This document shows positions 1-64,000 of a stretch of DNA of 64,000 nucleotides, one piece after another; within the stretch, counting starts at the first letter, position 1; each line of letters starts with the position of its first letter. The DNA lies in the NCBI GenBank assembly GCA_045130875.1, contig JBGUQI010000011.1, forward strand, positions 9,828 to 73,827. The letters run 5' to 3'. Below the pieces are notes generated by a model. The model did no database searches and was not told the DNA's origin. It saw nothing but the letters and a program-made list of their open reading frames with translations. The stretch comes from Bacilli bacterium (lineage in GTDB: Bacteria > Bacillota_I > Bacilli_A > RFN20 > CAG-826). The translations under genes were made by a program, and so were the position numbers.

Positions 1-344
1 AAATTCGCAAAAGTTCTCTTCTTATAGATGTAATAAGAAAAGATGGAAGCTAAGAATGTTCCAGTTAAAGAAGTAAAGAAATATACAGCGAATGAATTAC
101 CGATCATCCGCCAAAAACCACTACGGGAAATATCGTTTTTAAATAGACCTATGTTCGAGGAGATATCAAAGATGAATTTGCCATCCACTCTTTTTTGGAA
201 AGCCATGAAGAAAGATTGAAAGTTGACACCAAAATAGAAAATCCCTATTTGGATAATAGGGATGAGTAAAAGAACAATGTAGAAGAGTAAATCACCCTTC
301 CTCACAAACATTCTATTTTTGCGATTGATCTTTCTTCTTTCCAT
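1..344 (-). CDS. Carbohydrate ABC transporter permease (CUT1, LplB/MalF-like); N-terminal fragment, gene runs off the left edge
   Basis: Absent from the ORF track because it is truncated. My translation of the minus strand from the ATG at 342-344 gives MERRKINRKNRMFVRKGDLLFYIVLLLIPIIQIGIFYFGVNFQSFFMAFQKRVDGKF..., open to base 1. It aligns with the N-terminus of the in-window permease 46214..47137 (GDILFYCLVLIIPLAQIAIFYFGVNFQSILMSFQ). It lies a few nt downstream of the SBP stop. Confidence 0.8.
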   Translation of the reverse strand, partial: MERRKINRKNRMFVRKGDLLFYIVLLLIPIIQIGIFYFGVNFQSFFMAFQKRVDGKFIFDISSNIGLFKNDISRSGFWRMIGNSFAVYFFTSLTGTFLASIFSYYIYKKRTFAN

Positions 345-350
345 TAAATG

Positions 351-1982
351 CTATCTTTGTAAGGAACTCCAGAGACCATGGAAGTAATCGTATTGGCCAT
401 CGAAGTATGCGTTGACTGAAGGATTCTTCACTGTGGTAAAGTACATCCAAGGATGACGATAGACAGTACCGCCGATCTTGGTATTCCATGTCCAGTTAAA
501 GGCATTGAAATATAAATTGTTATCGAGTTCTAATTGATTAGAAGAATAGGGATAGAAAACATTCGCGGTCTTCTTCAAATTGATTAGTGATTTTGCATAG
601 GTTGTTAAGTTTGCTTGATCCTCTTCGCTAATCTCATAATTGAGAGGTCTAGTAATAGAGGTATCTCTTGTAAACTTAGAAAGCATCTTATCACTGTGTA
701 AGAATTTCATAAATTCTAATGCTAAATCTTTATTCTTAGAGGAGTTAGAAACAACACCAAAAGATTGAGATAAGGATAAGTAGGTATGTTTATAATTGCA
801 GGCTTCCGCTTTTGCTTCATCAGCAAATGGGATAGGCATAATCGCATAGTTATGTCTTTCACCATAGTTTTCTTCATATGTTTTGAAAGCGTTCTTGGCT
901 TCGTTTTCCCACCAGGAGCCTTCCACTAACATACCGATTGGTTTACCCAATTGGTGGCCATTGATAAATGATGTTTGTGCACCAGTATGGCTGGCTTCAA
1001 GTTTTCTATTGTAGTTCTCAGGATTACTGACTAGGACATCATTAAAGAATTTTAATGTTTTATAACGGCCAACCTGTCTTTGAAGTTCATAGCCATTATC
1101 ATCAGTAATTGTGGTTACCGCTTTATATGTAATGGTGCCATCATCAGCGATAGTATCCACTAAATCACTCGCGGTGCCATTAAGTGTTAAGGTGAGTTTC
1201 ATATTCTCCACACCTTCATAATCGGCAAAGACATTAAATAAATAGTTCGCGGTATATTCAATACCTCTTTCAGAGGCGATAAATGGAATGATGTTTTTAT
1301 CTAGCATCTTTTTGATGAGTTTATCAAATTCAGCGTATGTCGCTGGTAAGCCATCATCCATCGTTCCCGCTTGATTATCTGTACCTAAAGTTAAATCACC
1401 ATTCTTATTGACGAATTGACCGGCTTTGGAAAGATATAATTTTTGTTCATTCCATAAATCGACATCATAGACCATGCCATAGAATGAATCATAGAATGGA
1501 ATACCATACACTTTGTTATTAACGGTAAGATAATCCGCTAATGTGGGATCAATCTTTTCCATGATGGTTCTATCATCACCATAAGCGGTTAGTTTCTCAT
1601 TGACGATATTGGTGATTTCTAAGAATTTACCTTCTCTAGATAATTCACGATAGGCAATACCTTCGGTAAAGTAAATATCATGGTTTAAAGATGAGGTCTC
1701 AATATAGTTACCATCATATTGGGTGCTACCTTTAATAGAGACTTTGACACCCTTTCTACCTTCTTGGAAGTTTGTGGAATCTTTATAGAGCTCCTCAAAT
1801 TCTCTCGCGGCATTTTCTAACCAAGCAGTACCGATACCTTTATCTAAGGTTGCGACTGCAATGTTAGCCTTCGTGGGGTCTTCATCATCATCGCCTTTTT
1901 TCTTTCTACCCGCACATGCGGAGGCAAAAAGTGATAATCCTAATGAACTAACGCACAATAGTAATAAGGTTCTGTTTTTCAT
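351..1982 (-). CDS. Extracellular solute-binding lipoprotein of a sugar ABC importer (large LplA/YtcQ-like family 1 type)
   Basis: Signal peptide with lipobox LFASAC. About 540 aa. Clear paralog of 47139..48746 (IPFYDSFYG vs VPFYDCFYG; EGSWWENEA vs EGTWWENEA). Sits between a giant surface-protein gene and a permease gene. Confidence 0.85.
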   Translation of the reverse strand: MKNRTLLLLCVSSLGLSLFASACAGRKKKGDDDEDPTKANIAVATLDKGIGTAWLENAAREFEELYKDSTNFQEGRKGVKVSIKGSTQYDGNYIETSSLNHDIYFTEGIAYRELSREGKFLEITNIVNEKLTAYGDDRTIMEKIDPTLADYLTVNNKVYGIPFYDSFYGMVYDVDLWNEQKLYLSKAGQFVNKNGDLTLGTDNQAGTMDDGLPATYAEFDKLIKKMLDKNIIPFIASERGIEYTANYLFNVFADYEGVENMKLTLTLNGTASDLVDTIADDGTITYKAVTTITDDNGYELQRQVGRYKTLKFFNDVLVSNPENYNRKLEASHTGAQTSFINGHQLGKPIGMLVEGSWWENEAKNAFKTYEENYGERHNYAIMPIPFADEAKAEACNYKHTYLSLSQSFGVVSNSSKNKDLALEFMKFLHSDKMLSKFTRDTSITRPLNYEISEEDQANLTTYAKSLINLKKTANVFYPYSSNQLELDNNLYFNAFNWTWNTKIGGTVYRHPWMYFTTVKNPSVNAYFDGQYDYFHGLWSSLQR

Positions 1983-1984
1983 AT

Positions 1985-4900
1985 CTATCTAGCCTTCTTT
2001 CTTTTGATAATTAACATTGTTAATAATAGTGCTGACGCTAATAATGCAAAGATGGAAATCATGGAACCAGTAGTCACAACACTACCACCGCAACCTTTCT
2101 TTTGACTTCCATAAACATGGGAGGCTTTATATTGCTCAACAATATTATTGATTTGTTCAATACTAGTAGCTGCTTTAACAGCATCAATCGCTGCGGCAGT
2201 ATCTTTATTTAATTGCTCTTTTTGAGCTTCAGATAATTTAGATAAATCAATACTTCCATAATAGTTTTGGATTTCTAAAATGGCAGCCTGTCTAGCGGCT
2301 TCTAATTCTTCTTGTTCATATTCGCCTTTAGTCTTCAATCTATCGATTTTTGCCATCAAATCCTCGACAATTGCATTGATTTCATCATATGTAGTCGCAT
2401 TATTAATCGCTTCAATAGCTTCATCTTTATAATCTCTCATATCAGCGATTTCTTCTTCGCGATATTGATTTAATTGATCCTCTTTATAGCTATTCACCAG
2501 TTCAATCGCGGCATCTTGGAATTTTCTAAATGTGGTTCTATAGGCATCAATCTGCGCTAACGCTTGATTCAAAGTGGTTTCCACTTCTTCTTTTGTGGTG
2601 CAGTTATTAATCGCTGTTTTACCATTATTGATAATTTGAGTAATCGCTTCAGCATCTGCAGTGTCATATAAAGATAAGTCGACATATGTCTCCAATCTCT
2701 TACATGCATCCGCTTTAATTTCTTCTAAGGAGAATACTTGTTCCCAAGTTCCATTTGTGTAGAGGAATGTACATTTACCGAATGTCACCGCAACCTTGGT
2801 TTTGGTTTGATTATTGAAATAAGCAAATGTTCCTTCGATGACGACTTGGTCACCATCAACGACATCCGCGAAAGGAGAAACCATAATAACATAATCAAAG
2901 GTGCCAACCTTTTGAATAGAAGCAGAATATGGTTTGCTAACTTCTTGTGCATTATCGCCTCTAATTAATTTCATTTGAGAAGGGAAATATGAATATAATT
3001 CAACAGGTTCTTCAGAATCATATGGAATATCATTCGTATCCATACGAACATTGATATAGTTCTTTGAACTATTTTGATTATTCAATCTAAATGTTCCATA
3101 GTAAGAACCTTCGTTAACTTCAATATCGTTATCGTAATTACTAACTGTCGTTGTTCCTTCGTAATTGTTGTTTTCACGATTATCATCATTAGAAGAGATG
3201 GCAACACGTGGATTGACACAAATACCAAGGGAATCTACAACTTTACTAAATACATAAGAACCATTCACTTTAACGAATAACCAAGTAATATCAAAGTCGA
3301 TTAAATCGATGGCACCCACTTCAACATTGAGTTCAGTATTTAATGGGAAGGTGCCTTCATTGCCGCCAAGGAACTTATCATAATCTTCGGATAATAGAAC
3401 AACATAGCAACCATTTGTGCTAGTGCCTAAACCAAATTTATATCCATATAATGGATGTCCTCTTAAGACCACCATTAAGTTACCGCCACCCACGGCGGGT
3501 GTGGCATCACTATAATACTTAAACTGGAAGATGACATTACCTTTATCGTTACCATTAGAAGGAACGAAGGTATTTCTTCTTTCGTTTTCCAAAGCACTTG
3601 TGCTTAAATCATTCTTTCTCTCTTCTAAATCACCATGATAGGTTTGGCTTTCGAGGTTTAATTGATTTAAAGACACTCTGTCATAAACCGCTAAATAATC
3701 TTCATAGTTACCACTGTGAGATTCCACAGATTCAATCATTACTTCTTTTTTCACTTTCACAGCATCAATGTTAGCTTTTGCAGTTCTAAGAGCTTGGTTA
3801 ATCTCGCCTTTTGTGGTTGCGCTATTGATCGCGGCAATACAAGTATTGATATAACCAGTTATTACTGTTTGCTCAGCTGGGAAGTAATTATCTAAATCAA
3901 CATAATTACTAATTTCTTCAATTGCTGCTTCCTTTAATTCTGTCAAATATCTAGCGGCAGCTTCTGGATCCATCTCAATAGCATCAAGTGCATCGACGAT
4001 TTCATTATATTTCGCATATACGCCTTTAACAGAGGTAGGCGCTAATAAGTTTTCTTCAACATTTTCTAATATCGCGGCCACTGCTTGCGCATTTTCATCC
4101 GCATAATTATTCACATCATAACTAGATAAAATCTTATCCACTAAATATGATCTGAAATTGACCACTTCATAATCATTCGCACCATTACCAAATTTATGGA
4201 AAGCCGCTTCACTTAAAGTGAAACCCATGGATTTGTTTTCTTCTAAGGTGACATTGCCTTTATAAGCAAAAGTTCCATCAAAGACCACTAATGAGTCTAA
4301 GGAGATAAGACTGTTCCAGCCTTGCATATCACCATTGGCGCAGACAAAGAATAAATAACCGTGGTTGTCTCTTCTCTTAAGAGCGGGTTTTTCAACCGCG
4401 GCTACTGGTTGTCCATCAATATATACATTCTCAGTGCTGGTTGGATAATATCCATAAGTATCACCAGTAACTGGAGCATCTGATTGTTCTAGGCCCATTA
4501 AGTTAAACAAGAAAGCCCACTGTTGGTCAGGTTCTGGAGGCATAGATGGAGTTCCACCATCAACCACCACTTGTGGTATAGCGGTAAAATAAGAACGTTT
4601 GCTACTTTGAGAAACAATAAAGGAAGTCTCTTTAATATTGAGAACATATTTGCCGTCAAATCCTGAACTACCATCTCTATCACTGGATATGAAATCCCCT
4701 TTGATGGTGTAGATATCACCATGTTGAGGTTTATATTCACCCATCATCCAGTCTTCTAAAGCGTAAACTGTATCGGAATATTTAGTGATCATTTCCCAAG
4801 CACTGTTTGTGGCGAGGTTATGAGTAACACCATTACGCGTAATGGTTACACAATCTTCACTTAGTGGACGATATCTAAGAGATGAGTCTGGTTCATATGG

Positions 4901-5101
4901 AGCAGCATTGGGCAGCATATTGAATTTCTTAACACTGATGTTGCCATCGGTATTTGTTGAACAATAACTACCTTGTACGGGGATAACGTCATCCGCCTGC
5001 GCGATAGAAAAAACATTGGAATGGATGGAAGTAAAAAATCCAGCCACAAGGCCTAGCGTCGCGGGAATAACGAATAATTTGGAGATAATTTTTTTCTTCA
5101 T
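1985..5101 (-). CDS. Giant membrane-anchored surface protein, family A (3 beta modules, 1 jelly-roll-like module, 2 helical repeat stalks, KKGCGGS + TM anchor); putative glycan binder, function unknown
   Basis: 1038-aa ORF with AAGGA about 8 nt upstream of the ATG. N-terminal signal peptide (KKKIISKLFVIPATLGLVAGFF...AQA). C-terminus is KKGCGGSVVTTGSMISIFALLASALLLTMLIIKRKKAR. Same module order as 48758..52387. Its stop is 3 nt before the SBP start. Confidence 0.75.
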   Translation of the reverse strand: MKKKIISKLFVIPATLGLVAGFFTSIHSNVFSIAQADDVIPVQGSYCSTNTDGNISVKKFNMLPNAAPYEPDSSLRYRPLSEDCVTITRNGVTHNLATNSAWEMITKYSDTVYALEDWMMGEYKPQHGDIYTIKGDFISSDRDGSSGFDGKYVLNIKETSFIVSQSSKRSYFTAIPQVVVDGGTPSMPPEPDQQWAFLFNLMGLEQSDAPVTGDTYGYYPTSTENVYIDGQPVAAVEKPALKRRDNHGYLFFVCANGDMQGWNSLISLDSLVVFDGTFAYKGNVTLEENKSMGFTLSEAAFHKFGNGANDYEVVNFRSYLVDKILSSYDVNNYADENAQAVAAILENVEENLLAPTSVKGVYAKYNEIVDALDAIEMDPEAAARYLTELKEAAIEEISNYVDLDNYFPAEQTVITGYINTCIAAINSATTKGEINQALRTAKANIDAVKVKKEVMIESVESHSGNYEDYLAVYDRVSLNQLNLESQTYHGDLEERKNDLSTSALENERRNTFVPSNGNDKGNVIFQFKYYSDATPAVGGGNLMVVLRGHPLYGYKFGLGTSTNGCYVVLLSEDYDKFLGGNEGTFPLNTELNVEVGAIDLIDFDITWLFVKVNGSYVFSKVVDSLGICVNPRVAISSNDDNRENNNYEGTTTVSNYDNDIEVNEGSYYGTFRLNNQNSSKNYINVRMDTNDIPYDSEEPVELYSYFPSQMKLIRGDNAQEVSKPYSASIQKVGTFDYVIMVSPFADVVDGDQVVIEGTFAYFNNQTKTKVAVTFGKCTFLYTNGTWEQVFSLEEIKADACKRLETYVDLSLYDTADAEAITQIINNGKTAINNCTTKEEVETTLNQALAQIDAYRTTFRKFQDAAIELVNSYKEDQLNQYREEEIADMRDYKDEAIEAINNATTYDEINAIVEDLMAKIDRLKTKGEYEQEELEAARQAAILEIQNYYGSIDLSKLSEAQKEQLNKDTAAAIDAVKAATSIEQINNIVEQYKASHVYGSQKKGCGGSVVTTGSMISIFALLASALLLTMLIIKRKKAR

Positions 5102-5192
5102 TATTGTTTCCTTAACTTTGTATTCTTACTAATATTGTAAAACTTTTATTTGTGTATACAATAAACTATTTATCGTAATATTCCGTTTTGTT

Positions 5193-6074
5193 GTGTTTTC
5201 AAAATGTCCTAACTATAATGACAATATGGACAAAAAAGACATTTATTATATCAGTGAGGACTTCAAAGATATCGCTGTCAGTGGACGTTTTTGGCCTGTT
5301 GATGACTATCCACTCCACTATCATGACCATTATGAGATGGAATTGGTGACCGATGGACAAGGCTCACAATTTTTCAACGGTGTATCAACAAACTTAAAGA
5401 AAAAAGATATCTTTTTGTTGCGACCACTCGACTATCATAAAATTCATTCTGATGGCATAACCATTAGGCACGTTAAAGTCATACCAAGCTTATTGCCAAA
5501 ATGGATTATTAAAATTACCCATTCACTGAAGAATCCTGTGGTCATCAATCTAAGTGATGAAGAGTTCAATAAATTCCAATATCTTTTTGATTTATTAGAA
5601 GAGGAACTAAAGAAAGAACATGAAGAATTCCTTGATGCCAAAACCAGCATTTTAGAATTACTCTTCAACTACTTCTTAAGATTAGATAACACAAACGTTT
5701 TAAATGAGAACGAAACAGTGACAAAAATCATTTATTTCTTGCAAAAAGGCAATCATTTTACAGAAAAAGTGACATTAGATGAGATTGCAGAATATGTTGG
5801 TTATTCCAAATATTACACCAGTTCTATCTTCCACAAACAATATGGAATCACCATCCAGGATTTCATTATCAATAAGAGAATTGAATACGCTAAGAAGTTG
5901 ATATTAGAAACCAACTATTCAATGACGGACATCATCCTTGAATGTGGTTTCTCATCTATCAGTAATTTCTATTCCAAATTTATCGACCGCGTTGGTTGTT
6001 CACCTTTAAAATTTAAGAAGATGAACAAGAAAGAAACAAAGGACAATATCGTCAATGAAGAAACTTTTAAATAA
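5193..6074 (+). CDS. AraC/XylS-family transcriptional regulator (cupin sensor + C-terminal HTH)
   Basis: N-terminal cupin-like HYHDHYEMELV...G; C-terminal AraC HTH (LDEIAEYVGYSKYYTSSIFHKQYG ... ECGFSSISNFYSKFIDRVGCSPLKFKK). Divergent from the giant-protein operon. The track start at 5193 is GTG; the ATG at 5226 (MDKKDIYY) is an equally plausible start. Confidence 0.85.
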   Translation: MFSKCPNYNDNMDKKDIYYISEDFKDIAVSGRFWPVDDYPLHYHDHYEMELVTDGQGSQFFNGVSTNLKKKDIFLLRPLDYHKIHSDGITIRHVKVIPSLLPKWIIKITHSLKNPVVINLSDEEFNKFQYLFDLLEEELKKEHEEFLDAKTSILELLFNYFLRLDNTNVLNENETVTKIIYFLQKGNHFTEKVTLDEIAEYVGYSKYYTSSIFHKQYGITIQDFIINKRIEYAKKLILETNYSMTDIILECGFSSISNFYSKFIDRVGCSPLKFKKMNKKETKDNIVNEETFK

Positions 6075-8388
6075 TTGGGAAATATTTTCAGATAATATTG
6101 GACCATTAAAGGGGCGGGTTCCTTGCAGTGTTTTATCTATCCTTTTGGATCACAAAATCATTCCTCATCCCTACTATGAAGATAACGAAAAGAAAGTCCA
6201 AAAATATTTAGAAGATGACTACACTTTTAAATCTTCATTTTCTTTGTCAAAAGAAGAATTAAATAATTTTAATTATTTATGTTTTGATTGTTTGGACACG
6301 ATTGCCTCTATTTATATCAATGGAAATCATGTCTTCGACAGCAAGAATTTTCACTTATCTCAAAAGATTGAATTAGACTCCAAAATCTTGAAAGAAAATA
6401 ACATCATCGAGATCAAGTTCAAGTCAAATTATAAATATATAAATAAATATGATGATAAAGGATTATTCAAAACCTATAGTGAGACCAATCCTAAGTCTAT
6501 CGTTATGAGAAAGCCCAATTATATGTTTGGTTGGGACTGGGCTCCAGATTTACCAGACATGGGTATCTTAGGTGAGATTTATATATTGTCTACTAAAGAA
6601 GGACATCTTGAATCATTTAAATACGAATATGAATTCTTAAATGACAAACAATTAAGATTGGATTTAGATATCGATTATGTGTTACATAATAGGTCCCAAG
6701 TTGAAGTATCACTATTATTTGATGACAAGGTCTTGTTCAAAAAAACAAACGACTTAATGGACAAAAATAGTTATTCAATAATTGTTGATGATTATAAGCT
6801 ATGGTACCCCAATGGTTATGGAGAACAGCCACTTTATGAATTGGTGATCAAGACCAATGAAAATACATACTCATATAAGATTGGTTTTAAAGATATTAAA
6901 TTCAATTTCGATAGAACCGATTCTGGAAGAGATTTCTCCATCATCATCAATGGTGTGAAAGTGTTCCTTCAAGGTTTTGATTATGTCCCTGAGGATAGTA
7001 TTTTAACTTTAGTTAATAACGAAAGAACAAATAAAACATTAGCACTTGTTAAAGACTGCCATGCAAATGTAATAAGGATTTGGGGTGGCGGTTATTATCC
7101 AAGTGACTATTTACTACAAAGATGTGATGAACTAGGTATCTTAGTATGGCAAGATCTGATGTTTGCGGATGCCGCTTATAACTATGAAGATAGAGAATTC
7201 ATGTCATTAGTAAGAGATGAAATTGCATATCAAGTTAAGAGGATAAGAAACCATCCTTCATTACTACTTATTTGTGGTAACAATGAAAACGAAAGCGCTA
7301 TCAATGGACATGAAGAAATATTAAAAGAACACTTCATCAAAATGTTCTGCGAGGAAGTACCAAATATCGTCAAAAACCTCACAAATACCCAATATTTGCA
7401 TAGTTCTCCCACAAATTTGGATCCTTTATTCAATCGTCCAAATGATCCAAATACCTTTGATGTCCACTACTGGGGTGTGGGTAATGGTAATGAACCTTAT
7501 GAAAAATATAGTGAAATACTTCCACCGATGTTATCGGAATTTGGATTATGGTCTTTGCCCACTGTTAACACATTAAGAAAATATGTCGGTAACGAATTAG
7601 AGGCCCACAATAAACGCGATGGTAACTTTGAAAGAATCAATAATGCTTTAGAAGTTGAATTCAAACCTTATAAGAATATAGAGGAATATATTTATCTATC
7701 TCAGTTATATCAAGCTAGAGGTGTGAGATATTGTTTTGAACATCTGAGAAATAATATGACTAGATGTCATGGAGGTATTTATTGGCAATTCAATGATTGC
7801 TGGCCCGTTATCTCCTGTTCTGTCTTAGATTATGACTTTATCCCAAAACCCGCTTATTACTACCTAAAAAGGGCCTTTAATAATGAGTTAATAATTATCA
7901 ATGAAAAAGATGATGTCATCACGATAAAGATTTCTAATCTTTTAAATGAGAAAAAGAATTATGTCTTATGTTATGAACACATCAACTTTGATAACAAGAT
8001 AATTAATAAGAAGGAAATCAAATTATCAGTTAATAAGACATCCACTACTTTTGTGATTAGATTTGACTCGCCACTTAAAAACAACGATGAACTTTTAGTG
8101 GCCACTCTTAAAGATGAAGAAGGTCATGAAGTATCTAGATCTTTCTATCAAAAGAATAAAGATAGATATATTGATTATCCAAAAGCAGCACCGACTATCA
8201 CTAAGATAGCAGAGAAGAAATTCAGGATTACCGCCAATACATTTATTAAGGATTTATATTTATACGCGAAAGATGCAATCTTCAGTGATAACTATATGAC
8301 TTTATTAAAAGACGAAGAAATAATAGTCTCGGCTGATAAAAATATTGAAATAAAAGATATTCAATTATTGAGTATTAATAATTTATAA
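6055..8388 (+). CDS. GH2 glycoside hydrolase, beta-mannosidase-like (cytoplasmic)
   Basis: No signal peptide. N-terminus WEIFSD...PCSVLSILLDHKIIPHPYYEDNE and WDWAPDLPDMGILGEIY match what I remember of beta-mannosidase-clade GH2. CGNNENES is the likely acid/base NE and MLSEFGLWS the likely nucleophile E. Overlaps the AraC gene by 20 nt. Confidence 0.8.
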   Translation: MKKLLNNWEIFSDNIGPLKGRVPCSVLSILLDHKIIPHPYYEDNEKKVQKYLEDDYTFKSSFSLSKEELNNFNYLCFDCLDTIASIYINGNHVFDSKNFHLSQKIELDSKILKENNIIEIKFKSNYKYINKYDDKGLFKTYSETNPKSIVMRKPNYMFGWDWAPDLPDMGILGEIYILSTKEGHLESFKYEYEFLNDKQLRLDLDIDYVLHNRSQVEVSLLFDDKVLFKKTNDLMDKNSYSIIVDDYKLWYPNGYGEQPLYELVIKTNENTYSYKIGFKDIKFNFDRTDSGRDFSIIINGVKVFLQGFDYVPEDSILTLVNNERTNKTLALVKDCHANVIRIWGGGYYPSDYLLQRCDELGILVWQDLMFADAAYNYEDREFMSLVRDEIAYQVKRIRNHPSLLLICGNNENESAINGHEEILKEHFIKMFCEEVPNIVKNLTNTQYLHSSPTNLDPLFNRPNDPNTFDVHYWGVGNGNEPYEKYSEILPPMLSEFGLWSLPTVNTLRKYVGNELEAHNKRDGNFERINNALEVEFKPYKNIEEYIYLSQLYQARGVRYCFEHLRNNMTRCHGGIYWQFNDCWPVISCSVLDYDFIPKPAYYYLKRAFNNELIIINEKDDVITIKISNLLNEKKNYVLCYEHINFDNKIINKKEIKLSVNKTSTTFVIRFDSPLKNNDELLVATLKDEEGHEVSRSFYQKNKDRYIDYPKAAPTITKIAEKKFRITANTFIKDLYLYAKDAIFSDNYMTLLKDEEIIVSADKNIEIKDIQLLSINNL

Positions 8389-8408
8389 ATCTCATAAACA
8401 TAACAAAA

Positions 8409-8436
8409 GACGGACCATAAGGCCCGTCCTTTTTAA
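8409..8436. terminator. Bidirectional rho-independent terminator between convergent genes
   Basis: GACGGACC-ataa-GGCCCGTC stem (7 of 8 bp). Flanked by AAAA on the left and CTTTTT on the right, so it has a U-tract in both orientations. Lies between the GH2 stop (8388) and the stop of 8451..11609. Confidence 0.75.
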
Positions 8437-8450
8437 CTATTTGATAGTTA

Positions 8451-11400
8451 TTATTTGACTAAACGTCTTCTTCTAATCACTAAGACAATACCTAATGCAG
8501 AAATCATTGTTAAGGCAGAAGCAACAATGATAATAATTGTTGCATTGCTCTTGCTAACGATACCAAATAAGGCACCAGCACCATTGGGTGTGAATGTACC
8601 AGCAGCGGCATCAAATGTTTCACCATTAGCAGCAGCCCAAGCAGCTAATCTAGCTTTCGCGGAAGCATAAGATGCATTTTCGTTGAAAATAGTTTTTTCT
8701 GAAGAACTTAAAGCGAGATATGCAGCTTTAGCATCAGCATAATAGGTTGCGCATGAACCGTTAGCGGAGTGATAGGAATACATCTTTAAGCTATCATGGA
8801 CTAAATTATTTAAGCCTTCAAAATAGGCATCGTATTCTGCTGTTAAATTGGAAATCAAGAATGAACCTTGGAAACCGAAGATACAGAAATTGAATCCAGT
8901 AACATCAGCGAAGGCGATGTTCAATGTATATGTATGTAATTGACCATCATCCACTAAATCGAGATCGAAGCAATAGTAATTTGTTCTATCTCTACTAACG
9001 AATTGAAGCATATAGGTCTTCGTAGGATCGGCGTCTTTATCAAAATACTCGCCGGTTGGAGTTAAGGAAGCGCCAACTTCAGTACCAGTACCAGTACCAG
9101 TATTTGTAATCATGTAGTTGAAGGTAACACTTCTTACAGCATGACCATAATTCTCTGCATAGTAATCGTTGCTACCAAGGTAGAATCTGAATTCACTCTT
9201 TGTGGCGGTCGAGCCAGTCTTTGTGAATAAGTAACCTGGATTACCATCGGTATCTTTTCTACAAAGCAATGTTTCTGGTGTTTGGTCAAGGCCTTTAATA
9301 GCAGTACCAGAAGCACCATTAGCTTTATATGTAGCAAGATTTCTCAAAAGGCTCTCAGATGGGAAATCATCTGGTGAAGCAACATCTAAGCCATCACGAA
9401 CTGTAGCAACATAATCTTCACCGACGTGTTTATAAGGAACATAAGAGTCAGATAAACAAGCGATTCCGGATTCGTATTTAACAGTAATCTTAGCACCAGC
9501 TAAGTAGCTGAAATATTTTGGATGGAGAATGATTTGAACACAGTCTTTATCCGTACCACCATCGTGTCCGGAGTATGTAATAACTGGTTTAGTTAATTTT
9601 GATGAAGTTGGAACGCCATCTGTATAACCATAAGCATCAAATGGGCTTAGAGCATAATCAGCGATAGCAATCTTGTCAGCAAATTCAGAGTTAATTTGAG
9701 AGATAGATTTTCCGTTAATAAAGATGTGCTCTAAGTTATACATATAAGGAGTCTTATCGGATAAGTTGTAGCCCCATCTAGTTTCATCATTAGTGAAGAG
9801 ATAAATATAACCAACACCAGTATTGGCTTCAACAAGCTGAGCATTTGTAAATGTATATTCTTTTGCTTCTTGTTCAGCAAGTTTTCCTGTACCTTCAATC
9901 AAGTAAAGGGTCTTATCATTTACTAATTTAGAAACCTTATTATCAGCATTAATCCAAGCAAAGTTCTTGGCAATTGTGACTGATTTAAGTGTTGAATCTG
10001 GAGTATAAGCTGCAAGAGCGGCTTTAGAAACATAAATAGACAAACGAATTAAGCCGTTATCTGTTCCGTGTTTTTTGAGTTCTAACAAAACAGATCTGGC
10101 ATAATTGTTACTCGCGGCTGGAGCACCAGCATCGAAATCATCACCATAAACTTGATGACCATCTCTAGTTTGCATACCGTTAATCACGGATGCTCTAACA
10201 CCATTAACTAAGATGGAGTCTAAGAGATATTCACAGTGATCAAGACACCATGTTTGTGTATATGATGAAGCTTTGATTGGAATATCGGTATAAACATTAA
10301 CTTTGTAGGATTTATTGTCGTTATGATTATCGATAAATTCACTATTACCTAAGAGGAAACTTTCATCGAATGTTTCATATTGAACATTCTTTGAATATTT
10401 CACGTGATGATAGAAGAAATCTGGTTGTGAACCATCTAAGTCAAAATCAGGTGAGAACACGATATCGTGTGCTAAACCATAATAGACACCATCTGTAGGA
10501 TTATAAGCATAGAAGTATTTGGCCTTTAATGTGATGGTAGCATCCATCCAAGAAAGGTAGTTTCTATGGATAAATAATTGCATTATTTGTGGAGAATTAA
10601 GGCTATTGCCATCTCTGATAAATTTAACAATCATTGGTCTATAGATTTTATTACTTGGGCCACCAGACACTGGCCATCTGCCACCATAACAATCTGCTTC
10701 AGCAACATCTAAATCTCTCCACTCTTCGAGTGTCTTATCACCAATGACGATACCTTTTTCAATATGAGTATAGATATCTCCACCTTCTGGTTGGGCTTCT
10801 TTTCTTCTGAATTGTCCGTAATGGTCATTTAAGAACACTTCTTTAGCGACTCCCAAAGGATTGCCTTCAGTAACATCGGCAGGATCAAAAACACCACCAT
10901 TTGTGTAGGCAACATTACCAAGGAAATCGTGACCTAAAGTAAATGTAAGGGATAAGTCATTATAATATGCTGAACTATTAAACTCATATTCAAGACTACT
11001 AAAGACTAAATCATCATCAATCGCAACATTTCCAATTGACCAGTGGTCAACTGCTTCAATTGAATGTGGCTCAATTTGTCTATGACCAAAAGTGTCTTGA
11101 GCTAAAGTGTAATAAGAAGCCGCACCACCTTGAACGTAGCTCAATGTTGGAATTCTAAAACCAGCTTTAAATTCCACTGTGTTAGCGGTTCCAGCGCCTT
11201 CTGGCATAAAAGCATAGAGTTGATGTCTAGTAAACATGTTGATATATGTTTGGCCAGAATGAACATTACGAGCAACACCATCAACGGTAAAATTGCCATA
11301 GCCGCCAATACCAGGAATGTGCACCTCTTCATCAACAGCAACCATGGGGGTGCCATCAACATCTGGGTAATCTAATGTTGTGCCATTAACGCCTTCAACC

Positions 11401-11609
11401 CAAAGCCAAATCCACTCATTGCCACTATCCCAATTAGGATTAAATGTGCCAATGTCTTTAATTCTAAATTGGCCAGCTTCGGTAGCACCATCAGCTTTTG
11501 CTGGTTCAAATGACTCAACATGATTTAAAGCTGCTGCGCCAGCACCAAAAGCTAATGCGGCAAGCACAAGACCAGAAATACCAGAAAATAATTTGGAAAA
11601 TTTTCTCAT
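8451..11609 (-). CDS. Giant membrane-anchored surface protein (family B N-terminal modules + C-terminal jelly-roll/helix/TM cassette shared with 52555..54948); function unknown
   Basis: 1052-aa ORF. Signal peptide MRKFSKLFSGISGLVLAALAFGAGAAAL. C-terminal TM plus basic tail IIIIVASALTMISALGIVLVIRRRRLVK. The last ~250 aa align with the C-terminus of 52555..54948, including an identical 18-aa/54-nt block. Confidence 0.75.
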   Translation of the reverse strand: MRKFSKLFSGISGLVLAALAFGAGAAALNHVESFEPAKADGATEAGQFRIKDIGTFNPNWDSGNEWIWLWVEGVNGTTLDYPDVDGTPMVAVDEEVHIPGIGGYGNFTVDGVARNVHSGQTYINMFTRHQLYAFMPEGAGTANTVEFKAGFRIPTLSYVQGGAASYYTLAQDTFGHRQIEPHSIEAVDHWSIGNVAIDDDLVFSSLEYEFNSSAYYNDLSLTFTLGHDFLGNVAYTNGGVFDPADVTEGNPLGVAKEVFLNDHYGQFRRKEAQPEGGDIYTHIEKGIVIGDKTLEEWRDLDVAEADCYGGRWPVSGGPSNKIYRPMIVKFIRDGNSLNSPQIMQLFIHRNYLSWMDATITLKAKYFYAYNPTDGVYYGLAHDIVFSPDFDLDGSQPDFFYHHVKYSKNVQYETFDESFLLGNSEFIDNHNDNKSYKVNVYTDIPIKASSYTQTWCLDHCEYLLDSILVNGVRASVINGMQTRDGHQVYGDDFDAGAPAASNNYARSVLLELKKHGTDNGLIRLSIYVSKAALAAYTPDSTLKSVTIAKNFAWINADNKVSKLVNDKTLYLIEGTGKLAEQEAKEYTFTNAQLVEANTGVGYIYLFTNDETRWGYNLSDKTPYMYNLEHIFINGKSISQINSEFADKIAIADYALSPFDAYGYTDGVPTSSKLTKPVITYSGHDGGTDKDCVQIILHPKYFSYLAGAKITVKYESGIACLSDSYVPYKHVGEDYVATVRDGLDVASPDDFPSESLLRNLATYKANGASGTAIKGLDQTPETLLCRKDTDGNPGYLFTKTGSTATKSEFRFYLGSNDYYAENYGHAVRSVTFNYMITNTGTGTGTEVGASLTPTGEYFDKDADPTKTYMLQFVSRDRTNYYCFDLDLVDDGQLHTYTLNIAFADVTGFNFCIFGFQGSFLISNLTAEYDAYFEGLNNLVHDSLKMYSYHSANGSCATYYADAKAAYLALSSSEKTIFNENASYASAKARLAAWAAANGETFDAAAGTFTPNGAGALFGIVSKSNATIIIIVASALTMISALGIVLVIRRRRLVK
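8578..8631 (-). repeat. 54-nt block identical to 52682..52735 (direct orientation), inside paralogous genes
   Basis: Base-by-base comparison: gcaccattgggtgtgaatgtaccagcagcggcatcaaatgtttcaccattagca is identical at both loci. It encodes ANGETFDAAAGTFTPNGA. Flanking codons differ at synonymous and non-synonymous positions. Confidence 0.95.
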
Positions 11610-11671
11610 TTTCTTAGTCGTCCAACAAAAAATTGTTAGACATACTCCTTTCGTTAAAATTTGTTACTTTA

Positions 11672-11700
11672 ATTGTAAAAAGAATAATTATTAATAGCAA
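11672..11700 (-). promoter_or_regulatory. Candidate sigma-A-type promoter for 8451..11609
   Basis: On the minus strand: TTGCTA (11700-11695), a 17-nt spacer, then TACAAT (11677-11672), about 60 nt upstream of the start codon. Confidence 0.45.
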
Positions 11701-11786
11701 GCAAGCGATAACGCGTGCGTATCAATATTAAAAAATGAAACAATAATTATGCTTTTTGAAACAAATGAGATATAAATTAATTTATA

Positions 11787-14060
11787 TTATTTCTTCTTTT
11801 TAATAACGATGAAGAGAATTAAATCCGCTGCCAAAGATAAGACTGCAAGGGAACAAATGACAATTAATGCAATAGTTAAAGCGGTTGTATTTTGTACATT
11901 ATTAGTGGTTGTCTTTGTGGCGCTCTCCCAAACTGCAGTTAGAACTAAATCTTTGGTCACTCTATTATTTATATTAAAGTGGTCACCATTTTGATCAACA
12001 TATCCTTGGAAGGCAAATCCTTCTTTTTGAGGAATCAAAACTTTCTCCACTTCTTTGACATCAGAAAGTCTGGTGTTATGCTCCACCATCACGGAGAATT
12101 CTTTATCAATATTTTTAAATTCTACGGAATAAGAATAAACATAAATACCAAAGCATTCTTTTCCAGAAGCGATTCTTAAATAGCCCACTAATTCTTCACC
12201 GGTTTCATCAACCCAATGGACAAATCTCTGTCTTTCATTATTGTCTCCTTGAGGAGCGCTTTCACTAAAGTCGAAAGTGGAACCATTAGACACTCTGATT
12301 GGATTCTTGCCATCAAACCACAATGTCCAATAAATCTTGCTATCTTCCACGAATTGTCCGTTTTGTTTACTATAGGATAAGGAAGATAAAACGTTATAAG
12401 AAACATAGCCACCATAGATTTCCATCGATATCGCGGAAGCCACTAAAGAAGGAACAGAGCATCCCTTACGAACGATAATTTCATTAACTTCATCAACACT
12501 GTTAAGTGGTACTGAAATAGATATGGTATCAGTTAAACCATCTAAATTAGCGTAAGCTTTCATCTCTTCCTGATTAAAGGAGTAGAATAAGGCTCTACCA
12601 TTAAGGTAGACATATCTAGTCATATTCTCACCTAAGGTGATAATTTCTTTATTACCTAAACCAGTATAATTGTCTTCACTTAGGCCAATATCTAATACCA
12701 CTGAATTGACATCAATCTCTTCAGTGTGAACATTGACTTTTCTAGCGGATAAGGAAGTGATTCTAATATCCGCAGCATTAAAGGCAAATTCTGATGTCGT
12801 GGACCATAAGACATATCTAAATGAACCAAGATTGACAGTAATATCATCAACCTGTTCATACCTCACTTCATTTTTAACTCCACCATTTGTGTATCTAAAA
12901 GCAGGGAATTGTGCTCCTCTTAAAATAGTGACAGAACTAATCATCTTAGCGTGATAGCTCACTTCGTTTTCATCCCAACGATTACCAATGTTGAAAACAA
13001 TGCAATTTAGTTCACCTCCAGCGTTATATGTTGGTAAACCTTTCCCGCTTAAGGGATTAGATACTTCTCTTAAGGTTAGTATCTCACCATCAACGGTCTT
13101 TAATAATACTTTTTCATACAAAGTATGAAGATAACTATCTTCCGCATCGGATAAATCAAATTTATCACGATTGACTGACACATTATATGTGCCATTTAAA
13201 TCGCTATTATAGTCATTATCTCCAAAGAAGATATAAAGACGGCAGGAACCATTATCGATATCCATCTTCTCAGTGCCATATTCATCTTCTTGGATATCAC
13301 CTCTTATTTGTAAACGATAGTCCTTAATATTAGTGTTTGGTTTAGGAGGCATAGTTTTAGAGAAAGCGGCGATAGGAAGAATCTCTGTTTCTCCAGTAGA
13401 TGGCTCATCTCCTCCATCATCATATTGAGTATAGGTTTGCTTGGTCCATTCAAAGGCATAGATGATGTTATCTTTTTCCACACCATAATCATTGTTCTTA
13501 AATGTTAATGTTTCTTTAATGACATATTTAGTGCTATGTGTGGAATCTGGATAAGGTAAAACAAATCCTTCTTCAAAAACTATCTTATAGATATCTTTAC
13601 ACTCTGGTTTCATGTTATTCAAAGTGAAGGTCACGTTTTGTGAAGCATCCGCTTTCGCGTTATAAAGTGCGGACCCACCACCTTGATAATAATAATCGAG
13701 AGTGCGGTAAGTATTCTCATTGGAATAGATACGAACCTTTGATAAATCAGTATCCACCATTTCACTTGCTGGGACCGGTTGATTAAAACCGATATCTTGA
13801 TAGAAAGAGGTATCCGGGAAGAGCATCAAATCTTTACTACGATAAGCGATGGAATAAACATCTGGACGATAATTTTCAGGAGATGTATAGGCTGGTCCTA
13901 AATCTTCACTTTGATTGGGATTATAGACACCTGGGCCTAAGTCTACATATTCAATATTCGTGGCAAAAGCCTCATTAATTTCAGAATTATGATGAAAAGC
14001 CACCACCGAAAGTGTGGTTAATAATGATCCGAGAATAATAAGAGAAATGTTCTTTTTCAT
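11787..14060 (-). CDS. Large membrane-anchored surface protein, family B modules + Listeria-Bacteroides-type (Flg_new-like) repeat + C-terminal TM anchor
   Basis: 757-aa ORF with signal peptide. Recurrent modules end in G-F/A-x-[LIF]-P (EEGFVLPYP, RGAQFPAFRY, KGCSVPSLV). GFAFQGYVDQNGDHFNINNRVTKDLVLTAVWE matches the Flg_new repeat pattern. C-terminus LIVICSLAVLSLAADLILFIVIKKKK. Starts 3 nt after the permease stop and is the last gene of the operon. Confidence 0.75.
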   Translation of the reverse strand: MKKNISLIILGSLLTTLSVVAFHHNSEINEAFATNIEYVDLGPGVYNPNQSEDLGPAYTSPENYRPDVYSIAYRSKDLMLFPDTSFYQDIGFNQPVPASEMVDTDLSKVRIYSNENTYRTLDYYYQGGGSALYNAKADASQNVTFTLNNMKPECKDIYKIVFEEGFVLPYPDSTHSTKYVIKETLTFKNNDYGVEKDNIIYAFEWTKQTYTQYDDGGDEPSTGETEILPIAAFSKTMPPKPNTNIKDYRLQIRGDIQEDEYGTEKMDIDNGSCRLYIFFGDNDYNSDLNGTYNVSVNRDKFDLSDAEDSYLHTLYEKVLLKTVDGEILTLREVSNPLSGKGLPTYNAGGELNCIVFNIGNRWDENEVSYHAKMISSVTILRGAQFPAFRYTNGGVKNEVRYEQVDDITVNLGSFRYVLWSTTSEFAFNAADIRITSLSARKVNVHTEEIDVNSVVLDIGLSEDNYTGLGNKEIITLGENMTRYVYLNGRALFYSFNQEEMKAYANLDGLTDTISISVPLNSVDEVNEIIVRKGCSVPSLVASAISMEIYGGYVSYNVLSSLSYSKQNGQFVEDSKIYWTLWFDGKNPIRVSNGSTFDFSESAPQGDNNERQRFVHWVDETGEELVGYLRIASGKECFGIYVYSYSVEFKNIDKEFSVMVEHNTRLSDVKEVEKVLIPQKEGFAFQGYVDQNGDHFNINNRVTKDLVLTAVWESATKTTTNNVQNTTALTIALIVICSLAVLSLAADLILFIVIKKKK

Positions 14061-14062
14061 AA

Positions 14063-14977
14063 TTACACCTTCAATCCCATTAATGCGATACCTTCAGTTA
14101 ATTGTTTTTGGAAGAAACCGAACAATATCGTTGTCGGTATCATCATCATAATGCCAGTGGCCATTTGACCATTTAAAATCAAGGGGTCACGTTTATCTTG
14201 GAAAGCTTCAAAAATAAGAAGTGCTAAAGTCTTTGGAGATGTGCTGGTTGTTAAATATAACAAAGGGGCACTATAGTCGTTCCATGTACCAATAAATGTG
14301 GTAACGGCTAAATATAATAAGATGGGTTTAATTAATGGAGTGATAACGGTAATCAAGATTTGGAAAGAGTTCGCACCATCAATCTTCGCGGATTCGTGTA
14401 AGCTCTTTGGAATGCCTCTCATGAACTGTCTCACTAAGAAGATGTTCATCGCACCACCACCAAACCAAATTGGAACCCATAAGGGGAATAAGGTATTAAC
14501 CCATCCAATCTTTTGATAGATGGTATATAAAGGAATAGAAGTCACTGTGCCTGGTAAGAACACTGTGGCTAAGATGATTAAAAACATTGCTCTTTGACCT
14601 TTGAAATAAACTTTAGTCAAACCGTAAGCGCAGAATGTCGCACCGGTTAAAATACCACAGATGCAGAGGATGCAGACTATTAAGGTATTGCCAATACCTT
14701 TAAAGAATGAGGCCCTCGAGAAGAAATCTTTATAACCATCTAAAGCAAAATCTTCGAGATGAGGAATGATATGTTGAGGTGCCACTGCAGCCATATTGTT
14801 TTGGAAGGAAACCACGATCATATAGACCACAGGGAACATGAAGAATAAGGCCATCAAAACTAAGATGGTATATCTTCCAATCAAACTTAAAATATGAAGA
14901 ATACGTTTCTTCTTACCATAGGTAACATCTTGAATACGAATCTTTTGCCACCTATTCATATTAATTGTCCTCCGCAT
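14063..14977 (-). CDS. Carbohydrate ABC transporter permease (MalG/AraQ-like)
   Basis: Polytopic membrane protein with EAA-loop region ESAKIDGANSFQILITVITPLIKP. Overlaps the upstream permease gene by 17 nt. Confidence 0.9.
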   Translation of the reverse strand: MRRTINMNRWQKIRIQDVTYGKKKRILHILSLIGRYTILVLMALFFMFPVVYMIVVSFQNNMAAVAPQHIIPHLEDFALDGYKDFFSRASFFKGIGNTLIVCILCICGILTGATFCAYGLTKVYFKGQRAMFLIILATVFLPGTVTSIPLYTIYQKIGWVNTLFPLWVPIWFGGGAMNIFLVRQFMRGIPKSLHESAKIDGANSFQILITVITPLIKPILLYLAVTTFIGTWNDYSAPLLYLTTSTSPKTLALLIFEAFQDKRDPLILNGQMATGIMMMIPTTILFGFFQKQLTEGIALMGLKV

Positions 14978-15902
14978 AGTAAACCCAATTACGGGAGGAT
15001 TTTAAAACGAGGAATGTGAGACCACCGATAACTAAGAACAATATCCAGCTATAAGCACTAGCTAAAGATATATCGTATTGTCCGGTATAGGCCGTTTCAT
15101 AAATCATTAAACCGACAAATCTTAAATCATTAGGTCGCCCATACTCCAAATATGTCGCATAAGAGGCAAATGATTGCAGATTAGCGATAATCGACATAAT
15201 CATGTTATAAAAAATCATTGAAGTCGATAATGGAATAGTAATATGGAATAATTGTGTGAAATAGCCCGCACCAGATAATCTCGCCTCTTCATATAAATCA
15301 TTGGGAATGTTTTTGAATTGAGCAAGCCACATAATCATACCACCCGAGAATCCCCAACCAGATAACGCAATCTGGGTTAAGAAGACGGTTTTGTTGTCGG
15401 TGTAGAATGTGAATGGATCAAATCCTAACTTTGTTAATATTAAGTTAAAATAACCAGTTTCCCTGGTAATACCATTCCACAATAAAGTGGAGGCAATCGC
15501 CGGGATTAAACATGGTAAATAGAATAAAATTCTAAAGGTCTTCATTCCTTTAATCTTTTGATTGAGGAGTAAAGCCACGATATATGAACCAATAAAGCTT
15601 ATTCCACCACAGACAAGTGTGTATCTAAAGGTGATGTAATAAGAATGGAACATATTGTTCCAATTATCCACAAAAGCGAATTTATAGTTCGCTAAAGTAA
15701 AGGAACCATAATCCATGTTTGGAGATAATAAGTCCACACGGACAAAGGAATAATATAAAGAAACTCCCATCGGTATGAAAGTAAAGATAAAGATACCTGC
15801 AAGAACAGGAATCATGTAGAGTAGATTGAAATAGTTGTCTTTAAAGTATTTCTTTCTACTGCTTAACTTTCGAGCGGTTAATATGGAGTTTCTTTTCTTC
15901 AT
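14961..15902 (-). CDS. Carbohydrate ABC transporter permease (MalF/UgpA-like)
   Basis: Six predicted TM segments; EAA loop EEARLSGAGYFTQLFHITIPL. Directly follows the SBP gene. Confidence 0.9.
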   Translation of the reverse strand: MKKRNSILTARKLSSRKKYFKDNYFNLLYMIPVLAGIFIFTFIPMGVSLYYSFVRVDLLSPNMDYGSFTLANYKFAFVDNWNNMFHSYYITFRYTLVCGGISFIGSYIVALLLNQKIKGMKTFRILFYLPCLIPAIASTLLWNGITRETGYFNLILTKLGFDPFTFYTDNKTVFLTQIALSGWGFSGGMIMWLAQFKNIPNDLYEEARLSGAGYFTQLFHITIPLSTSMIFYNMIMSIIANLQSFASYATYLEYGRPNDLRFVGLMIYETAYTGQYDISLASAYSWILFLVIGGLTFLVLKSSRNWVYYAEDN

Positions 15903-15903
15903 C

Positions 15904-17382
15904 CTATGCGTCCCTTAACGCTTTGTTTGTATCGTTAATAGCTTTAGTTAATAAATCGTTATAAGAAGTGGTTTTGGGAGAAAATAAATCTCTAAAGAAT
16001 GGAGTTATGCACTCTTTTCTTAAAGCATTACGTGCAGCTGGATTAGCAAAGCAGAAGGTATCTAAGAGTAATTCTTTAGCGGTGGAGAACGCTAAATTAT
16101 CAATCTTACCATCATAAGAAGTAACCCATTTACCTTCAGTGGCTAATTCCTTTAAAACGGGTTGAACATAGCCTTCTTTACCAGCGGCATTTTGGCCTTC
16201 TTTAGAAATGATATATTTAATGAAATCCCAACAGAGATCAACGGTCTTAGCTTCTTCACCAGAAGTGAGTTTTTGCACTTGGTTAGCTTTATCCACCAAG
16301 ATGCCATAACCACCACAACCGGCAGCGACATATTCAGCGGGAAAATTAACCGCACCTAATTCGAGATTCACTTTTTTATAAGCACCAAAGAAGTTACCAA
16401 CTTCAGGATAGGAAACCATAACGCAAAAGACGTTGTGGAGTTTGAAATTATCATTACCATAATCGGTATCGATCATATATGGGTGAGCATTTTTACCAAA
16501 ATCAGTAATGATTTTATTGTAGGCCGCGATATTTGCATCACTACCGAGGTTCACTACTGTTTCACCATAGTCATTCATCGCGAAGATACCATCTCCACCA
16601 AGCTCTTTCATAATCGTGGTATAAACAGGTTCCCAGGTGTGGTTAAGTTCACAAGCTCTATAACCTAAGTCACCATTGGAATTTAAGGTTGCACATTTAT
16701 CAGAGATGTTTTGTAAGGCTTTGACAAAGGTGGTCCAATTCCATTCAGTACCTTCACCTATTCTTGTGAACAAGTTCTTTAAGGAGTCTTTATTCCAATT
16801 AGCCTTTTCTTCTTCAGTGGCAAATTGTTCTTTAAATAAAGAAACATTGCATAATAATGCCGGCATATTATATTCACGAGGAGCGAAATAGACACCATAT
16901 TGAGGATCGTTACTCTTCTCACATTCATAAGGCCCAGTATAACTTTCTGTGGGTCTAAATTCCCCATAGAAAGATGTTAAATCTAACATTGTGGAATAAT
17001 AATTTGAATAATCTGTTTCTGGGAAAGCTTCATAATAAGGTCTTAAGTCAACGAAGTTCTTCTTTTGCGCTAGATTAGCGGTGGTATCATCCGTGGTATA
17101 GATGATATTAGTCAAAGCATTTCTATTTAAAGCATTCTTCATGACATATTCTTCCGAAGAACCTTCCACACCACCCCAACCAGAGACATTGATTCTCACA
17201 TTGGGATGTGTTTCTTCATATTCCTTCTTCCAAATGTTAAGCATTTCTTGCTCAGACACCAAACTTCTTGCAGAAATAGAGATTTCAAATTTGTCTTTCT
17301 TTTTGCTACATCCTGTTAGTCCTCCAACAGCGCATATTGCTGCAAGAGCGACTCCAAATACTAGTTTTTGTTTCATATTCAT
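15904..17382 (-). CDS. Sugar ABC transporter solute-binding lipoprotein (family 1)
   Basis: Lipobox GGLTGC-SKKK. 492 aa. Immediately upstream of two CUT1 permease genes. Confidence 0.85.
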   Translation of the reverse strand: MNMKQKLVFGVALAAICAVGGLTGCSKKKDKFEISISARSLVSEQEMLNIWKKEYEETHPNVRINVSGWGGVEGSSEEYVMKNALNRNALTNIIYTTDDTTANLAQKKNFVDLRPYYEAFPETDYSNYYSTMLDLTSFYGEFRPTESYTGPYECEKSNDPQYGVYFAPREYNMPALLCNVSLFKEQFATEEEKANWNKDSLKNLFTRIGEGTEWNWTTFVKALQNISDKCATLNSNGDLGYRACELNHTWEPVYTTIMKELGGDGIFAMNDYGETVVNLGSDANIAAYNKIITDFGKNAHPYMIDTDYGNDNFKLHNVFCVMVSYPEVGNFFGAYKKVNLELGAVNFPAEYVAAGCGGYGILVDKANQVQKLTSGEEAKTVDLCWDFIKYIISKEGQNAAGKEGYVQPVLKELATEGKWVTSYDGKIDNLAFSTAKELLLDTFCFANPAARNALRKECITPFFRDLFSPKTTSYNDLLTKAINDTNKALRDA

Positions 17383-17387
17383 TCCTC

Positions 17388-19445
17388 CTAATAATGTTCA
17401 GAATTATATCTATAATTAAGCCTGCCGATAGGAGCACTATCGCCATCGACATAATAATTCATGATGTTATTCGGTTCGCTAATACCATCAGCGACTTTGA
17501 AATCAATGGTAAATTCTTGACCATCTTTAATTCCTAAGAAAGATAATGGAATAGCGATGCTTAAAGTCTTCCCGTCAAGGTAATAATCACATTCTTTAGC
17601 TTCATCACCAAAATCAAATTGGCCATCAGTCTTAATGGTCTCTAACTTGGTTTTGCCTTCACCTTTAGTCAAAGCGTTTCTATTGAGAATGAAGTTATAT
17701 CCTTCCCAAGATGGTAATTCACTACCATCTACAGATAATAAGACATTTATATTATTGTTTTGTTCATTATCAATAACTGTGTTATTAACAGTTTTTATTT
17801 GGAGATAAAGGTTGTTGCCATCATGGCTCATCTTTACCGATTCAATATCATTTCTATTTGTGTTATTAACATATCTTTCTTGATGGTCCGCACGATCGAA
17901 ATCTCTAGCGAAAACTTCATTAGTGAAATCTAAATATGTTCTAGCTTTATCCCAAGATAAATTCTTTAATGATTCAGTGACATATTCACCAGCGTATCTC
18001 ACTTTAGAGGAGGCAAACTTGTATTCTCTAGTTAATCTCATGTTTTGAAGATAGAAATTATCGCCATATCCCTCTTTGGTCATTTCGATATCACGGGAGA
18101 ATTCTTCATCGCAAGTATCACAGAAAGTGACTGTATTGTAGTATTTACCATAATATTCGTCTAATTTGGTGGTACCACCATGGATTTCATTAAGTGGTAA
18201 TTTATAAGCCACCCACTCATTCCACCCAGTGACAAATACTTCATCGATGTTCTTTTCGTTATCTAAAGCATTTCTCCACTGAGCTTCTAAGTTTGTGCCT
18301 TTAAAGGCGTTCTCTTTAACATTCTTATTTAATGCATAATCCCAACCACGACCTCTATTGGAATCATAATTCGTCGCGGCACCAGTATCATAATAATGAT
18401 AATATTCCGCAACTGGAGTTCTAACATTGGAATCATTTTTCACATATGGGTTACAGGAAACACCAAAAGAACCACCGACATGTTGAGACACCGAAACAGA
18501 CATATATGTGCCATCGCTATTTGTGTAGACTCTTTGAGGATATTGCCAATCCATCCAAGAGGCATCATCATAAGCAGTTTGTTCTTTATCATAAGGCCAT
18601 ATGGTATTTCTAATCTTAAGATTAGCAGTCACCAAAGGACTTAAATCAGCATAATATTGTGGTCTATCAATAGAGATAACTGGTTTACCAGTGGCATCAT
18701 CTCTTAACCACAATGAATCATAACGGGGATCGGTATAGAAAGCATTATAGAAATCTAACACTCTTTGAGGGTGGTTAAATGATTTTGTGGTACCAGTTAA
18801 GAATGATGTCACTTGAGGTACTCTCCAGCCCTCATTTTGATATTTAAGAAGAGCTTCTAATACCGCTCTAGTGTTCTTTTCATAGATGGACATATTTGTC
18901 AAATCTAGAGAGATATAATCAATACCACTCATGGTCAATAATTCGATGTGTCTAGCTAACACCCAAGGGTCATCAGAACAGTAATAACCATACAAAGGTT
19001 CACTAAAATAATGGAATTTATGTAATGGAGAAGCTTCAATGGGTTGCCCTTCATCATCATATTCCTGGACGATTTGATATTCATCATCGACAAGTTCTAA
19101 TTTGGACCATAAAGCTTTGCGACCTTCTTCGGTTTTGTTATATTTTGTGACATCAAAAATACCAGCTTCTTCATGTTCGCCCAACCAGATGAAATAGAAC
19201 ATGCCAACTTTTTTATCACTACTCGCGACATCACCTTCATCAAAACTACGACCATAAACGTCTGTGGAGACAATGGAATTAATCGTTGCGTTATAAAGGT
19301 TCTTGTCCGCTTTAATAACACCATAATCGATAATCTCGGTTTTGGTTTCTGTCTTACAAGCAGACATTAAAGAAACAAGGCTTATTAGGACACCACAAAT
19401 AAGGATCTTTTTTGATGCTTTTTTATCATATGATGAAAAGTTCAT
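17388..19445 (-). CDS. Surface lipoprotein, putative glycoside hydrolase (GH99/GH71-like TIM-barrel motif) with a C-terminal beta-sandwich; family not assigned
   Basis: Lipobox SLMSAC-KTE. PLYGYYCSDDPWVLARHIELLTMSGIDYISLD resembles the P-x-x-G-x-Y-x-S-x-D-x-x-V-x-x-x-H...GID motif of GH99-like families (from memory). Stop is 6 nt before the SBP start. Confidence 0.45.
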   Translation of the reverse strand: MNFSSYDKKASKKILICGVLISLVSLMSACKTETKTEIIDYGVIKADKNLYNATINSIVSTDVYGRSFDEGDVASSDKKVGMFYFIWLGEHEEAGIFDVTKYNKTEEGRKALWSKLELVDDEYQIVQEYDDEGQPIEASPLHKFHYFSEPLYGYYCSDDPWVLARHIELLTMSGIDYISLDLTNMSIYEKNTRAVLEALLKYQNEGWRVPQVTSFLTGTTKSFNHPQRVLDFYNAFYTDPRYDSLWLRDDATGKPVISIDRPQYYADLSPLVTANLKIRNTIWPYDKEQTAYDDASWMDWQYPQRVYTNSDGTYMSVSVSQHVGGSFGVSCNPYVKNDSNVRTPVAEYYHYYDTGAATNYDSNRGRGWDYALNKNVKENAFKGTNLEAQWRNALDNEKNIDEVFVTGWNEWVAYKLPLNEIHGGTTKLDEYYGKYYNTVTFCDTCDEEFSRDIEMTKEGYGDNFYLQNMRLTREYKFASSKVRYAGEYVTESLKNLSWDKARTYLDFTNEVFARDFDRADHQERYVNNTNRNDIESVKMSHDGNNLYLQIKTVNNTVIDNEQNNNINVLLSVDGSELPSWEGYNFILNRNALTKGEGKTKLETIKTDGQFDFGDEAKECDYYLDGKTLSIAIPLSFLGIKDGQEFTIDFKVADGISEPNNIMNYYVDGDSAPIGRLNYRYNSEHY

Positions 19446-19471
19446 AAATCTATTTTAGTAATAATAACATG

Positions 19472-19496
19472 TTCAGACAATAATCTAATGTCTGAA
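19472..19496 (-). other. Intercistronic 8-bp hairpin without a U-tract (possible mRNA processing/stability element or weak attenuator)
   Basis: TTCAGACA-(9 nt)-TGTCTGAA, in the 65-nt gap between 19511..20353 and 17388..19445. Confidence 0.35.
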
Positions 19497-19510
19497 AAAA
19501 CTATCAAAAA

Positions 19511-20353
19511 CTAAACATCCTCCTTTTCTTTTTTCACATGCATTCCCTTTTTCACTAAGTGAGGGAAGCGAATAGAATTAATGTGTTTATCAAATATCCT
19601 CATCTCGTTTAGCTGCACCCCAAGGAACACTAAGGGGAGGATGAAAATCACCACAATTAGTAAAACTAAATATTTGGTTAAGAGGGCAATAATGTTAGCG
19701 AATTGGAACAAGTCATAAGCTTTAAATCCAACGATCAAAATAATGCATAAAAGTGTGGTTGGAAGATGCTTGAAATAGAAGAAACAACCAACTTTAAAAT
19801 TGTCCCAATATTTATTTGTATAAATAAAATTAATAAACACAGTATGCATGATGATGGGGAAGAAAACCGCGACATTAAAGCCAAAAGGTATAGCCATAAT
19901 CCATCCACTATCGGTGAAGTGGAATATCACATTAAAAATCAAATTGAGTATCGCCACCATCAAAGCGGATATCAATGTTGGCTTAATATTGTCTTTAACT
20001 CCGGACTTAAAATCAGTACCAAAGAAGACTGGTTCTAACCACACATATTCACGATATATTTTTCCAAATCCTGCAATAGGTATTGCTAAAAGCAATATCA
20101 ATGCAGTTTCAATAGCAATACAAGTAATTAAAATTGTGGCATTAGAATTGCCTGTTTCATGAGCGATGATATAGGAATAATCTTTAAAGAAATTCACCAC
20201 GAATAGAGGTATCGCAAAAGCAAAGAGAATTAATCCAATCTTTAGGAAAGAGAAGTAATGTAGCTTTAAAACATCAAAGAACACTTCTCTTCGATTCTTA
20301 GGAAGATTATCTTCCGTAAATGCTTGTTTGGAATATAGATCATTTCTTCTCAT
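19511..20353 (-). CDS. Polytopic membrane protein, YesL/DUF624-like (paralog of 38208..39029)
   Basis: About 6 TM segments. The N-terminus YSKQAFTEDNLPKNRREVFFDVLKLHYFSFLKIGLILFAFAIPLF aligns with YSKAMLPRTRKAQFGDCFKMNYAVILKCGLMLLLFFTPLM of the paralog. Both lie downstream of a short MalK-like ATPase gene. The DUF624 assignment is from memory only. Confidence 0.5.
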   Translation of the reverse strand: MRRNDLYSKQAFTEDNLPKNRREVFFDVLKLHYFSFLKIGLILFAFAIPLFVVNFFKDYSYIIAHETGNSNATILITCIAIETALILLLAIPIAGFGKIYREYVWLEPVFFGTDFKSGVKDNIKPTLISALMVAILNLIFNVIFHFTDSGWIMAIPFGFNVAVFFPIIMHTVFINFIYTNKYWDNFKVGCFFYFKHLPTTLLCIILIVGFKAYDLFQFANIIALLTKYLVLLIVVIFILPLVFLGVQLNEMRIFDKHINSIRFPHLVKKGMHVKKEKEDV

Positions 20354-20933
20354 AATTTAGAAGCTCTTTGGTAAACGTAAGTGCGGTATCAAACTTGGAA
20401 TTATTTAATCCCTTAATGTGTTTGGAATTAACTCGATAGAAGAGGTAATAATTCTCATCTTCATATTTGTCATTAATTAAGCTAATTAAAGTGGAGTCAT
20501 TTTCCCCTTTCTTGTGATAGAGAATCCCTCTATTTAAGTCCTCTGTTTCATATGCAAAATAAGGAGACACAACATCGGATTTAAGTTCCGCGAATTGCTT
20601 GGTTAATAAATCCTTATCCATCCTGCTTTCAGGTAATAAGAAGATATCCGCTTTATTGAGGCCTTTATTGACCATATAATAATCAAAATCACTGGAATGA
20701 GGATTTACACTAGTGATATTGATTTCTCTAAGATAATCTGGAGATTTTTCCTTAAGGAAAGAGAATAAGGCTTCGTTATTCGTGGAGTAGTTACAAATGA
20801 ATAATGAAATGGTCTCTTCATTTCTCGGCATGTTAATGAAATCGCAATAATAAATCGTTCCCACGACTGATACAGCAATGAGAAGCAAATAGACATACCA
20901 GAATTTAAGGATGGCTTTTAATGTTCTATTCAT
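20340..20933 (-). CDS. Hypothetical membrane-anchored protein (N-terminal TM/signal anchor + ~165-aa extracytoplasmic domain)
   Basis: 197-aa ORF with N-terminal hydrophobic helix FWYVYLLLIAVSVVGTIYY. Overlaps both neighbours (8 nt and 14 nt), implying translational coupling. No family recognised. Confidence 0.6.
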   Translation of the reverse strand: MNRTLKAILKFWYVYLLLIAVSVVGTIYYCDFINMPRNEETISLFICNYSTNNEALFSFLKEKSPDYLREINITSVNPHSSDFDYYMVNKGLNKADIFLLPESRMDKDLLTKQFAELKSDVVSPYFAYETEDLNRGILYHKKGENDSTLISLINDKYEDENYYLFYRVNSKHIKGLNNSKFDTALTFTKELLNYEKK

Positions 20934-21426
20934 CTTGAGCCTCCTTAATATCGACGATGAAGTTCACCGCTAAAGTGACTTCGACTTTATCATCAACTTT
21001 AAAGTTCAAAGGAAGATTGGCTTCATAGAAGCAATTGATGGTTTTCCCCTCATCATCAATAGCCACTATTTCATATGCCATAATAGATTTACGGACTAAA
21101 TATGGTTCTCTAATTTCTTTGATAACCAAAACGCCTTCAAATCTCTCAACCGTTAATAATCGATATAGGAATTGGTTTCGTCTCTTTAACGGAATATAGA
21201 CAACCAAGATAATAATTGCTCCAGTGATTAAAGAAAGAGATAAGATGATGGCGTCAAAAACTTTTATCAGTAAAACGTTTTTATTATTGATTAAAAAGGC
21301 ACTCAATCCAAAGAATAATAAACCCATAAAAATGATTAAAATCGCCGAAATTAGCCACAATTTGTAGCTTTTTTTCATTTTTTCGTAGGTTTCTTTGGAA
21401 TAATAACTACTTGGCATAATCATCAT
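20926..21426 (-). CDS. Hypothetical 2-TM protein with a cytoplasmic beta-rich (OB/TOBE-like?) C-terminal domain
   Basis: 166 aa. K-rich N-terminus, two TM helices, then KRRNQ followed by FEGVLVIKEIREPYLVRKSIMAYEIVAIDDEGKTINCFYEANLPLNFKVDDKVEVTLAVNFIVDIKE. Start overlaps the ATPase gene by 20 nt. Confidence 0.6.
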   Translation of the reverse strand: MMIMPSSYYSKETYEKMKKSYKLWLISAILIIFMGLLFFGLSAFLINNKNVLLIKVFDAIILSLSLITGAIIILVVYIPLKRRNQFLYRLLTVERFEGVLVIKEIREPYLVRKSIMAYEIVAIDDEGKTINCFYEANLPLNFKVDDKVEVTLAVNFIVDIKEAQDE

Positions 21427-22138
21427 TTTGTATCAACGCTTTAATCGTTGGATGTTCACTTTTATATAATTCTTCTGAACTACCAGAAAAGATAATCTTT
21501 CCCTCATCCATGACAAAGATATGGTCCGCTAATGAAGTGGCTTCTTGTATTGAATGAGTCACATAAACAACGCTAGCGTGGTACTTTCTAATTGTTTCTA
21601 ATAAGAGGTGCTTGCCTTCATTTCTACCAACTTGATCTAAGTTAGAAAATGGTTCATCAAAGAAATAGAATGTAGCATTCTTAATAAGCGCTCTGGCAAT
21701 CGCGGTTCTTTGAGCTTGACCAATGGATATATGTCTGGGTTTACGAGATAAGCATTCGCTGATATGTAACTCATTAGCAAGTTCATTAACCTTATCGACA
21801 ATTACGGATTTTTCCATTCCTTTTATCCTTAAAGGATAAGCAATATTTTCAAATACCGTTGCGTGAGGTTGTAAAACAATGTCTTGAGAGACATAGGCAA
21901 AGTTTCTTTCTCCAATGTCATAATCATAGATATCCACACCATCTAAAGTGATATCGCCCTCATAAGGGATTAATCCTAATAAAGTTCTTAACAATGTGGT
22001 TTTACCACATCCAGATGGACCGATGATGACACTAAAATCTCCATCTTTAAAAGTCAAAGACAAACCATCGATAGCTTTGACTGTCGTCTTTTTATTCTTT
22101 AAGGTAACGGATAGATTGTTTACGACTATTTCAGACAT
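21407..22138 (-). CDS. ABC transporter ATP-binding protein, MalK/MsmX-like but lacking the C-terminal regulatory domain
   Basis: Walker A GPSGCGKTT; Q-loop VSQDIVLQPH; signature region RKPRHISIGQAQRTAIARAL (LSGGQ replaced by ISIGQ); Walker B FYFFDEPFSNLD; H-loop VTHS. Only 243 aa. Confidence 0.9.
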   Translation of the reverse strand: MSEIVVNNLSVTLKNKKTTVKAIDGLSLTFKDGDFSVIIGPSGCGKTTLLRTLLGLIPYEGDITLDGVDIYDYDIGERNFAYVSQDIVLQPHATVFENIAYPLRIKGMEKSVIVDKVNELANELHISECLSRKPRHISIGQAQRTAIARALIKNATFYFFDEPFSNLDQVGRNEGKHLLLETIRKYHASVVYVTHSIQEATSLADHIFVMDEGKIIFSGSSEELYKSEHPTIKALIQNDDYAK

Positions 22139-22140
22139 AA

Positions 22141-24852
22141 TTATTTCTTGCGTTTAATCATTAGAATTACTAAAACCACCACTCCGGCAAGTAAAGCGGC
22201 AGAGCCAACCGCAATACTGACAATTAAAGGAGTATTGGTTTTATTATCTTTCTTTTCTTCATCTTTCTTGGGTTCTTCAACCTTTTTCCAAGTTGCCACC
22301 AAAGTGATGCTTTCAGTAATAGGTGTTTCAAAATCAAATTCCACACCATTAAGTTTCCAACAAACAAATTCATATCCTTCTTTAGTGGGATTATATGGTT
22401 TATCTAATTTTGAACCTTGTGGCAAGGAAATAGGTTCTAAATAACTTCCACCATCAGTGTCAAATGTGATAATTACTTCGGCTGACCAAGAAGCATAAAG
22501 AGTCATATTGTCTTCCACTACTGTTTCTAAAACAAATGGATGTTCTAAAGCTTCATCTACTGCCCAATAATTGAAATAGAATCCTTCTTTAGAAGTAGTT
22601 GGTAATTCGCTTAAAGAAGTGCCGTATAAAACTTCAATTGGATCTACTTCTGAACCACCATTGGTGTTAAATGTGATAACACACATCTTGTCGCTATATT
22701 GTGCAACTGCGGTTTTATTAGTATCAAAGTTATAAATGGTTTCTTCATTTATTACTTGTTCATCAATGGTCCATACACCTACCATACCAGTTTGAGCAGG
22801 AACTTCTGGTAATTGACCAATGGCTTGACCATAAGTCACATTCATTGTGGTTTCTAAACCTTCAAATGATAGAACATAAGTTCTAACTACATAATAAGGT
22901 CTTAATTTAATAGTGACTGTAGTATTAGGAAGATTGATTTTGTTATTAACCACTTCAATGCCTTGTGGCTCAAAAACTTCCCAATAGGCATCATGTCCTT
23001 TTTTGGAAATAACAGGTTCTAATCTTAGTTCTTGTCCGGCCGGAACCACTCTAGAATATTCTTCGATTAAATCTCCATCAGCATCGTAATATTCAATCGT
23101 ACATAAGGGAACGAGTTCTTTATGGAGTTTTATCTTAATTGTGGTTTTCACTAAAGGCATAGTTAAGTGGCCATCAACAATTTCTAAACCTTCTGGTTCT
23201 TCAACAACCCAAGATGTTTTATATCCATCAATCGTGGGAGCGGCTTGAAGTTCATAGGTTTTACCAAGAACAACACTTTCACTATTCAATAATGTATTGT
23301 TATCGTCATAGTACTGAACTGTACATGTTGGTAAATCCCAAACATTAAATGCGGCGACAGAATCATCAAAATTACTTGCAGTAATTTCATAATCACAGGC
23401 CAAAGTGTAAACACCATAATTCTCGCTTTCATGGTTATCACAATATAAAGCATAGGAAGGAAGAGCTAAATCTTGTTTTAAAACCACTCTTCTTAAAGAG
23501 GCGGCGCCTTCAATCATCACAACCAAAGCGTTCATCTCGCCATAATTGAAATAGGCCTGTGTATCAATTGTTCTAATGTTTAATTTGTTATTAGAACCAT
23601 CGTAGAGTTCAACATTTGTGCCGAGATTATTAAATAAAGAAACCTTCCCGGCCGCAAACTGTAATCTATCAATAGACATAAAGTCAGTATTTTCATTAAA
23701 TGAAAGAATTAAGAAGACGTTAGTGTTACTAAATGGTCTTTGAGTTGAAAATTTAGCAAGAGTTAATCTTCCGATAGAATTAACACGTGGTGACCAAGGT
23801 ATTTGTGCACCAGTTGTGTGCTCATATCCTTGACCAACTTCCGCATAAAAATCATTCGTCACAGTAAAGCCATTGTAGACAACACTGGTTGTGTCACCTG
23901 TATACCTCGCATAAGAGGGAAGTATTAAACCAGAGCTAATACGCACATATCTAGCCTGTGGTAAGACATCAATACCTACAGAAATTCGAGGATATAAAGT
24001 CCACAAATCGATGGTGACTAAATGAGCTAAATCATAGTTCATTTCAACTTCATTTTCATCATAAAGATGCACTTTTTGCTTGAAATTTGGCAAAATATCA
24101 TTCCAAAGGTTTTCGGCAAAATGATAGTTACCTTGTCCGGAAATGGCGGGATAATCTAATCCACCACCATTGGGGAGGAATGTCAAAAATTCTTTCCCGC
24201 TATCAACATAGGAATATAAACCATTAACCGTAACGTTTCTGGGATCATATTCTTCGCAAGACCATTGATGTGGTCCCTGATATCTTGGTAAAGCAGCATC
24301 TGGATCGCTACCATAATATGTCTTGTCAACTGTGTAATAACCATAGGTAGGACTATTTGTCTCACCCTTTAGTAAAGCATATGAAGGAATCTTGAAGCCT
24401 TGTTTAATTTTGCCGCTAACAGCATTAGCGACATTTTGAATGCCGAAAGAGAATGATGCTCCACGGCCATCTTGATTACCATATAATTCCCAATAATCAT
24501 TAAGATTATACAATGTATTACCAGAACGATCTTTAAATTCAATATGGGTATTAATATTGTGGTCAAAGACACTCTTTACACTTGCGGCTTGAACACATAA
24601 AGAATGGGTGCCTTCAGCTTCTGGATAATCTGATCCAACTAACTTAAGGATTAAGTGACCGTTTGGATTAGTGCCACCACTCCAATATTGGTCATAAACA
24701 GTGATTCCCGTAATAGAAACAGTGCCTAAGTTAGTTAAGGAATCAGCTTTTGCTTCTTTCACGCTGCTGGAAAAATGAATAGCGCTACAGGCTAACAAGC
24801 CTGTCACTATTGTCATCACTGAGGCAAGAATAAAATTCTTAATCTTTTTCAT
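22141..24852 (-). CDS. Giant membrane-anchored surface protein, family B modules + ~5 Listeria-Bacteroides-type (Flg_new-like) repeats + C-terminal TM anchor
   Basis: 903 aa with AGGAGGAG SD. Signal peptide. Modules end in KQGFKIPSYALL, SSGLILPSYARY, KQDLALPSYALY. The C-terminal third has repeats such as ITFNTNGGSEVDPIEVLYGTSLSELPTTSKEGFYFNYWAV...LYASW and ITFDTDGGSYLEPISLPQGSKLDKPYNPTKEGYEFVCWKL...LVATW. C-terminus IAVGSAALLAGVVVLVILMIKRKK. Confidence 0.8.
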   Translation of the reverse strand: MKKIKNFILASVMTIVTGLLACSAIHFSSSVKEAKADSLTNLGTVSITGITVYDQYWSGGTNPNGHLILKLVGSDYPEAEGTHSLCVQAASVKSVFDHNINTHIEFKDRSGNTLYNLNDYWELYGNQDGRGASFSFGIQNVANAVSGKIKQGFKIPSYALLKGETNSPTYGYYTVDKTYYGSDPDAALPRYQGPHQWSCEEYDPRNVTVNGLYSYVDSGKEFLTFLPNGGGLDYPAISGQGNYHFAENLWNDILPNFKQKVHLYDENEVEMNYDLAHLVTIDLWTLYPRISVGIDVLPQARYVRISSGLILPSYARYTGDTTSVVYNGFTVTNDFYAEVGQGYEHTTGAQIPWSPRVNSIGRLTLAKFSTQRPFSNTNVFLILSFNENTDFMSIDRLQFAAGKVSLFNNLGTNVELYDGSNNKLNIRTIDTQAYFNYGEMNALVVMIEGAASLRRVVLKQDLALPSYALYCDNHESENYGVYTLACDYEITASNFDDSVAAFNVWDLPTCTVQYYDDNNTLLNSESVVLGKTYELQAAPTIDGYKTSWVVEEPEGLEIVDGHLTMPLVKTTIKIKLHKELVPLCTIEYYDADGDLIEEYSRVVPAGQELRLEPVISKKGHDAYWEVFEPQGIEVVNNKINLPNTTVTIKLRPYYVVRTYVLSFEGLETTMNVTYGQAIGQLPEVPAQTGMVGVWTIDEQVINEETIYNFDTNKTAVAQYSDKMCVITFNTNGGSEVDPIEVLYGTSLSELPTTSKEGFYFNYWAVDEALEHPFVLETVVEDNMTLYASWSAEVIITFDTDGGSYLEPISLPQGSKLDKPYNPTKEGYEFVCWKLNGVEFDFETPITESITLVATWKKVEEPKKDEEKKDNKTNTPLIVSIAVGSAALLAGVVVLVILMIKRKK

Positions 24853-24866
24853 GAACGCTCCTCCTA

Positions 24867-26141
24867 TTAACGGAATTCATCCATATCAATCAATTTACCG
24901 TTTTGTAAACGGCTTTCTTCCGCGGCCATAGCCATATAATGGCTTTCTGCAGAAGCATCGATGGATGTTTCAATTTCTTTATTTCCTAAAGCCATGACTT
25001 CATAAAGTTTATCGAGCATACGATGATCTCCACCACCATGGCCATCTAAGTCATTTGTTAATTCGTTAATTTTCCAAACTTTGTTTTCACCCATAAATCT
25101 CTTTAAGGTGATGGTGTTTTCACCTTCTTTTAAATGGATTTCACCATCAGTTCCCAAAAAACGGATTTCTCTTCCGCCATCCTTGACAAAGGCTTCCATC
25201 TTTAGTGTTGCGGTAACGCCATTTTCAAATGTCATAATCGTGGTTTGATTATCGACAACATTGTTATCGCAAGCAAAGACACATTTTCCATATCTTCCTT
25301 CTCTTATAGATTTCCACATAGATTCTTCAGTAATTGGATAATCATCAGAAATTAATGTATATGGAAACACTTGTGCTCCACCACAGCCATTAAAACCATC
25401 GACATAAATGCGTTTTGCACTATAAGTACAGGTATTCATGTATTTACATTCTGTACATCTATTCGCACTGCCTTCTGGTTTGTTTTCTTTTCTAAAGAAA
25501 CGCAAATCACCCATAGAGGAGATGTATTTACATCTCGAATGAGCAAAATATTGTAATAAATCTAGGTCATGGCAGCACTTGGCCATAATCATTGGAGCGC
25601 AATCTTCTCTCTTGTGCCAATTGCCTCTTACGAAACTGTGGGCTTCATGCCAGAAAACAACATTCTCAGTGTGATCGATAGTTACTAATCTACCAATCTC
25701 ACCTTTATCAATGAGTTCCTTACACTTATTAATCCAAACTGTATATCTAAGAACGTGGCACACCATAATAATGCGATTCGCTTTATGTGCGGAGGCCACT
25801 AAATCATCAATTTCTTCTTTGCTATCACTTAAGGGTTTTTCTAATAGAATGTTATATCCTAATTCAAGGGCTTTTTTGGCCATTCTAATATGCAATCTAT
25901 CCATGGTTGTGATAAATATCACATCCGCTCTTTTTTCTTTCCAAAAATCCTCTTCATTATCGAAGCGGTTTTCTTGAGGAAGTTTATAGATATCGCCCCA
26001 TTTATTTAATCTCACATGATCGATATCACAAACTGCAACAATTTTAAATTTATCTGGATGGTCCATTAAATATGGGCCATAGGCATATCCACCTCTTCCT
26101 CCTAAACCAATAATGGCAACTGTTAATACTTTGTTTTCCAT
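24867..26141 (-). CDS. Gfo/Idh/MocA-family NAD(P)-dependent oxidoreductase
   Basis: Rossmann N-terminus MENKVLTVAIIGLGGRGG. I place the start at the ATG at 26141 (AGGAGG 8 nt upstream) rather than the track start at 26216, which would overlap the upstream AraC gene. Confidence 0.85.
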   Translation of the reverse strand: MENKVLTVAIIGLGGRGGYAYGPYLMDHPDKFKIVAVCDIDHVRLNKWGDIYKLPQENRFDNEEDFWKEKRADVIFITTMDRLHIRMAKKALELGYNILLEKPLSDSKEEIDDLVASAHKANRIIMVCHVLRYTVWINKCKELIDKGEIGRLVTIDHTENVVFWHEAHSFVRGNWHKREDCAPMIMAKCCHDLDLLQYFAHSRCKYISSMGDLRFFRKENKPEGSANRCTECKYMNTCTYSAKRIYVDGFNGCGGAQVFPYTLISDDYPITEESMWKSIREGRYGKCVFACDNNVVDNQTTIMTFENGVTATLKMEAFVKDGGREIRFLGTDGEIHLKEGENTITLKRFMGENKVWKINELTNDLDGHGGGDHRMLDKLYEVMALGNKEIETSIDASAESHYMAMAAEESRLQNGKLIDMDEFR

Positions 26142-26152
26142 AAGAAAACCTC

Positions 26153-26920
26153 CTAAATGTTTCCCTCTAATTCTTTCTTCACTCGATAGTAAGTGCTGGG
26201 AGAGGAAAAACCACATTGATATAAAATTTCAGATTGACTGAGATTTAATGATTTATCCAATAATAGTTCATTAGCTCTTTTAATTCTTAAAGAATTAATA
26301 TAAGACCTAACACCGTTTTTTAAACATTTCTTTAATGTTTTGGAACAATATTCAGGAGTATATCCCAAATCATGAGCCATAGACATAACAGTGATATCTT
26401 CTAAATAATGCAAATGAATATACCTGAGTAATTCTTTTAATAAGATGTCACCTTGGTATTCACCACGTTCCACTAAATTATATTTATTTATTAATAATGA
26501 TAATAAAACACTAGCTTGTCCTTGATTGTATAGTTGTGTCTTATTATCGGAAGAAACCCATTCTTTCATTACATGAAAGAGTTCTTTATTTTTCTCTTTA
26601 TCAAGTAAGAATGGTTCGAACGTTAAACCAGGATAAAGAGTTCTAAAAGTTTGAGTGTAGTCTCTAGATAAAACAAGAACAAACGCCAAGATGTCATCAC
26701 TTGCCTCATAAAAATGAGTTTGATAACTTTCAACAAAGAAAATATCTCCTTCATGAAGAGTCATGGTTTCGTTATCCAAATGACAAACTGCGTATCCTCT
26801 TTTAATGAAGATAAATTCCATACTGTCATGGAAATGAGGATTGTCACCTAAAAGATTATCTTCTTTTAAATAGATAGCAGATGAAAGATCGGCTTCTAAA
26901 CAATATTGTGTTTGTTCCAT
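26153..26920 (-). CDS. AraC/XylS-family transcriptional regulator (cupin + HTH), first gene of the long minus-strand operon
   Basis: Cupin HFHDSMEFIFIKRGYAVCHLD...EGDIFFVESYQTHFY. HTH region MSMAHDLGYTPEYCSKTLKK ... QCGFSSPSTYYRVKKE. Confidence 0.85.
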   Translation of the reverse strand: MEQTQYCLEADLSSAIYLKEDNLLGDNPHFHDSMEFIFIKRGYAVCHLDNETMTLHEGDIFFVESYQTHFYEASDDILAFVLVLSRDYTQTFRTLYPGLTFEPFLLDKEKNKELFHVMKEWVSSDNKTQLYNQGQASVLLSLLINKYNLVERGEYQGDILLKELLRYIHLHYLEDITVMSMAHDLGYTPEYCSKTLKKCLKNGVRSYINSLRIKRANELLLDKSLNLSQSEILYQCGFSSPSTYYRVKKELEGNI

Positions 26921-27099
26921 TAATTTGATTATAAATTAAATCAAATGTTCTTTCACACTTTAAATTAGTTTTTGATATTAAAAAAAATACTAAAAGAAAA
27001 TGTTAGTTTTTGAGAGTTAAAGCAAACAAACGAAGAAAGTTCTTTAAAAGCAAAAGAAAAAAATAGAGTTTTTTAATAACAATTTATGTAAAAATAGAC

Positions 27100-27128
27100 A
27101 TAAAAAGATAAAATACTTCTAAGAAGTA
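27100..27128 (-). terminator. Weak candidate rho-independent terminator after 27173..27922
   Basis: Minus strand: TACTTC-tta-GAAGTA followed by TTTTATCTTTTTAT. The stem is only 6 bp and AT-rich. Confidence 0.4.
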
Positions 27129-27172
27129 CATTTTCAAAAATATTGATGATTATAGATAAATTAATCTAATTT

Positions 27173-27922
27173 TTATTCAATTTCAAAGACACATTTCAAA
27201 AGATAATGATCGCTTGGAGGCAATCCTTCATAATCATCTTTTATAATATCAAAAGATAATGGTTTTACTTTCTTGGTTCTAAATATAAAGTCGATTCTTG
27301 TTTGTCTATCTTTATTATATGAATGATAAGTGTATTCAGTTCTACTGAATTCTTTGCCAACATCAATCATTTGAGAAGCCACTAATTGGTAGGCTTGTTC
27401 TTCAGGAACGGAGTTGAAATCACCCGCCAAGATAATGGTTTTATTCTGTTCCTTTAAATAATCAACCAATATTTTGGCTTGTAACTCTCTACAGTGAGCG
27501 GTTGTATATTCCAAATGTGTGGAAATTTGTTCAAAAATTCTGCCATTATTTTTATCTTTTAAACCAACACAAGTAAATATACGAGGATATTCTGCTTCTT
27601 CAATTAAGCCACGTTTTTTAATATCGCCATTAAACCAATATGTGTGGTTATATAAAGCTGAGAATCTATCCTTACGATAAAGAACACAATTTCTTTCTCT
27701 CCGCCATTCAATAACATTTTTGTCTCCATGGAACCTGTCTCTTCCACAAAAAGCATAGGTATCAGAAAGTTCTTTTTTTAATAACGAAAACCATTTGACA
27801 GTAACTTCCTGCAAACAAATAACATCTGGATTATGTTTTTTTATTAAATCAACAACACCGAGTTTTCTTCTTTCATTCATATCCCAACTCTGAATGTTGT
27901 AGGTTAATAGTTTAATTTTCAT
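27173..27922 (-). CDS. Endonuclease/exonuclease/phosphatase (EEP) family protein
   Basis: MKIKLLTYNIQSW..., VICLQEV, ILAGDFNS, RIDFIF and PSDHY are the conserved EEP-fold motifs. 4-nt overlap with the upstream HAD gene. Confidence 0.8.
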   Translation of the reverse strand: MKIKLLTYNIQSWDMNERRKLGVVDLIKKHNPDVICLQEVTVKWFSLLKKELSDTYAFCGRDRFHGDKNVIEWRRERNCVLYRKDRFSALYNHTYWFNGDIKKRGLIEEAEYPRIFTCVGLKDKNNGRIFEQISTHLEYTTAHCRELQAKILVDYLKEQNKTIILAGDFNSVPEEQAYQLVASQMIDVGKEFSRTEYTYHSYNKDRQTRIDFIFRTKKVKPLSFDIIKDDYEGLPPSDHYLLKCVFEIE

Positions 27923-28797
27923 AGTGGCTTCTTATCTTTTAAATAGTCAATTACTTCATCAAAGGTATCGACCATGAATAATGCTTGATCATAAAGACCT
28001 GATTTCATAAGGTTGCCATCTTTAAAACCAATGACATTCAAACCCGCTAATTTGGCGGCTAATAAACCAGAAGCGGAATCTTCAACAACAATAGCGTCGC
28101 TTAAATCATCAATTTTAAGCCCAAAAGCCAATTCTCTATATACCCAAGGGTGCGGTTTTGCGACCAATTCACCAATTGTGCCATATTCCCCTTTCCCGTT
28201 TTGACGACCGCCTGTAATAATCGCGTCATAGAACTTTAAAGGATCGCCCATATTTAAAACTCTAAAAGCGGAAACAATTTCAGGAATAGATTTATAATCT
28301 AAGCCACTTGTGGCTAAACCAATCTTAAACCCCATTTCTTTTAATTTATTAAGAAATTCTTTGAGACCATCTCTAGGCTTAAAGGCATCAACATTGCCTC
28401 TACCTTCCATGATTTCTTTGAGTTCATAATGACAAATTCTGTCATATACCGCTAAAGCGGTATTTAAATCCTGAGTGAAATGATATTTATTCTTTACATA
28501 TTTAAGATGAATTACTGTTGTATAACCACAGACAAAAGGAACGTCTTCTTCACTAAGTTTAAAGTTTTTATCATCTAATAATTCTTGGGTGGTCTTTTCA
28601 ATAAGATACATCCAAAATTCTTCGCTTCTAACTGTGGTTCCATCTAAATCAATTAAGACATATTTAATAACATCATTAGTCTTTAATTGTTTAAGTGGAT
28701 AAAAGGCATCAATTCCTGCTTGATTGATCTCTACAAATAATTCATCACCCTTATCGATGAAATTAATGCCATTTACTTTGTAATCATTGTGTTTCAT
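27919..28797 (-). CDS. HAD-superfamily hydrolase (phosphatase/beta-phosphoglucomutase-like) with an N-terminal extension
   Basis: Motif I VLIDLDGTTV, motif II LATSG, motif IV VVEDSASG. About 45-aa N-terminal extra segment. Confidence 0.75.
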   Translation of the reverse strand: MKHNDYKVNGINFIDKGDELFVEINQAGIDAFYPLKQLKTNDVIKYVLIDLDGTTVRSEEFWMYLIEKTTQELLDDKNFKLSEEDVPFVCGYTTVIHLKYVKNKYHFTQDLNTALAVYDRICHYELKEIMEGRGNVDAFKPRDGLKEFLNKLKEMGFKIGLATSGLDYKSIPEIVSAFRVLNMGDPLKFYDAIITGGRQNGKGEYGTIGELVAKPHPWVYRELAFGLKIDDLSDAIVVEDSASGLLAAKLAGLNVIGFKDGNLMKSGLYDQALFMVDTFDEVIDYLKDKKPL

Positions 28798-28804
28798 AAA
28801 GGTA

Positions 28805-31036
28805 TTATAGCCTCACTTTAAACATAAATTCATTTTTATTTATTTCTTCTTGAGAAATGATTTCATTGTTGAAGTTAAAAACTAATTGAATACGAGGATC
28901 AGCTTTGATGTAGTAACTAACAATATTATCCAAAATCTGGTAATTTACCTCGATTTTGCCGTATTTTGTGATAAATTTCATCGATAATTTGCTCACCGAT
29001 TTATCGAAATATGGAGACACGACAGTCTTTCTAAATGCTGGCACATCGATACATGGTGAGATGCCACACATATCCTTATACATCCATTCCACAACAGAAC
29101 CTAAAGAATAATGATTGAAGGAATTCATACCAACATCATTAAAGCCGGTATCTTTACGATAGGAATCCCATCTTTCCCACATCGTTGTGGCCCCACAAGA
29201 AATCATATATCCCCAAGATGGATATTTCTTATTATTGAGTAACTTATAAGCTAAATCTTTTCTTCCAATTTCACAAAGTGAAGGGAGCAAATGTTTAGTG
29301 CTATGGAAACCAGTGGTTAGATGATTAAATTGTTTAATCTTTCTAACGATATTGTCTTTATATTCTGATTCGTCAATTAGATTAAAAGCATACGCTAAAA
29401 CATAAGCGCCTTGAGTGTCATCGGTTAATTTCCCATTAACTAAATATTTATCTCTAAATATCTGCTTACATCTTTCATAGGCTTGATAATATTTGTTTTC
29501 ATCTTTATCAAAAGTTAAATGACAGGCAACCGCCATTAAATAATTATCTCTTGCCATATAGGCCATATTATAGACATCGAAGTTCATGCTTTCGTAAACT
29601 GATAACCAGTCACCAAAGGTGTGTCCTTTATAAACATCATCGACAAGATGTGCCATTTCATTTTTCATGAATCTCTTCATGTGCGGCATACAGCGTTTTA
29701 AAAATGCTAAATCACCATAATAACGATAGATATTAATGGGTATAACAATCATCGCGTTGCCCCAACCCGAAGCATCAAATCTCCATTCATTGAATGTCCC
29801 ATGGAATGGTCCATCATTCTTATGGAACATTGGAGAAAAGATAGGAACATGTCCTTCAAATAAATCCATACCAGTCATCATATCGATGACATATTTCTTA
29901 TAGAAATTTTCACAATCATAGTTATACATCGCTGTGGAACTGAAGATTTGCGCATCACCAGTCCAGCCCATTCTCTCATCTCTTTGAGGGCAATCTGTGG
30001 GAATGGATAAAGAATTATCTCTTTGTCCCCATAAAACATTGGAATATAACTTATTCACTAATCGATTATTGGTTTTGATATAACCAGTTCTTCTCATCTT
30101 AGTCCAGAAAGCAATAGCTTCCATAAAGACTATTTCTACATCACCTTCGGTAATAATATCGATATATCTAAAACCATGGAATGTATGACGAGGTAAAAAT
30201 TCTTCTTCTTTATTACCGCTTAATATATAAGTGTCTCTAGCTAAAGCGGATCTTAAATTTTCAGTATATAAACTATTATCTGGATTAAGCATTTCACCAT
30301 GATTAATGATGACTTTATCACCTTTACGACCTTTAAATATCGTATGCATTATGCCGGTGATATTTTGACCAAAATCAAAAATATGGTGGTTATCATATTC
30401 TCTCACTAATTTGGGTTTAAATTTCTTTTGAGCCACAACTGGATTGATAATACTTTTTCTATTTTTAGGAATGTTGATATCAAAGATATCGACTTTATGC
30501 CATTTGGATACATCATAATCAGGAGAAGAGAAATCTCCTAAATCATAATTGTTATCAATGACAATACCATTTTGATTATCCGCCGCTCTAATTGCGCCAT
30601 CATGAGCGACTTCGCTTCCATCGTTTTCAAAAGCTAATTCTCTATCCACAAAGATTTGATACATAACCTTGTCTGGATATTCACCAAAGACATTTCTTCC
30701 GACAATGGATAATGAAGAAGAATACCATCCATCACAAAGGACGATACCCAATGAATTGATACCTTCTTTAACATATTTAGAAATGTTGTATTCACGATAA
30801 TAAATTAAGCCATCATATTCACTACAATCCTGAGTCATGAAATCATGGTTAATTAATTGACCATTGATACAAACTGAATAGACACCTAAAGTGGCAATCC
30901 TGATTTTAACATTAGTAAAGGACTTTAATTCAAATCTTCTAACGATATATGCTGGTGGCACACCATAGGCTTGTCTTTTATCTTGGAAGTTATAATTCTT
31001 TTCTGTTAAGTATCCAATCCATTTCATAATTAACAT
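28805..31036 (-). CDS. GH78 alpha-L-rhamnosidase (cytoplasmic)
   Basis: PTDCPQRDERMGWTGDAQIF, FHGFRYIDI, GATTMWERWDS and SFNHYSLGSVVEWMY are hallmark GH78 motifs. No signal peptide. Confidence 0.9.
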   Translation of the reverse strand: MLIMKWIGYLTEKNYNFQDKRQAYGVPPAYIVRRFELKSFTNVKIRIATLGVYSVCINGQLINHDFMTQDCSEYDGLIYYREYNISKYVKEGINSLGIVLCDGWYSSSLSIVGRNVFGEYPDKVMYQIFVDRELAFENDGSEVAHDGAIRAADNQNGIVIDNNYDLGDFSSPDYDVSKWHKVDIFDINIPKNRKSIINPVVAQKKFKPKLVREYDNHHIFDFGQNITGIMHTIFKGRKGDKVIINHGEMLNPDNSLYTENLRSALARDTYILSGNKEEEFLPRHTFHGFRYIDIITEGDVEIVFMEAIAFWTKMRRTGYIKTNNRLVNKLYSNVLWGQRDNSLSIPTDCPQRDERMGWTGDAQIFSSTAMYNYDCENFYKKYVIDMMTGMDLFEGHVPIFSPMFHKNDGPFHGTFNEWRFDASGWGNAMIVIPINIYRYYGDLAFLKRCMPHMKRFMKNEMAHLVDDVYKGHTFGDWLSVYESMNFDVYNMAYMARDNYLMAVACHLTFDKDENKYYQAYERCKQIFRDKYLVNGKLTDDTQGAYVLAYAFNLIDESEYKDNIVRKIKQFNHLTTGFHSTKHLLPSLCEIGRKDLAYKLLNNKKYPSWGYMISCGATTMWERWDSYRKDTGFNDVGMNSFNHYSLGSVVEWMYKDMCGISPCIDVPAFRKTVVSPYFDKSVSKLSMKFITKYGKIEVNYQILDNIVSYYIKADPRIQLVFNFNNEIISQEEINKNEFMFKVRL

Positions 31037-31047
31037 CCTTAAAATAC

Positions 31048-32616
31048 TTATTTATTCCAGTCAAAATTAACTTTTTTGCCATCAATTAGCCATTCATTAG
31101 GTAATGGATTTTCCACCCAATCAACGGGTTCTAATGAGTGATATTCAAGATTGATTTTTAAAGCTTTATTCAAATCTTCTTTAATCTCTTTAGTGGCCTT
31201 ATTTGGATCACAAGAAATAAAGAGGGGGGAATTAGAATACGCTAAAGCGTAGAGCCATTCTCTATTCTTCTTCCAGTCAATTAATCCCATATGACCAACA
31301 CAGTCACCATCAATCTTATAAAAAATATCATTTTGCATTATTCTAAAAGCTAATGAATTAACTCCATATCTCACTGTTCTATTCCAATCTCTACCAGAGA
31401 TATCATCGCCAGTACGATTGAGTTCAGTTATTCCTGCACATAGATGTGAAAATGTATCGCAGCCAATTAAGATGGCTTTATCACCCGCTGCATCTCTGAT
31501 GGTTTGATAAAATTTCAAAATAGTTTCTGCGTTGGTGAAATGATTGTCTTTATATCTCCAACCTTGGTCGGTGAGATTGTCATCCATTTGATAACCATAA
31601 CGACAGAACATATCATAGGTGACATAGTCAAATTTAATTAATTCAAAACCCCAATCCACAAAACGCTTGATATCATCACTTACTCTTTTGAGAGTAAATT
31701 CATCTGTTGGATCTAAGAATAATAAATTATATGGATGATTATGTCCTCTAGAGATATAACTTGCTTCATATAAAGGTCTAAACCATAAGCCAGGTTTAAT
31801 ACCTAATTTCTTAATCTCGGAAGCTAAGACTTTCATATCCTTATATAAAGGATTTGGTACCCATGGTCCCGCACAATGGTTAAGTTGCCAACCATCATCA
31901 ATAACCATAAAAGGTTTAACAGGAATATCTTTAGTAACTTCCACTAATAACTTGGTGTCAGCAAGAATTTGTTCATAACTAGAATCGCCATAAGCATAGT
32001 ACCAGTTGTTAAATCCATAAACCGGTTCTTTAAGTTCTTTCTTTTTGACATCACCCATCAAAAGTTTGACAAAATCCCTGCAAGAAGCGAATAAATTGTC
32101 ATATTTTCCTTCTTTTTGCACAAAAGTACCAGCATTAAGGATTCTTCCTTCAAGGTTGACACCGCTACCACCAGATTGGGTATTCACATCGATACGTAAG
32201 AGGTTATCGATAATTCTAAATGAGATAATTGCATGGGGTTGGACACAAACACCATAAGAAGACAATTCTTTCTTCTTTTGATCGTTTACAAAGAAATACC
32301 AGAACATCTGTCTTGGCTCATCAATATTTCTCCACGCCATATCGGCGTAGCCTCTTTCAATAGAGTCTCCAAAAACTTTTAAGTCGTTGTTATGTTTAAA
32401 GTCATAATAGAGGTATAGGTGAGAGATTAAAGATTCTTTCGCAATCAATAATAAATCCACACCATGCTTTGATTGTTTAAATTCAACTTCGATATCTTTA
32501 TAAGAAGCTTTACCATCTTTAAAAGATATTCTGATGCTTTCCACACCATCAATAGAGAGTTCACCATGAAGGGGATGTAAGTAATTAAGGTTTTGTATCA
32601 TAGTAATGACCTCCAT
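31048..32616 (-). CDS. Alpha-galactosidase-like glycoside hydrolase (GH36/GH27 clan D type)
   Basis: KPFMVIDDGWQ, GIKPGLWFRP, WGFELIKFDY and GCDTF resemble the clan GH-D catalytic barrel. No signal peptide. Confidence 0.55.
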   Translation of the reverse strand: MEVITMIQNLNYLHPLHGELSIDGVESIRISFKDGKASYKDIEVEFKQSKHGVDLLLIAKESLISHLYLYYDFKHNNDLKVFGDSIERGYADMAWRNIDEPRQMFWYFFVNDQKKKELSSYGVCVQPHAIISFRIIDNLLRIDVNTQSGGSGVNLEGRILNAGTFVQKEGKYDNLFASCRDFVKLLMGDVKKKELKEPVYGFNNWYYAYGDSSYEQILADTKLLVEVTKDIPVKPFMVIDDGWQLNHCAGPWVPNPLYKDMKVLASEIKKLGIKPGLWFRPLYEASYISRGHNHPYNLLFLDPTDEFTLKRVSDDIKRFVDWGFELIKFDYVTYDMFCRYGYQMDDNLTDQGWRYKDNHFTNAETILKFYQTIRDAAGDKAILIGCDTFSHLCAGITELNRTGDDISGRDWNRTVRYGVNSLAFRIMQNDIFYKIDGDCVGHMGLIDWKKNREWLYALAYSNSPLFISCDPNKATKEIKEDLNKALKINLEYHSLEPVDWVENPLPNEWLIDGKKVNFDWNK

Positions 32617-33569
32617 TATTTATGATTTATCAAAGATAAATAGTAATCATACATCCTATCTACCCATCCATCAGCGAGTTCCCCTTTTGCCACACCCCAT
32701 CCGTGTGCGTCACTATCAAAATGTTCAAAGCGATAATCAATACCGCTATCTTCTAAAGCTTTAATCATTAACTGACTATTTTCATAAGGAACGCAACTAT
32801 CTCTTTCGCATTGCCACATAAAGACATTTGGATAATCTTTTCCAACATGTAATTCAATAGAATATTTATCTTCCTCTTCTTTAGAAGGATTGTCACCTAG
32901 TAAGGTATGTTTCGTTCCTGGTTCCGCATATTCTTTCATTGTTATGACTGGATAAACTAAACCTAATAATTTGGGTTTTGGATAATCATTAATACCTAAA
33001 TTATCGGTTCCTGATAAAGCGGCAAGATGGCCCGCTGCGGAACAACCAATAACTATATAATCATCCATATCTATATTCATTTGTTCTTTATTTTCAAATA
33101 AGAAAGCCACAAAATCCTTAAGCGCATCAATTGCGGTTTTAGATTTATCCCCTATTGGATAACTAAAGGAAAAAACATTCATTCCTTTTTTATGAAGTTC
33201 CACACTTGTGGGTGTATCTTCCACTAAAGTGCAAACCGCAGTGTAACCGCCACCAGCCATGACAATCGCCACCTTGGCTTTCTTGTCTTGCCTTAAACCC
33301 ATCACTGTATAATTGCTTTTTTGAAGATATGTTAATTGTTTCTTATAAGATAAGTCTCTCAAATAATTGAGTGAATCAATCATTGCCTTTCTCGGCCAAA
33401 TAGGACATTGGTCCATTATTTTCACTTTATAGGTTTCTTCATTTTGAGGAATATAAGAACAAACATGATAAAAATAGGTATTTAAACAAGGATCATTTCT
33501 AAAAGAATCAAAAGTTGATTCCTCGTTATAATACTTGGTATTGGAATAATTATCGTTTAGTTTGACCAT
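32616..33569 (-). CDS. Alpha/beta-hydrolase, probable carbohydrate (acetyl) esterase
   Basis: Oxyanion-type VAIVMAGGGY. Nucleophile elbow VIGCSAAGHLA. Late D and H (ERDSCVP, DAHGW). Confidence 0.65.
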   Translation of the reverse strand: MVKLNDNYSNTKYYNEESTFDSFRNDPCLNTYFYHVCSYIPQNEETYKVKIMDQCPIWPRKAMIDSLNYLRDLSYKKQLTYLQKSNYTVMGLRQDKKAKVAIVMAGGGYTAVCTLVEDTPTSVELHKKGMNVFSFSYPIGDKSKTAIDALKDFVAFLFENKEQMNIDMDDYIVIGCSAAGHLAALSGTDNLGINDYPKPKLLGLVYPVITMKEYAEPGTKHTLLGDNPSKEEEDKYSIELHVGKDYPNVFMWQCERDSCVPYENSQLMIKALEDSGIDYRFEHFDSDAHGWGVAKGELADGWVDRMYDYYLSLINHK

Positions 33570-33649
33570 TTTATATTCGCCTCAATAATGATATTTAAGC
33601 TATGCAGATAATATATTTTAAAAATATATAAGGCTATAAATGCAACAAA

Positions 33650-33688
33650 TAAAAGCAAAAAAAGAAAAAAGACTAGATAATTCTAGTC
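33650..33688 (-). terminator. Rho-independent terminator after the nagA-kinase pair
   Basis: Minus strand: GACTAGA-atta-TCTAGTC (7 bp) followed by TTTTTTCTTTTTTTGCTTTT, about 20 nt downstream of the stop at 33710. Confidence 0.75.
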
Positions 33689-33709
33689 CTCTCACTTTTA
33701 TATTATTTA

Positions 33710-35131
33710 TTATTTAGACTTTGGTAATGACGCCGCAGCAATGGATTGGCCAAGTCTTCTCATAAAGTCACTGGGCATTCCAATATCGATGTGCGCATAT
33801 TCAGGGAATTCTTTCTTTAATGTTTCTCTTGCCACTCTTAAGATGGTTTCTCCACCTTTTCCGGAAGTAACTCTTCCTAATAGCAAGACATGTTTGATCT
33901 CATAGAACTCTGCATAGAATGCTAAAGCGTAGGTTAAGTAAACACCAATAGATTCAAATATCTTGTTGGCTCCTTCATGACCTTCTTCATTAAGTTTTTG
34001 AACAACTTTAAGTTTCTCCGCTAAAGTGAGTTTTTCATCTAATTCAATACCTGCTCTTGGAGCTAATTTAATAACTGCATCTTGGGAGAAATATTTACAT
34101 CCCACTCCAAAATCATGGCTCCATTCATCAACCATCGCATTTTTGTTAAAATCTACAGGCATAAACGCTAATTCAGAAAACCAACCTGGTAAATTGCCAT
34201 TTCTATCAACATAGCCAACAGCTTCACTTGTGCCCATTGCAATACCAAGAACGCAATTATCTTTAAGATCCAAAGCACCTGCTAATGCAGTAACATCACC
34301 ATCATTTGCGACTTCAAAAGGAATAGAATGACCTAATTCTTTTTCTAATCTTTTTACGGTATTTATATATGCACCTTTAACAAGTTCAAAATTCTCTTTT
34401 GGAACTTTGATGAATATCGATGAGACCATTGGTTTGTTATTTACAATAACACCAGCGGTTGAAATGCCGATCGCATCGACATCTCCACCCAATACATCAA
34501 TGGCTTTTTTCATCGCCATATAGAAATATTCATAATGATAATTAATGTCTTCATTTAGTTTCGGCAACCAAACAATTTCTTCAGAGAATAAAACTTCTCC
34601 TTCTTTAACCGCAGATACTTTAATATCGCTTCCTCCAACATCAAAGCCAATACGTCTACCTTCTAAATGGCCACCGACAGATAATGAGGAGCTCTTCATT
34701 TGAGGAATGTTTTCATATGTACATTCAACAACTTCCATTTGTCTTTCAAATACCGTGGCCATAAAGTGATAATCAAAATCACGAAGGCCTCCATTAGAAT
34801 AATACTGTTTGATATTGTTATAGACTACATGAGATCCGGCGATATAGATTTTAAATCCACCAACAACCCATAAAATACATTTGATAATTCTTTCCACAAT
34901 GAAAGTGTTTCTCTCATCATCAACACCATCAGGTAGAATATCAAATTCTTTTCTATAGATGTAACCATTAGCCCTTTCAATGGAAACTACTAAATGTTGT
35001 TTATTTGGATATTTATTGACATCTTCAAAAAACGATCTTAATTCCAGAATCGCGGGTTTAAATTCAGGTTCTAAAATTGGCTTAATCATATTAATAAACC
35101 TTAACTCCCATCTTATATGTCGCTTTGACAT
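33710..35131 (-). CDS. ASKHA-fold sugar kinase (ROK/glucokinase-like) with a ~160-aa N-terminal extra domain; possibly N-acetylhexosamine kinase
   Basis: Phosphate-1 motif RIGFDVGGSDIKVSAV; DGDVTALAG; GIAMGTSEAVGYV. No ROK CxCGxxGC zinc motif seen. Adjacent to nagA. An alternative start at ATG 35089 (MIKPILEP) directly abuts the nagA stop. Confidence 0.6.
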   Translation of the reverse strand: MSKRHIRWELRFINMIKPILEPEFKPAILELRSFFEDVNKYPNKQHLVVSIERANGYIYRKEFDILPDGVDDERNTFIVERIIKCILWVVGGFKIYIAGSHVVYNNIKQYYSNGGLRDFDYHFMATVFERQMEVVECTYENIPQMKSSSLSVGGHLEGRRIGFDVGGSDIKVSAVKEGEVLFSEEIVWLPKLNEDINYHYEYFYMAMKKAIDVLGGDVDAIGISTAGVIVNNKPMVSSIFIKVPKENFELVKGAYINTVKRLEKELGHSIPFEVANDGDVTALAGALDLKDNCVLGIAMGTSEAVGYVDRNGNLPGWFSELAFMPVDFNKNAMVDEWSHDFGVGCKYFSQDAVIKLAPRAGIELDEKLTLAEKLKVVQKLNEEGHEGANKIFESIGVYLTYALAFYAEFYEIKHVLLLGRVTSGKGGETILRVARETLKKEFPEYAHIDIGMPSDFMRRLGQSIAAASLPKSK

Positions 35132-36260
35132 TTAAATCATTATCTAATAGGACAATATCAGCAAGTTTTCCTTCCTCAATTAGTCCTCTATTTTCAATCA
35201 AATGTACCGCTTTTGCTGCGTTTCTGCTGGAAATTTTCGCTAAATCGCATAAAGAAGCACCAGTAATATCTCTCATATTTCTAAGGCCTCTATCCATCTC
35301 CAAAACTGAGCCAGCAAGAGGACCGGAGAGTAGATAAGCCGCGCCATCTCTCACTTCATATGGGAGCCCAAAAATCTTGTGTTCTTTTTCATCTTTGAAG
35401 AAGCCTAATTTGGGTCCTTCTTGTTTTTCTTGTTTCGCGGCTAATGAATCAGTAATCATCACAAATCTTTCAGGACCGATAATCTTATATGATGCTGCTA
35501 ATGTATTCTTGCACACATGGATGGTGTCACAAATAAATTCAGTATATAAACCATCAAAATAGAATGCCGCAGTCACAATACCTGGATTTCTATGATGATG
35601 TGGGCTCATCGCATTATGTGTATGTGTTGTATTGGTTAATCCTTTTGCCATCGCAGCTTTGACTTGATCAAATGTCGCATCGCTATGTCCTGCAGAAACA
35701 GTAACCTTTTTACCTTTGGTAACATGCTCAATAAATTCTAAAGCGCCTTCTTTTTCAGGAGCCAAAGTAATGTATCTAACATTACCGCCGGATAGTTCTT
35801 GTAATTCATCAAATTCTTTAATATCTGGATTGCGGATAAAGGCCTCATTTTGTGCGCCTTTATACTTTGGGTTGATATAAGGTCCTTCAAAATGGATACC
35901 ACCTAGTGAAGGAACTTCTTTAATGGCGTTCTTAACGGTTTTACACACTCTTGCTAAGGATTCTTTATCACTAGTTAATGTTGTGGCTAAGAATGTAGTA
36001 ACACCTTCTTTATATAAAGCGTTTGCGATAGTCTTATAGTCTTCTTCTTTTGCATCCATAAAATCGATGTCGCAACATCCGTGGATATGGATATCAATAA
36101 AACCAGGCATAGCAATCAAACCTTCGCAATCAACTGCGCCCACCATATTTGAGGGGCATTCACCCACACCGATATGTTGAATCTTTCCATCAAAGATGGA
36201 CAAATAACCACGTTCGATAACGCTATTTTCTAAAACGATTTTCAGATTTTTGAGGACCAT
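35091..36260 (-). CDS. nagA: N-acetylglucosamine-6-phosphate deacetylase
   Basis: GFIDIHIHG, HFEGPYINPKYKGAQ, TLAPE, SAGHSDAT, THTHNAMSPHHHRNPGIV and ITDSL are the canonical NagA metal-binding and active-site motifs. AGGAG SD. Confidence 0.9.
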   Translation of the reverse strand: MVLKNLKIVLENSVIERGYLSIFDGKIQHIGVGECPSNMVGAVDCEGLIAMPGFIDIHIHGCCDIDFMDAKEEDYKTIANALYKEGVTTFLATTLTSDKESLARVCKTVKNAIKEVPSLGGIHFEGPYINPKYKGAQNEAFIRNPDIKEFDELQELSGGNVRYITLAPEKEGALEFIEHVTKGKKVTVSAGHSDATFDQVKAAMAKGLTNTTHTHNAMSPHHHRNPGIVTAAFYFDGLYTEFICDTIHVCKNTLAASYKIIGPERFVMITDSLAAKQEKQEGPKLGFFKDEKEHKIFGLPYEVRDGAAYLLSGPLAGSVLEMDRGLRNMRDITGASLCDLAKISSRNAAKAVHLIENRGLIEEGKLADIVLLDNDLNVKATYKMGVKVY

Positions 36261-36340
36261 AATTATCTCCTGCTGATTATAGATATTCTAATATATCTAC
36301 CTTTCAAAATAAATATTAAACCTAGTTCAAAAAATCTAGA

Positions 36341-37177
36341 TTATTTCTTATAAACTATATCAAAAATAAACTTTGAAGCTTCTTTTACCCAAATAGAATT
36401 AGGTTCTGCTTCTTCCATATATGGTTCGTAATCTTGATATACTCCTCTACTGAATAAGGATCCACCATGAACACCTTTTTCAAATAGAGAATATTGATAT
36501 GGAACACCAGCTTTCTTTAAAGCTTTGGTGAATCTCTCAGCGTTTTCTGGAGGAACACAGGTATCAGTTTTTGTAGAGAAGATATAAACTGGTGGGCAAT
36601 CTGGTGTTACATGATTTTCTAAAGAAAGTTTTTCCATTAAATCTTCTTTTAAACCAGTGATATTAGTGACTGTTGTCCATTCACCGACACCTTTTTCTGT
36701 AGAAACAACGGGATACGCCATAATTGTAGCGGTGGGTTTTACTTTTTTAGGATCAATACCTAATGATGCCGCAATCTCTTTATAATATAAAGCCACAGAA
36801 CCCACTAAATGACCTCCTGCGGAAAATCCCATAATTGATGGGTTATCATCAGTAAGATGGAATTCTTTTTGATGTTCCTTAATATAATTAAGAGCGAATA
36901 CTACTTCTCTTTGAGGAATAGGATATTCACGCTCACAAGAATATCTGATGACAAAAGTATTAAAACCTTCGGTTAAGAATCTTAAGGCTACTGGTTCACC
37001 TTCCCTATCAGAACAATATTGATAAGCCCCTCCTGGGCAGATTAATAATGCAGGTCTTGGAAAAGCGGGATCATATCTCACTTCATTTAAAAAATGAAGT
37101 TCATAATATTCTAGTGTGGCCGCGGAATCCTTGAACACTGGAGATAAATCTCTTAAATAGAACTTCTTGTAAATCAT
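36341..37177 (-). CDS. Alpha/beta-hydrolase, probable carbohydrate esterase
   Basis: LLICPGGAYQY oxyanion region. Nucleophile elbow MGFSAGGHLV. Late D/H (KTDTCVP, GVHGGS). Confidence 0.65.
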   Translation of the reverse strand: MIYKKFYLRDLSPVFKDSAATLEYYELHFLNEVRYDPAFPRPALLICPGGAYQYCSDREGEPVALRFLTEGFNTFVIRYSCEREYPIPQREVVFALNYIKEHQKEFHLTDDNPSIMGFSAGGHLVGSVALYYKEIAASLGIDPKKVKPTATIMAYPVVSTEKGVGEWTTVTNITGLKEDLMEKLSLENHVTPDCPPVYIFSTKTDTCVPPENAERFTKALKKAGVPYQYSLFEKGVHGGSLFSRGVYQDYEPYMEEAEPNSIWVKEASKFIFDIVYKK

Positions 37178-37195
37178 AAAAATGCTCCTCTTTTT

Positions 37196-38164
37196 TTACA
37201 AAGGTTTAATACCTAATTTTTGCAACTTCTTAATCGTCTTCTTATCCCAATAAGATGATTGCACTTCGGCAATATGCTTCTTTTGGAGATAATACATACA
37301 TAGTCTTGATTGACCGATACCGCCACCAATTGTAAGTGGTAATTCATTATTTATAATGCTTTGGCAATAAGGATTATCAACTTTCTTTAATTCATCCTTT
37401 TGTTTTAATTGTTTTAATAAGGAATCTTTATTTACTCTAATACCCATAGAACTTAATTCAATAGGAGAATCAATCGCATCATCAAAAAGAATGATGTCAC
37501 CATTGAGATTCCAATCATCATAGTCTGCCGCTCTACCATCATGTGGTAAACCATTTTCTAATGGCCAACCAATTTGATAGATAAATATTGCGCGATGTTC
37601 TTTAGCAAAGAGATATTCTCTTTCTTTAGGAGTGCTTTCAGGATAGAGGTGTTCCAATTCTTTAGAAGAGATGGAGAAGATATCTTTGGGGAGATCATAA
37701 GAGAAACCCCATTTCATCTCACTAATCGTCGCCACTTTACGGATAACGGAATATATTTGTTTCACTACTTTAAATAGGTAACTAGGTTTGCGATCTTTTT
37801 CGAAAATAATCTTTTCCCAATCCCATTGATCGACATATATAGAATGAAGATTATCCATTACTTCATCTTTTCTAATCGCATTCATATCGGTGTATAAACC
37901 AGTATTAACTTCAAAATCATAATCTTTTAAGGCTTTTCTTTTCCACTTCGCTAAAGATTGAACGATTTCGATTTTCTTACGACCAATTTTAAAAGAGACA
38001 CTTTGTTCCACACCATTGAGATTGTCATTTAATCCTGTGGAGGCTTCCACAAACAAAGGAGCGCTAACTCTAGTGAGATGAAGTTTCTTAGCCAAAAGAG
38101 CTTCAAATTTATCTTTGAGATATTTAATAGCGACTTGTGTTTCTAGTAATGTTAGTTCTTTCAT
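37196..38164 (-). CDS. asnA: Aspartate--ammonia ligase (asparagine synthetase A)
   Basis: Aligns along its length with my recollection of E. coli AsnA: SLAKWKRKAL, LHSIYVDQWDWEKI, LSSMGIRVNKD, TIGGGIGQSRLCMYYLQ. Confidence 0.92.
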   Translation of the reverse strand: MKELTLLETQVAIKYLKDKFEALLAKKLHLTRVSAPLFVEASTGLNDNLNGVEQSVSFKIGRKKIEIVQSLAKWKRKALKDYDFEVNTGLYTDMNAIRKDEVMDNLHSIYVDQWDWEKIIFEKDRKPSYLFKVVKQIYSVIRKVATISEMKWGFSYDLPKDIFSISSKELEHLYPESTPKEREYLFAKEHRAIFIYQIGWPLENGLPHDGRAADYDDWNLNGDIILFDDAIDSPIELSSMGIRVNKDSLLKQLKQKDELKKVDNPYCQSIINNELPLTIGGGIGQSRLCMYYLQKKHIAEVQSSYWDKKTIKKLQKLGIKPL

Positions 38165-38207
38165 AACTTATCGTTAATGATAACATATTTGTTATCTCTT
38201 TTGATAA

Positions 38208-39029
38208 TTAATAATTCAATCCACGCATATAATAATCGGGATAATTGTCGTGATTAATATAAACATCAAACCTTGATGTGCTATATAACACCATCACTAA
38301 GAAGATGATGGGGAAAACAAATATCACATATAAAACAAGAACAATATATTTAACCCAAACTAATACCAATGGAATGAATAATAATCCAATAGGTAACACT
38401 AACATAAGCGTTCCCAACAAGGACCATCCAACTGTTTTAATATAGAAGAATATTCCGTTTCTTAATAATCCCGTCCATTTGGAATCGTAGATATTATTCA
38501 ACAAGATAATCCAAAAATAGATTGGTAAGAAAATCAAAGCGAATATCAATAAAGGCAAATAGGAAATAATAGTCTCAGGAAATAAAGAAGAAACAAAGTA
38601 CGCTAAAGCATAGAAAAGCCCAAAAATTAATGCAAATATGAGGTTTTTGCCGATATTTTGCTTAATTCCATGAAAGAAATCCTCCCTGAAGAATATCCCT
38701 TCTCCCCATATTAAATTTCTCAAAACCCTAATCACTCCAGTGACGCCAATAATGGCAACCAAAGAGAATAAAATAAGCCCACCATTATAGATATAGTGAT
38801 AGATCAATTTAGTCTGGGCCACTTCTTCAGTCGCGGCTTCCATCAATGGCCCATAATAAATATCCATAAAAAAGGAAAACGCCATCAGAGGGGTAAAGAA
38901 TAATAAAAGCATCAGTCCACATTTGAGGATGACTGCATAGTTCATCTTAAAACAATCACCGAACTGAGCTTTCCTCGTTCTCGGTAACATGGCTTTGGAA
39001 TAATCAATCTTACTTACTTTCTTCGCCAT
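38208..39029 (-). CDS. Polytopic membrane protein, YesL/DUF624-like (paralog of 19511..20353)
   Basis: About 6 TM segments. N-terminal region alignable with 19511..20353. Start overlaps the ATPase gene by 20 nt. Confidence 0.5.
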   Translation of the reverse strand: MAKKVSKIDYSKAMLPRTRKAQFGDCFKMNYAVILKCGLMLLLFFTPLMAFSFFMDIYYGPLMEAATEEVAQTKLIYHYIYNGGLILFSLVAIIGVTGVIRVLRNLIWGEGIFFREDFFHGIKQNIGKNLIFALIFGLFYALAYFVSSLFPETIISYLPLLIFALIFLPIYFWIILLNNIYDSKWTGLLRNGIFFYIKTVGWSLLGTLMLVLPIGLLFIPLVLVWVKYIVLVLYVIFVFPIIFLVMVLYSTSRFDVYINHDNYPDYYMRGLNY

Positions 39030-39750
39030 GAGGTAAATCCACCTTTAAGGAGTTTACTATTGGATTATCGCTATCAAGGAATTCATCTGGAGTAAATGTT
39101 CCGATGATCTTTCCTTCATTCATTACATATATGTAATCCGCTAGTGATAAAGCATCTGTTATATTATGGGAAACATAAATGCATGTGGTTTTATATTCTT
39201 TTAACAATTCTTTGATTAATAATCTAATCTCATTAGAGGTTTCTTTATCGACATTCGATAATGGCTCATCCATCAAGATAATGTCGGGTCGTTTAACAAA
39301 GGCTCTGGCAATAGCCACTCTTTGTTGTTGGCCAATGGATAAGTATTTAGGCTTTCTCGTTAATAAATAATCCACACCTACCGCTATGGCAATTTCTCTT
39401 ACTCTAATATCGATTTCAGCTCTCTCTAATTTTTGTAGTTTTAAGGGGAAAGCAATATTGTCATAAATAGTGAGATGAGGATATAAGACAAAGCCTTGGC
39501 TAACATAAGCTAAATTTCTCTTCTGAACGGCGATTTCACTGATGTTTGTCTCGTTGATGAATATTTCCCCATCATAGATGATTTGACCGCTTATCGCGTT
39601 TAAAAGAGAGGTTTTACCGCATCCTGAATATCCGATTAAGACATTGCATTTCTCATGATGAAAAGAAAAAGAAACATCATCCACTGCGGTGATGATTTCT
39701 TTTTTGGGTTTATAGTATATAGAAACGTTTTTAAAAGTAATTTCGCTCAT
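39010..39750 (-). CDS. ABC transporter ATP-binding protein, MalK/MsmX-like but lacking the C-terminal regulatory domain
   Basis: Walker A GYSGCGKTS; Q-loop VSQGFVLYPH; signature RKPKYLSIGQQQRVAIARAF (LSGGQ replaced by LSIGQ); Walker B IILMDEPLSNVD; H-loop VSHN. 246 aa. Confidence 0.9.
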   Translation of the reverse strand: MSEITFKNVSIYYKPKKEIITAVDDVSFSFHHEKCNVLIGYSGCGKTSLLNAISGQIIYDGEIFINETNISEIAVQKRNLAYVSQGFVLYPHLTIYDNIAFPLKLQKLERAEIDIRVREIAIAVGVDYLLTRKPKYLSIGQQQRVAIARAFVKRPDIILMDEPLSNVDKETSNEIRLLIKELLKEYKTTCIYVSHNITDALSLADYIYVMNEGKIIGTFTPDEFLDSDNPIVNSLKVDLPHGEESK

Positions 39751-39754
39751 GAAA

Positions 39755-40339
39755 TTAGTATACGCTAATAGTAAATCCTTTACTAACTTCTTGCTCTTGA
39801 TAAGAGGCGGTGACTACACAACTTGTTGTGCCAGCTTTTAATGCAGTTACCATAGTTCCTTCAATAGAAACAATCGTGTTATCACTAAAAGCATAAGATA
39901 ATGTTGGATAATCAATTATTTCATTACCCATCTTGACGGTAAGGGGTAATGCATATTCATCCCCGACTTCTAAAGTGAAAGATTCTTTAGTTAAAACGAT
40001 TTGCAAACTATCGTGAGCTTGATAAGGCGTTACCTCCACAAAGACAACATAGGAATCCTTACCACCACGAACTGTAATAGAAGTTTCACCCGCTTTAATG
40101 CCGGTAATTAAACCGGTATCGCTAACAGAGGCAATCGTGTCATCCGCACTGGAATAGAAAACGATAGTTCCTTTCTTGATGATTTCAGTTTCAATCTGAT
40201 AGGTTTCTTCTTCCATAATAGAAACTTCGTTGATGCTGACATTAATATATTGTTCCGTTGGAGCATCGCTCTTCTTACTATTAGATTTACAACCTAAGAG
40301 AAAGGGGATTAATAATAAAGATAATAATAACTTCTTCAT
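39755..40339 (-). CDS. Small surface lipoprotein with two bacterial Ig-like (Big_2-type) domains
   Basis: Lipobox FLLGC-KSNS. Two ~80-aa segments end in ASVSDTGLITGIKAGETSITV and VSIEGTMVTALKAGTTSCVVTA, the Big_2 pattern. Confidence 0.7.
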   Translation of the reverse strand: MKKLLLSLLLIPFLLGCKSNSKKSDAPTEQYINVSINEVSIMEEETYQIETEIIKKGTIVFYSSADDTIASVSDTGLITGIKAGETSITVRGGKDSYVVFVEVTPYQAHDSLQIVLTKESFTLEVGDEYALPLTVKMGNEIIDYPTLSYAFSDNTIVSIEGTMVTALKAGTTSCVVTASYQEQEVSKGFTISVY

Positions 40340-40348
40340 AACTTCCTC

Positions 40349-42283
40349 CTATGCAAATAAACCATCAATATCGATGATCGTGCCATTTTCATTGGCTTTG
40401 GTAATACCAAATACACCGGAATATAAGGAGAAGATCTCTTTCATTTCCGCTTTATCTTCATCACTGACTTCAGATTTGGCTAATGTCATCATCAAATAGA
40501 TGACAGAGAGATATTCTCTCATCAATCTACCTTTTAAGGTGACATAGAAGGCTTCATCATCTTGTTGATAATGGCTAATCTTTTGTAAAGATTTATCAAA
40601 TAATGATTTGTAATATCTCAACACAGAATATGGATAGATATTCTTGTTGGCGATGTTGTTATAAATAGAACCACCATCACCTCTTTCAGTATGATATTCC
40701 GCTAATCTATCTCTGATGGTTTGATAATACTCAAACATCTCAGGTGCGGCTTCGCGATAATAATGCTCACAGAAGTCTCTGGCTAATTCTTCATAGTCGA
40801 GATTGAGATTCCATAATAATTTACTCTCCACATATTCACGCATTAAGGACAATGCGGATGTTTCTGAGTCCATCGCTCCTTGGGTATAGAAATAGGAAAC
40901 CCCTAATTCTTTACATACTTGGCCCATCGATTTAAAGGTTCCAAAGTTACCAAAGTTAGCAAAATAATATTTGAAATTCACATCATATAGATAGACGAGG
41001 AATTGCCCCCTTGCCACTTGATTCCATTGTTTGAGTTCTAAGAAGGATTCGCTATTAAAATAATTATTATCAAACGGGAAGGCAAAATTACATGTAATTG
41101 GAGCGTAGAAAACATTTAATTTTTCATGGGGTTTAACTCTATCGTTTAATAATACCCATTCACCATTTTTCTGCTCCACAGGGGCAATCTTAGTGGCGTA
41201 ATATGCAAAGACAACATATCTTACTTGTCTACCAGGTTGATTTTCTTTTAACCAAGCTTCAGTCATTTCAATGACATGATTCATAAAGATGATTTGTAAA
41301 CCAGCATAGTTACAAGCATATTCTTCCATCGCATGTGCGCACTTTTCGCATCTACAGAAAGATGTCGCATTATCTTCTTGTCCACACATAAAATATGTGG
41401 CGTCTGGATATTTTTCAAAATAATAGATAAATTTATCAGCAACCCATCTCTCTAATTCTTCACCCGCACTCCAACATAGTTGGTTATTCGTCGTGTTATA
41501 TGTCGCTGCAGCACGATTCGAGAACCATTCTGGATGGGCTTCATGGACAGTTCTTGTAGCATCATACTTTTCACCGGGATTAGCAAAGACACGGACTTGA
41601 CCATGTCCATATAATTCACTAGCCCATTCCGATCCACGATATTGATTGATAATACGATGGTTATCACAGACATCTTGATTTAACATTAAATGTCTATTCG
41701 CAATCGCTCTTCCATCAAATGATGGTTCGATAAAGAAATTCTTATAATCTCTTAAATTAATGTTTTCTTGTTCAGTGTAATAGATTTCATCCGAAGCATA
41801 ATATTCATAATCCACTAAATCATGGAGCAAATCGAAGACACCATAGGTGATCGCTTCTCCTCTTTCTAATGGATTGGAATAGATATAAATATCATCGTTT
41901 TTTGTGGAGATAAAATATGAGGAAATCTTTCCATCTAATTTTTCCATAGAAATATCTTGGAAATTCTCTTCGAATTGTTTTGTGCTTCCTAAAGAGATAA
42001 AACGTGTACCACTAACAAGTTCATTGTCAGTGATGATATTCATCTTCGCACCACTAGATTTATTGATATAAGTAGCTAAAGTATCCGCGGCCACTCTTTC
42101 TTTATTCTTGTAGTTACGAGGAATGACAATGCTATATTCACTATGAGAATTTCTCACGATGAATTTATCTTTGATAATCTCCGCTTGTTGTTCAGATGAT
42201 GTTGGTGCACTCTTCTCAGTACAACCAACAAGGAAAGTACCAACTAAAACTAATGTTAAGATATTTAACCATTTAATCTTCAT
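40349..42283 (-). CDS. Surface lipoprotein, DUF4838-like putative glycoside hydrolase
   Basis: Lipobox FLVGC-TEKS. N-terminal GH20b/GH67N-like element (YSIVIPRNYKNKERVAADTLATYINKSSGAKMNIITDNE...FISLGS). Cys cluster CRCEKCAHAMEEY. Family assignment is from memory. Confidence 0.45.
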   Translation of the reverse strand: MKIKWLNILTLVLVGTFLVGCTEKSAPTSSEQQAEIIKDKFIVRNSHSEYSIVIPRNYKNKERVAADTLATYINKSSGAKMNIITDNELVSGTRFISLGSTKQFEENFQDISMEKLDGKISSYFISTKNDDIYIYSNPLERGEAITYGVFDLLHDLVDYEYYASDEIYYTEQENINLRDYKNFFIEPSFDGRAIANRHLMLNQDVCDNHRIINQYRGSEWASELYGHGQVRVFANPGEKYDATRTVHEAHPEWFSNRAAATYNTTNNQLCWSAGEELERWVADKFIYYFEKYPDATYFMCGQEDNATSFCRCEKCAHAMEEYACNYAGLQIIFMNHVIEMTEAWLKENQPGRQVRYVVFAYYATKIAPVEQKNGEWVLLNDRVKPHEKLNVFYAPITCNFAFPFDNNYFNSESFLELKQWNQVARGQFLVYLYDVNFKYYFANFGNFGTFKSMGQVCKELGVSYFYTQGAMDSETSALSLMREYVESKLLWNLNLDYEELARDFCEHYYREAAPEMFEYYQTIRDRLAEYHTERGDGGSIYNNIANKNIYPYSVLRYYKSLFDKSLQKISHYQQDDEAFYVTLKGRLMREYLSVIYLMMTLAKSEVSDEDKAEMKEIFSLYSGVFGITKANENGTIIDIDGLFA

Positions 42284-42294
42284 AACCGTACCTC

Positions 42295-45200
42295 CTATTT
42301 CACCATAAAGCTATATTCTTGAATAACCCTGTTATAGGCTTCATCATATAACACATACCTTAAGGTATATTTACCTGTTTGTTCCACTCTAAAGGTCTTC
42401 GAATTAACCTTGAATGAGGAATTATAAATTGGACTATCAGCGCTGAGATAAGAAGTGACTTCGCCACTTCTATCAAGGATGAGCAATCTCTCTTCACCGT
42501 TCGGCATCATTAAGAAGATGTCGAGAGTGTAACTACCTAAATTATCACTTGCGGTATAAGAAGGAATAGTCACCGCGGAATTGAGTTTATAACTCTCCTT
42601 GAGATTGTTATTAACCGTTAGTACTGGGTCAACATTATCAAAGACCATAATCTTTCTTGGATAAGAAGCGAAGTTTCCAGAAGAATCTTCTGCGCGATAA
42701 GTAACGATATAACTACCAAAGGAATCTAACGGGAAGTTATGATCCACACTTGCATCTTCATTTCTTAGTTTGAAGGTACCATCAGGAGCTTTCACCATCA
42801 CTGTCGCACTTGCATCACTTAAGACATCGAACACTTCCACGGATGGAATATAACCATTCGCTCCATAAAGTTGTTCATTCACAAAACGTTTATTAAAAAT
42901 AACGATTGGTGAGGTGATATCCATATACACTAAATTGTGACCAAAATCTTGGTTGGATATACTCTTAATAGCGACTTCAGAAGAAGAGGTCACTCCCACC
43001 AAAGAGATATCTAAATAGACACCATGTTTAAAGCCGGTAAATGGATTGCCATTATCATCTTTACTAACCTTTACTATATCGTTATAAGCAATATCCATTA
43101 ATGTTCTAGAAGAGTTATTGAAATTGATGATATAGGTTTCTTCCTCATCTCTCATTTCATAAACGAATTCATATACTGTTGGATCGTTGCCCACACTGAT
43201 ATAAGTTGAGGCATTATTAAAATTCACTTTAAAGGAAAGAGATACATCGGGATTTAAAGAGTCAGAGAACTTAAATATTAAGGAATTGAAGTTAGATTTG
43301 TTGGGTTTTCTGACAAATCCCACCAATGGATTATCATATGGTAAAACCGTGGCAAATACCGCACTTGCATCGTGTGATGAGGCTAATGTCACATCATTCA
43401 TATTCTCCGTTACAGAATCAAAATCACCATGGAAATAAACAGCCTGATCTTGACTATTATTGCTATCTACGACATCAATTGTCGCGGGATATTCGTTCTG
43501 TCCATTTTGACCAATAATCTTATAAGAAATAGAACAGGTATCACCAGCCACAAAAGTACGGTTAGCTAATTCAGTGCCATTAACATAAACTTTAGAATCT
43601 AGGAATACTGATTTACCATTAACGGTTTCCACACCTTTATATTCAGGTAAAGTGTATGTATGACCTTTAACCAACACTCTTGGTAAAAGAACATCACTCA
43701 CAAATTTAGGTGTTGTGGCTTCTAAGACATTAATCGTTAAAACAGTGGTTGCAACATTGCCGAGATAATCATGAGCAATATATCTCGCTTGATATGTACC
43801 GGCTTCTTCAGGGATGAATTCATCACCTTCAATAATAATTTCTTGAATAGAAGGGTTCACCAATTGACGGGTGATATATGGTTTTCCACTACCACCAGTG
43901 ACATGGACATCATTTTCATTAGGAAGGATGAATGAGGAATAAACCGTATCGCTCATCGTTTGAGCATCTAATGAAATGGACATATTTTGAATATTATTAA
44001 CGGCCACAATTTCCATTGTGCTTGTCGCACTATTATAAAAGCTATCTCTTGTTTGATATTTAACAACATAACTACCTGGTTTAGTGGGTGTGAAATAGCC
44101 ATTAATTATAGAGACATCTTTATTCTTATTATTTGTTTCATCACGATAAGTGACAGTCACATCATAAGATAGATTCTTATCAAAATTATCAGTCACAATG
44201 GCATCAAAAATCTTATAGGGTCTACCCACTTGAGCATTAGGAATATCACCTGTTTGACCATTTTTATCAATGCTAATTCTAGGTGATGTATTATCTTCAA
44301 AAATCATTTGTGATAAATCAACATTCGCTACGCGAGGAACAACGACATTCGCAGAACTAGAAATCAAGGCATTAGCAAATACTGATAAAGTGGCTTTGCC
44401 ATTAGTAAATCCTTCCCACGCACTTGATTTATAAATTGCGGGGCTATCTAAATCAGTGATGATATCTTTGTTAGTGGATCCATGAATAGGGCTGACATAT
44501 AGAGTTTTTGCTCCATAATCGAAATATAATTTCGCACTATGTGCGGGATTTTCAACAGGCAACGCTCTAAATGATGAACCCACATTTGTGCCATATGAAT
44601 TAGTGTGTAATCTGCCCCATTCAAAGCCGGTCTTAAATTGTGCATTAGAACCAGCGAGGATATAGCAGCCTTTGCCATCATCATCAACAGGTCCACTATC
44701 TTTGACAGTGATATCAACATAGTTGTTGAAATCATCGACATCGGTAAGACGGATAGTGAAGGAATCTAAATCAGATTCACCTTGTTTTTCGGTATCCACC
44801 ATAAATTCAAAGAAGGGATTATTAGAACCAAGGGTATTGAAATCAATAACCCCATCATAAGTGAAGGTGGTATGAGAATCTAAAGTCAGAATCGCTCCCT
44901 GAATATTACTAGTTTTAGTGTTATAAGTATATTCACCTGTAGAAGGTTGGTTCTTCTCATTAGAGGAAATAAACATGTTTGCACTTGTTCTATAGCATTT
45001 ATAGAAAATGGTTTCATTTATCACTTCCGCACCAAAAGTCGCGGAATAAATAACGCGATAGACACCAGGCATAGAAATAGTAAAACTCTTACCAGCTTTA
45101 CTGCTTCCATCTGGAAAGATAATTTGACTATCAGCGACTTTGCTTTCCGCATCATGAACCAAAGTTCTTGATTCAACATTGATAACTTGACCAGCTTCCA

Positions 45201-45312
45201 CAATACGGTATTCGGAATCCGCCAACACTTTTGCGTAAGTAAACTTTGATCCACCGATCACGGATATCGATAAAGCGATAAAAAGAGAAGGAATTAACAA
45301 TTTATTTTTCAT
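42295..45312 (-). CDS. Secreted 1005-aa protein made of multiple Ig-like/beta-sandwich domains, no C-terminal anchor
   Basis: Signal peptide MKNKLLIPSLFIALSISVIGGSKFTYA. Repeated segments begin D-x-x-x-P (EDNTSPRISIDKNGQ..., FDNVDPVLTVNNN...) followed by ...TASDN/VTDNFD, like DUF5011/HYR-type Ig domains. Ends ...EYSFMVK with no hydrophobic tail. 1-nt overlap with the permease gene. Confidence 0.65.
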   Translation of the reverse strand: MKNKLLIPSLFIALSISVIGGSKFTYAKVLADSEYRIVEAGQVINVESRTLVHDAESKVADSQIIFPDGSSKAGKSFTISMPGVYRVIYSATFGAEVINETIFYKCYRTSANMFISSNEKNQPSTGEYTYNTKTSNIQGAILTLDSHTTFTYDGVIDFNTLGSNNPFFEFMVDTEKQGESDLDSFTIRLTDVDDFNNYVDITVKDSGPVDDDGKGCYILAGSNAQFKTGFEWGRLHTNSYGTNVGSSFRALPVENPAHSAKLYFDYGAKTLYVSPIHGSTNKDIITDLDSPAIYKSSAWEGFTNGKATLSVFANALISSSANVVVPRVANVDLSQMIFEDNTSPRISIDKNGQTGDIPNAQVGRPYKIFDAIVTDNFDKNLSYDVTVTYRDETNNKNKDVSIINGYFTPTKPGSYVVKYQTRDSFYNSATSTMEIVAVNNIQNMSISLDAQTMSDTVYSSFILPNENDVHVTGGSGKPYITRQLVNPSIQEIIIEGDEFIPEEAGTYQARYIAHDYLGNVATTVLTINVLEATTPKFVSDVLLPRVLVKGHTYTLPEYKGVETVNGKSVFLDSKVYVNGTELANRTFVAGDTCSISYKIIGQNGQNEYPATIDVVDSNNSQDQAVYFHGDFDSVTENMNDVTLASSHDASAVFATVLPYDNPLVGFVRKPNKSNFNSLIFKFSDSLNPDVSLSFKVNFNNASTYISVGNDPTVYEFVYEMRDEEETYIINFNNSSRTLMDIAYNDIVKVSKDDNGNPFTGFKHGVYLDISLVGVTSSSEVAIKSISNQDFGHNLVYMDITSPIVIFNKRFVNEQLYGANGYIPSVEVFDVLSDASATVMVKAPDGTFKLRNEDASVDHNFPLDSFGSYIVTYRAEDSSGNFASYPRKIMVFDNVDPVLTVNNNLKESYKLNSAVTIPSYTASDNLGSYTLDIFLMMPNGEERLLILDRSGEVTSYLSADSPIYNSSFKVNSKTFRVEQTGKYTLRYVLYDEAYNRVIQEYSFMVK

Positions 45313-46214
45313 TATCCTTTAATACCTCCCGCTGCGACATTGAGTTTTAAATATCTATTTAATAAAGCAAAGACAATCACTATTGGCATAGTTAAACCAA
45401 TAAGACCTGCTAATTTGATAGGAATATAGTTAATCGCTCTTTCACCAGTGATAGAGAAAGTGAATAAACCTTCCGCTAAAGTGGGATATGATGGCAAATA
45501 CACTCTTGGAATTTGATAATCATTCCAGAAGGTAATAAATGATAACAAGAATAATGTTGTCATCGTCGGTATCGCTTGAGGGAAGATGACTGTAGTCATA
45601 ATTCTAAAGTTAGAAGCACCATCCACTTTCGCAGCTTCTGAATAGGTCATTGGAATCATCTGGAACTGCGCATAGAAGATTAAGAAATTAATCGATAAGA
45701 AATTCATTCTTAAAACAAATAGACCAAAGAATGTATCAAATAAGTGTAATGTCTTTAACATTCTTAATTCAGATGGCATAGCACCAACGATAGGTAATGA
45801 CATTGTGATAATCACAAAGGCATAAATAACTTTGGAGAATTTGAATTTAAATCTCGCTGCGCAATAAGCCACCAAACAAGGCGTGAGAGTGAAGAAGAAG
45901 GCACATCCTAAAGTGTATAAGATAGAATGACCAATCATCTCTAAGAAGTCATATTTTACACCTGTTGTATAGGCAGTTAATTTAAATTTAGTAAAGGCGG
46001 TAACAAAATTATCAAATGTTAACTTCGTAGGGAAATCTTTGCCAAAGACATAGAAAGCATTATATGCCGCTTTATCGTTAAATGCGGAATATGTCGCCCA
46101 GATAACAGGGATTAATAAAGAGATGAAATAGACAATCAAAACCACGAAGATGATAACTGTCATCGGTGACATCTTTTCTTTAATGTGTTGGGATTTTAAA
46201 GGCTTTTTATCCAT
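45312..46214 (-). CDS. Carbohydrate ABC transporter permease (LplC/MalG-like)
   Basis: EAA loop EAAKVDGASNFRIMTTVIFPQAIP. Polytopic. 1-nt overlap with the upstream permease gene. Confidence 0.9.
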   Translation of the reverse strand: MDKKPLKSQHIKEKMSPMTVIIFVVLIVYFISLLIPVIWATYSAFNDKAAYNAFYVFGKDFPTKLTFDNFVTAFTKFKLTAYTTGVKYDFLEMIGHSILYTLGCAFFFTLTPCLVAYCAARFKFKFSKVIYAFVIITMSLPIVGAMPSELRMLKTLHLFDTFFGLFVLRMNFLSINFLIFYAQFQMIPMTYSEAAKVDGASNFRIMTTVIFPQAIPTMTTLFLLSFITFWNDYQIPRVYLPSYPTLAEGLFTFSITGERAINYIPIKLAGLIGLTMPIVIVFALLNRYLKLNVAAGGIKG

Positions 46215-47137
46215 TATCTATCCCCCCACTTCGATAAAATCTTCCTCACGGTAAAGGTGAGAGGCACCGCCACACAAGTGGATACCAAACCTAAGAAGGA
46301 AGCATAACAATATTTAGACATTCCACTTCCAGAAGAAGAAACTAAATAATAGAGATAATAACCGATGGTTTTATCAGTACCGATAATCTGTTCTGCATAG
46401 AAGGAATATAAATTGTTTTGATTGGTAAATATCGTCGCTACGCCAGCGATAACAAATGTCGTAATTGTAGGAACGATATAAGGTACCACCAAAGAGATAA
46501 ATTCTCTAAATGGGGTAACACCATCAATCTTACCGGCCTCGAGCATTTCTTGAGGGATTTGATCCATTGCCCCAGAATACACCAAGACTTGGCTACCAAA
46601 GGAAATCCATACAGTATAAGCGGTAATAATCCAGAAATAAGTTGATGAATCAGTTAATAATCCTTTGCCATTTAAATTTAAAAATGCCGGCATAGCCGAA
46701 TTCATAAAGAATTTAAATATTAAGACTAATAACAATCCAGGAATGATGGATGGTAAGAATAATATAAATTTAAAAAATTTATAAGCCGCTCTCCTTTTAT
46801 AAATATAGTAAGAGAAGAATAACGCTAAAATTGTGCCCGCAAGTTGAGTGCAGAGCCAAACGATAAAGGAGTCTCTGACCATAATCCAGAATGACTCTGT
46901 GCGAATCTCATCCCAGAACTGTAAGGCGTTTGTGGTTAAATCCCAATAGAAGAAATCTTCTTTTGTATTATAGGATTGAAAAGACATCAAAATACTCTGG
47001 AAGTTAACTCCAAAGTAGAAGATGGCAATTTGCGCTAAGGGAATTATTAAGACCAGACAATAGAAAAGAATATCGCCTTTATTCTTCGCGAAACTATTCG
47101 ATGAATTGATGTTGCGGATATTCTTTTTTTCAGTCAT
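46214..47137 (-). CDS. Carbohydrate ABC transporter permease (LplB/MalF-like)
   Basis: EAA loop EAGKIDGVTPFREFISLVVPYI. Paralog of the fragment at 1..344. Confidence 0.9.
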   Translation of the reverse strand: MTEKKNIRNINSSNSFAKNKGDILFYCLVLIIPLAQIAIFYFGVNFQSILMSFQSYNTKEDFFYWDLTTNALQFWDEIRTESFWIMVRDSFIVWLCTQLAGTILALFFSYYIYKRRAAYKFFKFILFLPSIIPGLLLVLIFKFFMNSAMPAFLNLNGKGLLTDSSTYFWIITAYTVWISFGSQVLVYSGAMDQIPQEMLEAGKIDGVTPFREFISLVVPYIVPTITTFVIAGVATIFTNQNNLYSFYAEQIIGTDKTIGYYLYYLVSSSGSGMSKYCYASFLGLVSTCVAVPLTFTVRKILSKWGDR

Positions 47138-47138
47138 A

Positions 47139-48746
47139 TTATTCGCCGACCATTCTCTCCCAGGCAGATTGGCCTAAAGTAGACATGTGATCTTCAAAAT
47201 ACATTCTTGCGGTCACGTTGCTCTTATCGATGAATTTAAGAATTGGGTTGTTTGTATATTTAGAAGTATTCCAAACCCATTCTTGAACCGCGAATGTCGC
47301 TTCATTATTCACAAAGAAATCTAAACCGGAATATGGATAGACAACTTTGACATGTTCACTTTGTTTAATAGCGATTAAATCTCTCGCATAAGATGTAATC
47401 TTATCCAAGTCTTCATCATTGAAGTTATATTTAAGACCTCTAGTCATATTGGTTTCAATAGTGAAAGCTCTTAAGGATTCATCAGTGTGTAAATAGGAGA
47501 AGAATTCTTTCGCTAGTTTCATATTCTTAGAATTGGCACTGATAAAGCCAAATGAATCATTGAGGTTCATTAAGGTAGCATCACCAAGATGAGCATTATC
47601 CACTTTGGGAATAGGCATAAATCCATAATTGAATTCATCAACACCCATGCTTCTAGCATATTCAAATGCTTCAGCGGCTTCGTTTTCCCACCAGGTGCCT
47701 TCAAACATCATAGCGATTGGTTTTGTGGAACCACCTTGATATTTATTATTAATAAAGGCGTCTTGTACATCGTAGTTTGTGGAATATGGACGATAATTAC
47801 TCGCTTGATCGCAAAGAACATCTCTCGCAAATTTTAAAGCATTATAAATGCCTAATTGGCTCTTTAATAAATAACCATTATTGTTGGTGATAGTCTTTTG
47901 TTCGACGATTGGATTATCAGATTCATCAAAACCAGTCACGATATTGTTAGCGACACCATTGAAGTTATAGTTCAAATTGGTTTGTTCATAGCCTTCAAAA
48001 TCGCTCCACCAGGAAGTGAGGGCTCTAACGGTATATTCTGATGCGTTGCCATTAGAATATGTGAATGGAATGACTTGCATTCTAGTCATTTGATTCATCA
48101 TATTTTTGAATTGCTCATAGGTTTTTGGTAAACCATCATCCCAGTCACCCGCAATACCATTAGGGCCAGTACCAAATTGTGATTCTTGATCGGTGAATTG
48201 GCCATCATTAGTCATATAGAATTTCTTTTGTTTAAATAAATCTTTATCATAGATAAGACCATAGAAACAATCATAGAATGGGACAGCGTAGTATTTGCCA
48301 TCTCTTTCCATAAATGATAGTAAGTTGTTATCGATTTTCTCAGCGATTGTCTTACCACCGTCTTCAGGATTTGGGGTGGTTAAGATATCTGTGATATCAG
48401 CAAATTTGTTATTGTTGGTTAAATAGTAATAGTCAACATTCTCGGTGAAATAAATATCTTTATTTAAATCAGAGTATTTTAAACTCTCACCTGCAGAAGA
48501 TCTATCTGAAGTGATATGGATTTGAACACCTGTTCTTCCTTCTACAAAATCAGTACGATCTTTGTTTTTCTCTTCGAATAACTTCGCAGCGTTTCTTAAC
48601 CATTGGTCACCAACACCACCTTCAAAGGTGGAGATTTGGAGTTGGGCTTTGGTTTCATCAACCTTTTCCCCACCACCCTTTTTACAACCGGTGATTGCCA
48701 CTAATGAGATTAGAGCCACCGCGCTAATTAATTTGACATTTTTCAT
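47139..48746 (-). CDS. Extracellular solute-binding lipoprotein of a sugar ABC importer (large LplA/YtcQ-like type)
   Basis: Lipobox AITGC-KKGG. 535 aa. Paralog of 351..1982. Confidence 0.85.
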   Translation of the reverse strand: MKNVKLISAVALISLVAITGCKKGGGEKVDETKAQLQISTFEGGVGDQWLRNAAKLFEEKNKDRTDFVEGRTGVQIHITSDRSSAGESLKYSDLNKDIYFTENVDYYYLTNNNKFADITDILTTPNPEDGGKTIAEKIDNNLLSFMERDGKYYAVPFYDCFYGLIYDKDLFKQKKFYMTNDGQFTDQESQFGTGPNGIAGDWDDGLPKTYEQFKNMMNQMTRMQVIPFTYSNGNASEYTVRALTSWWSDFEGYEQTNLNYNFNGVANNIVTGFDESDNPIVEQKTITNNNGYLLKSQLGIYNALKFARDVLCDQASNYRPYSTNYDVQDAFINNKYQGGSTKPIAMMFEGTWWENEAAEAFEYARSMGVDEFNYGFMPIPKVDNAHLGDATLMNLNDSFGFISANSKNMKLAKEFFSYLHTDESLRAFTIETNMTRGLKYNFNDEDLDKITSYARDLIAIKQSEHVKVVYPYSGLDFFVNNEATFAVQEWVWNTSKYTNNPILKFIDKSNVTARMYFEDHMSTLGQSAWERMVGE

Positions 48747-48757
48747 AAATATCTCCT

Positions 48758-51700
48758 TTATTTAAACATTAATAAATGTTTCTTCTTAAGTAATAAAGCC
48801 ATACCACATAAGGCAATGACACTGATGATTAAACTAGAATCAATCAAAGAACCACCACAGCCTTTCTTGGCGCCTTTTTCAATATATTTCTCACCATCAA
48901 AGGTAGAACCATCATTGGTCTTCACTTCTTTAATGGCTTGCTTAAATGTATCCACAATTCTTTGAACTTCTTCTTGAGAAGTAGCGTTATCAACATCACT
49001 TCTGGCTTTCATCGCTAATTGTTGAATGAGAGCAGTATTCTCATCGCTATAACGATTGAGTTCTAATAAACCAACATAGGCTTCAATCTCCGCTTTAGCG
49101 GCTCTTTTAAAGCTCGCTAATTCTTCCGCATCATATTGAGCAGCAGTCTTTAGACCATCGATTTGAGTCTTAGCATTAGCGACAATAACATCAACTGATA
49201 AAGTATCATTACAATTATCAATTGAAGCAAAGGCTTGAGTGAGAATTCTATTTAATTCATTTACTTCATTTTGTCTAAATAGTTCTGGTGATTTATAAGC
49301 AGTTAGTTCCGCTTTTGCGGCTTTTTTGTAATCATCGAGTATTGTGCTGATAGTATCAATCTCCGCTAAAGCTTCTTCTAAAATGCTATAAACTTGTTCC
49401 ACAGATGTGGCATTATCAATTCTTGAAGAATAAGTCTCTATGATACCAGCAATAAGGGCTTGGTTAGTTTCAGTATAATCATCGAGATGAGCATAAGATG
49501 ATAGTGTCTCTTTAGCTTCCATCTTAGCCACTTCTAACGATGGAGCTGATTGTGTCCAATTATCTGAACCAGCATGATAAGTAAAATCGGTATCGAATAA
49601 ACGAACAATGTTTTTGAATGATGAACCAGATTTTTCATAAGAGAATAATCCACCGATATGAACCACATCACCATCGGATACTGGATAAGCAATCAAAACG
49701 CTATATTTATTCCCGCTAGATTTAACTAAGCGAGCGTTACTACGATTTTGATTAATAGGATTACCATTAATGGTAACTGCACCATTTTGGATTGGATATA
49801 GCTCAATACCAGAATCTAAACTATTATCTCTTAATGTTCCTTTTAAAGTTTCAGAATTGGAACTATTATCGAGAATTAAACGTCCTAATAAAGTAGAATT
49901 AGCTAATTTAGTGGTTCCTTCTTCAACCGCGGATAATGTCGCTGTTTCATTACTATTAGCAGCGGTATAACTATCCATAATAATTACAGATGGTTTAGAT
50001 TCCGCAGTTATTGGATTAACAATCTTCCTAGCCACGAATTCACCATCGATTTTCATATAAATGAAAGTACGATTATAATCTTTTAGATCAACAGCACCAC
50101 ATTCAATGACATATTCAGTATTGGCCACAAAGTTAGCGGCATATGTACCAATGGTTTCAATAATGGTTTCATTATCTTTCATAACACCCATTCTGACACC
50201 CGGAACATTGTTAATGTTCGCGCCAATAGAGAAGATATAGTTATTAGAAGCTGTGCCTCTTAATCTAATAAATAATTGAGCATCATATTCACGTGATTTT
50301 GGATTGGTGCTGGAATATTTAAATTTGAAAACCATATTCCCGTCTTCATTATCACTAGCCGCGGCGATGTGACTATGGAAAGCATCACGATTACCATCGG
50401 TGCTATAACTATTAATTTCTTGTTCTGAATCTTTTGGATAGATGTGAACATCACCGATAGCGGATAAATCAGTAATTGTGGCAACATCATATTTAGCGAG
50501 ATATTGTTCATATCCTTCTTCTAACGCCATAATCTTTTGTTCAATGACGTCTTGTTTAGTTTCCACACCAGCGATTAAAGCTTTGGTGTTTTCCACTATC
50601 TGTCTAACTTGTTCCACACTTGTCGCAGCGTTGATTTGTTCAATCGCAGAATTAACATAACCCGCAACAACTTCTAGTTGCGCTGCTTCATATAAATCTT
50701 CATCGACATAAGCGTTCAATTCATTAATCGCGGCTTCTTTGGCTTGTCTTAATCTTTCCGCAGCCTTTTCCTCATTAAGAGGAACTTGATCTAATTGAGA
50801 CATATAGGAATAGTATTCATCCCATAAGTCTTTCATAGATGTCGCGTTATTAAACGCCGTGGAAGCTTGGCTTAAAAGACCTTGGATAATTATGACTTTG
50901 TCATCATCATAATCATCTAAAACATAGCGGTCAGTTAGCTTATCAAGTAAGTGAGAATAGATATTAGAAATATAAATGAAGTTACCACTTACAAATTCCG
51001 TTGCAAATGGATGGAAAGACATTGTGTAAACTGTGTCGTTTTCATAGAAATGGAATTCATTTTCTAAAGTAACAATGTCACCCTCACTAAAAGTGAAACT
51101 ATAGTCATCAGAGAAGTTTAAATAATAATTGGTTGCGCCATGTTTAACTAATGGATTACTCTTAAATCCACGAGATGTATAAAGTGGTTCACCATTTCTT
51201 AAAACATTATATTTAGATACAGGGGCACCTCTTGTTGCCCAATCTGCTCTCACAGGAATATCATTCTCTGGTCCAAAAAGGTAAATACCAGCTTGTTGAT
51301 TTCCTCTTTCAAAAGTCAATGTATCAGTAGGGGCTTTTTGTTCAGGAATTGTGGTTCCCACAAAGATGTTGGTTTTGCCATAATATAAGCCAACACGAGG
51401 ATAGAAATCTCCACTATTCACTGATTTAATAATTTGATACAAATATTGACCATCATATTTCACGAAAATATAGTTTTTATTTTCATCTTTGACTCGTATT
51501 GCGCCAAATTCAATAATATGCCTAGCACCTGGTTGCAAATTACATGGTAAGTCTCCAGATTGATTGAGAATTGTGTTACCATTCTTTTCTCTTAAAACAG
51601 CAACACCACCAGCATCTTCATTCCAACTGTTACACATATAGAAAACAAAATAATGTCCGCTATCCCAAGTTCGATTGCCAATCCTGACATTAAAAGCTTC

Positions 51701-52387
51701 TTGTTGCATATCGCTAAAAGATTCAAAAGCAAATTCGAAAGAAAAACTATTTGTAGTGTTATCTTCGCTTAGTGCAAAAGTATTCCAAGCACCTGGCGAA
51801 TTTCTAAAGTCTTCAGTATTTATTACTTCATTAGAAAAATCATCAATACCCGCTTGAGTTAAAGATATCTTGTCATAAGTTTCTAACTCAGGCATGACAA
51901 ATTCATCAACCCATTTCGTGCCATCCCAAACACAAGAAAACGGGTTTATATAAACAGAATAAGTTACACCATTAACAGTGGCACCCCAATTCCCTTTGAT
52001 GGTAATGGTATCACCTTCATTTCTGGTAGAATATCCAGCTTCTCCAACCGCAATAAAATAACTCATGGACCCATGTTTTACTAAAAATCTAGTAGAACGA
52101 GTGGTTATATCTATCCCATTAAAAACCAAAGCATGTGCTTCAGTGCTAAACAAACGTTTTTCCCAATCAGCCGTATATGGAAAAGCATTTGTTTTATCGC
52201 TTAAAACGAAAACCCCTGATTCTGAGCTGGTACTAGACATATTGGTTTCAACAGTGAAGTTCATTTCCCCTAAATCAGTGACATTATCTGCTTTAACGGA
52301 AGTATATTCTTTCGGTGAAAAAGAAATCGCGGCACACGAAAGAATGCATGCCATACCAATTGATAGAATCAAACTGTTTTTCTTCAT
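48758..52387 (-). CDS. Giant membrane-anchored surface protein, family A (3 beta modules, 2 jelly-roll-like modules, 2 helical repeat stalks, KKGCGGS + TM anchor); putative glycan binder
   Basis: 1209-aa ORF with AGGGGA SD and a signal peptide. By my residue count: beta modules ~60-162, 372-470, 855-946; jelly-roll-like ~205-345, 675-805; helical repeats ~478-645, 949-1156; KKGCGGS at 1174-1180, then LIDSSLIISVIALCGMALLLKKKHLLMFK. Confidence 0.75.
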   Translation of the reverse strand: MKKNSLILSIGMACILSCAAISFSPKEYTSVKADNVTDLGEMNFTVETNMSSTSSESGVFVLSDKTNAFPYTADWEKRLFSTEAHALVFNGIDITTRSTRFLVKHGSMSYFIAVGEAGYSTRNEGDTITIKGNWGATVNGVTYSVYINPFSCVWDGTKWVDEFVMPELETYDKISLTQAGIDDFSNEVINTEDFRNSPGAWNTFALSEDNTTNSFSFEFAFESFSDMQQEAFNVRIGNRTWDSGHYFVFYMCNSWNEDAGGVAVLREKNGNTILNQSGDLPCNLQPGARHIIEFGAIRVKDENKNYIFVKYDGQYLYQIIKSVNSGDFYPRVGLYYGKTNIFVGTTIPEQKAPTDTLTFERGNQQAGIYLFGPENDIPVRADWATRGAPVSKYNVLRNGEPLYTSRGFKSNPLVKHGATNYYLNFSDDYSFTFSEGDIVTLENEFHFYENDTVYTMSFHPFATEFVSGNFIYISNIYSHLLDKLTDRYVLDDYDDDKVIIIQGLLSQASTAFNNATSMKDLWDEYYSYMSQLDQVPLNEEKAAERLRQAKEAAINELNAYVDEDLYEAAQLEVVAGYVNSAIEQINAATSVEQVRQIVENTKALIAGVETKQDVIEQKIMALEEGYEQYLAKYDVATITDLSAIGDVHIYPKDSEQEINSYSTDGNRDAFHSHIAAASDNEDGNMVFKFKYSSTNPKSREYDAQLFIRLRGTASNNYIFSIGANINNVPGVRMGVMKDNETIIETIGTYAANFVANTEYVIECGAVDLKDYNRTFIYMKIDGEFVARKIVNPITAESKPSVIIMDSYTAANSNETATLSAVEEGTTKLANSTLLGRLILDNSSNSETLKGTLRDNSLDSGIELYPIQNGAVTINGNPINQNRSNARLVKSSGNKYSVLIAYPVSDGDVVHIGGLFSYEKSGSSFKNIVRLFDTDFTYHAGSDNWTQSAPSLEVAKMEAKETLSSYAHLDDYTETNQALIAGIIETYSSRIDNATSVEQVYSILEEALAEIDTISTILDDYKKAAKAELTAYKSPELFRQNEVNELNRILTQAFASIDNCNDTLSVDVIVANAKTQIDGLKTAAQYDAEELASFKRAAKAEIEAYVGLLELNRYSDENTALIQQLAMKARSDVDNATSQEEVQRIVDTFKQAIKEVKTNDGSTFDGEKYIEKGAKKGCGGSLIDSSLIISVIALCGMALLLKKKHLLMFK

Positions 52388-52502
52388 ACAAAATCCCCTA
52401 GTTTTTTTATTAAAGGCAATATTATTGTATCAATTAAATATTTAATTGTTCACATATATTTTTACACTTATTTGTAATATCTTGATGTGAACATAATAAA
52501 AA

Positions 52503-52530
52503 TATTAAAAAAGAGGGTCAATAATGACCC
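52503..52530 (-). terminator. Rho-independent terminator after 52555..54948
   Basis: Minus strand: GGGTCA-ttat-TGACCC followed by TCTTTTTTAATATTTTT, about 25 nt after the stop. Confidence 0.7.
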
Positions 52531-52554
52531 CCTAACTTAATAGTTTAGATTATC

Positions 52555-54948
52555 TTATTTGCTGTAACGTCTTTTTCTTAAAACGAGTAAGACACCTAAT
52601 AATGAAGCCGCAATTAATGCAGTGGAAGCAACAACGATAACTACTACATTGTTGTTGTTCTTGAGATTCAAAATTGAACCCGCACCATTGGGTGTGAATG
52701 TACCAGCAGCGGCATCAAATGTTTCACCATTAGCACGTGCCCAAGCTTCTAATCTAGCTTTAGCAGAACCATAGCCAGCATAGTTAGCAAATAATGCTTT
52801 TTCATCAGCGGTTAATGCAGCATAAGCAGTCTTTGCACCAGCATAATAATCAGCACATTGACCATTACCAACATAGCTATACATCTTTAAGCTATTTCCG
52901 ACAAATGATTCAAGATTTGCATTGTATTCTTGATAATCAGCGTGAACATTGCTCATAAAGAATGTGCCATCGAAGTTCCATAATACAAAGGCAAAGCCCA
53001 TGACTTCACTATAAGCGAGATTGACAGTAACACTATGTAAACAACCATCATTGATTAATTCAACTTCGATATCGTGATACATATTGCCATCTTTGCAATA
53101 TTTAACCAAAGCTTGAACTGTGAAGTTATTAATCACAGAGCCCGAGGCTGGAGCAGGAACATAGTAACCATCTTCAGTTAATGAGTGGTTACGATCTTGA
53201 GCAGTAATTGTACCTTCATTCTCATAAATATAATCAAAGGTTAATTGAGTCATAGCGTAAGCTTTAGTTTCGGTCTTGTAACCATTCTGTGGGAAGTAAA
53301 CACGATATTCACCGTGTGTAGAGGAATCACTACTTGTGAAGTAGATACCAGTGTGATTGTTGGCATCTTTCTTATAAACTAATGTGTCAATTTCTTCACC
53401 AGTATTTTCATCCCAAACAACGCCTTGATCAAATTGCTTGACAGAGGAAGCGTGGTTGCTATCTGGTCTTGTTCTACCAATATTGAGTAATAAGTTGCCT
53501 TCTTCTAATTGGTCTGCTGTGGACGTTTGCAATTTATCAAGTGCATACTCATTCCAAGTTTCACCATCAAAAACCCAAGTGTTTTCCAAAACAGAGAATT
53601 TATAGATTTTTAATTCTGCGGTGACAAATTTGAATGCACCACGAATTGTTAATGTGTCACCAGCCACTGGTGTTGTAAATAAATCAGTGCCGAGACCAAA
53701 ATAGAATTTTTTAGCATCAACTTTCTTAAAATAATTGGCTTTGTTTTTAGCAATTTGAGCACCATTATAAAGAATGTTGTCATCTTCGTATGGCAAGCAG
53801 TATTCACCAAATGTCGCTATTTCTGGAATTGGATCATATGTTAATGAGAAGTATGGATTGCTAGGATTGCTATCATAAGCTAGCGCTTCATTTCCCCAAA
53901 ATTGAGAAAGAGAATTGCTGAATGAGCAATCTGCGCCTGGATAATTAATGCTGACTCTTGTAGTCATATCGGAAGCATCAATAGTCCATTCACACGCTTT
54001 AAGGAACCAACCATCTTTTTTAAGGAATGCTAAATAATTAGAAGAGTTTTTGATTTTGATTAGGCCAAATTCAATTAAATAAGTTGTTTCAGCAACAATG
54101 GCAGAATCAATTTCACCAGACGATTGTACGACAGCATCATCGTTGCAATCTTCAATAAAGAAAGCGCCACCAGGTTGTGGTCCCCATGTATTGTTGTATC
54201 TTAATCTAAGATTGTGTCCAGTTGCCCAAGCACCATTACATCCAACTCTTATGGTCACTTGATCGTCCATCGCATCTTCAGCTTTAAATTTGAACTGGAA
54301 AGCCCAGCTATTAGTTGTACTAGTGGGGGCAAAACCATTCTTTCTTAAACCGTTTTGGTTATAGCCGTCTTCTGTACTAATGGCTTCTGTTGCATAATCA
54401 CGCATACCACAATCACGCATTGAGACTAAATCATAGTCTTCTAAATCATAATCGTAATACGGAACCCATTCTGTACCAGTCCATTGTCTTGAAAATGTTG
54501 GAGAGATTGTGAATGTATGAACTTCACCTTCGTATTCTGTCTGCCAGGTTCCTTTAAGAGTGATGTAAGAACCAGCATCAGCTTCTGTGAATGTTTTTCC
54601 AACAGGAGCAGCGCTGAATCTAAAACAAATATCTCTCTGGCTAACTTTAGTGGCAAGCAAAGCACCTGCATCAACGCCGTTAATGAAGCAGCCACCAGAA
54701 CCGCCAACTGGAGTATAAGAGACAGTCCAGTCACCAGCAGAGGGTGCTGAATTGCCGTTTGGATCATAGGCACTAATTGTTTCACCAGTGCTAGAAGTAA
54801 GATAGGTGAGGTTGTAATTGCCATGATCAGTTGTGGCTTGGGCTTCTCTATCGATTGAATCAGTTAGCCCTTTAACGGCTAAAGCGGATCCACTCGCCAA
54901 AAGAAAACCACAAACCAAAATAGGAATCAATTTTCCAATTTTTTTCAT
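52555..54948 (-). CDS. Large membrane-anchored surface protein, mosaic: family-A N-terminal half + C-terminal jelly-roll/helix/TM cassette of 8451..11609
   Basis: I place the start at ATG 54948 (MKKIGKLIPILVCGFLLASGSALA; GGAGGAG 5 nt upstream), not at the track start 54996. The N-terminal half aligns with residues ~60-470 of 48758..52387. The C-terminus aligns with 8451..11609. TM plus basic tail VVIVVASTALIAASLLGVLLVLRKRRYSK. Confidence 0.75.
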   Translation of the reverse strand: MKKIGKLIPILVCGFLLASGSALAVKGLTDSIDREAQATTDHGNYNLTYLTSSTGETISAYDPNGNSAPSAGDWTVSYTPVGGSGGCFINGVDAGALLATKVSQRDICFRFSAAPVGKTFTEADAGSYITLKGTWQTEYEGEVHTFTISPTFSRQWTGTEWVPYYDYDLEDYDLVSMRDCGMRDYATEAISTEDGYNQNGLRKNGFAPTSTTNSWAFQFKFKAEDAMDDQVTIRVGCNGAWATGHNLRLRYNNTWGPQPGGAFFIEDCNDDAVVQSSGEIDSAIVAETTYLIEFGLIKIKNSSNYLAFLKKDGWFLKACEWTIDASDMTTRVSINYPGADCSFSNSLSQFWGNEALAYDSNPSNPYFSLTYDPIPEIATFGEYCLPYEDDNILYNGAQIAKNKANYFKKVDAKKFYFGLGTDLFTTPVAGDTLTIRGAFKFVTAELKIYKFSVLENTWVFDGETWNEYALDKLQTSTADQLEEGNLLLNIGRTRPDSNHASSVKQFDQGVVWDENTGEEIDTLVYKKDANNHTGIYFTSSDSSTHGEYRVYFPQNGYKTETKAYAMTQLTFDYIYENEGTITAQDRNHSLTEDGYYVPAPASGSVINNFTVQALVKYCKDGNMYHDIEVELINDGCLHSVTVNLAYSEVMGFAFVLWNFDGTFFMSNVHADYQEYNANLESFVGNSLKMYSYVGNGQCADYYAGAKTAYAALTADEKALFANYAGYGSAKARLEAWARANGETFDAAAGTFTPNGAGSILNLKNNNNVVVIVVASTALIAASLLGVLLVLRKRRYSK
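52682..52735 (-). repeat. 54-nt block identical to 8578..8631
   Basis: See 8578..8631. The offset is exactly 44104 nt, on the same strand. Confidence 0.95.
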
Positions 54949-55115
54949 ATAGTCTCCTCCGAGTACTTTATATTTCAATTGTATGCCTACACGCATACTT
55001 AAAATAGAATAATATTTATCTCATTTTTGTATTATCTTGATATTTCGGTTTCACTAATATTACATATTTATATAATTTTAAAAACTGATTTTGATTTGTA
55101 TTTTCTTAACAAAAG

Positions 55116-56105
55116 ATGGAGAATATTAACATGAAGAAAAACGATAAGTATTCATTAAAATCATATCGGAATGGTGATGTTACTCATCCTCAATATTTAG
55201 AATTAAACAAAGAAATTAATGTTATTGATTTAGTAACATTCTATTACTATCTTCTCTATCCAAAATTAAACTATGAAGGTGAGTTTCATAATTATTATGA
55301 ATTATATGTTTGTTTAAGTGGTAAAGCTCGCGTCACATATAATGATCAGGAATTCATTTTAGAGGAAAGAGAACTTCTCTTAACTCCCCCAAATACATTT
55401 CATACTCATCAACCAGATAAGTCATTCTTATCTAGTGTATCGATTTGTTTTTCCGCTACTGGATTAAAAGATGATTTAGTGTGTAACAAAGTTGCGAAGA
55501 TTGATAATGAGCAACTTAATATCCTTAATATTTTAATTAATGAATATATAAATAATTACGAATACCAAGATGAGTATGCTCAACCATATGTGAAGAAGGT
55601 GGAATTCAAAAATGAATATGCCTATTCACAAGTATTCAAGTGTGCTCTTGAAATGCTCTTAGTGTTCATCACTAGAACTTTTCAAAACGATATCAATCCC
55701 CAAAAAGTAGATATCTCCAAAGAAAATATCGAAGAGAAAAATGAGATCGTTCAATACATTAAAGAACACTATAAAGAGAAGATTGTTTTAGAGGATGTAG
55801 CGAAGAAATTTAACTATTCCGTTGGACATTTGTGCAGGAAATTCAAACAAGATACTGGCGATTCAGTGATAAATTACATCATTAAATACCGTATTAGCCA
55901 TGCGATGAGATTGTTATTTGAAAGAAGAGATTTAAACATTGAAGAAGTAGCCTTGGAAGTTGGTTTTAACGATGTCCAATACTTCACCAAACTATTCAAA
56001 AAGTTCGTCGGTATGTCACCAGGTAAATATCGTAATGAAGTAATTAGAACCAATGCGTTACACGCTCAAGATATTGCTTTCGATATCATTAAGAATATTA
56101 ATTAG
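55116..56105 (+). CDS. AraC/XylS-family transcriptional regulator
   Basis: Cupin-like N-terminus (YYELYVCLSGKARVTYNDQEF...PPNTFHTHQP). C-terminal HTH (LEDVAKKFNYSVGHLCRKFKQDTG ... EVGFNDVQYFTKLFKKFVGMSPGKYR). The ATG at 55131 (GGAG 9 nt upstream) is an alternative start. Confidence 0.85.
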   Translation: MENINMKKNDKYSLKSYRNGDVTHPQYLELNKEINVIDLVTFYYYLLYPKLNYEGEFHNYYELYVCLSGKARVTYNDQEFILEERELLLTPPNTFHTHQPDKSFLSSVSICFSATGLKDDLVCNKVAKIDNEQLNILNILINEYINNYEYQDEYAQPYVKKVEFKNEYAYSQVFKCALEMLLVFITRTFQNDINPQKVDISKENIEEKNEIVQYIKEHYKEKIVLEDVAKKFNYSVGHLCRKFKQDTGDSVINYIIKYRISHAMRLLFERRDLNIEEVALEVGFNDVQYFTKLFKKFVGMSPGKYRNEVIRTNALHAQDIAFDIIKNIN

Positions 56106-56113
56106 AGGTAACT

Positions 56114-58207
56114 ATGAAATATCTATTTAATAGACAAAACATCCAAGTGGAAATTGATTATCAGAAGTGTTCCATCACCTCTATTGATTTTCAAGAGGAA
56201 CAATTAATCCATAAACCTTCACCACTTTTTAGGGTGAAATTTAGGGACCATAATAATGAACATTCCTGGGTTGATGCTTTTTCTTTCGCCTTTGAAAAAC
56301 AAGAAGGTGAAAAAGCGTTCTACACAAGTGAAAATGCTGATGTTTGTTTAATTATTAAACAATTAGATAATGGTCTTCAATTTGGTATCGAGATTAAAAA
56401 CAAGACCAAATTATTGCTTGAACAAGTGGAAATCATGACTTTAGGTCTTTATCCAAAACTCATGGATGAAGATGGAAAAGGTGAAATGGATATTCCCTAT
56501 AACGAAGGAGCAAGAATCACTTCTATTAAAAAAAGAAATGGTTCTTGGTTTACATATCGAGATATCGATTATCCATCCGAAGGATTGTTCCATGTATTTC
56601 CCAATATGATCTCTTCACAATTTATGACTTATATATGTAATAAAAAGGGATTATATTTCGGTATGCACGATACTGAATATACTCCTAAACATATAGATTT
56701 CCACGTAGTGGATGATACATTACAACCAGTAATGGGAACATTCACTAATTGTGATTATGGAGAAGATTATAAGATGGATTATCCATCAGTATTGCTCTTC
56801 TTTGAAGGAGATTATTTTGATGGGTGTGAAATATATAGAAAATGGTTCTATGAGCATAAATTAAAAGAATTAAAAACTATTAAAGAAAGATATGGTGAAT
56901 TACCACATTGGTATCATGAATCCCCGATCGTTTTAACTTATCCCTTAGTGGGTAAATCTGATAGAGATACAGAGATGCTTCCTGGCGGATTATACCCATA
57001 CACAAACGCACTACCCCTTGTGGATTACATCGTAAAAGAAACTGACTCTAAAGTAATGGTTATTTTGATGCAATGGGAGAGTACCGCTCCGTGGGCGCCA
57101 CCCTATGTTTGGCCACCTTATGGAGATGTTGATAACTTCTTTGAATTCAAAGATAAATTACATGAAAAAGGTAACTATTTAGGACTATACACCTCGGGTT
57201 TTGGGTGGACTAATATTTCCTATCGTAGAGAGTATAATAAGACCGAAGAATTTGAGAAAAATAATCTCAAAGAGATTATGTGTTCTAATTCTAATGGTGA
57301 TATGAAGTCCACTATTGTGACTGATATCAGGCTTGGATTTGATATGTGTCCAGCTTGCGATAAGACCAAAGAAATCATCATCAATGAAACCAATAAAATG
57401 GTCGATGCCGGTGTGGATTATATCCAAGTTTTAGATCAAAATCACGGAGGCAATGCCTATTTCTGTTATAGCGATAAACATGGTCATGTTCCCGCGCCCG
57501 GAAAATGGGAAATTGAAGAAACAAGAAAGATATTATCATCCATCGATAGAACTAAATGTTTATTGGGTTGTGAATCCGCGGCAAGTGAACCATTCATCGA
57601 TTTATTATCATTCTCCGATAACCGTTATCCTTTGATTCATCACGTTGGTGAAGCTATCCCAATGTATAGTTATATCTATCATGAATTTGTGAACAATTTC
57701 ATGGGCAATCAAATCTGCTGCACATTATTGAATGAAAGGTTCTCATACACCTATCGTGTTGCTTACTCATTTATTTGTGGTGATCTTCCTATCTTAATTG
57801 TCGATGGTGATGCCAAATTCCGTCACGCCTGGGGCGAAGACACTATTATCGATGAAAAACCAATATTGGAATTCATGAAAAACACCAATAAATGGAGAGT
57901 GGGCAAATTCGAAGAATTTCTCCATCTAGGAAAAATGGTTAAACCATTAGAATTTAGATGCACCGCAAAAGGACTAGGTTCAAGATTCTATCAAGATTAC
58001 TATACTTTCCCATCGGTTTTATCTAGCGCTTTTACTAACGGTAAAGACACATATCAATTCTTAGTGAATTATGACATGATTCCGGAAGTAGTTATTTTTG
58101 ATAAAGAGATTGATGAGATTGTTATCGATTCTGATGGTAAAACACAAAGAGTAAAAGATAATAAAATAACAATTCCACCACTAAGTGTTATCGCCATAAA
58201 AATATAA
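56114..58207 (+). CDS. Cytoplasmic 697-aa putative glycoside hydrolase/phosphorylase, family not recognised
   Basis: No signal peptide. Begins 8 nt after the AraC stop with an AGAGG SD. Motifs: LMQWESTAPWAPPYVWPPYGD, GLYTSGFGWTN, VDYIQVLDQNHGG, FCYSDKHGHVP, LGCESAASEP. Functional call rests on context plus TIM-barrel-like motif spacing only. Confidence 0.45.
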   Translation: MKYLFNRQNIQVEIDYQKCSITSIDFQEEQLIHKPSPLFRVKFRDHNNEHSWVDAFSFAFEKQEGEKAFYTSENADVCLIIKQLDNGLQFGIEIKNKTKLLLEQVEIMTLGLYPKLMDEDGKGEMDIPYNEGARITSIKKRNGSWFTYRDIDYPSEGLFHVFPNMISSQFMTYICNKKGLYFGMHDTEYTPKHIDFHVVDDTLQPVMGTFTNCDYGEDYKMDYPSVLLFFEGDYFDGCEIYRKWFYEHKLKELKTIKERYGELPHWYHESPIVLTYPLVGKSDRDTEMLPGGLYPYTNALPLVDYIVKETDSKVMVILMQWESTAPWAPPYVWPPYGDVDNFFEFKDKLHEKGNYLGLYTSGFGWTNISYRREYNKTEEFEKNNLKEIMCSNSNGDMKSTIVTDIRLGFDMCPACDKTKEIIINETNKMVDAGVDYIQVLDQNHGGNAYFCYSDKHGHVPAPGKWEIEETRKILSSIDRTKCLLGCESAASEPFIDLLSFSDNRYPLIHHVGEAIPMYSYIYHEFVNNFMGNQICCTLLNERFSYTYRVAYSFICGDLPILIVDGDAKFRHAWGEDTIIDEKPILEFMKNTNKWRVGKFEEFLHLGKMVKPLEFRCTAKGLGSRFYQDYYTFPSVLSSAFTNGKDTYQFLVNYDMIPEVVIFDKEIDEIVIDSDGKTQRVKDNKITIPPLSVIAIKI

Positions 58208-58324
58208 GAGGACATTTTCTGTCCTTTACAACCTGTTGACAATAGATCACAATATAGACATCCAAAAAGATTTTTCTCCTTATTGGAAAGCCGACTGAGG
58301 TTCAGGCGTTATAAGAGCCATCAA

Positions 58325-58350
58325 GTCTCCGAATGGAGGCTTTTTATTTT
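58325..58350 (+). terminator. Candidate plus-strand rho-independent terminator
   Basis: GTCTCC-gaat-GGAGGC (one G-U pair) followed by TTTTTATTTT. Lies 118 nt after the stop of 56114..58207. Confidence 0.5.
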
Positions 58351-58382
58351 ATAAAAGAAAAAGAGTTAGATTTTTATCTAAC
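58345..58382 (-). terminator. Rho-independent terminator after hpt
   Basis: Minus strand: GTTAGA-taaaaa-TCTAAC immediately after the hpt stop, followed by TCTTTTTCTTTTAT. Confidence 0.6.
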
Positions 58383-58384
58383 CC

Positions 58385-58945
58385 TTATTGATTGTCTTTC
58401 TTTAATACTTCATCAAGTTTATCGACATCTTCTTTTGAAGCACTATAGACATAGGGAACATTTCGTTCTAATTCGTTATAGTCTAGTCCGTAGCCGATTA
58501 AGAAGTCAGTCTTCTCTAAAATCTTACCTTCGAAGTCGATATTAACTTCCACTTCTCTCGCGTTCTTTTTATTAAATAACGCACACACATATATGTTCTT
58601 GGGATTATGACTCTTAATATGGTTGATTAAGTATTTCATCGAATGACCGGTATCGACGATATCTTCGATGATGATAACGGAACGTCCACCACAATCGAAT
58701 GATAAGTCTTTGATGAACCTAATCGTGTTACTTCTCTTCTCTCCGGTATAAGAGGAGATTTGGATGAAGTCAGTATAGACAGGAATCTTGATATATTTCA
58801 TTAAATCATACATGAAATTTAAAGATCCTTTCATCACTCCCACGAGTAAAGGAACACGTTCATCGTTTTTGACTTTTTCTTCAATTTCACCAGCAATTCT
58901 CTGGCAAATATCCTGAATTTCTTCTTGTTTTAAAACAATTTCCAT
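58385..58945 (-). CDS. hpt: Hypoxanthine(-guanine) phosphoribosyltransferase
   Basis: PRPP-binding motif VIIIEDIVDTGHSM. About 180 aa. Typical Hpt N-terminus (I..RI.ELA..I). Ends with DYNE..RN.PY. Confidence 0.9.
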   Translation of the reverse strand: MEIVLKQEEIQDICQRIAGEIEEKVKNDERVPLLVGVMKGSLNFMYDLMKYIKIPVYTDFIQISSYTGEKRSNTIRFIKDLSFDCGGRSVIIIEDIVDTGHSMKYLINHIKSHNPKNIYVCALFNKKNAREVEVNIDFEGKILEKTDFLIGYGLDYNELERNVPYVYSASKEDVDKLDEVLKKDNQ

Positions 58946-58946
58946 T

Positions 58947-59915
58947 TCATTTACCTAATAATTCGTCTTGGTATTCCTTGTAGACGTTAGACATGGATTT
59001 ACCTTCTTCTAACGCCACAATAGCTCTCGCGAAATAACCCGCTAAAGAAAGTACTTCAATTTTATCACTCTTCTTCTCTTCAGCAAGGGGAATGGAGTTA
59101 GTGATAATGAGTTTATACAAAGGTGAAGCATTGATTCTCTGGACAGCGTCTTTTGATAAAACACCATGTGTCACAGCAGCGTACACTCTAGTGGCGCCTA
59201 ATTCATATAATTTATTAACCGCTAATAATAATGTGCCTGCGGTATCGACGATATCATCGCAGATAATACAAGTCTTACCCTTAACATCACCGACGATAGA
59301 GAAGATTTCTGCCTTATTGGGTTCTGGTCTTCTCTTATCAATGATAGCGATAGGAACATTTAAGCTATTCGCTAAACGACTTGTTCTAACAAGTCCACCA
59401 TGATCTGGAGAGACGCAGACGACATTATCAGTCACTCCATTATCAACGAAGTAACGATAGAATAATGGCATCGCGGAAACATCATCAACTGGAATATTGA
59501 AGAAACCAGTTATTTGCGAAGCATGTAAGTCAGAGGTTACCACTCTATCCGCACCAGCGACTTCTAACATATCAGCAACTAATTTCGCAGAAATGGGTTG
59601 TCTCGGTTTGGCTTTTCTATCTTGTCTAGAATATCCAAAATAGGGAATGATACAGTTAATCGTTCTGGCACTAGCTCTCTTACAAGCATCGATACAGAGT
59701 AATAATTCCATCAATCTTTCTGTCACGGGTGCGCATGTAGATTGAATGATATAAACATTAAATCCTCTGAAGGATTCAAGACCAGTGAAAAGGATTTCTC
59801 CATCCGCAAAATGGGTAACTTCCGAAGGAAGAACCTTAACACCAATACGTTGGGCAATTTCTAATGCCATATCCTTATTAGCAGTTAAGCTAATAATTTT
59901 AATTTTGTTGTTCAT
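58947..59915 (-). CDS. prs: Ribose-phosphate pyrophosphokinase
   Basis: FADGEI, PYFGYSRQDRK, DLHASQITGFF and CIICDDIVDTAGTL are the canonical Prs motifs. Confidence 0.95.
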   Translation of the reverse strand: MNNKIKIISLTANKDMALEIAQRIGVKVLPSEVTHFADGEILFTGLESFRGFNVYIIQSTCAPVTERLMELLLCIDACKRASARTINCIIPYFGYSRQDRKAKPRQPISAKLVADMLEVAGADRVVTSDLHASQITGFFNIPVDDVSAMPLFYRYFVDNGVTDNVVCVSPDHGGLVRTSRLANSLNVPIAIIDKRRPEPNKAEIFSIVGDVKGKTCIICDDIVDTAGTLLLAVNKLYELGATRVYAAVTHGVLSKDAVQRINASPLYKLIITNSIPLAEEKKSDKIEVLSLAGYFARAIVALEEGKSMSNVYKEYQDELLGK

Positions 59916-59933
59916 AAGAATAGTCTTCTTTTT

Positions 59934-60593
59934 TTATTTTTTACCAACGGTACCGAAGATACGGTCACCACAATCACCTAAACCTGGGCAGATATAAGCT
60001 TTTTCATTTAAGCAACGGTCCAAGGCTCCAATATATAATGGGATTTCTGGATTCTTTTTGCAGAAAGCATCGACACCTTCAGGTGCTGCAATGATACAGA
60101 TAAAGGTAATCTTTTTCGCACCATGCTTTTTGAGCAATTTAACCGCATCAATGGCGCTACCACCAGTGGCGAGCATTGGGTCGATTAAATAGACATCTCT
60201 ATCAGCGATATCTTCCGGTAATTTGCAATAATATTCCACCGGTTCATGGGTTTCTTCATCACGGTATAAACCGATATGACCACATGTCGCACCAGGAACT
60301 AATTCAAGCATTCCATCAGCGATACCTAAACCCGCTCTAAGAATGGGGACAAAACATAAATGTTTATAATCCACGACCGGTTGCACTGTGGGTTCAACTG
60401 GTGTTTCAATCGCCACATTATGTGTAGGGAGATGTCTTAAAGCTTCATAGCCTTCAAGAACAGATACTTCTTTAACTAATAATCTAAATTGATTAGTTTT
60501 TGTGGTGACATCTCTTAATTGAGTAATTTTGTGCTTAATTAGGGGGTGATCAATTAAAATTGCATTTGGATAATTTTTTAGATCAAATTCCAT
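59934..60593 (-). CDS. upp: Uracil phosphoribosyltransferase
   Basis: HPLIKHKITQLRD, VPILRAGLG, YLIDPMLATGGSA and YICPGLGDCGDRIFGT. Confidence 0.95.
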   Translation of the reverse strand: MEFDLKNYPNAILIDHPLIKHKITQLRDVTTKTNQFRLLVKEVSVLEGYEALRHLPTHNVAIETPVEPTVQPVVDYKHLCFVPILRAGLGIADGMLELVPGATCGHIGLYRDEETHEPVEYYCKLPEDIADRDVYLIDPMLATGGSAIDAVKLLKKHGAKKITFICIIAAPEGVDAFCKKNPEIPLYIGALDRCLNEKAYICPGLGDCGDRIFGTVGKK

Positions 60594-60595
60594 AA

Positions 60596-62134
60596 TTATT
60601 GTTGTTCTCCTTCTTCTATTTTAGCACTTTCTTCAGGTTCCAACTTGTTATTACGTTTTTCAATTAAATTACAGACGTTATAAGTAATGATGCCAAGGAT
60701 TAAAGCAGTAGCAATTGCGGTAATTTGAATAAAATTATCTCCGCCAATAGGAATAATAATGGCTAATCCACCAATACCAGAGATGAGAATTGCAGCAATA
60801 GTAAATAAGTTTTTGTTTTCGCCCAAGTCAACTTGTTTAAACATTCTAAAGCCGCTAACAGCGATGAAGCCATAGAGTGTTAAACAAACACCACCCATAA
60901 CGCAGTTTGGAATGGTTCTAAGAGCAGCATTCAATGGAGAAATGAATGATAAGACAATTAACATAAGTGCGGCCACTAAGATAGTTCTAACAGAAGCATT
61001 TCTGGTAATGGCGACACAGCCAACGGATTCACCATAGGTGGTGTTTGGACAGATACCGAACATTGTGCCAGCGATGGAGCCAACACCATCACCCATAAGG
61101 GTTCTTTTTAATCCGGGTTCTTCTAATAATGGTCTATCAATGATAGAACCTAAGTTTGTATGGTCTGCAACGTGTTCTGCGAAAGTAACTAATGCCACAG
61201 GGATAAAGGCTAACGCACAGGTTGCCACACCAGTCCAGTTGAGGATTTGTGGACCAACACCATTGTTAACGGCTTTAATAGCTTCAAGGAGTTGTGCATC
61301 GGTTAATTCAGCAGCGCCTTCAATCACTAAACCATTATTGCTCATATAAGCTTCCATGATAGCGCGTGATGGCATGCCATTAACTAATTCTTTAATACCT
61401 TCCACTAAACCGATACGTGGATAATCTAAGAAGGATGTTAATCCGATATTTTTGAAATTGTTCACCAAAGGTGACCAATCAACTAATTGTAAGTATTCGA
61501 TTTTATAAATGTTACCGAAGATGGTAAAGATAGAGGCAACTGCATATCCCGCTAAAATACCAATAATAAAGGGGATGAGTCTAGCGCTCTTAAATCTCTT
61601 TTGAACGGAGCAAATGATGATTGTGAAGAATGTCACTAAGCCACAGAAGAGGGCTAATAAGTTATAAGTCATTCCACTACCAGTGGCTTTGACGATGTCG
61701 CCCATCGCATTAACAGCAAGTGATAAACCGATTAAAGCAACTGTGGGGCCAATAATGACTGGTGGCATTAATTTATGAATCCAGCCTGTACCGACAAACT
61801 TAATAATGATGGCGATAACCACATAAACTAAGCCAGCAAAGACAGATCCTAAGACAATGCCCATATAGCCAAACGCAACTGCGCTGGCAAGTGATCCTAA
61901 GAAAGCGAAGGAGCTTGAGATGACCACTGGGCTCTTAAATTTTGTAAATAGTAAATAGACGATGGTACCAACACCAGCACCCAAGATAGCAGCGGGAATT
62001 TGGATTGGAAGACCAATAATTGTTGGCACGGCGATTGTCGCGGCCAAGACAGCGAGAACTTGTTGAAGCGCAAATAGTAATAACTTCGAAATCTTTGGTT
62101 TGTCTTCAACTTGGTAAATCAAATTGTTACCCAT
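60596..62134 (-). CDS. NCS2-family nucleobase permease (uracil/xanthine permease, PyrP/UraA-like) with a ~60-aa internal insertion
   Basis: FALQQVLAV, IPVALVTFAEHVADH and NTTYGESVGCVAITR match the UraA/PyrP core. 512 aa against about 430 typical. GGAGG SD. Confidence 0.85.
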   Translation of the reverse strand: MGNNLIYQVEDKPKISKLLLFALQQVLAVLAATIAVPTIIGLPIQIPAAILGAGVGTIVYLLFTKFKSPVVISSSFAFLGSLASAVAFGYMGIVLGSVFAGLVYVVIAIIIKFVGTGWIHKLMPPVIIGPTVALIGLSLAVNAMGDIVKATGSGMTYNLLALFCGLVTFFTIIICSVQKRFKSARLIPFIIGILAGYAVASIFTIFGNIYKIEYLQLVDWSPLVNNFKNIGLTSFLDYPRIGLVEGIKELVNGMPSRAIMEAYMSNNGLVIEGAAELTDAQLLEAIKAVNNGVGPQILNWTGVATCALAFIPVALVTFAEHVADHTNLGSIIDRPLLEEPGLKRTLMGDGVGSIAGTMFGICPNTTYGESVGCVAITRNASVRTILVAALMLIVLSFISPLNAALRTIPNCVMGGVCLTLYGFIAVSGFRMFKQVDLGENKNLFTIAAILISGIGGLAIIIPIGGDNFIQITAIATALILGIITYNVCNLIEKRNNKLEPEESAKIEEGEQQ

Positions 62135-62154
62135 AAATTTTTCCTCCTTAGATT

Positions 62155-62183
62155 AAAAAAATACTCGCCATTAACGACGAGTA
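62155..62183 (-). terminator. Leader terminator/attenuator hairpin immediately upstream of the permease RBS
   Basis: Minus-strand RNA: UACUCGUC-guuaau-GGCGAGUA (8 bp including one G-U) followed by U7. The U-tract ends 7 nt before the GGAGG SD. Confidence 0.65.
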
Positions 62184-62300
62184 ATTTTAGGCACTGATTT
62201 TGTAGGGAGAGGGAATTTAGAGGCGACACCACCCTTATGGAAGTAACATCCCATCAAGATGAAGCGTCTAATCTTCTCCATAATCACACCTATTGCTAAT

Positions 62301-62329
62301 ATTTTAGACAAAAATTTAGAGTATGACAA
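62301..62329 (-). promoter_or_regulatory. Candidate sigma-A promoter for the permease-upp-prs-hpt unit
   Basis: Minus strand: TTGTCA (62329-62324), 17-nt spacer, TAAAAT (62306-62301). Predicts a ~160-nt leader. Confidence 0.45.
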
Positions 62330-62430
62330 CAAGAAAATAGAACTATTTTTAAAAAAATTTATTTTTTTATATAATGACGAAAATATTAAAAATACACTAC
62401 AATTTTGACAATATTTTATAGGGAAGATAT

Positions 62431-63396
62431 TTATCTATCTTCTCTAAAATAATTGACCCCTAATCCTGCCGGTGGCTGAGTCTCTCTCTTATTGAATAAT
62501 GAGATTATGACAAGCACGATAATCGTGACAAAATAGGGAATGAGTTCAATAATTTTTCCCGCCGGACCAGCAGGAGCGATAAAGACTGGTAATTGATATA
62601 ATGCCGCAAACAAGAACGATCCAGCAATAGCAATGCCAGGATTCCAAATAGAGAAGATAACTAAAGCCACTGCTAACCAGCCAAATGATTCAATGTTAAA
62701 TTCTAGAGCGCCATTATTCATGACCATGAGGTAATATAACCCACCTAATCCAGAGATACAGGAACCAATTAATGTTGCGACATATTTATAAGCAATAACA
62801 TTAACACCACTAGCATCTGCGGTACTAGGATTTTCACCAACCGCTCTTAAAGAGAGACCGACTTTTGTTTTCTTTAATACAATTAAAGCCACAACGGCAA
62901 TAATAATGGCTAAATAAACCAAGAAGCTATAAGAAAGGAATAATTGAGTAAACCAATTGGATTCGCAAAATGCTTTAGGGAATAATCTCTGATAATAATT
63001 TGAAGAAAGAATAGAGAATCCGGTATTACCAGTAATATTACTGACAAATGGGAATATGCCGGCGCCTAATGTGGTAATCGTTAAACCAGTAACATTTTGA
63101 TTACATTGTAAGGAATCCACCAAGAAGCAATATAATAGGCCTGTTAAGCCTGCAAATAAGAGACAGAATAATATAGGTATTAAAATACCTAAAAATCCGT
63201 TAGCGTGACTGACACCACCGATTGTGGAGATATAAATCTTGGCACCAACAACTGCACCGGTTGCGCCCATACACATAATACCTGGGGTACCTAAATTCAG
63301 ATGACCGCTCTTCTCGGTCATGATCTCCCCAGTAGACCCAAATAGGAAAAGAATCATGACACGGATAACGCCTCTAATATATGTAATAAACATCAT
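62431..63396 (-). CDS. BMP-family (nucleoside/simple sugar) ABC transporter permease, YufQ/NupQ-like
   Basis: LFGSTGEIMTEKSGHLNLGTPGIM matches the conserved N-terminal G-E-x-x-x-E-x-x-G-x-x-N-L-G motif. Polytopic. ATGATGA-type 4-nt overlap with the upstream permease gene. Confidence 0.8.
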   Translation of the reverse strand: MMFITYIRGVIRVMILFLFGSTGEIMTEKSGHLNLGTPGIMCMGATGAVVGAKIYISTIGGVSHANGFLGILIPILFCLLFAGLTGLLYCFLVDSLQCNQNVTGLTITTLGAGIFPFVSNITGNTGFSILSSNYYQRLFPKAFCESNWFTQLFLSYSFLVYLAIIIAVVALIVLKKTKVGLSLRAVGENPSTADASGVNVIAYKYVATLIGSCISGLGGLYYLMVMNNGALEFNIESFGWLAVALVIFSIWNPGIAIAGSFLFAALYQLPVFIAPAGPAGKIIELIPYFVTIIVLVIISLFNKRETQPPAGLGVNYFREDR

Positions 63397-64000
63397 TGCG
63401 TGATTTCCTCCTTTCCATCAGGTTTCTTCTTTCGTAGGAAAGAGGGAAGAACTATATTAACTTTGAAATTAATAAAGAATGTGGAAACGATAATCAATAT
63501 GAAGAAAATACCAGTTAAAACATTACTAATTGTGGATGAATAACCAATCCACGCTGCGGCATTGCTACTACCGATAGAAACAAAGGCCACAAGGAAGGCA
63601 TATAAAGCGATTAGTGGAATGGAGAAATTACCTAACCACGCCACCAAAATCGCGGTAAAACCCCTGCCTCCGACAATATTACTAGTTACTGTATGGCTAC
63701 CACCAGCCACGATTAAGAAGCCGGCAACACCACATAATGCACCTGACATAATAAGGGTTCTAATGATAACTGATTTAACATTGATACCGACATATTTCGC
63801 GGTATTTGTACTACCGCCAACAACAGATAATTCATAACCGTGTTGTGAGAATCTTAAATATGCCCATACAACACCAGCTAGTATTGCAATGATAATAATA
63901 TTGATTAAATAACTATTTCTAAAGCTTCCAACTAAAGGTAACCAACCTTCATGTTTAGCGCCGTTAATAATTCCAAGAACATTACTACCGGAAGTTGACC
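63393..64000 (-). CDS. BMP-family ABC transporter permease (YufP/NupP-like); C-terminal part, gene runs off the right edge
   Basis: The track lists only 63393..63749 from an internal Met. My upstream translation in the same frame stays open to at least ~63890 (not traced to 64000): ...IIIAILAGVVWAYLRFSQHGYELSVVGGSTNTAKYVGINVKSVIIRTLIMSGALCGVAGFLIV..., a typical permease core. Confidence 0.8.
   Translation of the reverse strand, partial: STSGSNVLGIINGAKHEGWLPLVGSFRNSYLINIIIIAILAGVVWAYLRFSQHGYELSVVGGSTNTAKYVGINVKSVIIRTLIMSGALCGVAGFLIVAGGSHTVTSNIVGGRGFTAILVAWLGNFSIPLIALYAFLVAFVSIGSSNAAAWIGYSSTISNVLTGIFFILIIVSTFFINFKVNIVLPSFLRKKKPDGKEEITQ

Follow-up and report, generated by a model that had tools for sequence, protein, structure and literature searches.

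Surface capture of glycans is well documented in the Bacteroidota and their Sus-like systems, in which non-catalytic surface proteins (SusD and the SusE/F-type SGBPs) are co-encoded with a surface endo-enzyme and a transporter, do not resemble classical CBMs in sequence and diverge quickly between species. In a review of glycoside transporters from 2026, "surface glycan-binding protein" is a term reserved for SusC/D systems (PMC13543919), and for Gram-positive PULs (gpPULs) we follow the definition of Sheridan et al. 2016 as given in PMC13543919 and PMC5320581. Two further points of reference are the GH163 complex N-glycan locus of Bacteroides thetaiotaomicron (BT1035) and the GH185 enzyme Sp_0475, with DUF4838 as the catalytic domain in GH185 as well as in the surface GH163 endo-GlcNAcase (PMC10570127). 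Two orders of the Bacilli, RFN20 and ML615J-28, reportedly lack sortases (PMC10868615).

Here we describe a 64-kb stretch of DNA from an uncultured rumen bacterium (the whole stretch being called the window) in which six very large surface proteins, hereafter giants, are encoded in or beside sugar-import operons. A first-pass annotation of this DNA had likened its logic to Sus-like systems or gpPULs, and it is the second comparison that stands. The window does share with Sus-like systems the traits listed above; however, there is neither an outer membrane nor SusC nor the SusD fold, the giants carry a TM helix instead of an N-terminal lipid, import is of the ABC type, no TonB-dependent receptor or SusD family occurs among the 43 window ORFs of 150 aa or more, and no homology of window proteins to Sus proteins was detected. 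Like gpPULs, on the other hand, these loci combine a transport system, a regulator and enzymes, namely an ABC importer with lipoprotein SBP, an AraC regulator and GHs (DUF4838/GH163-185 type, GH2, GH78); they differ from gpPULs in that their conserved first gene encodes a very large non-catalytic surface protein devoid of Pfam or NCBIfam domains, in anchoring through a C-terminal TM helix rather than by LPXTG and sortase, and in possessing their own truncated MalK-type ATPase together with a 6-TM protein outside the known families. We considered a separate kind of system and rejected it: loci of the A and C types carry a DUF4838 surface lipoprotein and have beta-mannosidase, GH38, GH78 and NagA nearby, so that they fit the existing gpPUL definition. 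What the window contains is probably a lineage-specific Gram-positive-type PUL with new non-catalytic surface binders and a mannose/GlcNAc glycan as its substrate.

Six giants and their operons

All six giant ORFs lie on the minus strand, at 1985..5101 (giant A, 1038 aa), 8451..11609 (1052 aa), 11787..14060 (757 aa), 22141..24852 (903 aa), 48758..52387 (giant C, 1209 aa) and 52555..54996 (813 aa in its longest form, or 797 aa from an internal ATG at 54948 at which the signal peptide, MKKIGKL..., begins); they are referred to below by their lower coordinate. A hydropathy scan bears out the topology first proposed, with a signal-like hydrophobic stretch at the N-terminus and, at the C-terminus, a hydrophobic helix that runs into 3-5 K/R in 6/6 cases. 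Anchoring by this helix rather than by LPXTG is likewise upheld, since an LPXTG-like motif occurs in 0/6 window giants and 0/147 relatives; the NCBIfam LPXTG_anchor model aligns only to the TM-plus-basic part, where the window giants score below its cutoff. Neither the intact proteins nor their isolated modules, searched at E<=10, match a catalytic family in Pfam or NCBIfam, in agreement with the lack of catalytic motifs noted earlier.

Giant A is the first cistron of cassette A, the rest of which (3..1982, minus strand) runs off the window edge: a lipoprotein SBP (351-1982, 38% identical to that of cassette C) is followed by a permease of which the window covers only the start (3-344); this fragment is similar to the N-terminal part of the permease at 46214-47137 in cassette C, itself a BPD_transp_1 match. 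Cassette B opens with 22141 and closes with 11787, and its core (14063..22138, minus strand) encodes a short MalK-type ATPase (21407-22138), two small TM proteins (20926-21426, 20340-20933), a 6-TM protein (19511-20353), a 685-aa lipoprotein (17388-19445), an SBP (15904-17382) and two permeases (14961-15902, 14063-14977). Giant C is the first cistron of cassette C, whose core (38208..48746, minus strand) comprises an SBP (47139-48746), the permease already mentioned and a second one (45312-46214), a 1005-aa secreted Ig-like protein (42295-45312), a DUF4838 (GH163/185-type) lipoprotein (40349-42283), a Big_2 lipoprotein (39755-40339), a short MalK-type ATPase (39010-39750) and a 6-TM protein (38208-39029). 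Four of the six giants hence stand at the ends of operons with an SBP and two permeases, as the annotation had it, and the junctions are indeed tight or overlapping, at -20 to +12 nt with a sole exception of 65 nt (19446-19510).

The SBPs carry a lipobox and match SBP_bac_1 and SBP_bac_8 as well as, weakly, the carbohydrate SBP equivalogs TIGR03850 and NgcE, and the permease pairs match BPD_transp_1. Judged by these sequence matches, cassettes B and C are CUT1 (TC 3.A.1.1) importers made up of an SBP, two permeases and a MalK-type ATPase. The two ATPases (243-246 aa; best matches GlcV, UgpC and MalK) align over the nucleotide-binding domain only and are without the C-terminal regulatory domain; that cassettes B and C each encode their own ATPase is missing from the first-pass annotation. 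No duplication between cassettes is visible at the DNA level, from which it follows that the cassettes are old paralogues.

AraC-family regulator genes lie at 5193-6074 (plus strand, divergent from cassette A), at 26153-26920 (minus strand, upstream of cassette B) and at 55116-56105 (plus strand, divergent from 52555), in positions that are conserved in related loci. The enzymes comprise the DUF4838 lipoprotein within cassette C, a cytoplasmic GH2 beta-mannosidase beside cassette A (6055-8388, plus strand, convergent with 8451), which matches BtMan2A (2vjx) at E 1e-96, a GH78 encoded between cassettes B and C, and NagA, whose gene lies near the cassettes; in cassette B itself, Pfam/NCBIfam-type family searches recognise no extracellular enzyme. 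A DUF6259 protein is encoded at 56114-58207 (plus strand), and both of the plus-strand pairs of AraC and enzyme genes that had been described are therefore present. The surface DUF4838 enzyme, with mannosidase and GlcNAc-catabolic genes nearby, recalls BT1035 and Sp_0475 and suggests a GlcNAc/mannose glycan as substrate, although, unlike those two, the window protein is assigned to neither GH163 nor GH185; a search for its sequence relatives in the PDB found none.

The two giants outside these operon ends, 8451 and 52555, had been considered monocistronic. This stands for 52555, which is closed off by its own terminator-like hairpin (52533-52512), with promoter-like sites at 52521-52424 ahead of 48758. 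A strong terminator (8432-8405) lies 3' of 8451, but none was found between 11787 and 8451, and 8451 may consequently be co-transcribed with cassette B; the adjacency of these two genes is kept in a related locus (L006).

Module composition and predicted folds

Domain HMMs, BLAST and hhalign bring to light pieces that are shared pairwise, and the small module set supposedly common to all six giants dissolves into a chain of sharing with no common kit. At one end of the chain, 1985 reads signal peptide, B, helical H, lectin-like L, B, helical H, KKGCGGS, TM helix and basic tail, and is 28% identical over about 900 aa to 48758, which is composed of B1 (34-165), L1 (166-351), B2 (352-474), H1 (475-633), L2 (634-825), B3 (826-949) and H2 (950-1155) ahead of the same KKGCGGS, TM helix and basic tail. 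The 52555 protein has a B-L-B array (res 55-483), a C-terminal domain Z (res 478-770) and the TM anchor. Among the six giants, B and L modules are confined by domain HMMs and BLAST to 1985, 48758 and 52555, and helical modules to 1985 and 48758, the other four having none. Domain Z connects 52555 to 8451 (39% identity), in which one copy of a 120-aa module X (res 58-172), a long middle stretch (550 aa) without an assigned module, Z (res 730-1010) and a TM anchor follow one another. Three copies of X (res 59-179, 213-335 and 373-488), unrelated to B or L by hhalign, recur in 22141, and the Flg_new repeats and TM anchor of that protein are shared with 11787, whose sequence is mostly unique up to its Flg_new-like C-terminus and anchor. 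By sequence comparison, then, the six giants draw on about three module families, unrelated to one another, which the shared pieces tie into a chain.

The B, L, X and Z modules have no match in Pfam or NCBIfam even at E<=10, and a profile search of PDB sequences retrieved nothing; the earlier remark that the modules were not recognisable as known CBM families withstands this HMM check. It does not extend to the helical modules being unrecognisable, for these give weak matches about the gathering score, both of them marginal: DUF1542 in 1985 (27.5 bits against a gathering score of 24.3) and GA in 48758 (24.6 against 24).

The AlphaFold model of the 1209-aa 48758 protein (pLDDT 87.7) reproduces the B-L-B-H-L-B-H layout, with consecutive helical triplets forming three-helix bundles at res 475-633 and 950-1155. 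Foldseek aligns it to galectins (TM about 0.55-0.6 over about 160 columns), to the botulinum toxin Hc domain, to the PilC lectin module (target TM 0.5-0.6 for these three taken together) and also to the alginate lyase Aly36B, the matches being weak (E about 1e-3 to 1e-4); the 8451 model, whose fold matches are CBM4/6/22/29-like, is unreliable (pLDDT 52.7). Jelly-roll sandwiches are a generic fold. The structural check that had been proposed for the giants has thus returned beta jelly rolls of lectin or CBM type, but faintly, and the 48758 model weakly indicates a lectin-type beta jelly roll as the fold class of the L module. A group of acidic and basic residues in L1 of 48758 hardly varies (the FEFAFE strand with E222, then H245, H290, E293, K300 and D312).

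Conservation in related loci

That the layout is more than coincidence is seen from its return in about 15 independent metagenomic loci from related "Bacilli bacterium" MAGs, with giants 34-66% identical and the conserved order AraC / 52555-like / giant / SBP / permease / permease / Ig-like / DUF4838 / Big_2 / ATPase. The cassette C core order is kept in L001, L003, L009-L011 and L015-L019, a 52555-like gene precedes the giant C orthologue in 11 of the loci fetched (L003, L004, L009-L011, L014-L017, L019), and the AraC gene keeps the position of 55116-56105 in L003, L004, L010, L011, L014, L017 and L019. Synteny of cassette B is preserved in L006, which carries the 11787 orthologue at the same position, and in L007, where the 22141 orthologue (P0028) stands between a preceding AraC gene and the ATPase gene that follows. 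An A-type locus (L013) continues with two permeases, an Ig-like protein and DUF4838, and carries GH38.

More distant B-repeat giants are likewise found in CUT1 operons, in different gene arrangements: a 2278-aa protein follows permease, DUF4838, GH2 and GH38 genes in a locus from Clostridia (L012), and a 1796-aa one closes the operon in L020. The postulated linkage of giants to CUT1 importers across genomes is accordingly borne out by orthologous loci, by the paralogous cassettes A and C and by these two rearranged loci, most of the supporting loci being orthologues of one clade, which leaves about four or five independent associations. Divergence is faster in the giants than in the permeases of the same loci, and within the giants the distal B1 is the most variable part (34% identity) and the membrane-proximal H2 the most conserved (51%); fast divergence and a variable B1 are as expected of an exposed, ligand-facing part. 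Relatives reach up to 13 tandem B repeats and 2460 aa, there are many giant paralogues per genome, and the family is small and lineage-restricted, with 226 clusters at 50% identity among 1.84 billion representatives.

Discussion

We favor, with a probability of roughly 55%, the reading that the window holds three Gram-positive-type PULs of an uncultured rumen/gut "Bacilli bacterium" lineage, the giants being their non-catalytic surface glycan-binding or tethering parts. An AraC-type regulator would turn the locus on, and the giants would be secreted by Sec and kept in the membrane by their C-terminal TM helix. In those of the A and C types, rigid stalks of three-helix bundles (DUF1542/GA-like) would hold the L jelly rolls and B modules tens of nanometres out, where these could catch soluble or particle-bound glycan. 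Surface lipoprotein enzymes would trim the catch, the DUF4838 protein as a GH163/GH185-type hexosaminidase and perhaps also the 1005-aa Ig-like protein and the 685-aa lipoprotein; the lipoprotein SBP would pass oligosaccharides to the CUT1 permease pair driven by the operon's short MalK-type ATPase, and cytoplasmic beta-mannosidase, NagA and other enzymes would complete the breakdown. We infer that the giants bind glycan, cooperate with enzymes and importer and hand their catch to the transporter; for cassettes A and C, the predicted specificities of the neighboring enzymes make mannose/GlcNAc-containing glycans of the N-glycan type the likely substrates.

Were the giants instead adhesins to host mucosa, plant particles, fungi, protozoa or bacteria, no substrate would be passed to the transporter and their location in importer operons would reflect nothing but the co-regulation of attachment and feeding. 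GA and DUF1542 modules bind host proteins in some pathogens, and helical repeats resembling them are typical of Gram-positive adhesins; the H1/H2 modules of 1985 and 48758, at or just over the gathering scores, and the modelled bundle runs of 48758, which would suit a stalk, do recall the DUF1542/GA/FIVAR-type giant adhesins of staphylococci and streptococci. The long tandem B arrays of the relatives are adhesin-like in design, rapid divergence with a variable tip would suit such a role too, and Flg_new repeats like those of 22141 and 11787 are common in surface proteins. The described adhesins, however, are LPXTG-anchored proteins of pathogens outside sugar-importer operons, whereas in the window giants the helices alternate with novel beta modules. 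Furthermore, the first-cistron position, 2-11 nt from the SBP or ATPase gene, is strictly conserved across species and paralogous cassettes, CUT1 linkage recurs in unrelated gene orders, and adhesion to glycan surfaces and glycan capture are not mutually exclusive, all of which makes a purely adhesive role unlikely in our estimation.

Rather less likely still is that the giants are unrecognised carbohydrate-active enzymes making the first extracellular cut, with new GH or lyase families hidden in the L modules, in the 550-aa middle of 8451 or in most of 11787. The ConA-like jelly roll is also the fold of GH16, GH7 and PL7-type enzymes, Aly36B is among the matches, L1 has its nearly invariant charged residues, and cassette B is in want of a recognised extracellular enzyme; yet L2 of the same protein has FKFKY where L1 has its acidic strand motif, catalytic families are unmatched even at E<=10, the closest fold matches are non-catalytic lectins, and a surface DUF4838 enzyme is already provided in the loci. 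The least credible of the alternatives, in our view, makes the giants a structural coat or scaffold of a wall-poor cell that has no glycan specificity of its own, a fibrillar layer organising lipoprotein enzymes and SBPs in the manner of a scaffoldin or shielding the membrane. Such a role would agree with the conservation of the H2 stalk (51% against 34% at the tip), which suits protein-protein contact near the membrane, with the many paralogues per genome and with the reported lack of sortases in RFN20 and ML615J-28 (PMC10868615), but a general coat protein is not expected inside substrate-specific, AraC-controlled operons, nor as a different paralogue for each importer, and cohesin- or dockerin-like modules were not detected in the giants.

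Within the preferred glycan-binding reading, we entertain only tentatively the bolder proposal that the B/L/H and X/Z giants are the first members of a new class of surface glycan-binding proteins in Gram-positive bacteria, membrane-anchored functional counterparts of SusD/E/F borne on helical stalks and working physically with the CUT1 importer and lipoprotein glycosidases in sortase-less Bacilli. If that were so, B, L, X and Z would be new carbohydrate-binding module families, up to four in number and invisible to current CAZyme annotation. Glycan binding by the giants would in any case supply the missing surface-capture part of ABC-based loci in widespread uncultured rumen/gut Bacilli, and would counter the suggestion that sortase-less lineages show few surface proteins (PMC10868615); as the family is small and lineage-restricted, the impact would be felt mainly in rumen/gut microbiome annotation and CBM discovery.

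The TM anchoring of the giants may be a simple consequence of a sortase-less lineage (PMC10868615). No candidate sorting protease was recognised in the window, and the KKGCGGS-TM-basic tails of 1985 and 48758 match no NCBIfam sorting model; one relative has a tail that hits families of MYXO-CTERM-anchored proteins below threshold, and the motif is missing from some orthologues. One possibility is that the conserved KKGCGGS before the TM helix represents a new C-terminal sorting or lipidation signal.

Organization of the importer cassettes

The window (GC about 35%) holds almost all of its coding capacity on the minus strand, and Pfam and NCBIfam annotation of 43 ORFs of at least 150 aa lays out three sugar-importer cassettes, A, B and C, described here in the order of minus-strand transcription. 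ORF calling recovered all six large surface-protein ORFs of the first-pass annotation, which we call the giants and name by their first coordinate; the last of them, entered there as 52555..54948, is present as well, save that its longest frame reaches 54996, position 54948 being the ATG that opens a typical signal peptide. A hydropathy scan likewise found an N-terminal hydrophobic segment, together with a C-terminal hydrophobic helix followed by 3-5 Lys/Arg, in every one of the six.

Cassette C, preceded by promoter-like sites (52521-52424), encodes the giant 48758-52387, a lipoprotein substrate-binding protein (SBP), two BPD_transp_1 permeases, a 1005-aa secreted Ig-like protein, a DUF4838 lipoprotein, a Big_2 lipoprotein, a 246-aa ATPase and a 6-TM protein; the giant 52555-54996 is flanked on one side by a terminator-like hairpin (52533-52512) and on the other by a divergent AraC gene. 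Cassette B, with an AraC gene upstream (26153-26920), comprises the giant 22141-24852, a 243-aa ATPase, two small TM proteins, a 6-TM protein, a 685-aa lipoprotein, an SBP, two permeases and the giant 11787-14060, after which the giant 8451-11609 follows across a 177-nt gap that contains a promoter-like site and no terminator; a strong terminator (8432-8405) closes this last gene. Cassette A consists of the giant 1985-5101, an SBP and the first 114 codons of an ORF cut by the window end, a fragment resembling the N-terminus of the cassette C permease 46214-47137. Neighboring genes within a cassette are spaced at -20 to +12 nt, apart from a single 65-nt gap.

The ATPases of cassettes B and C best match GlcV, UgpC and MalK, the match being confined to the nucleotide-binding domain; taken with the accompanying SBP and permease sets, these matches make cassettes B and C complete importers of the CUT1 type whose ATPases are truncated. 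The only nucleotide-level match between cassettes is a 48-nt stretch (88%) shared by the two SBP genes, so that the cassettes are not recent copies of one another and recent duplication can be rejected.

The two ATPases (243-246 aa; 21407-22138 and 39010-39750) are short MalK/UgpC/GlcV-type proteins devoid of the usual C-terminal regulatory domain. The 6-TM proteins (19511-20353 and 38208-39029) match no family and are 30% identical to each other; ATPase and 6-TM genes are adjacent in cassette C and separated by two small TM proteins in cassette B, and the pairing is kept in related loci.

Conservation of the gene neighborhoods

Annotation of 19 fetched loci was based on comparison with the window proteins. 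On every contig of sufficient length, cassette C retains the order divergent AraC, 52555-like gene, giant, SBP, permease, permease, Ig-like protein, DUF4838, Big_2 and ATPase, with identities of 34-66% for the giants and 66-82% for the permeases. The order of cassette B, including orthologues of 11787 and 8451, is kept in locus L006, and its start (AraC, 22141 orthologue, ATPase) in L007; an A-type locus, L013, presents GH38 followed by giant, SBP, two permeases, Ig-like protein and DUF4838. Two distant loci are differently arranged: L012, from a Clostridia MAG, runs permease, DUF4838, GH2, GH38 and then a 2278-aa protein with repeats of the B module described below, and L020 runs SBP, two permeases, three ORFs (355, 46 and 1451 aa, none with a Pfam match) and then a 1796-aa TM-anchored B-repeat protein. 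Linkage to sugar importers, on which the first-pass annotation had staked its proposal, thus recurs in other genomes, although the supporting loci count for only some four or five independent associations rather than fifteen. In L001 (1-9770), from one related MAG, a bacterial microcompartment locus encoding BMC shell proteins, EutN, aldehyde dehydrogenase, PTAC and acetate kinase sits just upstream of the orthologue of cassette C.

One NCBI protein, encoded on a 205-kb contig, equals 8451 at 100% identity. The named relatives come from "Bacilli bacterium" MAGs, and a scan of genome collections returned a single matching locus, in a sheep rumen Bacilli MAG. Word-indexed searches found 22 homologues for 48758, 4 for 8451 and 3 for 22141, and a B-L-B profile (two B modules flanking an L module), run with HMMER over all 1.84 billion cluster representatives, collected 226 clusters at E<=1e-3, many of them 1000-2460 aa long and with up to 13 matched stretches. 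Among 36 distant B-repeat relatives compared with Pfam, none carries a glycoside hydrolase or CBM partner domain, Big_2 (four of the 36) being the sole partner seen.

Modules and predicted folds of the giants

Modules were grouped by all-against-all BLASTP and by domain HMMs cut out of the family alignment. The beta modules B (about 125 aa) and L (about 185 aa) occur in 1985, 48758 and 52555, and helical H blocks in 1985 and 48758 only; a C-terminal domain, Z, is common to 52555 and 8451; module X (about 120 aa) is found once in 8451 and in three tandem copies in 22141; and Flg_new repeats connect 22141 with 11787. This pairwise sharing draws a mosaic chain, 1985 - 48758 - 52555 - 8451 - 22141 - 11787, in which X shows no detectable kinship with B or L: hhalign gave a probability below 2%, and the idea that X is a diverged copy of either was rejected. 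The mosaic character announced in the first-pass annotation stands in part, and its single common kit gives way to three groups. Neither as whole proteins nor as isolated modules did B, L, X and Z find a Pfam or NCBIfam match (E<=10), and the family profile had no match among PDB sequences; the H blocks do reach Pfam gathering scores (DUF1542, 27.5 vs 24.3; GA, 24.6 vs 24).

Domain Z (window 8580-9420 in 8451 and 52690-53565 in 52555) ends, just ahead of the anchor, in a strongly conserved helical segment, LKMYSY..G.C..YY.DAK.AY.ALS..EK..F......Y.SAKARL.AWA.ANGE, common to 8451, 52555 and their orthologues and matching no family.

An AlphaFold2 model of residues 34-1170 of the 1209-aa giant 48758, built from 24 aligned sequences, has a mean pLDDT of 87.7 and runs from B-L-B through a helical block and L-B to a longer helical block made up of successive three-helix units, with the anchor after it. 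Its Foldseek matches in the PDB are weak (E ~1e-3) yet mutually consistent: galectin-10, -4 and -9 (with a target TM of 0.5-0.6 across some 160 columns), the receptor-binding Hc domain of botulinum toxin, the lectin module of Streptococcus sanguinis PilC pilin and an alginate lyase. Since the 160 or so matched columns fit the length of L, we take this module to be a ConA/galectin-like jelly roll, as modeled. The 8451 model, based on five sequences and with a pLDDT of 52.7, matched CBM4, CBM6, CBM22, CBM29 and ephrin-receptor ligand-binding domains, matches that are for this reason hints at most.

Putative function of the giants

Of the readings considered, the one with most support makes the giants putative non-catalytic surface binding or tethering components of the importer loci. 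Two features, a tight and conserved operon linkage and the lectin-type fold, speak for a part in acquiring glycans, in which the TM helix would keep the giants in the membrane and, in the A/C-type proteins, helical stalks would push the lectin-like domains outward, where glycan might be bound and handed off. The giants evolve fast, the distal B1 module being the most variable (34% mean pairwise identity vs 51% for the membrane-proximal stalk), and this too fits an exposed, ligand-facing part. The proposed architecture is upheld once the modules are corrected, and glycan capture, which withstands the refutation tests put forward with it, is plausible.

It is rather unlikely that the giants are adhesins merely co-regulated with feeding. 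Somewhat less likely still is that they are unrecognized enzymes, for which it speaks that GH16- and PL7-type catalysts share the ConA-like fold and that L1 carries a conserved set of acidic and basic residues. A scaffold or surface coat seems the least probable of these. Returning to surface binding or tethering, the type of system, a Gram-positive polysaccharide utilization locus (gpPUL) with an ABC importer, is already known; what appears new are conserved, very large, TM-anchored first-cistron proteins with four module types outside any family, of which our literature search found no description. A 2026 transporter review applies "surface glycan-binding protein" only to SusC/D systems (PMC13543919).

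C-terminal anchors

A TM helix with a basic tail closes 70 of 147 relatives, and LPXTG occurs in none of the 147. RFN20 and ML615J-28 are reported to be sortase-less orders (PMC10868615); were the organism a member of either, TM anchors would be the expected substitute for LPXTG.

In 1985..5101 and 48758..52387 the motif KKGCGGS directly precedes the TM helix and basic tail (window 1985-2120 and 48758-48920), the tail often ending in KKRKED. The motif occurs in about 27 of the 147 relatives (P0031, P0049, P0062, P0086, P0113 and P0144 among them) and is missing from some orthologues. Such tails gave no convincing match to curated NCBIfam sorting domains, one relative showing a weak MYXO-CTERM-like match, and KKGCGGS may serve as a signal for sorting, cleavage or acylation. 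That the 6-TM proteins 19511 and 38208 might be CPBP/CAAX-type proteases acting on the cysteine motif was unsupported, there being no family match and no EExxxR-type motif on reading their sequences. A subgroup of B-repeat proteins of 1500-2300 aa (P0077, P0082, P0085, P0101, P0103, P0110, P0133, P0138, P0166) has no TM anchor and shares a conserved beta-rich C-terminus, ...TFDSNVTEVVIYRGG...LATGEGVIILPSKLG.

Accessory genes and type of locus

DUF4838 (PF16126) is the catalytic domain of GH163, whose founder BT1035 is a surface endo-beta-N-acetylglucosaminidase active on complex N-glycans, and also that of GH185, a 6-sulfo-GlcNAcase (PMC10570127). The window protein carries a lipobox and is, on that account, probably surface-exposed. 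The GH2 adjoining cassette A is a beta-mannosidase by its match to BtMan2A (E 1e-96), the related loci L012 and L013 contain GH38 alpha-mannosidases, and the stretch between cassettes B and C encodes NagA, a ROK-like protein, a GH78 rhamnosidase and esterases. A mannose/GlcNAc (N-glycan-type) glycan is a reasonable guess for the substrate of cassettes A and C. The published definition asks for a degrading enzyme, a transporter and a regulator (PMC13543919); it admits cassettes A and C as gpPULs, and cassette B, having no recognized enzyme of its own, only if the nearby GH78 is counted.

The Ig-like protein (42295-45312; weak match, present in every A/C-type cassette) and the 685-aa lipoprotein (17388-19445; conserved in cassette B) have no recognizable catalytic domain and are candidate unrecognized enzymes. 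Compared with PDB sequences, the accessory proteins 42295, 17388, 40349 and 56114 gave no useful match. The last of these (56114-58207), paired with the AraC gene beside 52555, is a 697-aa DUF6259 protein devoid of a signal peptide, for which "glycosidase" is a label from the first-pass annotation only; we found no mention of DUF6259 in the papers searched. The longest ORF of the GFO/IDH/MocA oxidoreductase (24867-26216) overlaps the upstream AraC gene (26153-26920) by 64 nt, and translation probably begins at the internal Met of MENKVLTV instead. The AraC gene at 5193-6074 begins with GTG and overlaps the GH2 gene (6055-8388) by 20 nt.

Follow-up and report, generated by a model that had tools for sequence, protein, structure and literature searches.

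Tail-less MalK-like ATPases linked and fused to YesL-like membrane proteins in a rumen Bacilli bacterium: a candidate auxiliary subunit of CUT1 importers

Introduction

In two importer cassettes of a Bacilli bacterium from the rumen, the gene for a short ATPase lies apart from the permease genes and overlaps a gene for a membrane protein. The question is what a polytopic membrane protein has to do with the ATPase of an importer that has its own pair of permeases. An earlier note on this DNA, made from the sequence, took the polytopic proteins to be YesL-like (DUF624) and proposed that they form a physical complex with the ATPase. In Bacillota and Actinomycetota, a great many operons for sugar utilisation encode DUF624/YesL proteins, their function is so far unexplained, and we found no functional study of them in the literature searched. 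We examine here the homology of the parts, their linkage across genomes, their natural fusions, and their predicted structures.

Gene arrangement of cassettes B and C

The window is a 64,000-nt stretch (GCA_045130875.1 JBGUQI010000011.1:9828-73827) of a 1.64-Mb genome. All six ORFs of the two modules are on the minus strand, at the coordinates where the earlier note had placed them, and are given here with the importer genes of the same gene strings.

14063-17382, minus strand: cassette B CUT1 core, with the substrate-binding protein (SBP) at 15904-17382 and permeases at 14961-15902 and 14063-14977; Pfam SBP_bac_1 and BPD_transp_1
19511-20353, minus strand: six-TM polytopic protein of cassette B, 280 aa, paralog of 38208-39029
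20340-20933, minus strand: 1-TM (bitopic) protein of cassette B, 197 aa, studied by AF2 and Foldseek
20926-21426, minus strand: 2-TM hairpin protein of cassette B, 166 aa, with zero sequence matches in Pfam, NCBIfam and PDB
21407-22138, minus strand: ATPase of cassette B, 243 aa, Pfam ABC_tran at 4.4e-30
26153-26920, minus strand: AraC-family regulator heading the gene string of cassette B, Pfam AraC_binding and HTH_18
38208-39029, minus strand: six-TM YesL-like protein of cassette C, 273 aa, overlapping the ATPase gene by 20 nt
39010-39750, minus strand: ATPase of cassette C, 246 aa, a truncated MalK-class NBD with the signature LSIGQ
45312-48746, minus strand: cassette C CUT1 core, with the SBP at 47139-48746 and permeases at 46214-47137 and 45312-46214

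The overlaps that had been described, of 20, 8 and 14 nt for the three junctions of cassette B and of 20 nt for cassette C, are reproduced when the longest ORFs are used. The 166-aa gene has more than one possible start (ATG ATG ATT ATG), and its overlap with the ATPase gene can be read as 20, 17 or 11 nt. Cassette C and a further copy just outside the window, paralog A, have an identical ATG...TAA overlap with a Shine-Dalgarno-like site (GGTGG/GAGTGGG) 8 nt upstream, and an AAGGAGG ribosome-binding site precedes the 197-aa gene.

Separation of the ATPase gene from the permease genes, also described before, holds in both cassettes: the permeases of cassette B (14063-15902) are five genes downstream of the ATPase, and those of cassette C (45312-47137) are three genes upstream of it. 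For the cassette B permeases, the only MalK-type NBD nearby is the truncated one, 5.8 kb off. The cassette C permeases are recognised by six-frame PF00528 matches at C11:55175-55693 and C11:56251-56664, equal to window positions 45348-45866 and 46424-46837, and the orthologous SBP and permeases in two other loci (L009, L010) have Pfam matches. Hence both cassettes have the arrangement by which CUT1 importers are recognised at the operon level, an SBP_bac_1 lipoprotein and two BPD_transp_1 permeases with an NBD in the same gene string. An AraC-type regulator adjoins the module also in two distant loci (L003, L005). A link of the module to surface proteins, which had been raised as a possible role, finds no support.

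The truncated ATPases

Both window ATPases have GlcV, UgpC and MalK as their best NCBIfam models, over the NBD part only; the matches end early, at profile positions 2-232 of about 357, and score far under the cut-offs. The sequences stop at 243 and 246 aa, lacking both the FVAxFIG motif and the OB_MalK/TOBE tail. The earlier description of a short MalK-like ATPase is thus accurate, with the C-terminal regulatory tail as the part that is missing. Walker A, the Q-loop, Walker B with the catalytic Glu, and the H-loop are all in place, and the truncated NBDs retain the Walker A, DEP, H-loop and Q-loop/helical-subdomain sequence typical of the MalK class; in the cassette B ATPase, Walker A (GPSGCGKT), DEP and the H-loop (YVTHS) are intact. 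In place of LSGGQ the signature is ISIGQ in cassette B and LSIGQ in cassette C, and across module NBDs it is [LIV]S[IGLYP]GQ, mostly LSIGQ. Full-length NBD paralogs in the same genome have both the OB_MalK/TOBE domain and the canonical LSGGQ. The B and C ATPases share 43% identity, and orthologs of the cassette C ATPase hold the identical place in L009 and L010, directly ahead of the polytopic gene. Judged by these sequence features, the window ATPases are assigned to the MalK/MsmX class of CUT1 NBDs, without the C-terminal regulatory OB/TOBE domain. MsmX is the multitask ATPase of B. subtilis, which serves CUT1 type I importers (PMC5730181, PMC7658222).

Homology and predicted structure of the polytopic proteins

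The 280-aa and 273-aa proteins are paralogs (30% identity, E = 3e-30). The N-terminal motif that had been proposed for them is exact in both copies as P..R...F.D..K..Y...LK.GL.L..F..PL, while the spacing of its 'YSK....' prefix differs between them. Neither has a family match in Pfam or NCBIfam, and for Pfam DUF624 (PF04854) nothing is found with the two proteins at E <= 10, nor in a six-frame scan of the genome. Against the gathering score of 24.2 bits, paralog A scores 19.7 bits, and a relative from the same genus, at 27.9 bits, is above the cut-off. When 25 members of the polytopic family are compared by hhalign with 15 proteins above the Pfam DUF624 cut-off, the families align with a probability of 97.6% (E = 4.5e-12, 160 columns). 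The label "YesL-like (DUF624)" is therefore upheld by profile-profile comparison, though not by the Pfam model itself, which is blind to the window copies.

MusI_fam (NF052431), with a cut-off of 160 bits, gives weak matches to two polytopic genes of the genome, the polytopic half of a fusion described below (22.6 bits) and paralog A (12.4 bits), and nothing at E <= 0.1 to the window copies. From these profile relationships we assign the polytopic proteins to a long, unannotated branch of a DUF624/YesL/MusI superfamily. The branch comprises about 1,500 clusters at 50% identity, and the 273-aa protein has 106 homologs, all without annotation. Scanning for related loci with the single protein gave one locus, from a rumen Bacilli MAG. 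In other genomes, the cytoplasmic C-terminus of the polytopic protein is found fused to BD-FAE esterase or DUF6259 domains.

The AF2 model of the 273-aa protein has eight helices with a pLDDT of 87.8 and a pTM of 0.84. No PDB fold matches it at E <= 0.001, and the top candidates there are hCTL1 (E = 0.68) and CysZ (TM-score 0.45-0.51). A known ABC TMD fold (types I-VII) was considered and rejected, with ABC TMDs among the matches listed scoring TM 0.15-0.20, and MlaE, EcfT and S-component folds are not among the Foldseek matches of the model. Conservation is 0.61-0.65 on the predicted cytoplasmic segments vs 0.37-0.45 outside, and 7 of the 9 invariant residues fall in these predicted cytoplasmic segments.

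Linkage and fusion of ATPase and polytopic protein

Conserved adjacency, the point on which the proposed coupling had been staked beforehand, is what we find. Every polytopic copy in this genome adjoins an ABC NBD (8/8). Among 30 loci of the same GTDB family from other genomes, an NBD is within 1.5 kb in 28, and in 30/30 after widening. Because the linkage recurs in all copies here and in all the related genomes sampled, the adjacency is far beyond chance. It is kept across 26 genera while the gene order is permuted, as NBD-2TM-1TM-POLY, POLY-NBD-2TM-1TM, 2TM-1TM-POLY-NBD, and NBD-POLY, and such permutation is the mark of a functional unit and not of operon inertia.

The two proteins are also found as one polypeptide. 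This genome has an NBD-polytopic fusion of 509 aa, whose 10 full-length orthologs are 62-81% identical to it; an assembly artefact was considered for it and is ruled out, these orthologs coming from independent assemblies. The NBD at its front puts the N-terminus of the polytopic part in the cytoplasm. There is a distant fusion of the same kind, of 532 aa and 31% identity, and in Lachnospiraceae a full-length MalK-type NBD with TOBE is joined to a classical Pfam DUF624 domain. The Lachnospiraceae gene comes straight after two BPD_transp_1 permease genes and ahead of a second MalK-type NBD, and is therefore inside a CUT1 importer operon. In total, at least three separate NBD-YesL fusion events have occurred in two classes of Bacillota. 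Taken as Rosetta-stone evidence, the fusions lend support to the physical complex of ATPase and membrane protein that the earlier note had proposed.

It might be asked if the two genes are simply co-expressed, the YesL-like protein having an unrelated membrane job such as lipid or cell-envelope upkeep on glycans and never touching the ATPase, with adjacency a product of cassette duplication. The eight paralogous cassettes of this genome may indeed have been copied as blocks, but the survival of the linkage through permuted orders in so many genera, and the repeated joining of both proteins in one chain, make this very improbable.

Relation of the module to the CUT1 permeases

The main point of interest is whether the pair belongs to the importer or is a machine of its own. 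We give a probability of about 0.5 to the reading in which the polytopic YesL-like protein is an NBD-binding auxiliary membrane subunit of the CUT1 importer encoded in the same gene string, comparable to MusI. For six permease pairs of this genome, B and C included, the truncated polytopic-linked NBD is the sole NBD nearby, at 2.8-5.8 kb on the same strand. In 17 of 24 loci of the same class, a classical DUF624 gene comes straight after CUT1 permease genes, which ties the superfamily to CUT1 importers generally. PMC13008276, which cites Henrich 2013 (J Bacteriol 195:2573), describes MusI as a novel membrane component of MusEFGK2I, the maltose importer of C. glutamicum, and as essential; MusI is reported to be needed for uptake by an unknown mechanism.

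The main rival to the auxiliary subunit is an autonomous ABC machine, in which the YesL-like protein and its NBD, perhaps joined by the 2-TM and 1-TM proteins, would make up a transporter or mechanotransducer of their own. The YesL-like protein would then be a new TMD, the fusion a half-transporter in NBD-TMD order, and the CUT1 permeases would be powered by full-length MsmX-like ATPases. The NBD-6TM fusion does have the appearance of a half-transporter, overlap of an ATPase gene with a membrane protein gene is typical of NBD-TMD pairs, and the four-part make-up loosely recalls MlaFEDB or NikMNQO-type systems. Several observations count at once for this rival and against the subunit. Two of the eight modules here lack a BPD_transp_1 gene on their contigs (C41 and C43). 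Wider regions from relatives have no permease within 6 kb in 18 of 20 cases, with permeases at 8-17 kb in G177 and G179. In two loci (L066, L074) the truncated module NBD and a full-length MalK-type NBD adjoin, which hints at separate jobs for the two. OB_MalK NBDs, which could serve the permeases, are found in 47/47 module genomes, none of the 47 having the module without a full-length MalK-type NBD. For the rival it also counts that several CUT1 permease pairs of this genome are without a nearby NBD, which shows that ATPases are shared. The MusI_fam match, being very weak, is a further point against the subunit. Furthermore, the two permeases of a type I importer fill both coupling grooves of the NBDs, so the YesL-like protein would have to bind the NBD elsewhere.

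Against the autonomous machine, its NBD is of the MalK class, for which the known partners are EAA-loop permeases, and the confident AF2 model fits no known ABC TMD fold. Classical DUF624 genes come without a dedicated NBD, the Lachnospiraceae fusion sits within a permease-permease-NBD operon, and six CUT1 operons of this genome would be left with no local NBD. MusI, as the precedent, supplements an importer that is otherwise complete. On balance we consider an autonomous machine unlikely.

The 2-TM and 1-TM proteins

The two small membrane proteins of cassette B, 2-TM and 1-TM, recur in about two thirds of related loci; in this genome the 2-TM protein occurs only in the three four-part modules, and 5 of the 8 modules, cassette C among them, are without both. 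The 166-aa protein has a K-rich N-terminus and a beta-rich C-terminal domain of ~85 aa, predicted to be cytoplasmic by the positive-inside rule; 20 sequences of its family were aligned. That it might be a detached TOBE domain finds no support in the sequence, hhalign giving 0.3% against the C-terminal domains of 19 full-length NBDs. It is also found with full-length NBDs (C43-type loci) and is missing from most truncated-NBD modules, so its presence is untied to loss of the regulatory domain.

The 197-aa protein, with 35 homologs of which none is annotated, has an N-terminal TM anchor and an alpha/beta domain of ~160 aa predicted to be outside the cell. AF2 models it with a pLDDT of 90.4 and a pTM of 0.80. 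Nearly all of the best 50 Foldseek matches in PDB are SBPs (FbpA, PotD/F, MBP, CbpB, GltA), with probabilities of 0.9-0.96 but E >= 7e-3, over about 100-120 columns or roughly one lobe of the two-lobed, hinged class-II fold. The ectodomain is thus predicted from its model to resemble one lobe of a class-II substrate-binding protein, that is, to be half-SBP-like; a sequence-profile search of PDB found no SBP relation. In such searches with the 1-TM and 2-TM families, a YwqG match was marginal and taken as chance, and there was otherwise nothing.

These proteins bring up a sensing role, in which the half-SBP-like ectodomain would sense substrate or SBP occupancy and throttle the ATPase, or the module would signal instead to the AraC-type regulator, or would serve as a tether for cytoplasmic enzymes at the importer exit. 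An SBP-lobe-like ectodomain and a cytoplasmic beta domain are the sort of parts to be expected, AraC regulators recur beside the module, polytopic C-termini elsewhere carry the esterase or DUF6259 fusions, and the NBDs have no regulatory domain of their own. However, no signalling domains are recognisable, the 2-TM beta domain is unrelated in sequence to the MalK regulatory domain, and since most modules here dispense with both small proteins, sensing is not the core role. We rate a regulatory device as decidedly unlikely as the explanation of the module, although it overlaps with an auxiliary subunit and does not exclude one.

Proposed role and significance

Each tail-less ATPase is co-translated with its YesL-like protein, and if the latter is an auxiliary subunit, both would serve the SBP and two-permease importer of the gene string. 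The conserved cytoplasmic face of the six-helix protein, formed by the N-terminal LP..R..F.D helix, the W.E...DF..GIK.N loop, and the C-terminal FD..IN...YP...GL tail, would hold the ATPase at the membrane beside the permease pair, and the protein may assume the dimer-stabilising or regulatory role of the domain that the NBD has lost. Where present, the half-SBP-like ectodomain protein and the 2-TM beta-domain protein could relay the outside state, of SBP or substrate, to the ATPase.

A broader proposal is that CUT1 importers generally have a fifth, hitherto unrecognised class of subunit in the YesL/DUF624/MusI-like proteins, which would act through the ATPase, docking MalK/MsmX NBDs by their cytoplasmic face and recruiting or gating them, including the shared multitask ATPases of Bacillota. 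The rumen lineage would have gone furthest, with an NBD that has lost its regulatory domain and depends on its partner, and with the half-SBP and 2-TM proteins it would have a control line from the outside to the ATPase; in a bolder variant, the six-helix protein is a new ABC TMD fold. We offer this as a possibility, and a rather doubtful one.

The fusions and the strict linkage turn a family of unexplained function into a concrete, testable claim, that DUF624/YesL proteins bind the importer ATPase. MusI is the one studied relative, of which the literature searched says only that it is "essential". The rumen lineage offers a simplified system, in which a tail-less NBD has a partner dedicated to it, nature has joined the two in a single chain, and about 1,500 sequence clusters provide material. 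If true, the claim adds a new subunit class to the textbook type I ABC importer, and has a bearing on the way in which glycan degraders of gut and rumen divide shared MsmX-type ATPases among their transporters.

Comparison with known systems

The module ATPases share with MsmX, UgpC and the MalK of MalFGK2 the NBD class, Walker A and B, Q-loop, D-loop and H-loop, as well as gene strings with SBP_bac_1 and two BPD_transp_1 genes. They differ in lacking OB_MalK/TOBE, in the altered signature, and in a gene that is apart from the permeases and overlaps a YesL-like gene.

Like classical DUF624 proteins, the polytopic branch has six TM helices, an F..fK.N motif after TM2, and in some members an FDKYI-like C-terminal tail. 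It is longer, at 265-310 aa against 200-230 aa, and has in addition an LP..R..F.D helix at the N-terminus and, on the outside, a long hairpin. Its members always adjoin an NBD, whereas 0 of 22 classical DUF624 genes do so within 1.5 kb; and the window copies follow the ATPase or small membrane genes and not, in the classical manner, the permeases.

MlaFEDB and the group-I ECF systems CbiMNQO and NikMNQO, ABC systems to which small membrane subunits are added, are loosely alike in composition: beside the NBD and a polytopic protein there is a bitopic one, with its domain outside, and a small accessory protein. We find no relation to them in sequence or fold, and the module NBD is placed by its sequence in the MalK class and not in that of MlaF or EcfA.

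The likeness to MusI is that an extra polytopic membrane protein is encoded with a CUT1 sugar ABC importer. The difference is that here the NBD to which the polytopic protein is coupled or fused is a truncated one, and that the unit often includes another two membrane proteins.

Gene layout of the cassettes

The coupling of ATPase and membrane protein genes in the sugar-importer cassettes is confirmed: the open reading frames (ORFs) lie where the earlier note had placed them, all on the minus strand, and the overlaps of 20, 8 and 14 nt in cassette B and 20 nt in cassette C are reproduced with the longest ORFs. Because the 166-aa gene has an ambiguous start, its overlap with the ATPase gene could be 11, 17 or 20 nt. 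The features concerned are as follows.

Cassette B
26153-26920, minus: AraC regulator, first in the direction of transcription, then an oxidoreductase and a 903-aa surface protein
21407-22138, minus: ATPase, 243 aa (Pfam ABC_tran), after the 903-aa surface protein
20926-21426, minus: 2-TM protein, 166 aa
20340-20933, minus: 1-TM protein, 197 aa
19511-20353, minus: polytopic (YesL-like) protein, 280 aa
17388-19445, minus: lipoprotein, 685 aa, between the YesL-like gene and the substrate-binding protein (SBP) gene
15904-17382, minus: SBP
14961-15902 and 14063-14977, minus: two BPD_transp_1 permeases
11787-14060, minus: last gene, 757-aa surface protein with TM segments at both termini

Cassette C
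47139-48746, minus: SBP, then two permeases, a 1005-aa protein, a DUF4838 lipoprotein and a Big_2 lipoprotein
39010-39750, minus: ATPase, 246 aa (Pfam ABC_tran), after the Big_2 lipoprotein
38208-39029, minus: polytopic protein, 273 aa, directly after the ATPase

Cassette A
351-1982 and 3-344: SBP and permease end
contig C11:1076-2678, just upstream of the window: truncated nucleotide-binding domain (NBD; 247 aa, LSLGQ) and YesL-like gene (292 aa)

Pfam has no match for the 685-aa lipoprotein or the 757-aa protein of cassette B. The NBD and YesL-like genes of cassette A have the same 20-nt overlap as those of cassette C, and the 2 junctions share an identical ATG...TAA arrangement with a Shine-Dalgarno-like site upstream.

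Linkage of the polytopic family to an ABC ATPase

The source genome (1.64 Mb, 71 contigs, 89% complete), from an uncultured member of the Bacilli of the rumen or gut, has 8 copies of the polytopic family and all 8 adjoin an ABC NBD. The order is NBD, 2-TM, 1-TM, polytopic in cassette B and on contig C18, and NBD then polytopic in 4 copies (cassettes A and C, contig C41, and C11:186520). One copy is a single 509-aa NBD-polytopic polypeptide (C11:168920-170449), and on contig C43 the order is 2-TM, 1-TM, polytopic and then a full-length 629-aa NBD. Across the same GTDB family, the polytopic family is found in 48 of 151 genomes, representing 26 of 48 genera, and no genome has more than 8 copies. 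The adjacency that the earlier note had called conserved is so in these genomes as well, with an NBD no more than 1.5 kb from the polytopic gene in 28 of 30 loci, each from a different genome, and present in the remaining loci when the region is widened. Relatives have the 4 components in cyclically permuted orders, with the NBD truncated or full-length; the entire layout is retained in cassette C orthologs, and the four-gene unit is retained even in distant metagenomic homologs at 30-34% identity.

Outside the window, the C41 module is followed by a 691-aa surface protein (C41:21554-23629, minus) that ends in a cysteine-bearing tail, ...SNKGGCGGS, a hydrophobic helix and KKRKQD. Before the C43 module (C43:1018-6018) are a CBM-rich 893-aa lipoprotein, a GH130-like cytoplasmic protein and a 430-aa lipoprotein, assigned by eye, the last with a C-terminal half resembling an SGNH/GDSL esterase, also by eye.

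The truncated ATPases

The best NCBIfam models for both window ATPases are GlcV, UgpC, WtpC, PotA and MalK, but the matches end near position 230 of profiles about 350 long and score less than half of the cut-offs. Both therefore belong to the MalK class of NBDs but lack the C-terminal OB/TOBE regulatory domain, and the description "short MalK-like ATPase" stands. They retain Walker A, a DEP Walker B, the Q-loop region and the H-loop, with a signature of ISIGQ or LSIGQ. All 23 short NBDs linked to a module (230-254 aa) lack the tail and fit the signature pattern [LIV]S[IGLYP]GQ, whereas 19 full-length paralogs (426-747 aa) all have LSGGQ, except one with MSGGQ, and all but one have the FVAxFIG motif that precedes the tail.

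Among the full-length MalK-type NBDs, those of 625-747 aa (contigs C3, C43 and C68, and relatives such as loci L079-L083) have a C-terminal region roughly double the normal length, which seems to be built from repeated OB/TOBE-like modules. In others, of 426-483 aa, either the last beta domain is preceded by a coiled-coil-like insert rich in lysine and glutamate, or the N-terminus has a K/E-rich extension.

The polytopic protein

The cassette B and C polytopic proteins are paralogs (30% identity, E = 3e-30). Pfam and NCBIfam give no matches for these 2 proteins and 23 homologs, and a six-frame genome scan with PF04854 did not detect the window genes. By hhalign, 25 family members align to 15 proteins of the same class above the Pfam DUF624 cut-off with a probability of 97.6% (E = 4.5e-12, 160 columns), and one same-genus paralog scores above that cut-off at 27.9 bits. 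The label "YesL-like (DUF624)" is therefore correct as a statement of remote homology. The branch is a large, unannotated one: clustering at 50% identity leaves 1,544 representatives with E <= 1e-3, of which 562 reach E <= 1e-30. In the confident AF2 model (pLDDT 87.8, pTM 0.84), residues 19-29 form an amphipathic helix and long helices span 31-65, 70-107, 114-149, 154-180, 185-198, 200-218 and 221-262. Foldseek finds no significant match to it in the PDB, the best being hCTL1 (E = 0.68) and CysZ (TM-score 0.45-0.51); ABC membrane domains score a TM of 0.15-0.20.

Fusions and topology

The 509-aa polypeptide (C11:168920-170449, minus, outside the window; equivalent to L085:2421-3950) joins a truncated MalK-class NBD with signature LSPGQ to a YesL-like six-helix domain through a linker of about 20 residues, and an SBP and 2 permeases are encoded downstream. 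It has 10 full-length orthologs at 62-81% identity in independent assemblies, which rules out an assembly error as its source. A second fusion has 532 aa and 31% identity. In Lachnospiraceae, a fusion of 591-592 aa (8001-9776 in each of 3 loci, L090, L091 and L093) has a full-length MalK-type NBD, with LSGGQ and the OB/TOBE tail, followed by a C-terminal classical DUF624 domain that Pfam recognizes. Its genes lie 12 nt behind 2 BPD_transp_1 permease genes, and downstream come a 452-aa gene, whose product has no Pfam match, and a second, ordinary MalK-type NBD. This operon suggests a heterodimeric NBD pair with a membrane domain on one partner only.

Fusion of the NBD to the polytopic N-terminus places that terminus in the cytoplasm, and 6 TM helices bring the C-terminus back to the same side. 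Measured as majority-residue frequency, conservation peaks in the segments predicted to be cytoplasmic (0.61-0.65) and reaches its minimum outside (0.37-0.45), and 7 of 9 invariant residues are on the predicted cytoplasmic face. Residues L15, P16, R19, N125, D255 and N259 are among the invariant ones. In relatives, the predicted cytoplasmic C-terminus is extended by a BD-FAE esterase in 2 genomes or by a DUF6259 domain of about 690 aa (L065:5086-6864, L066:5248-7041, L067:210-3113). In the window, the first 2 genes that follow the cassette C polytopic gene, at 36341-37177 and 32616-33569, encode free-standing BD-FAE esterases.

The 2 small membrane proteins

Members of the 2-TM and 1-TM families accompany the polytopic gene in about two thirds of the loci sampled, and in the source genome these families have no copies beyond the modules. 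Positive residues precede the N-terminal anchor of the 197-aa protein, so its domain should face outside. Nearly all of the best 50 Foldseek matches to its AF2 model (pLDDT 90.4) are class-II SBPs (FbpA, PotD/F, MBP, CbpB, GltA, TMBP), with probability 0.9-0.96 over about 100-120 aligned columns and E >= 7e-3. On this model, the domain resembles one SBP lobe, below formal significance. The 166-aa protein combines 2 TM helices with a beta-rich domain of about 85 aa that is predicted to be cytoplasmic. That this domain is a detached MalK TOBE domain is unsupported by sequence (hhalign 0.3%), nor does the presence of the protein track NBD truncation.

Which transporter the truncated NBD serves

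The earlier note's interpretation is supported overall, and the physical complex of ATPase and membrane protein that it proposed gains support from the natural fusions. At a probability of about one half, we read the YesL-like protein as an auxiliary membrane subunit that binds the ATPase of CUT1 importers (SBP plus 2 BPD_transp_1 permeases), acting here with a tail-less NBD; the contact, the binding surface and the effect on transport are what we infer. Two observations favor service to the neighboring importer: for six permease pairs in the source genome, including those of B and C, the sole nearby NBD is a truncated one, encoded on the same strand at a distance of 2.8-5.8 kb, and the truncated NBD retains MalK-class Q-loop and helical-subdomain sequence.

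The main rival, in which the module is an ABC machine complete in itself and built on a novel type of membrane domain, appears rather unlikely. Several observations are neutral or go against service to a neighboring importer. Permease genes are absent from contigs C41 and C43, and C43 has no SBP gene either; 18 of 20 wider regions of relatives have no permease within 6 kb, while in genomes G177 and G179 the permeases are 8-17 kb from the module. Truncated and full-length NBDs occur together at loci L066 and L074, and full-length OB_MalK NBDs are present in 47 of 47 module-bearing genomes. Several CUT1 pairs in the source genome have no nearby NBD, so shared ATPases exist. A sensing or regulatory role of the four-part module is compatible with the auxiliary subunit and the autonomous machine alike.

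Comparison with DUF624 and MusI

Our literature search found no functional study of DUF624 or YesL. The polytopic branch is 265-310 aa long versus 200-230 aa for classical DUF624, which lacks the branch's extra N-terminal LP..R..F.D helix and its long outside hairpin. Among 24 classical DUF624 loci of the same class, 17 have a CUT1 permease gene directly upstream, and hence the superfamily as a whole is associated with CUT1 importers; a MalK-like NBD within 1.5 kb was found in none of the 22 loci checked. The classical branch thus sits behind the permeases, and the long polytopic branch at the ATPase.

A membrane protein of such an importer, MusI, is described in PMC13008276, citing Henrich et al. 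2013, as of unknown function and as a novel, essential component of the Corynebacterium glutamicum maltose importer MusEFGK2I. The NCBIfam model MusI_fam, which scores above its cut-off in C. glutamicum as a positive control, matches exactly 2 of the polytopic genes in the source genome, and weakly, at 22.6 and 12.4 bits against a cut-off of 160. The polytopic proteins are therefore not members of the MusI family; they are remote relatives, probably in the same role class.
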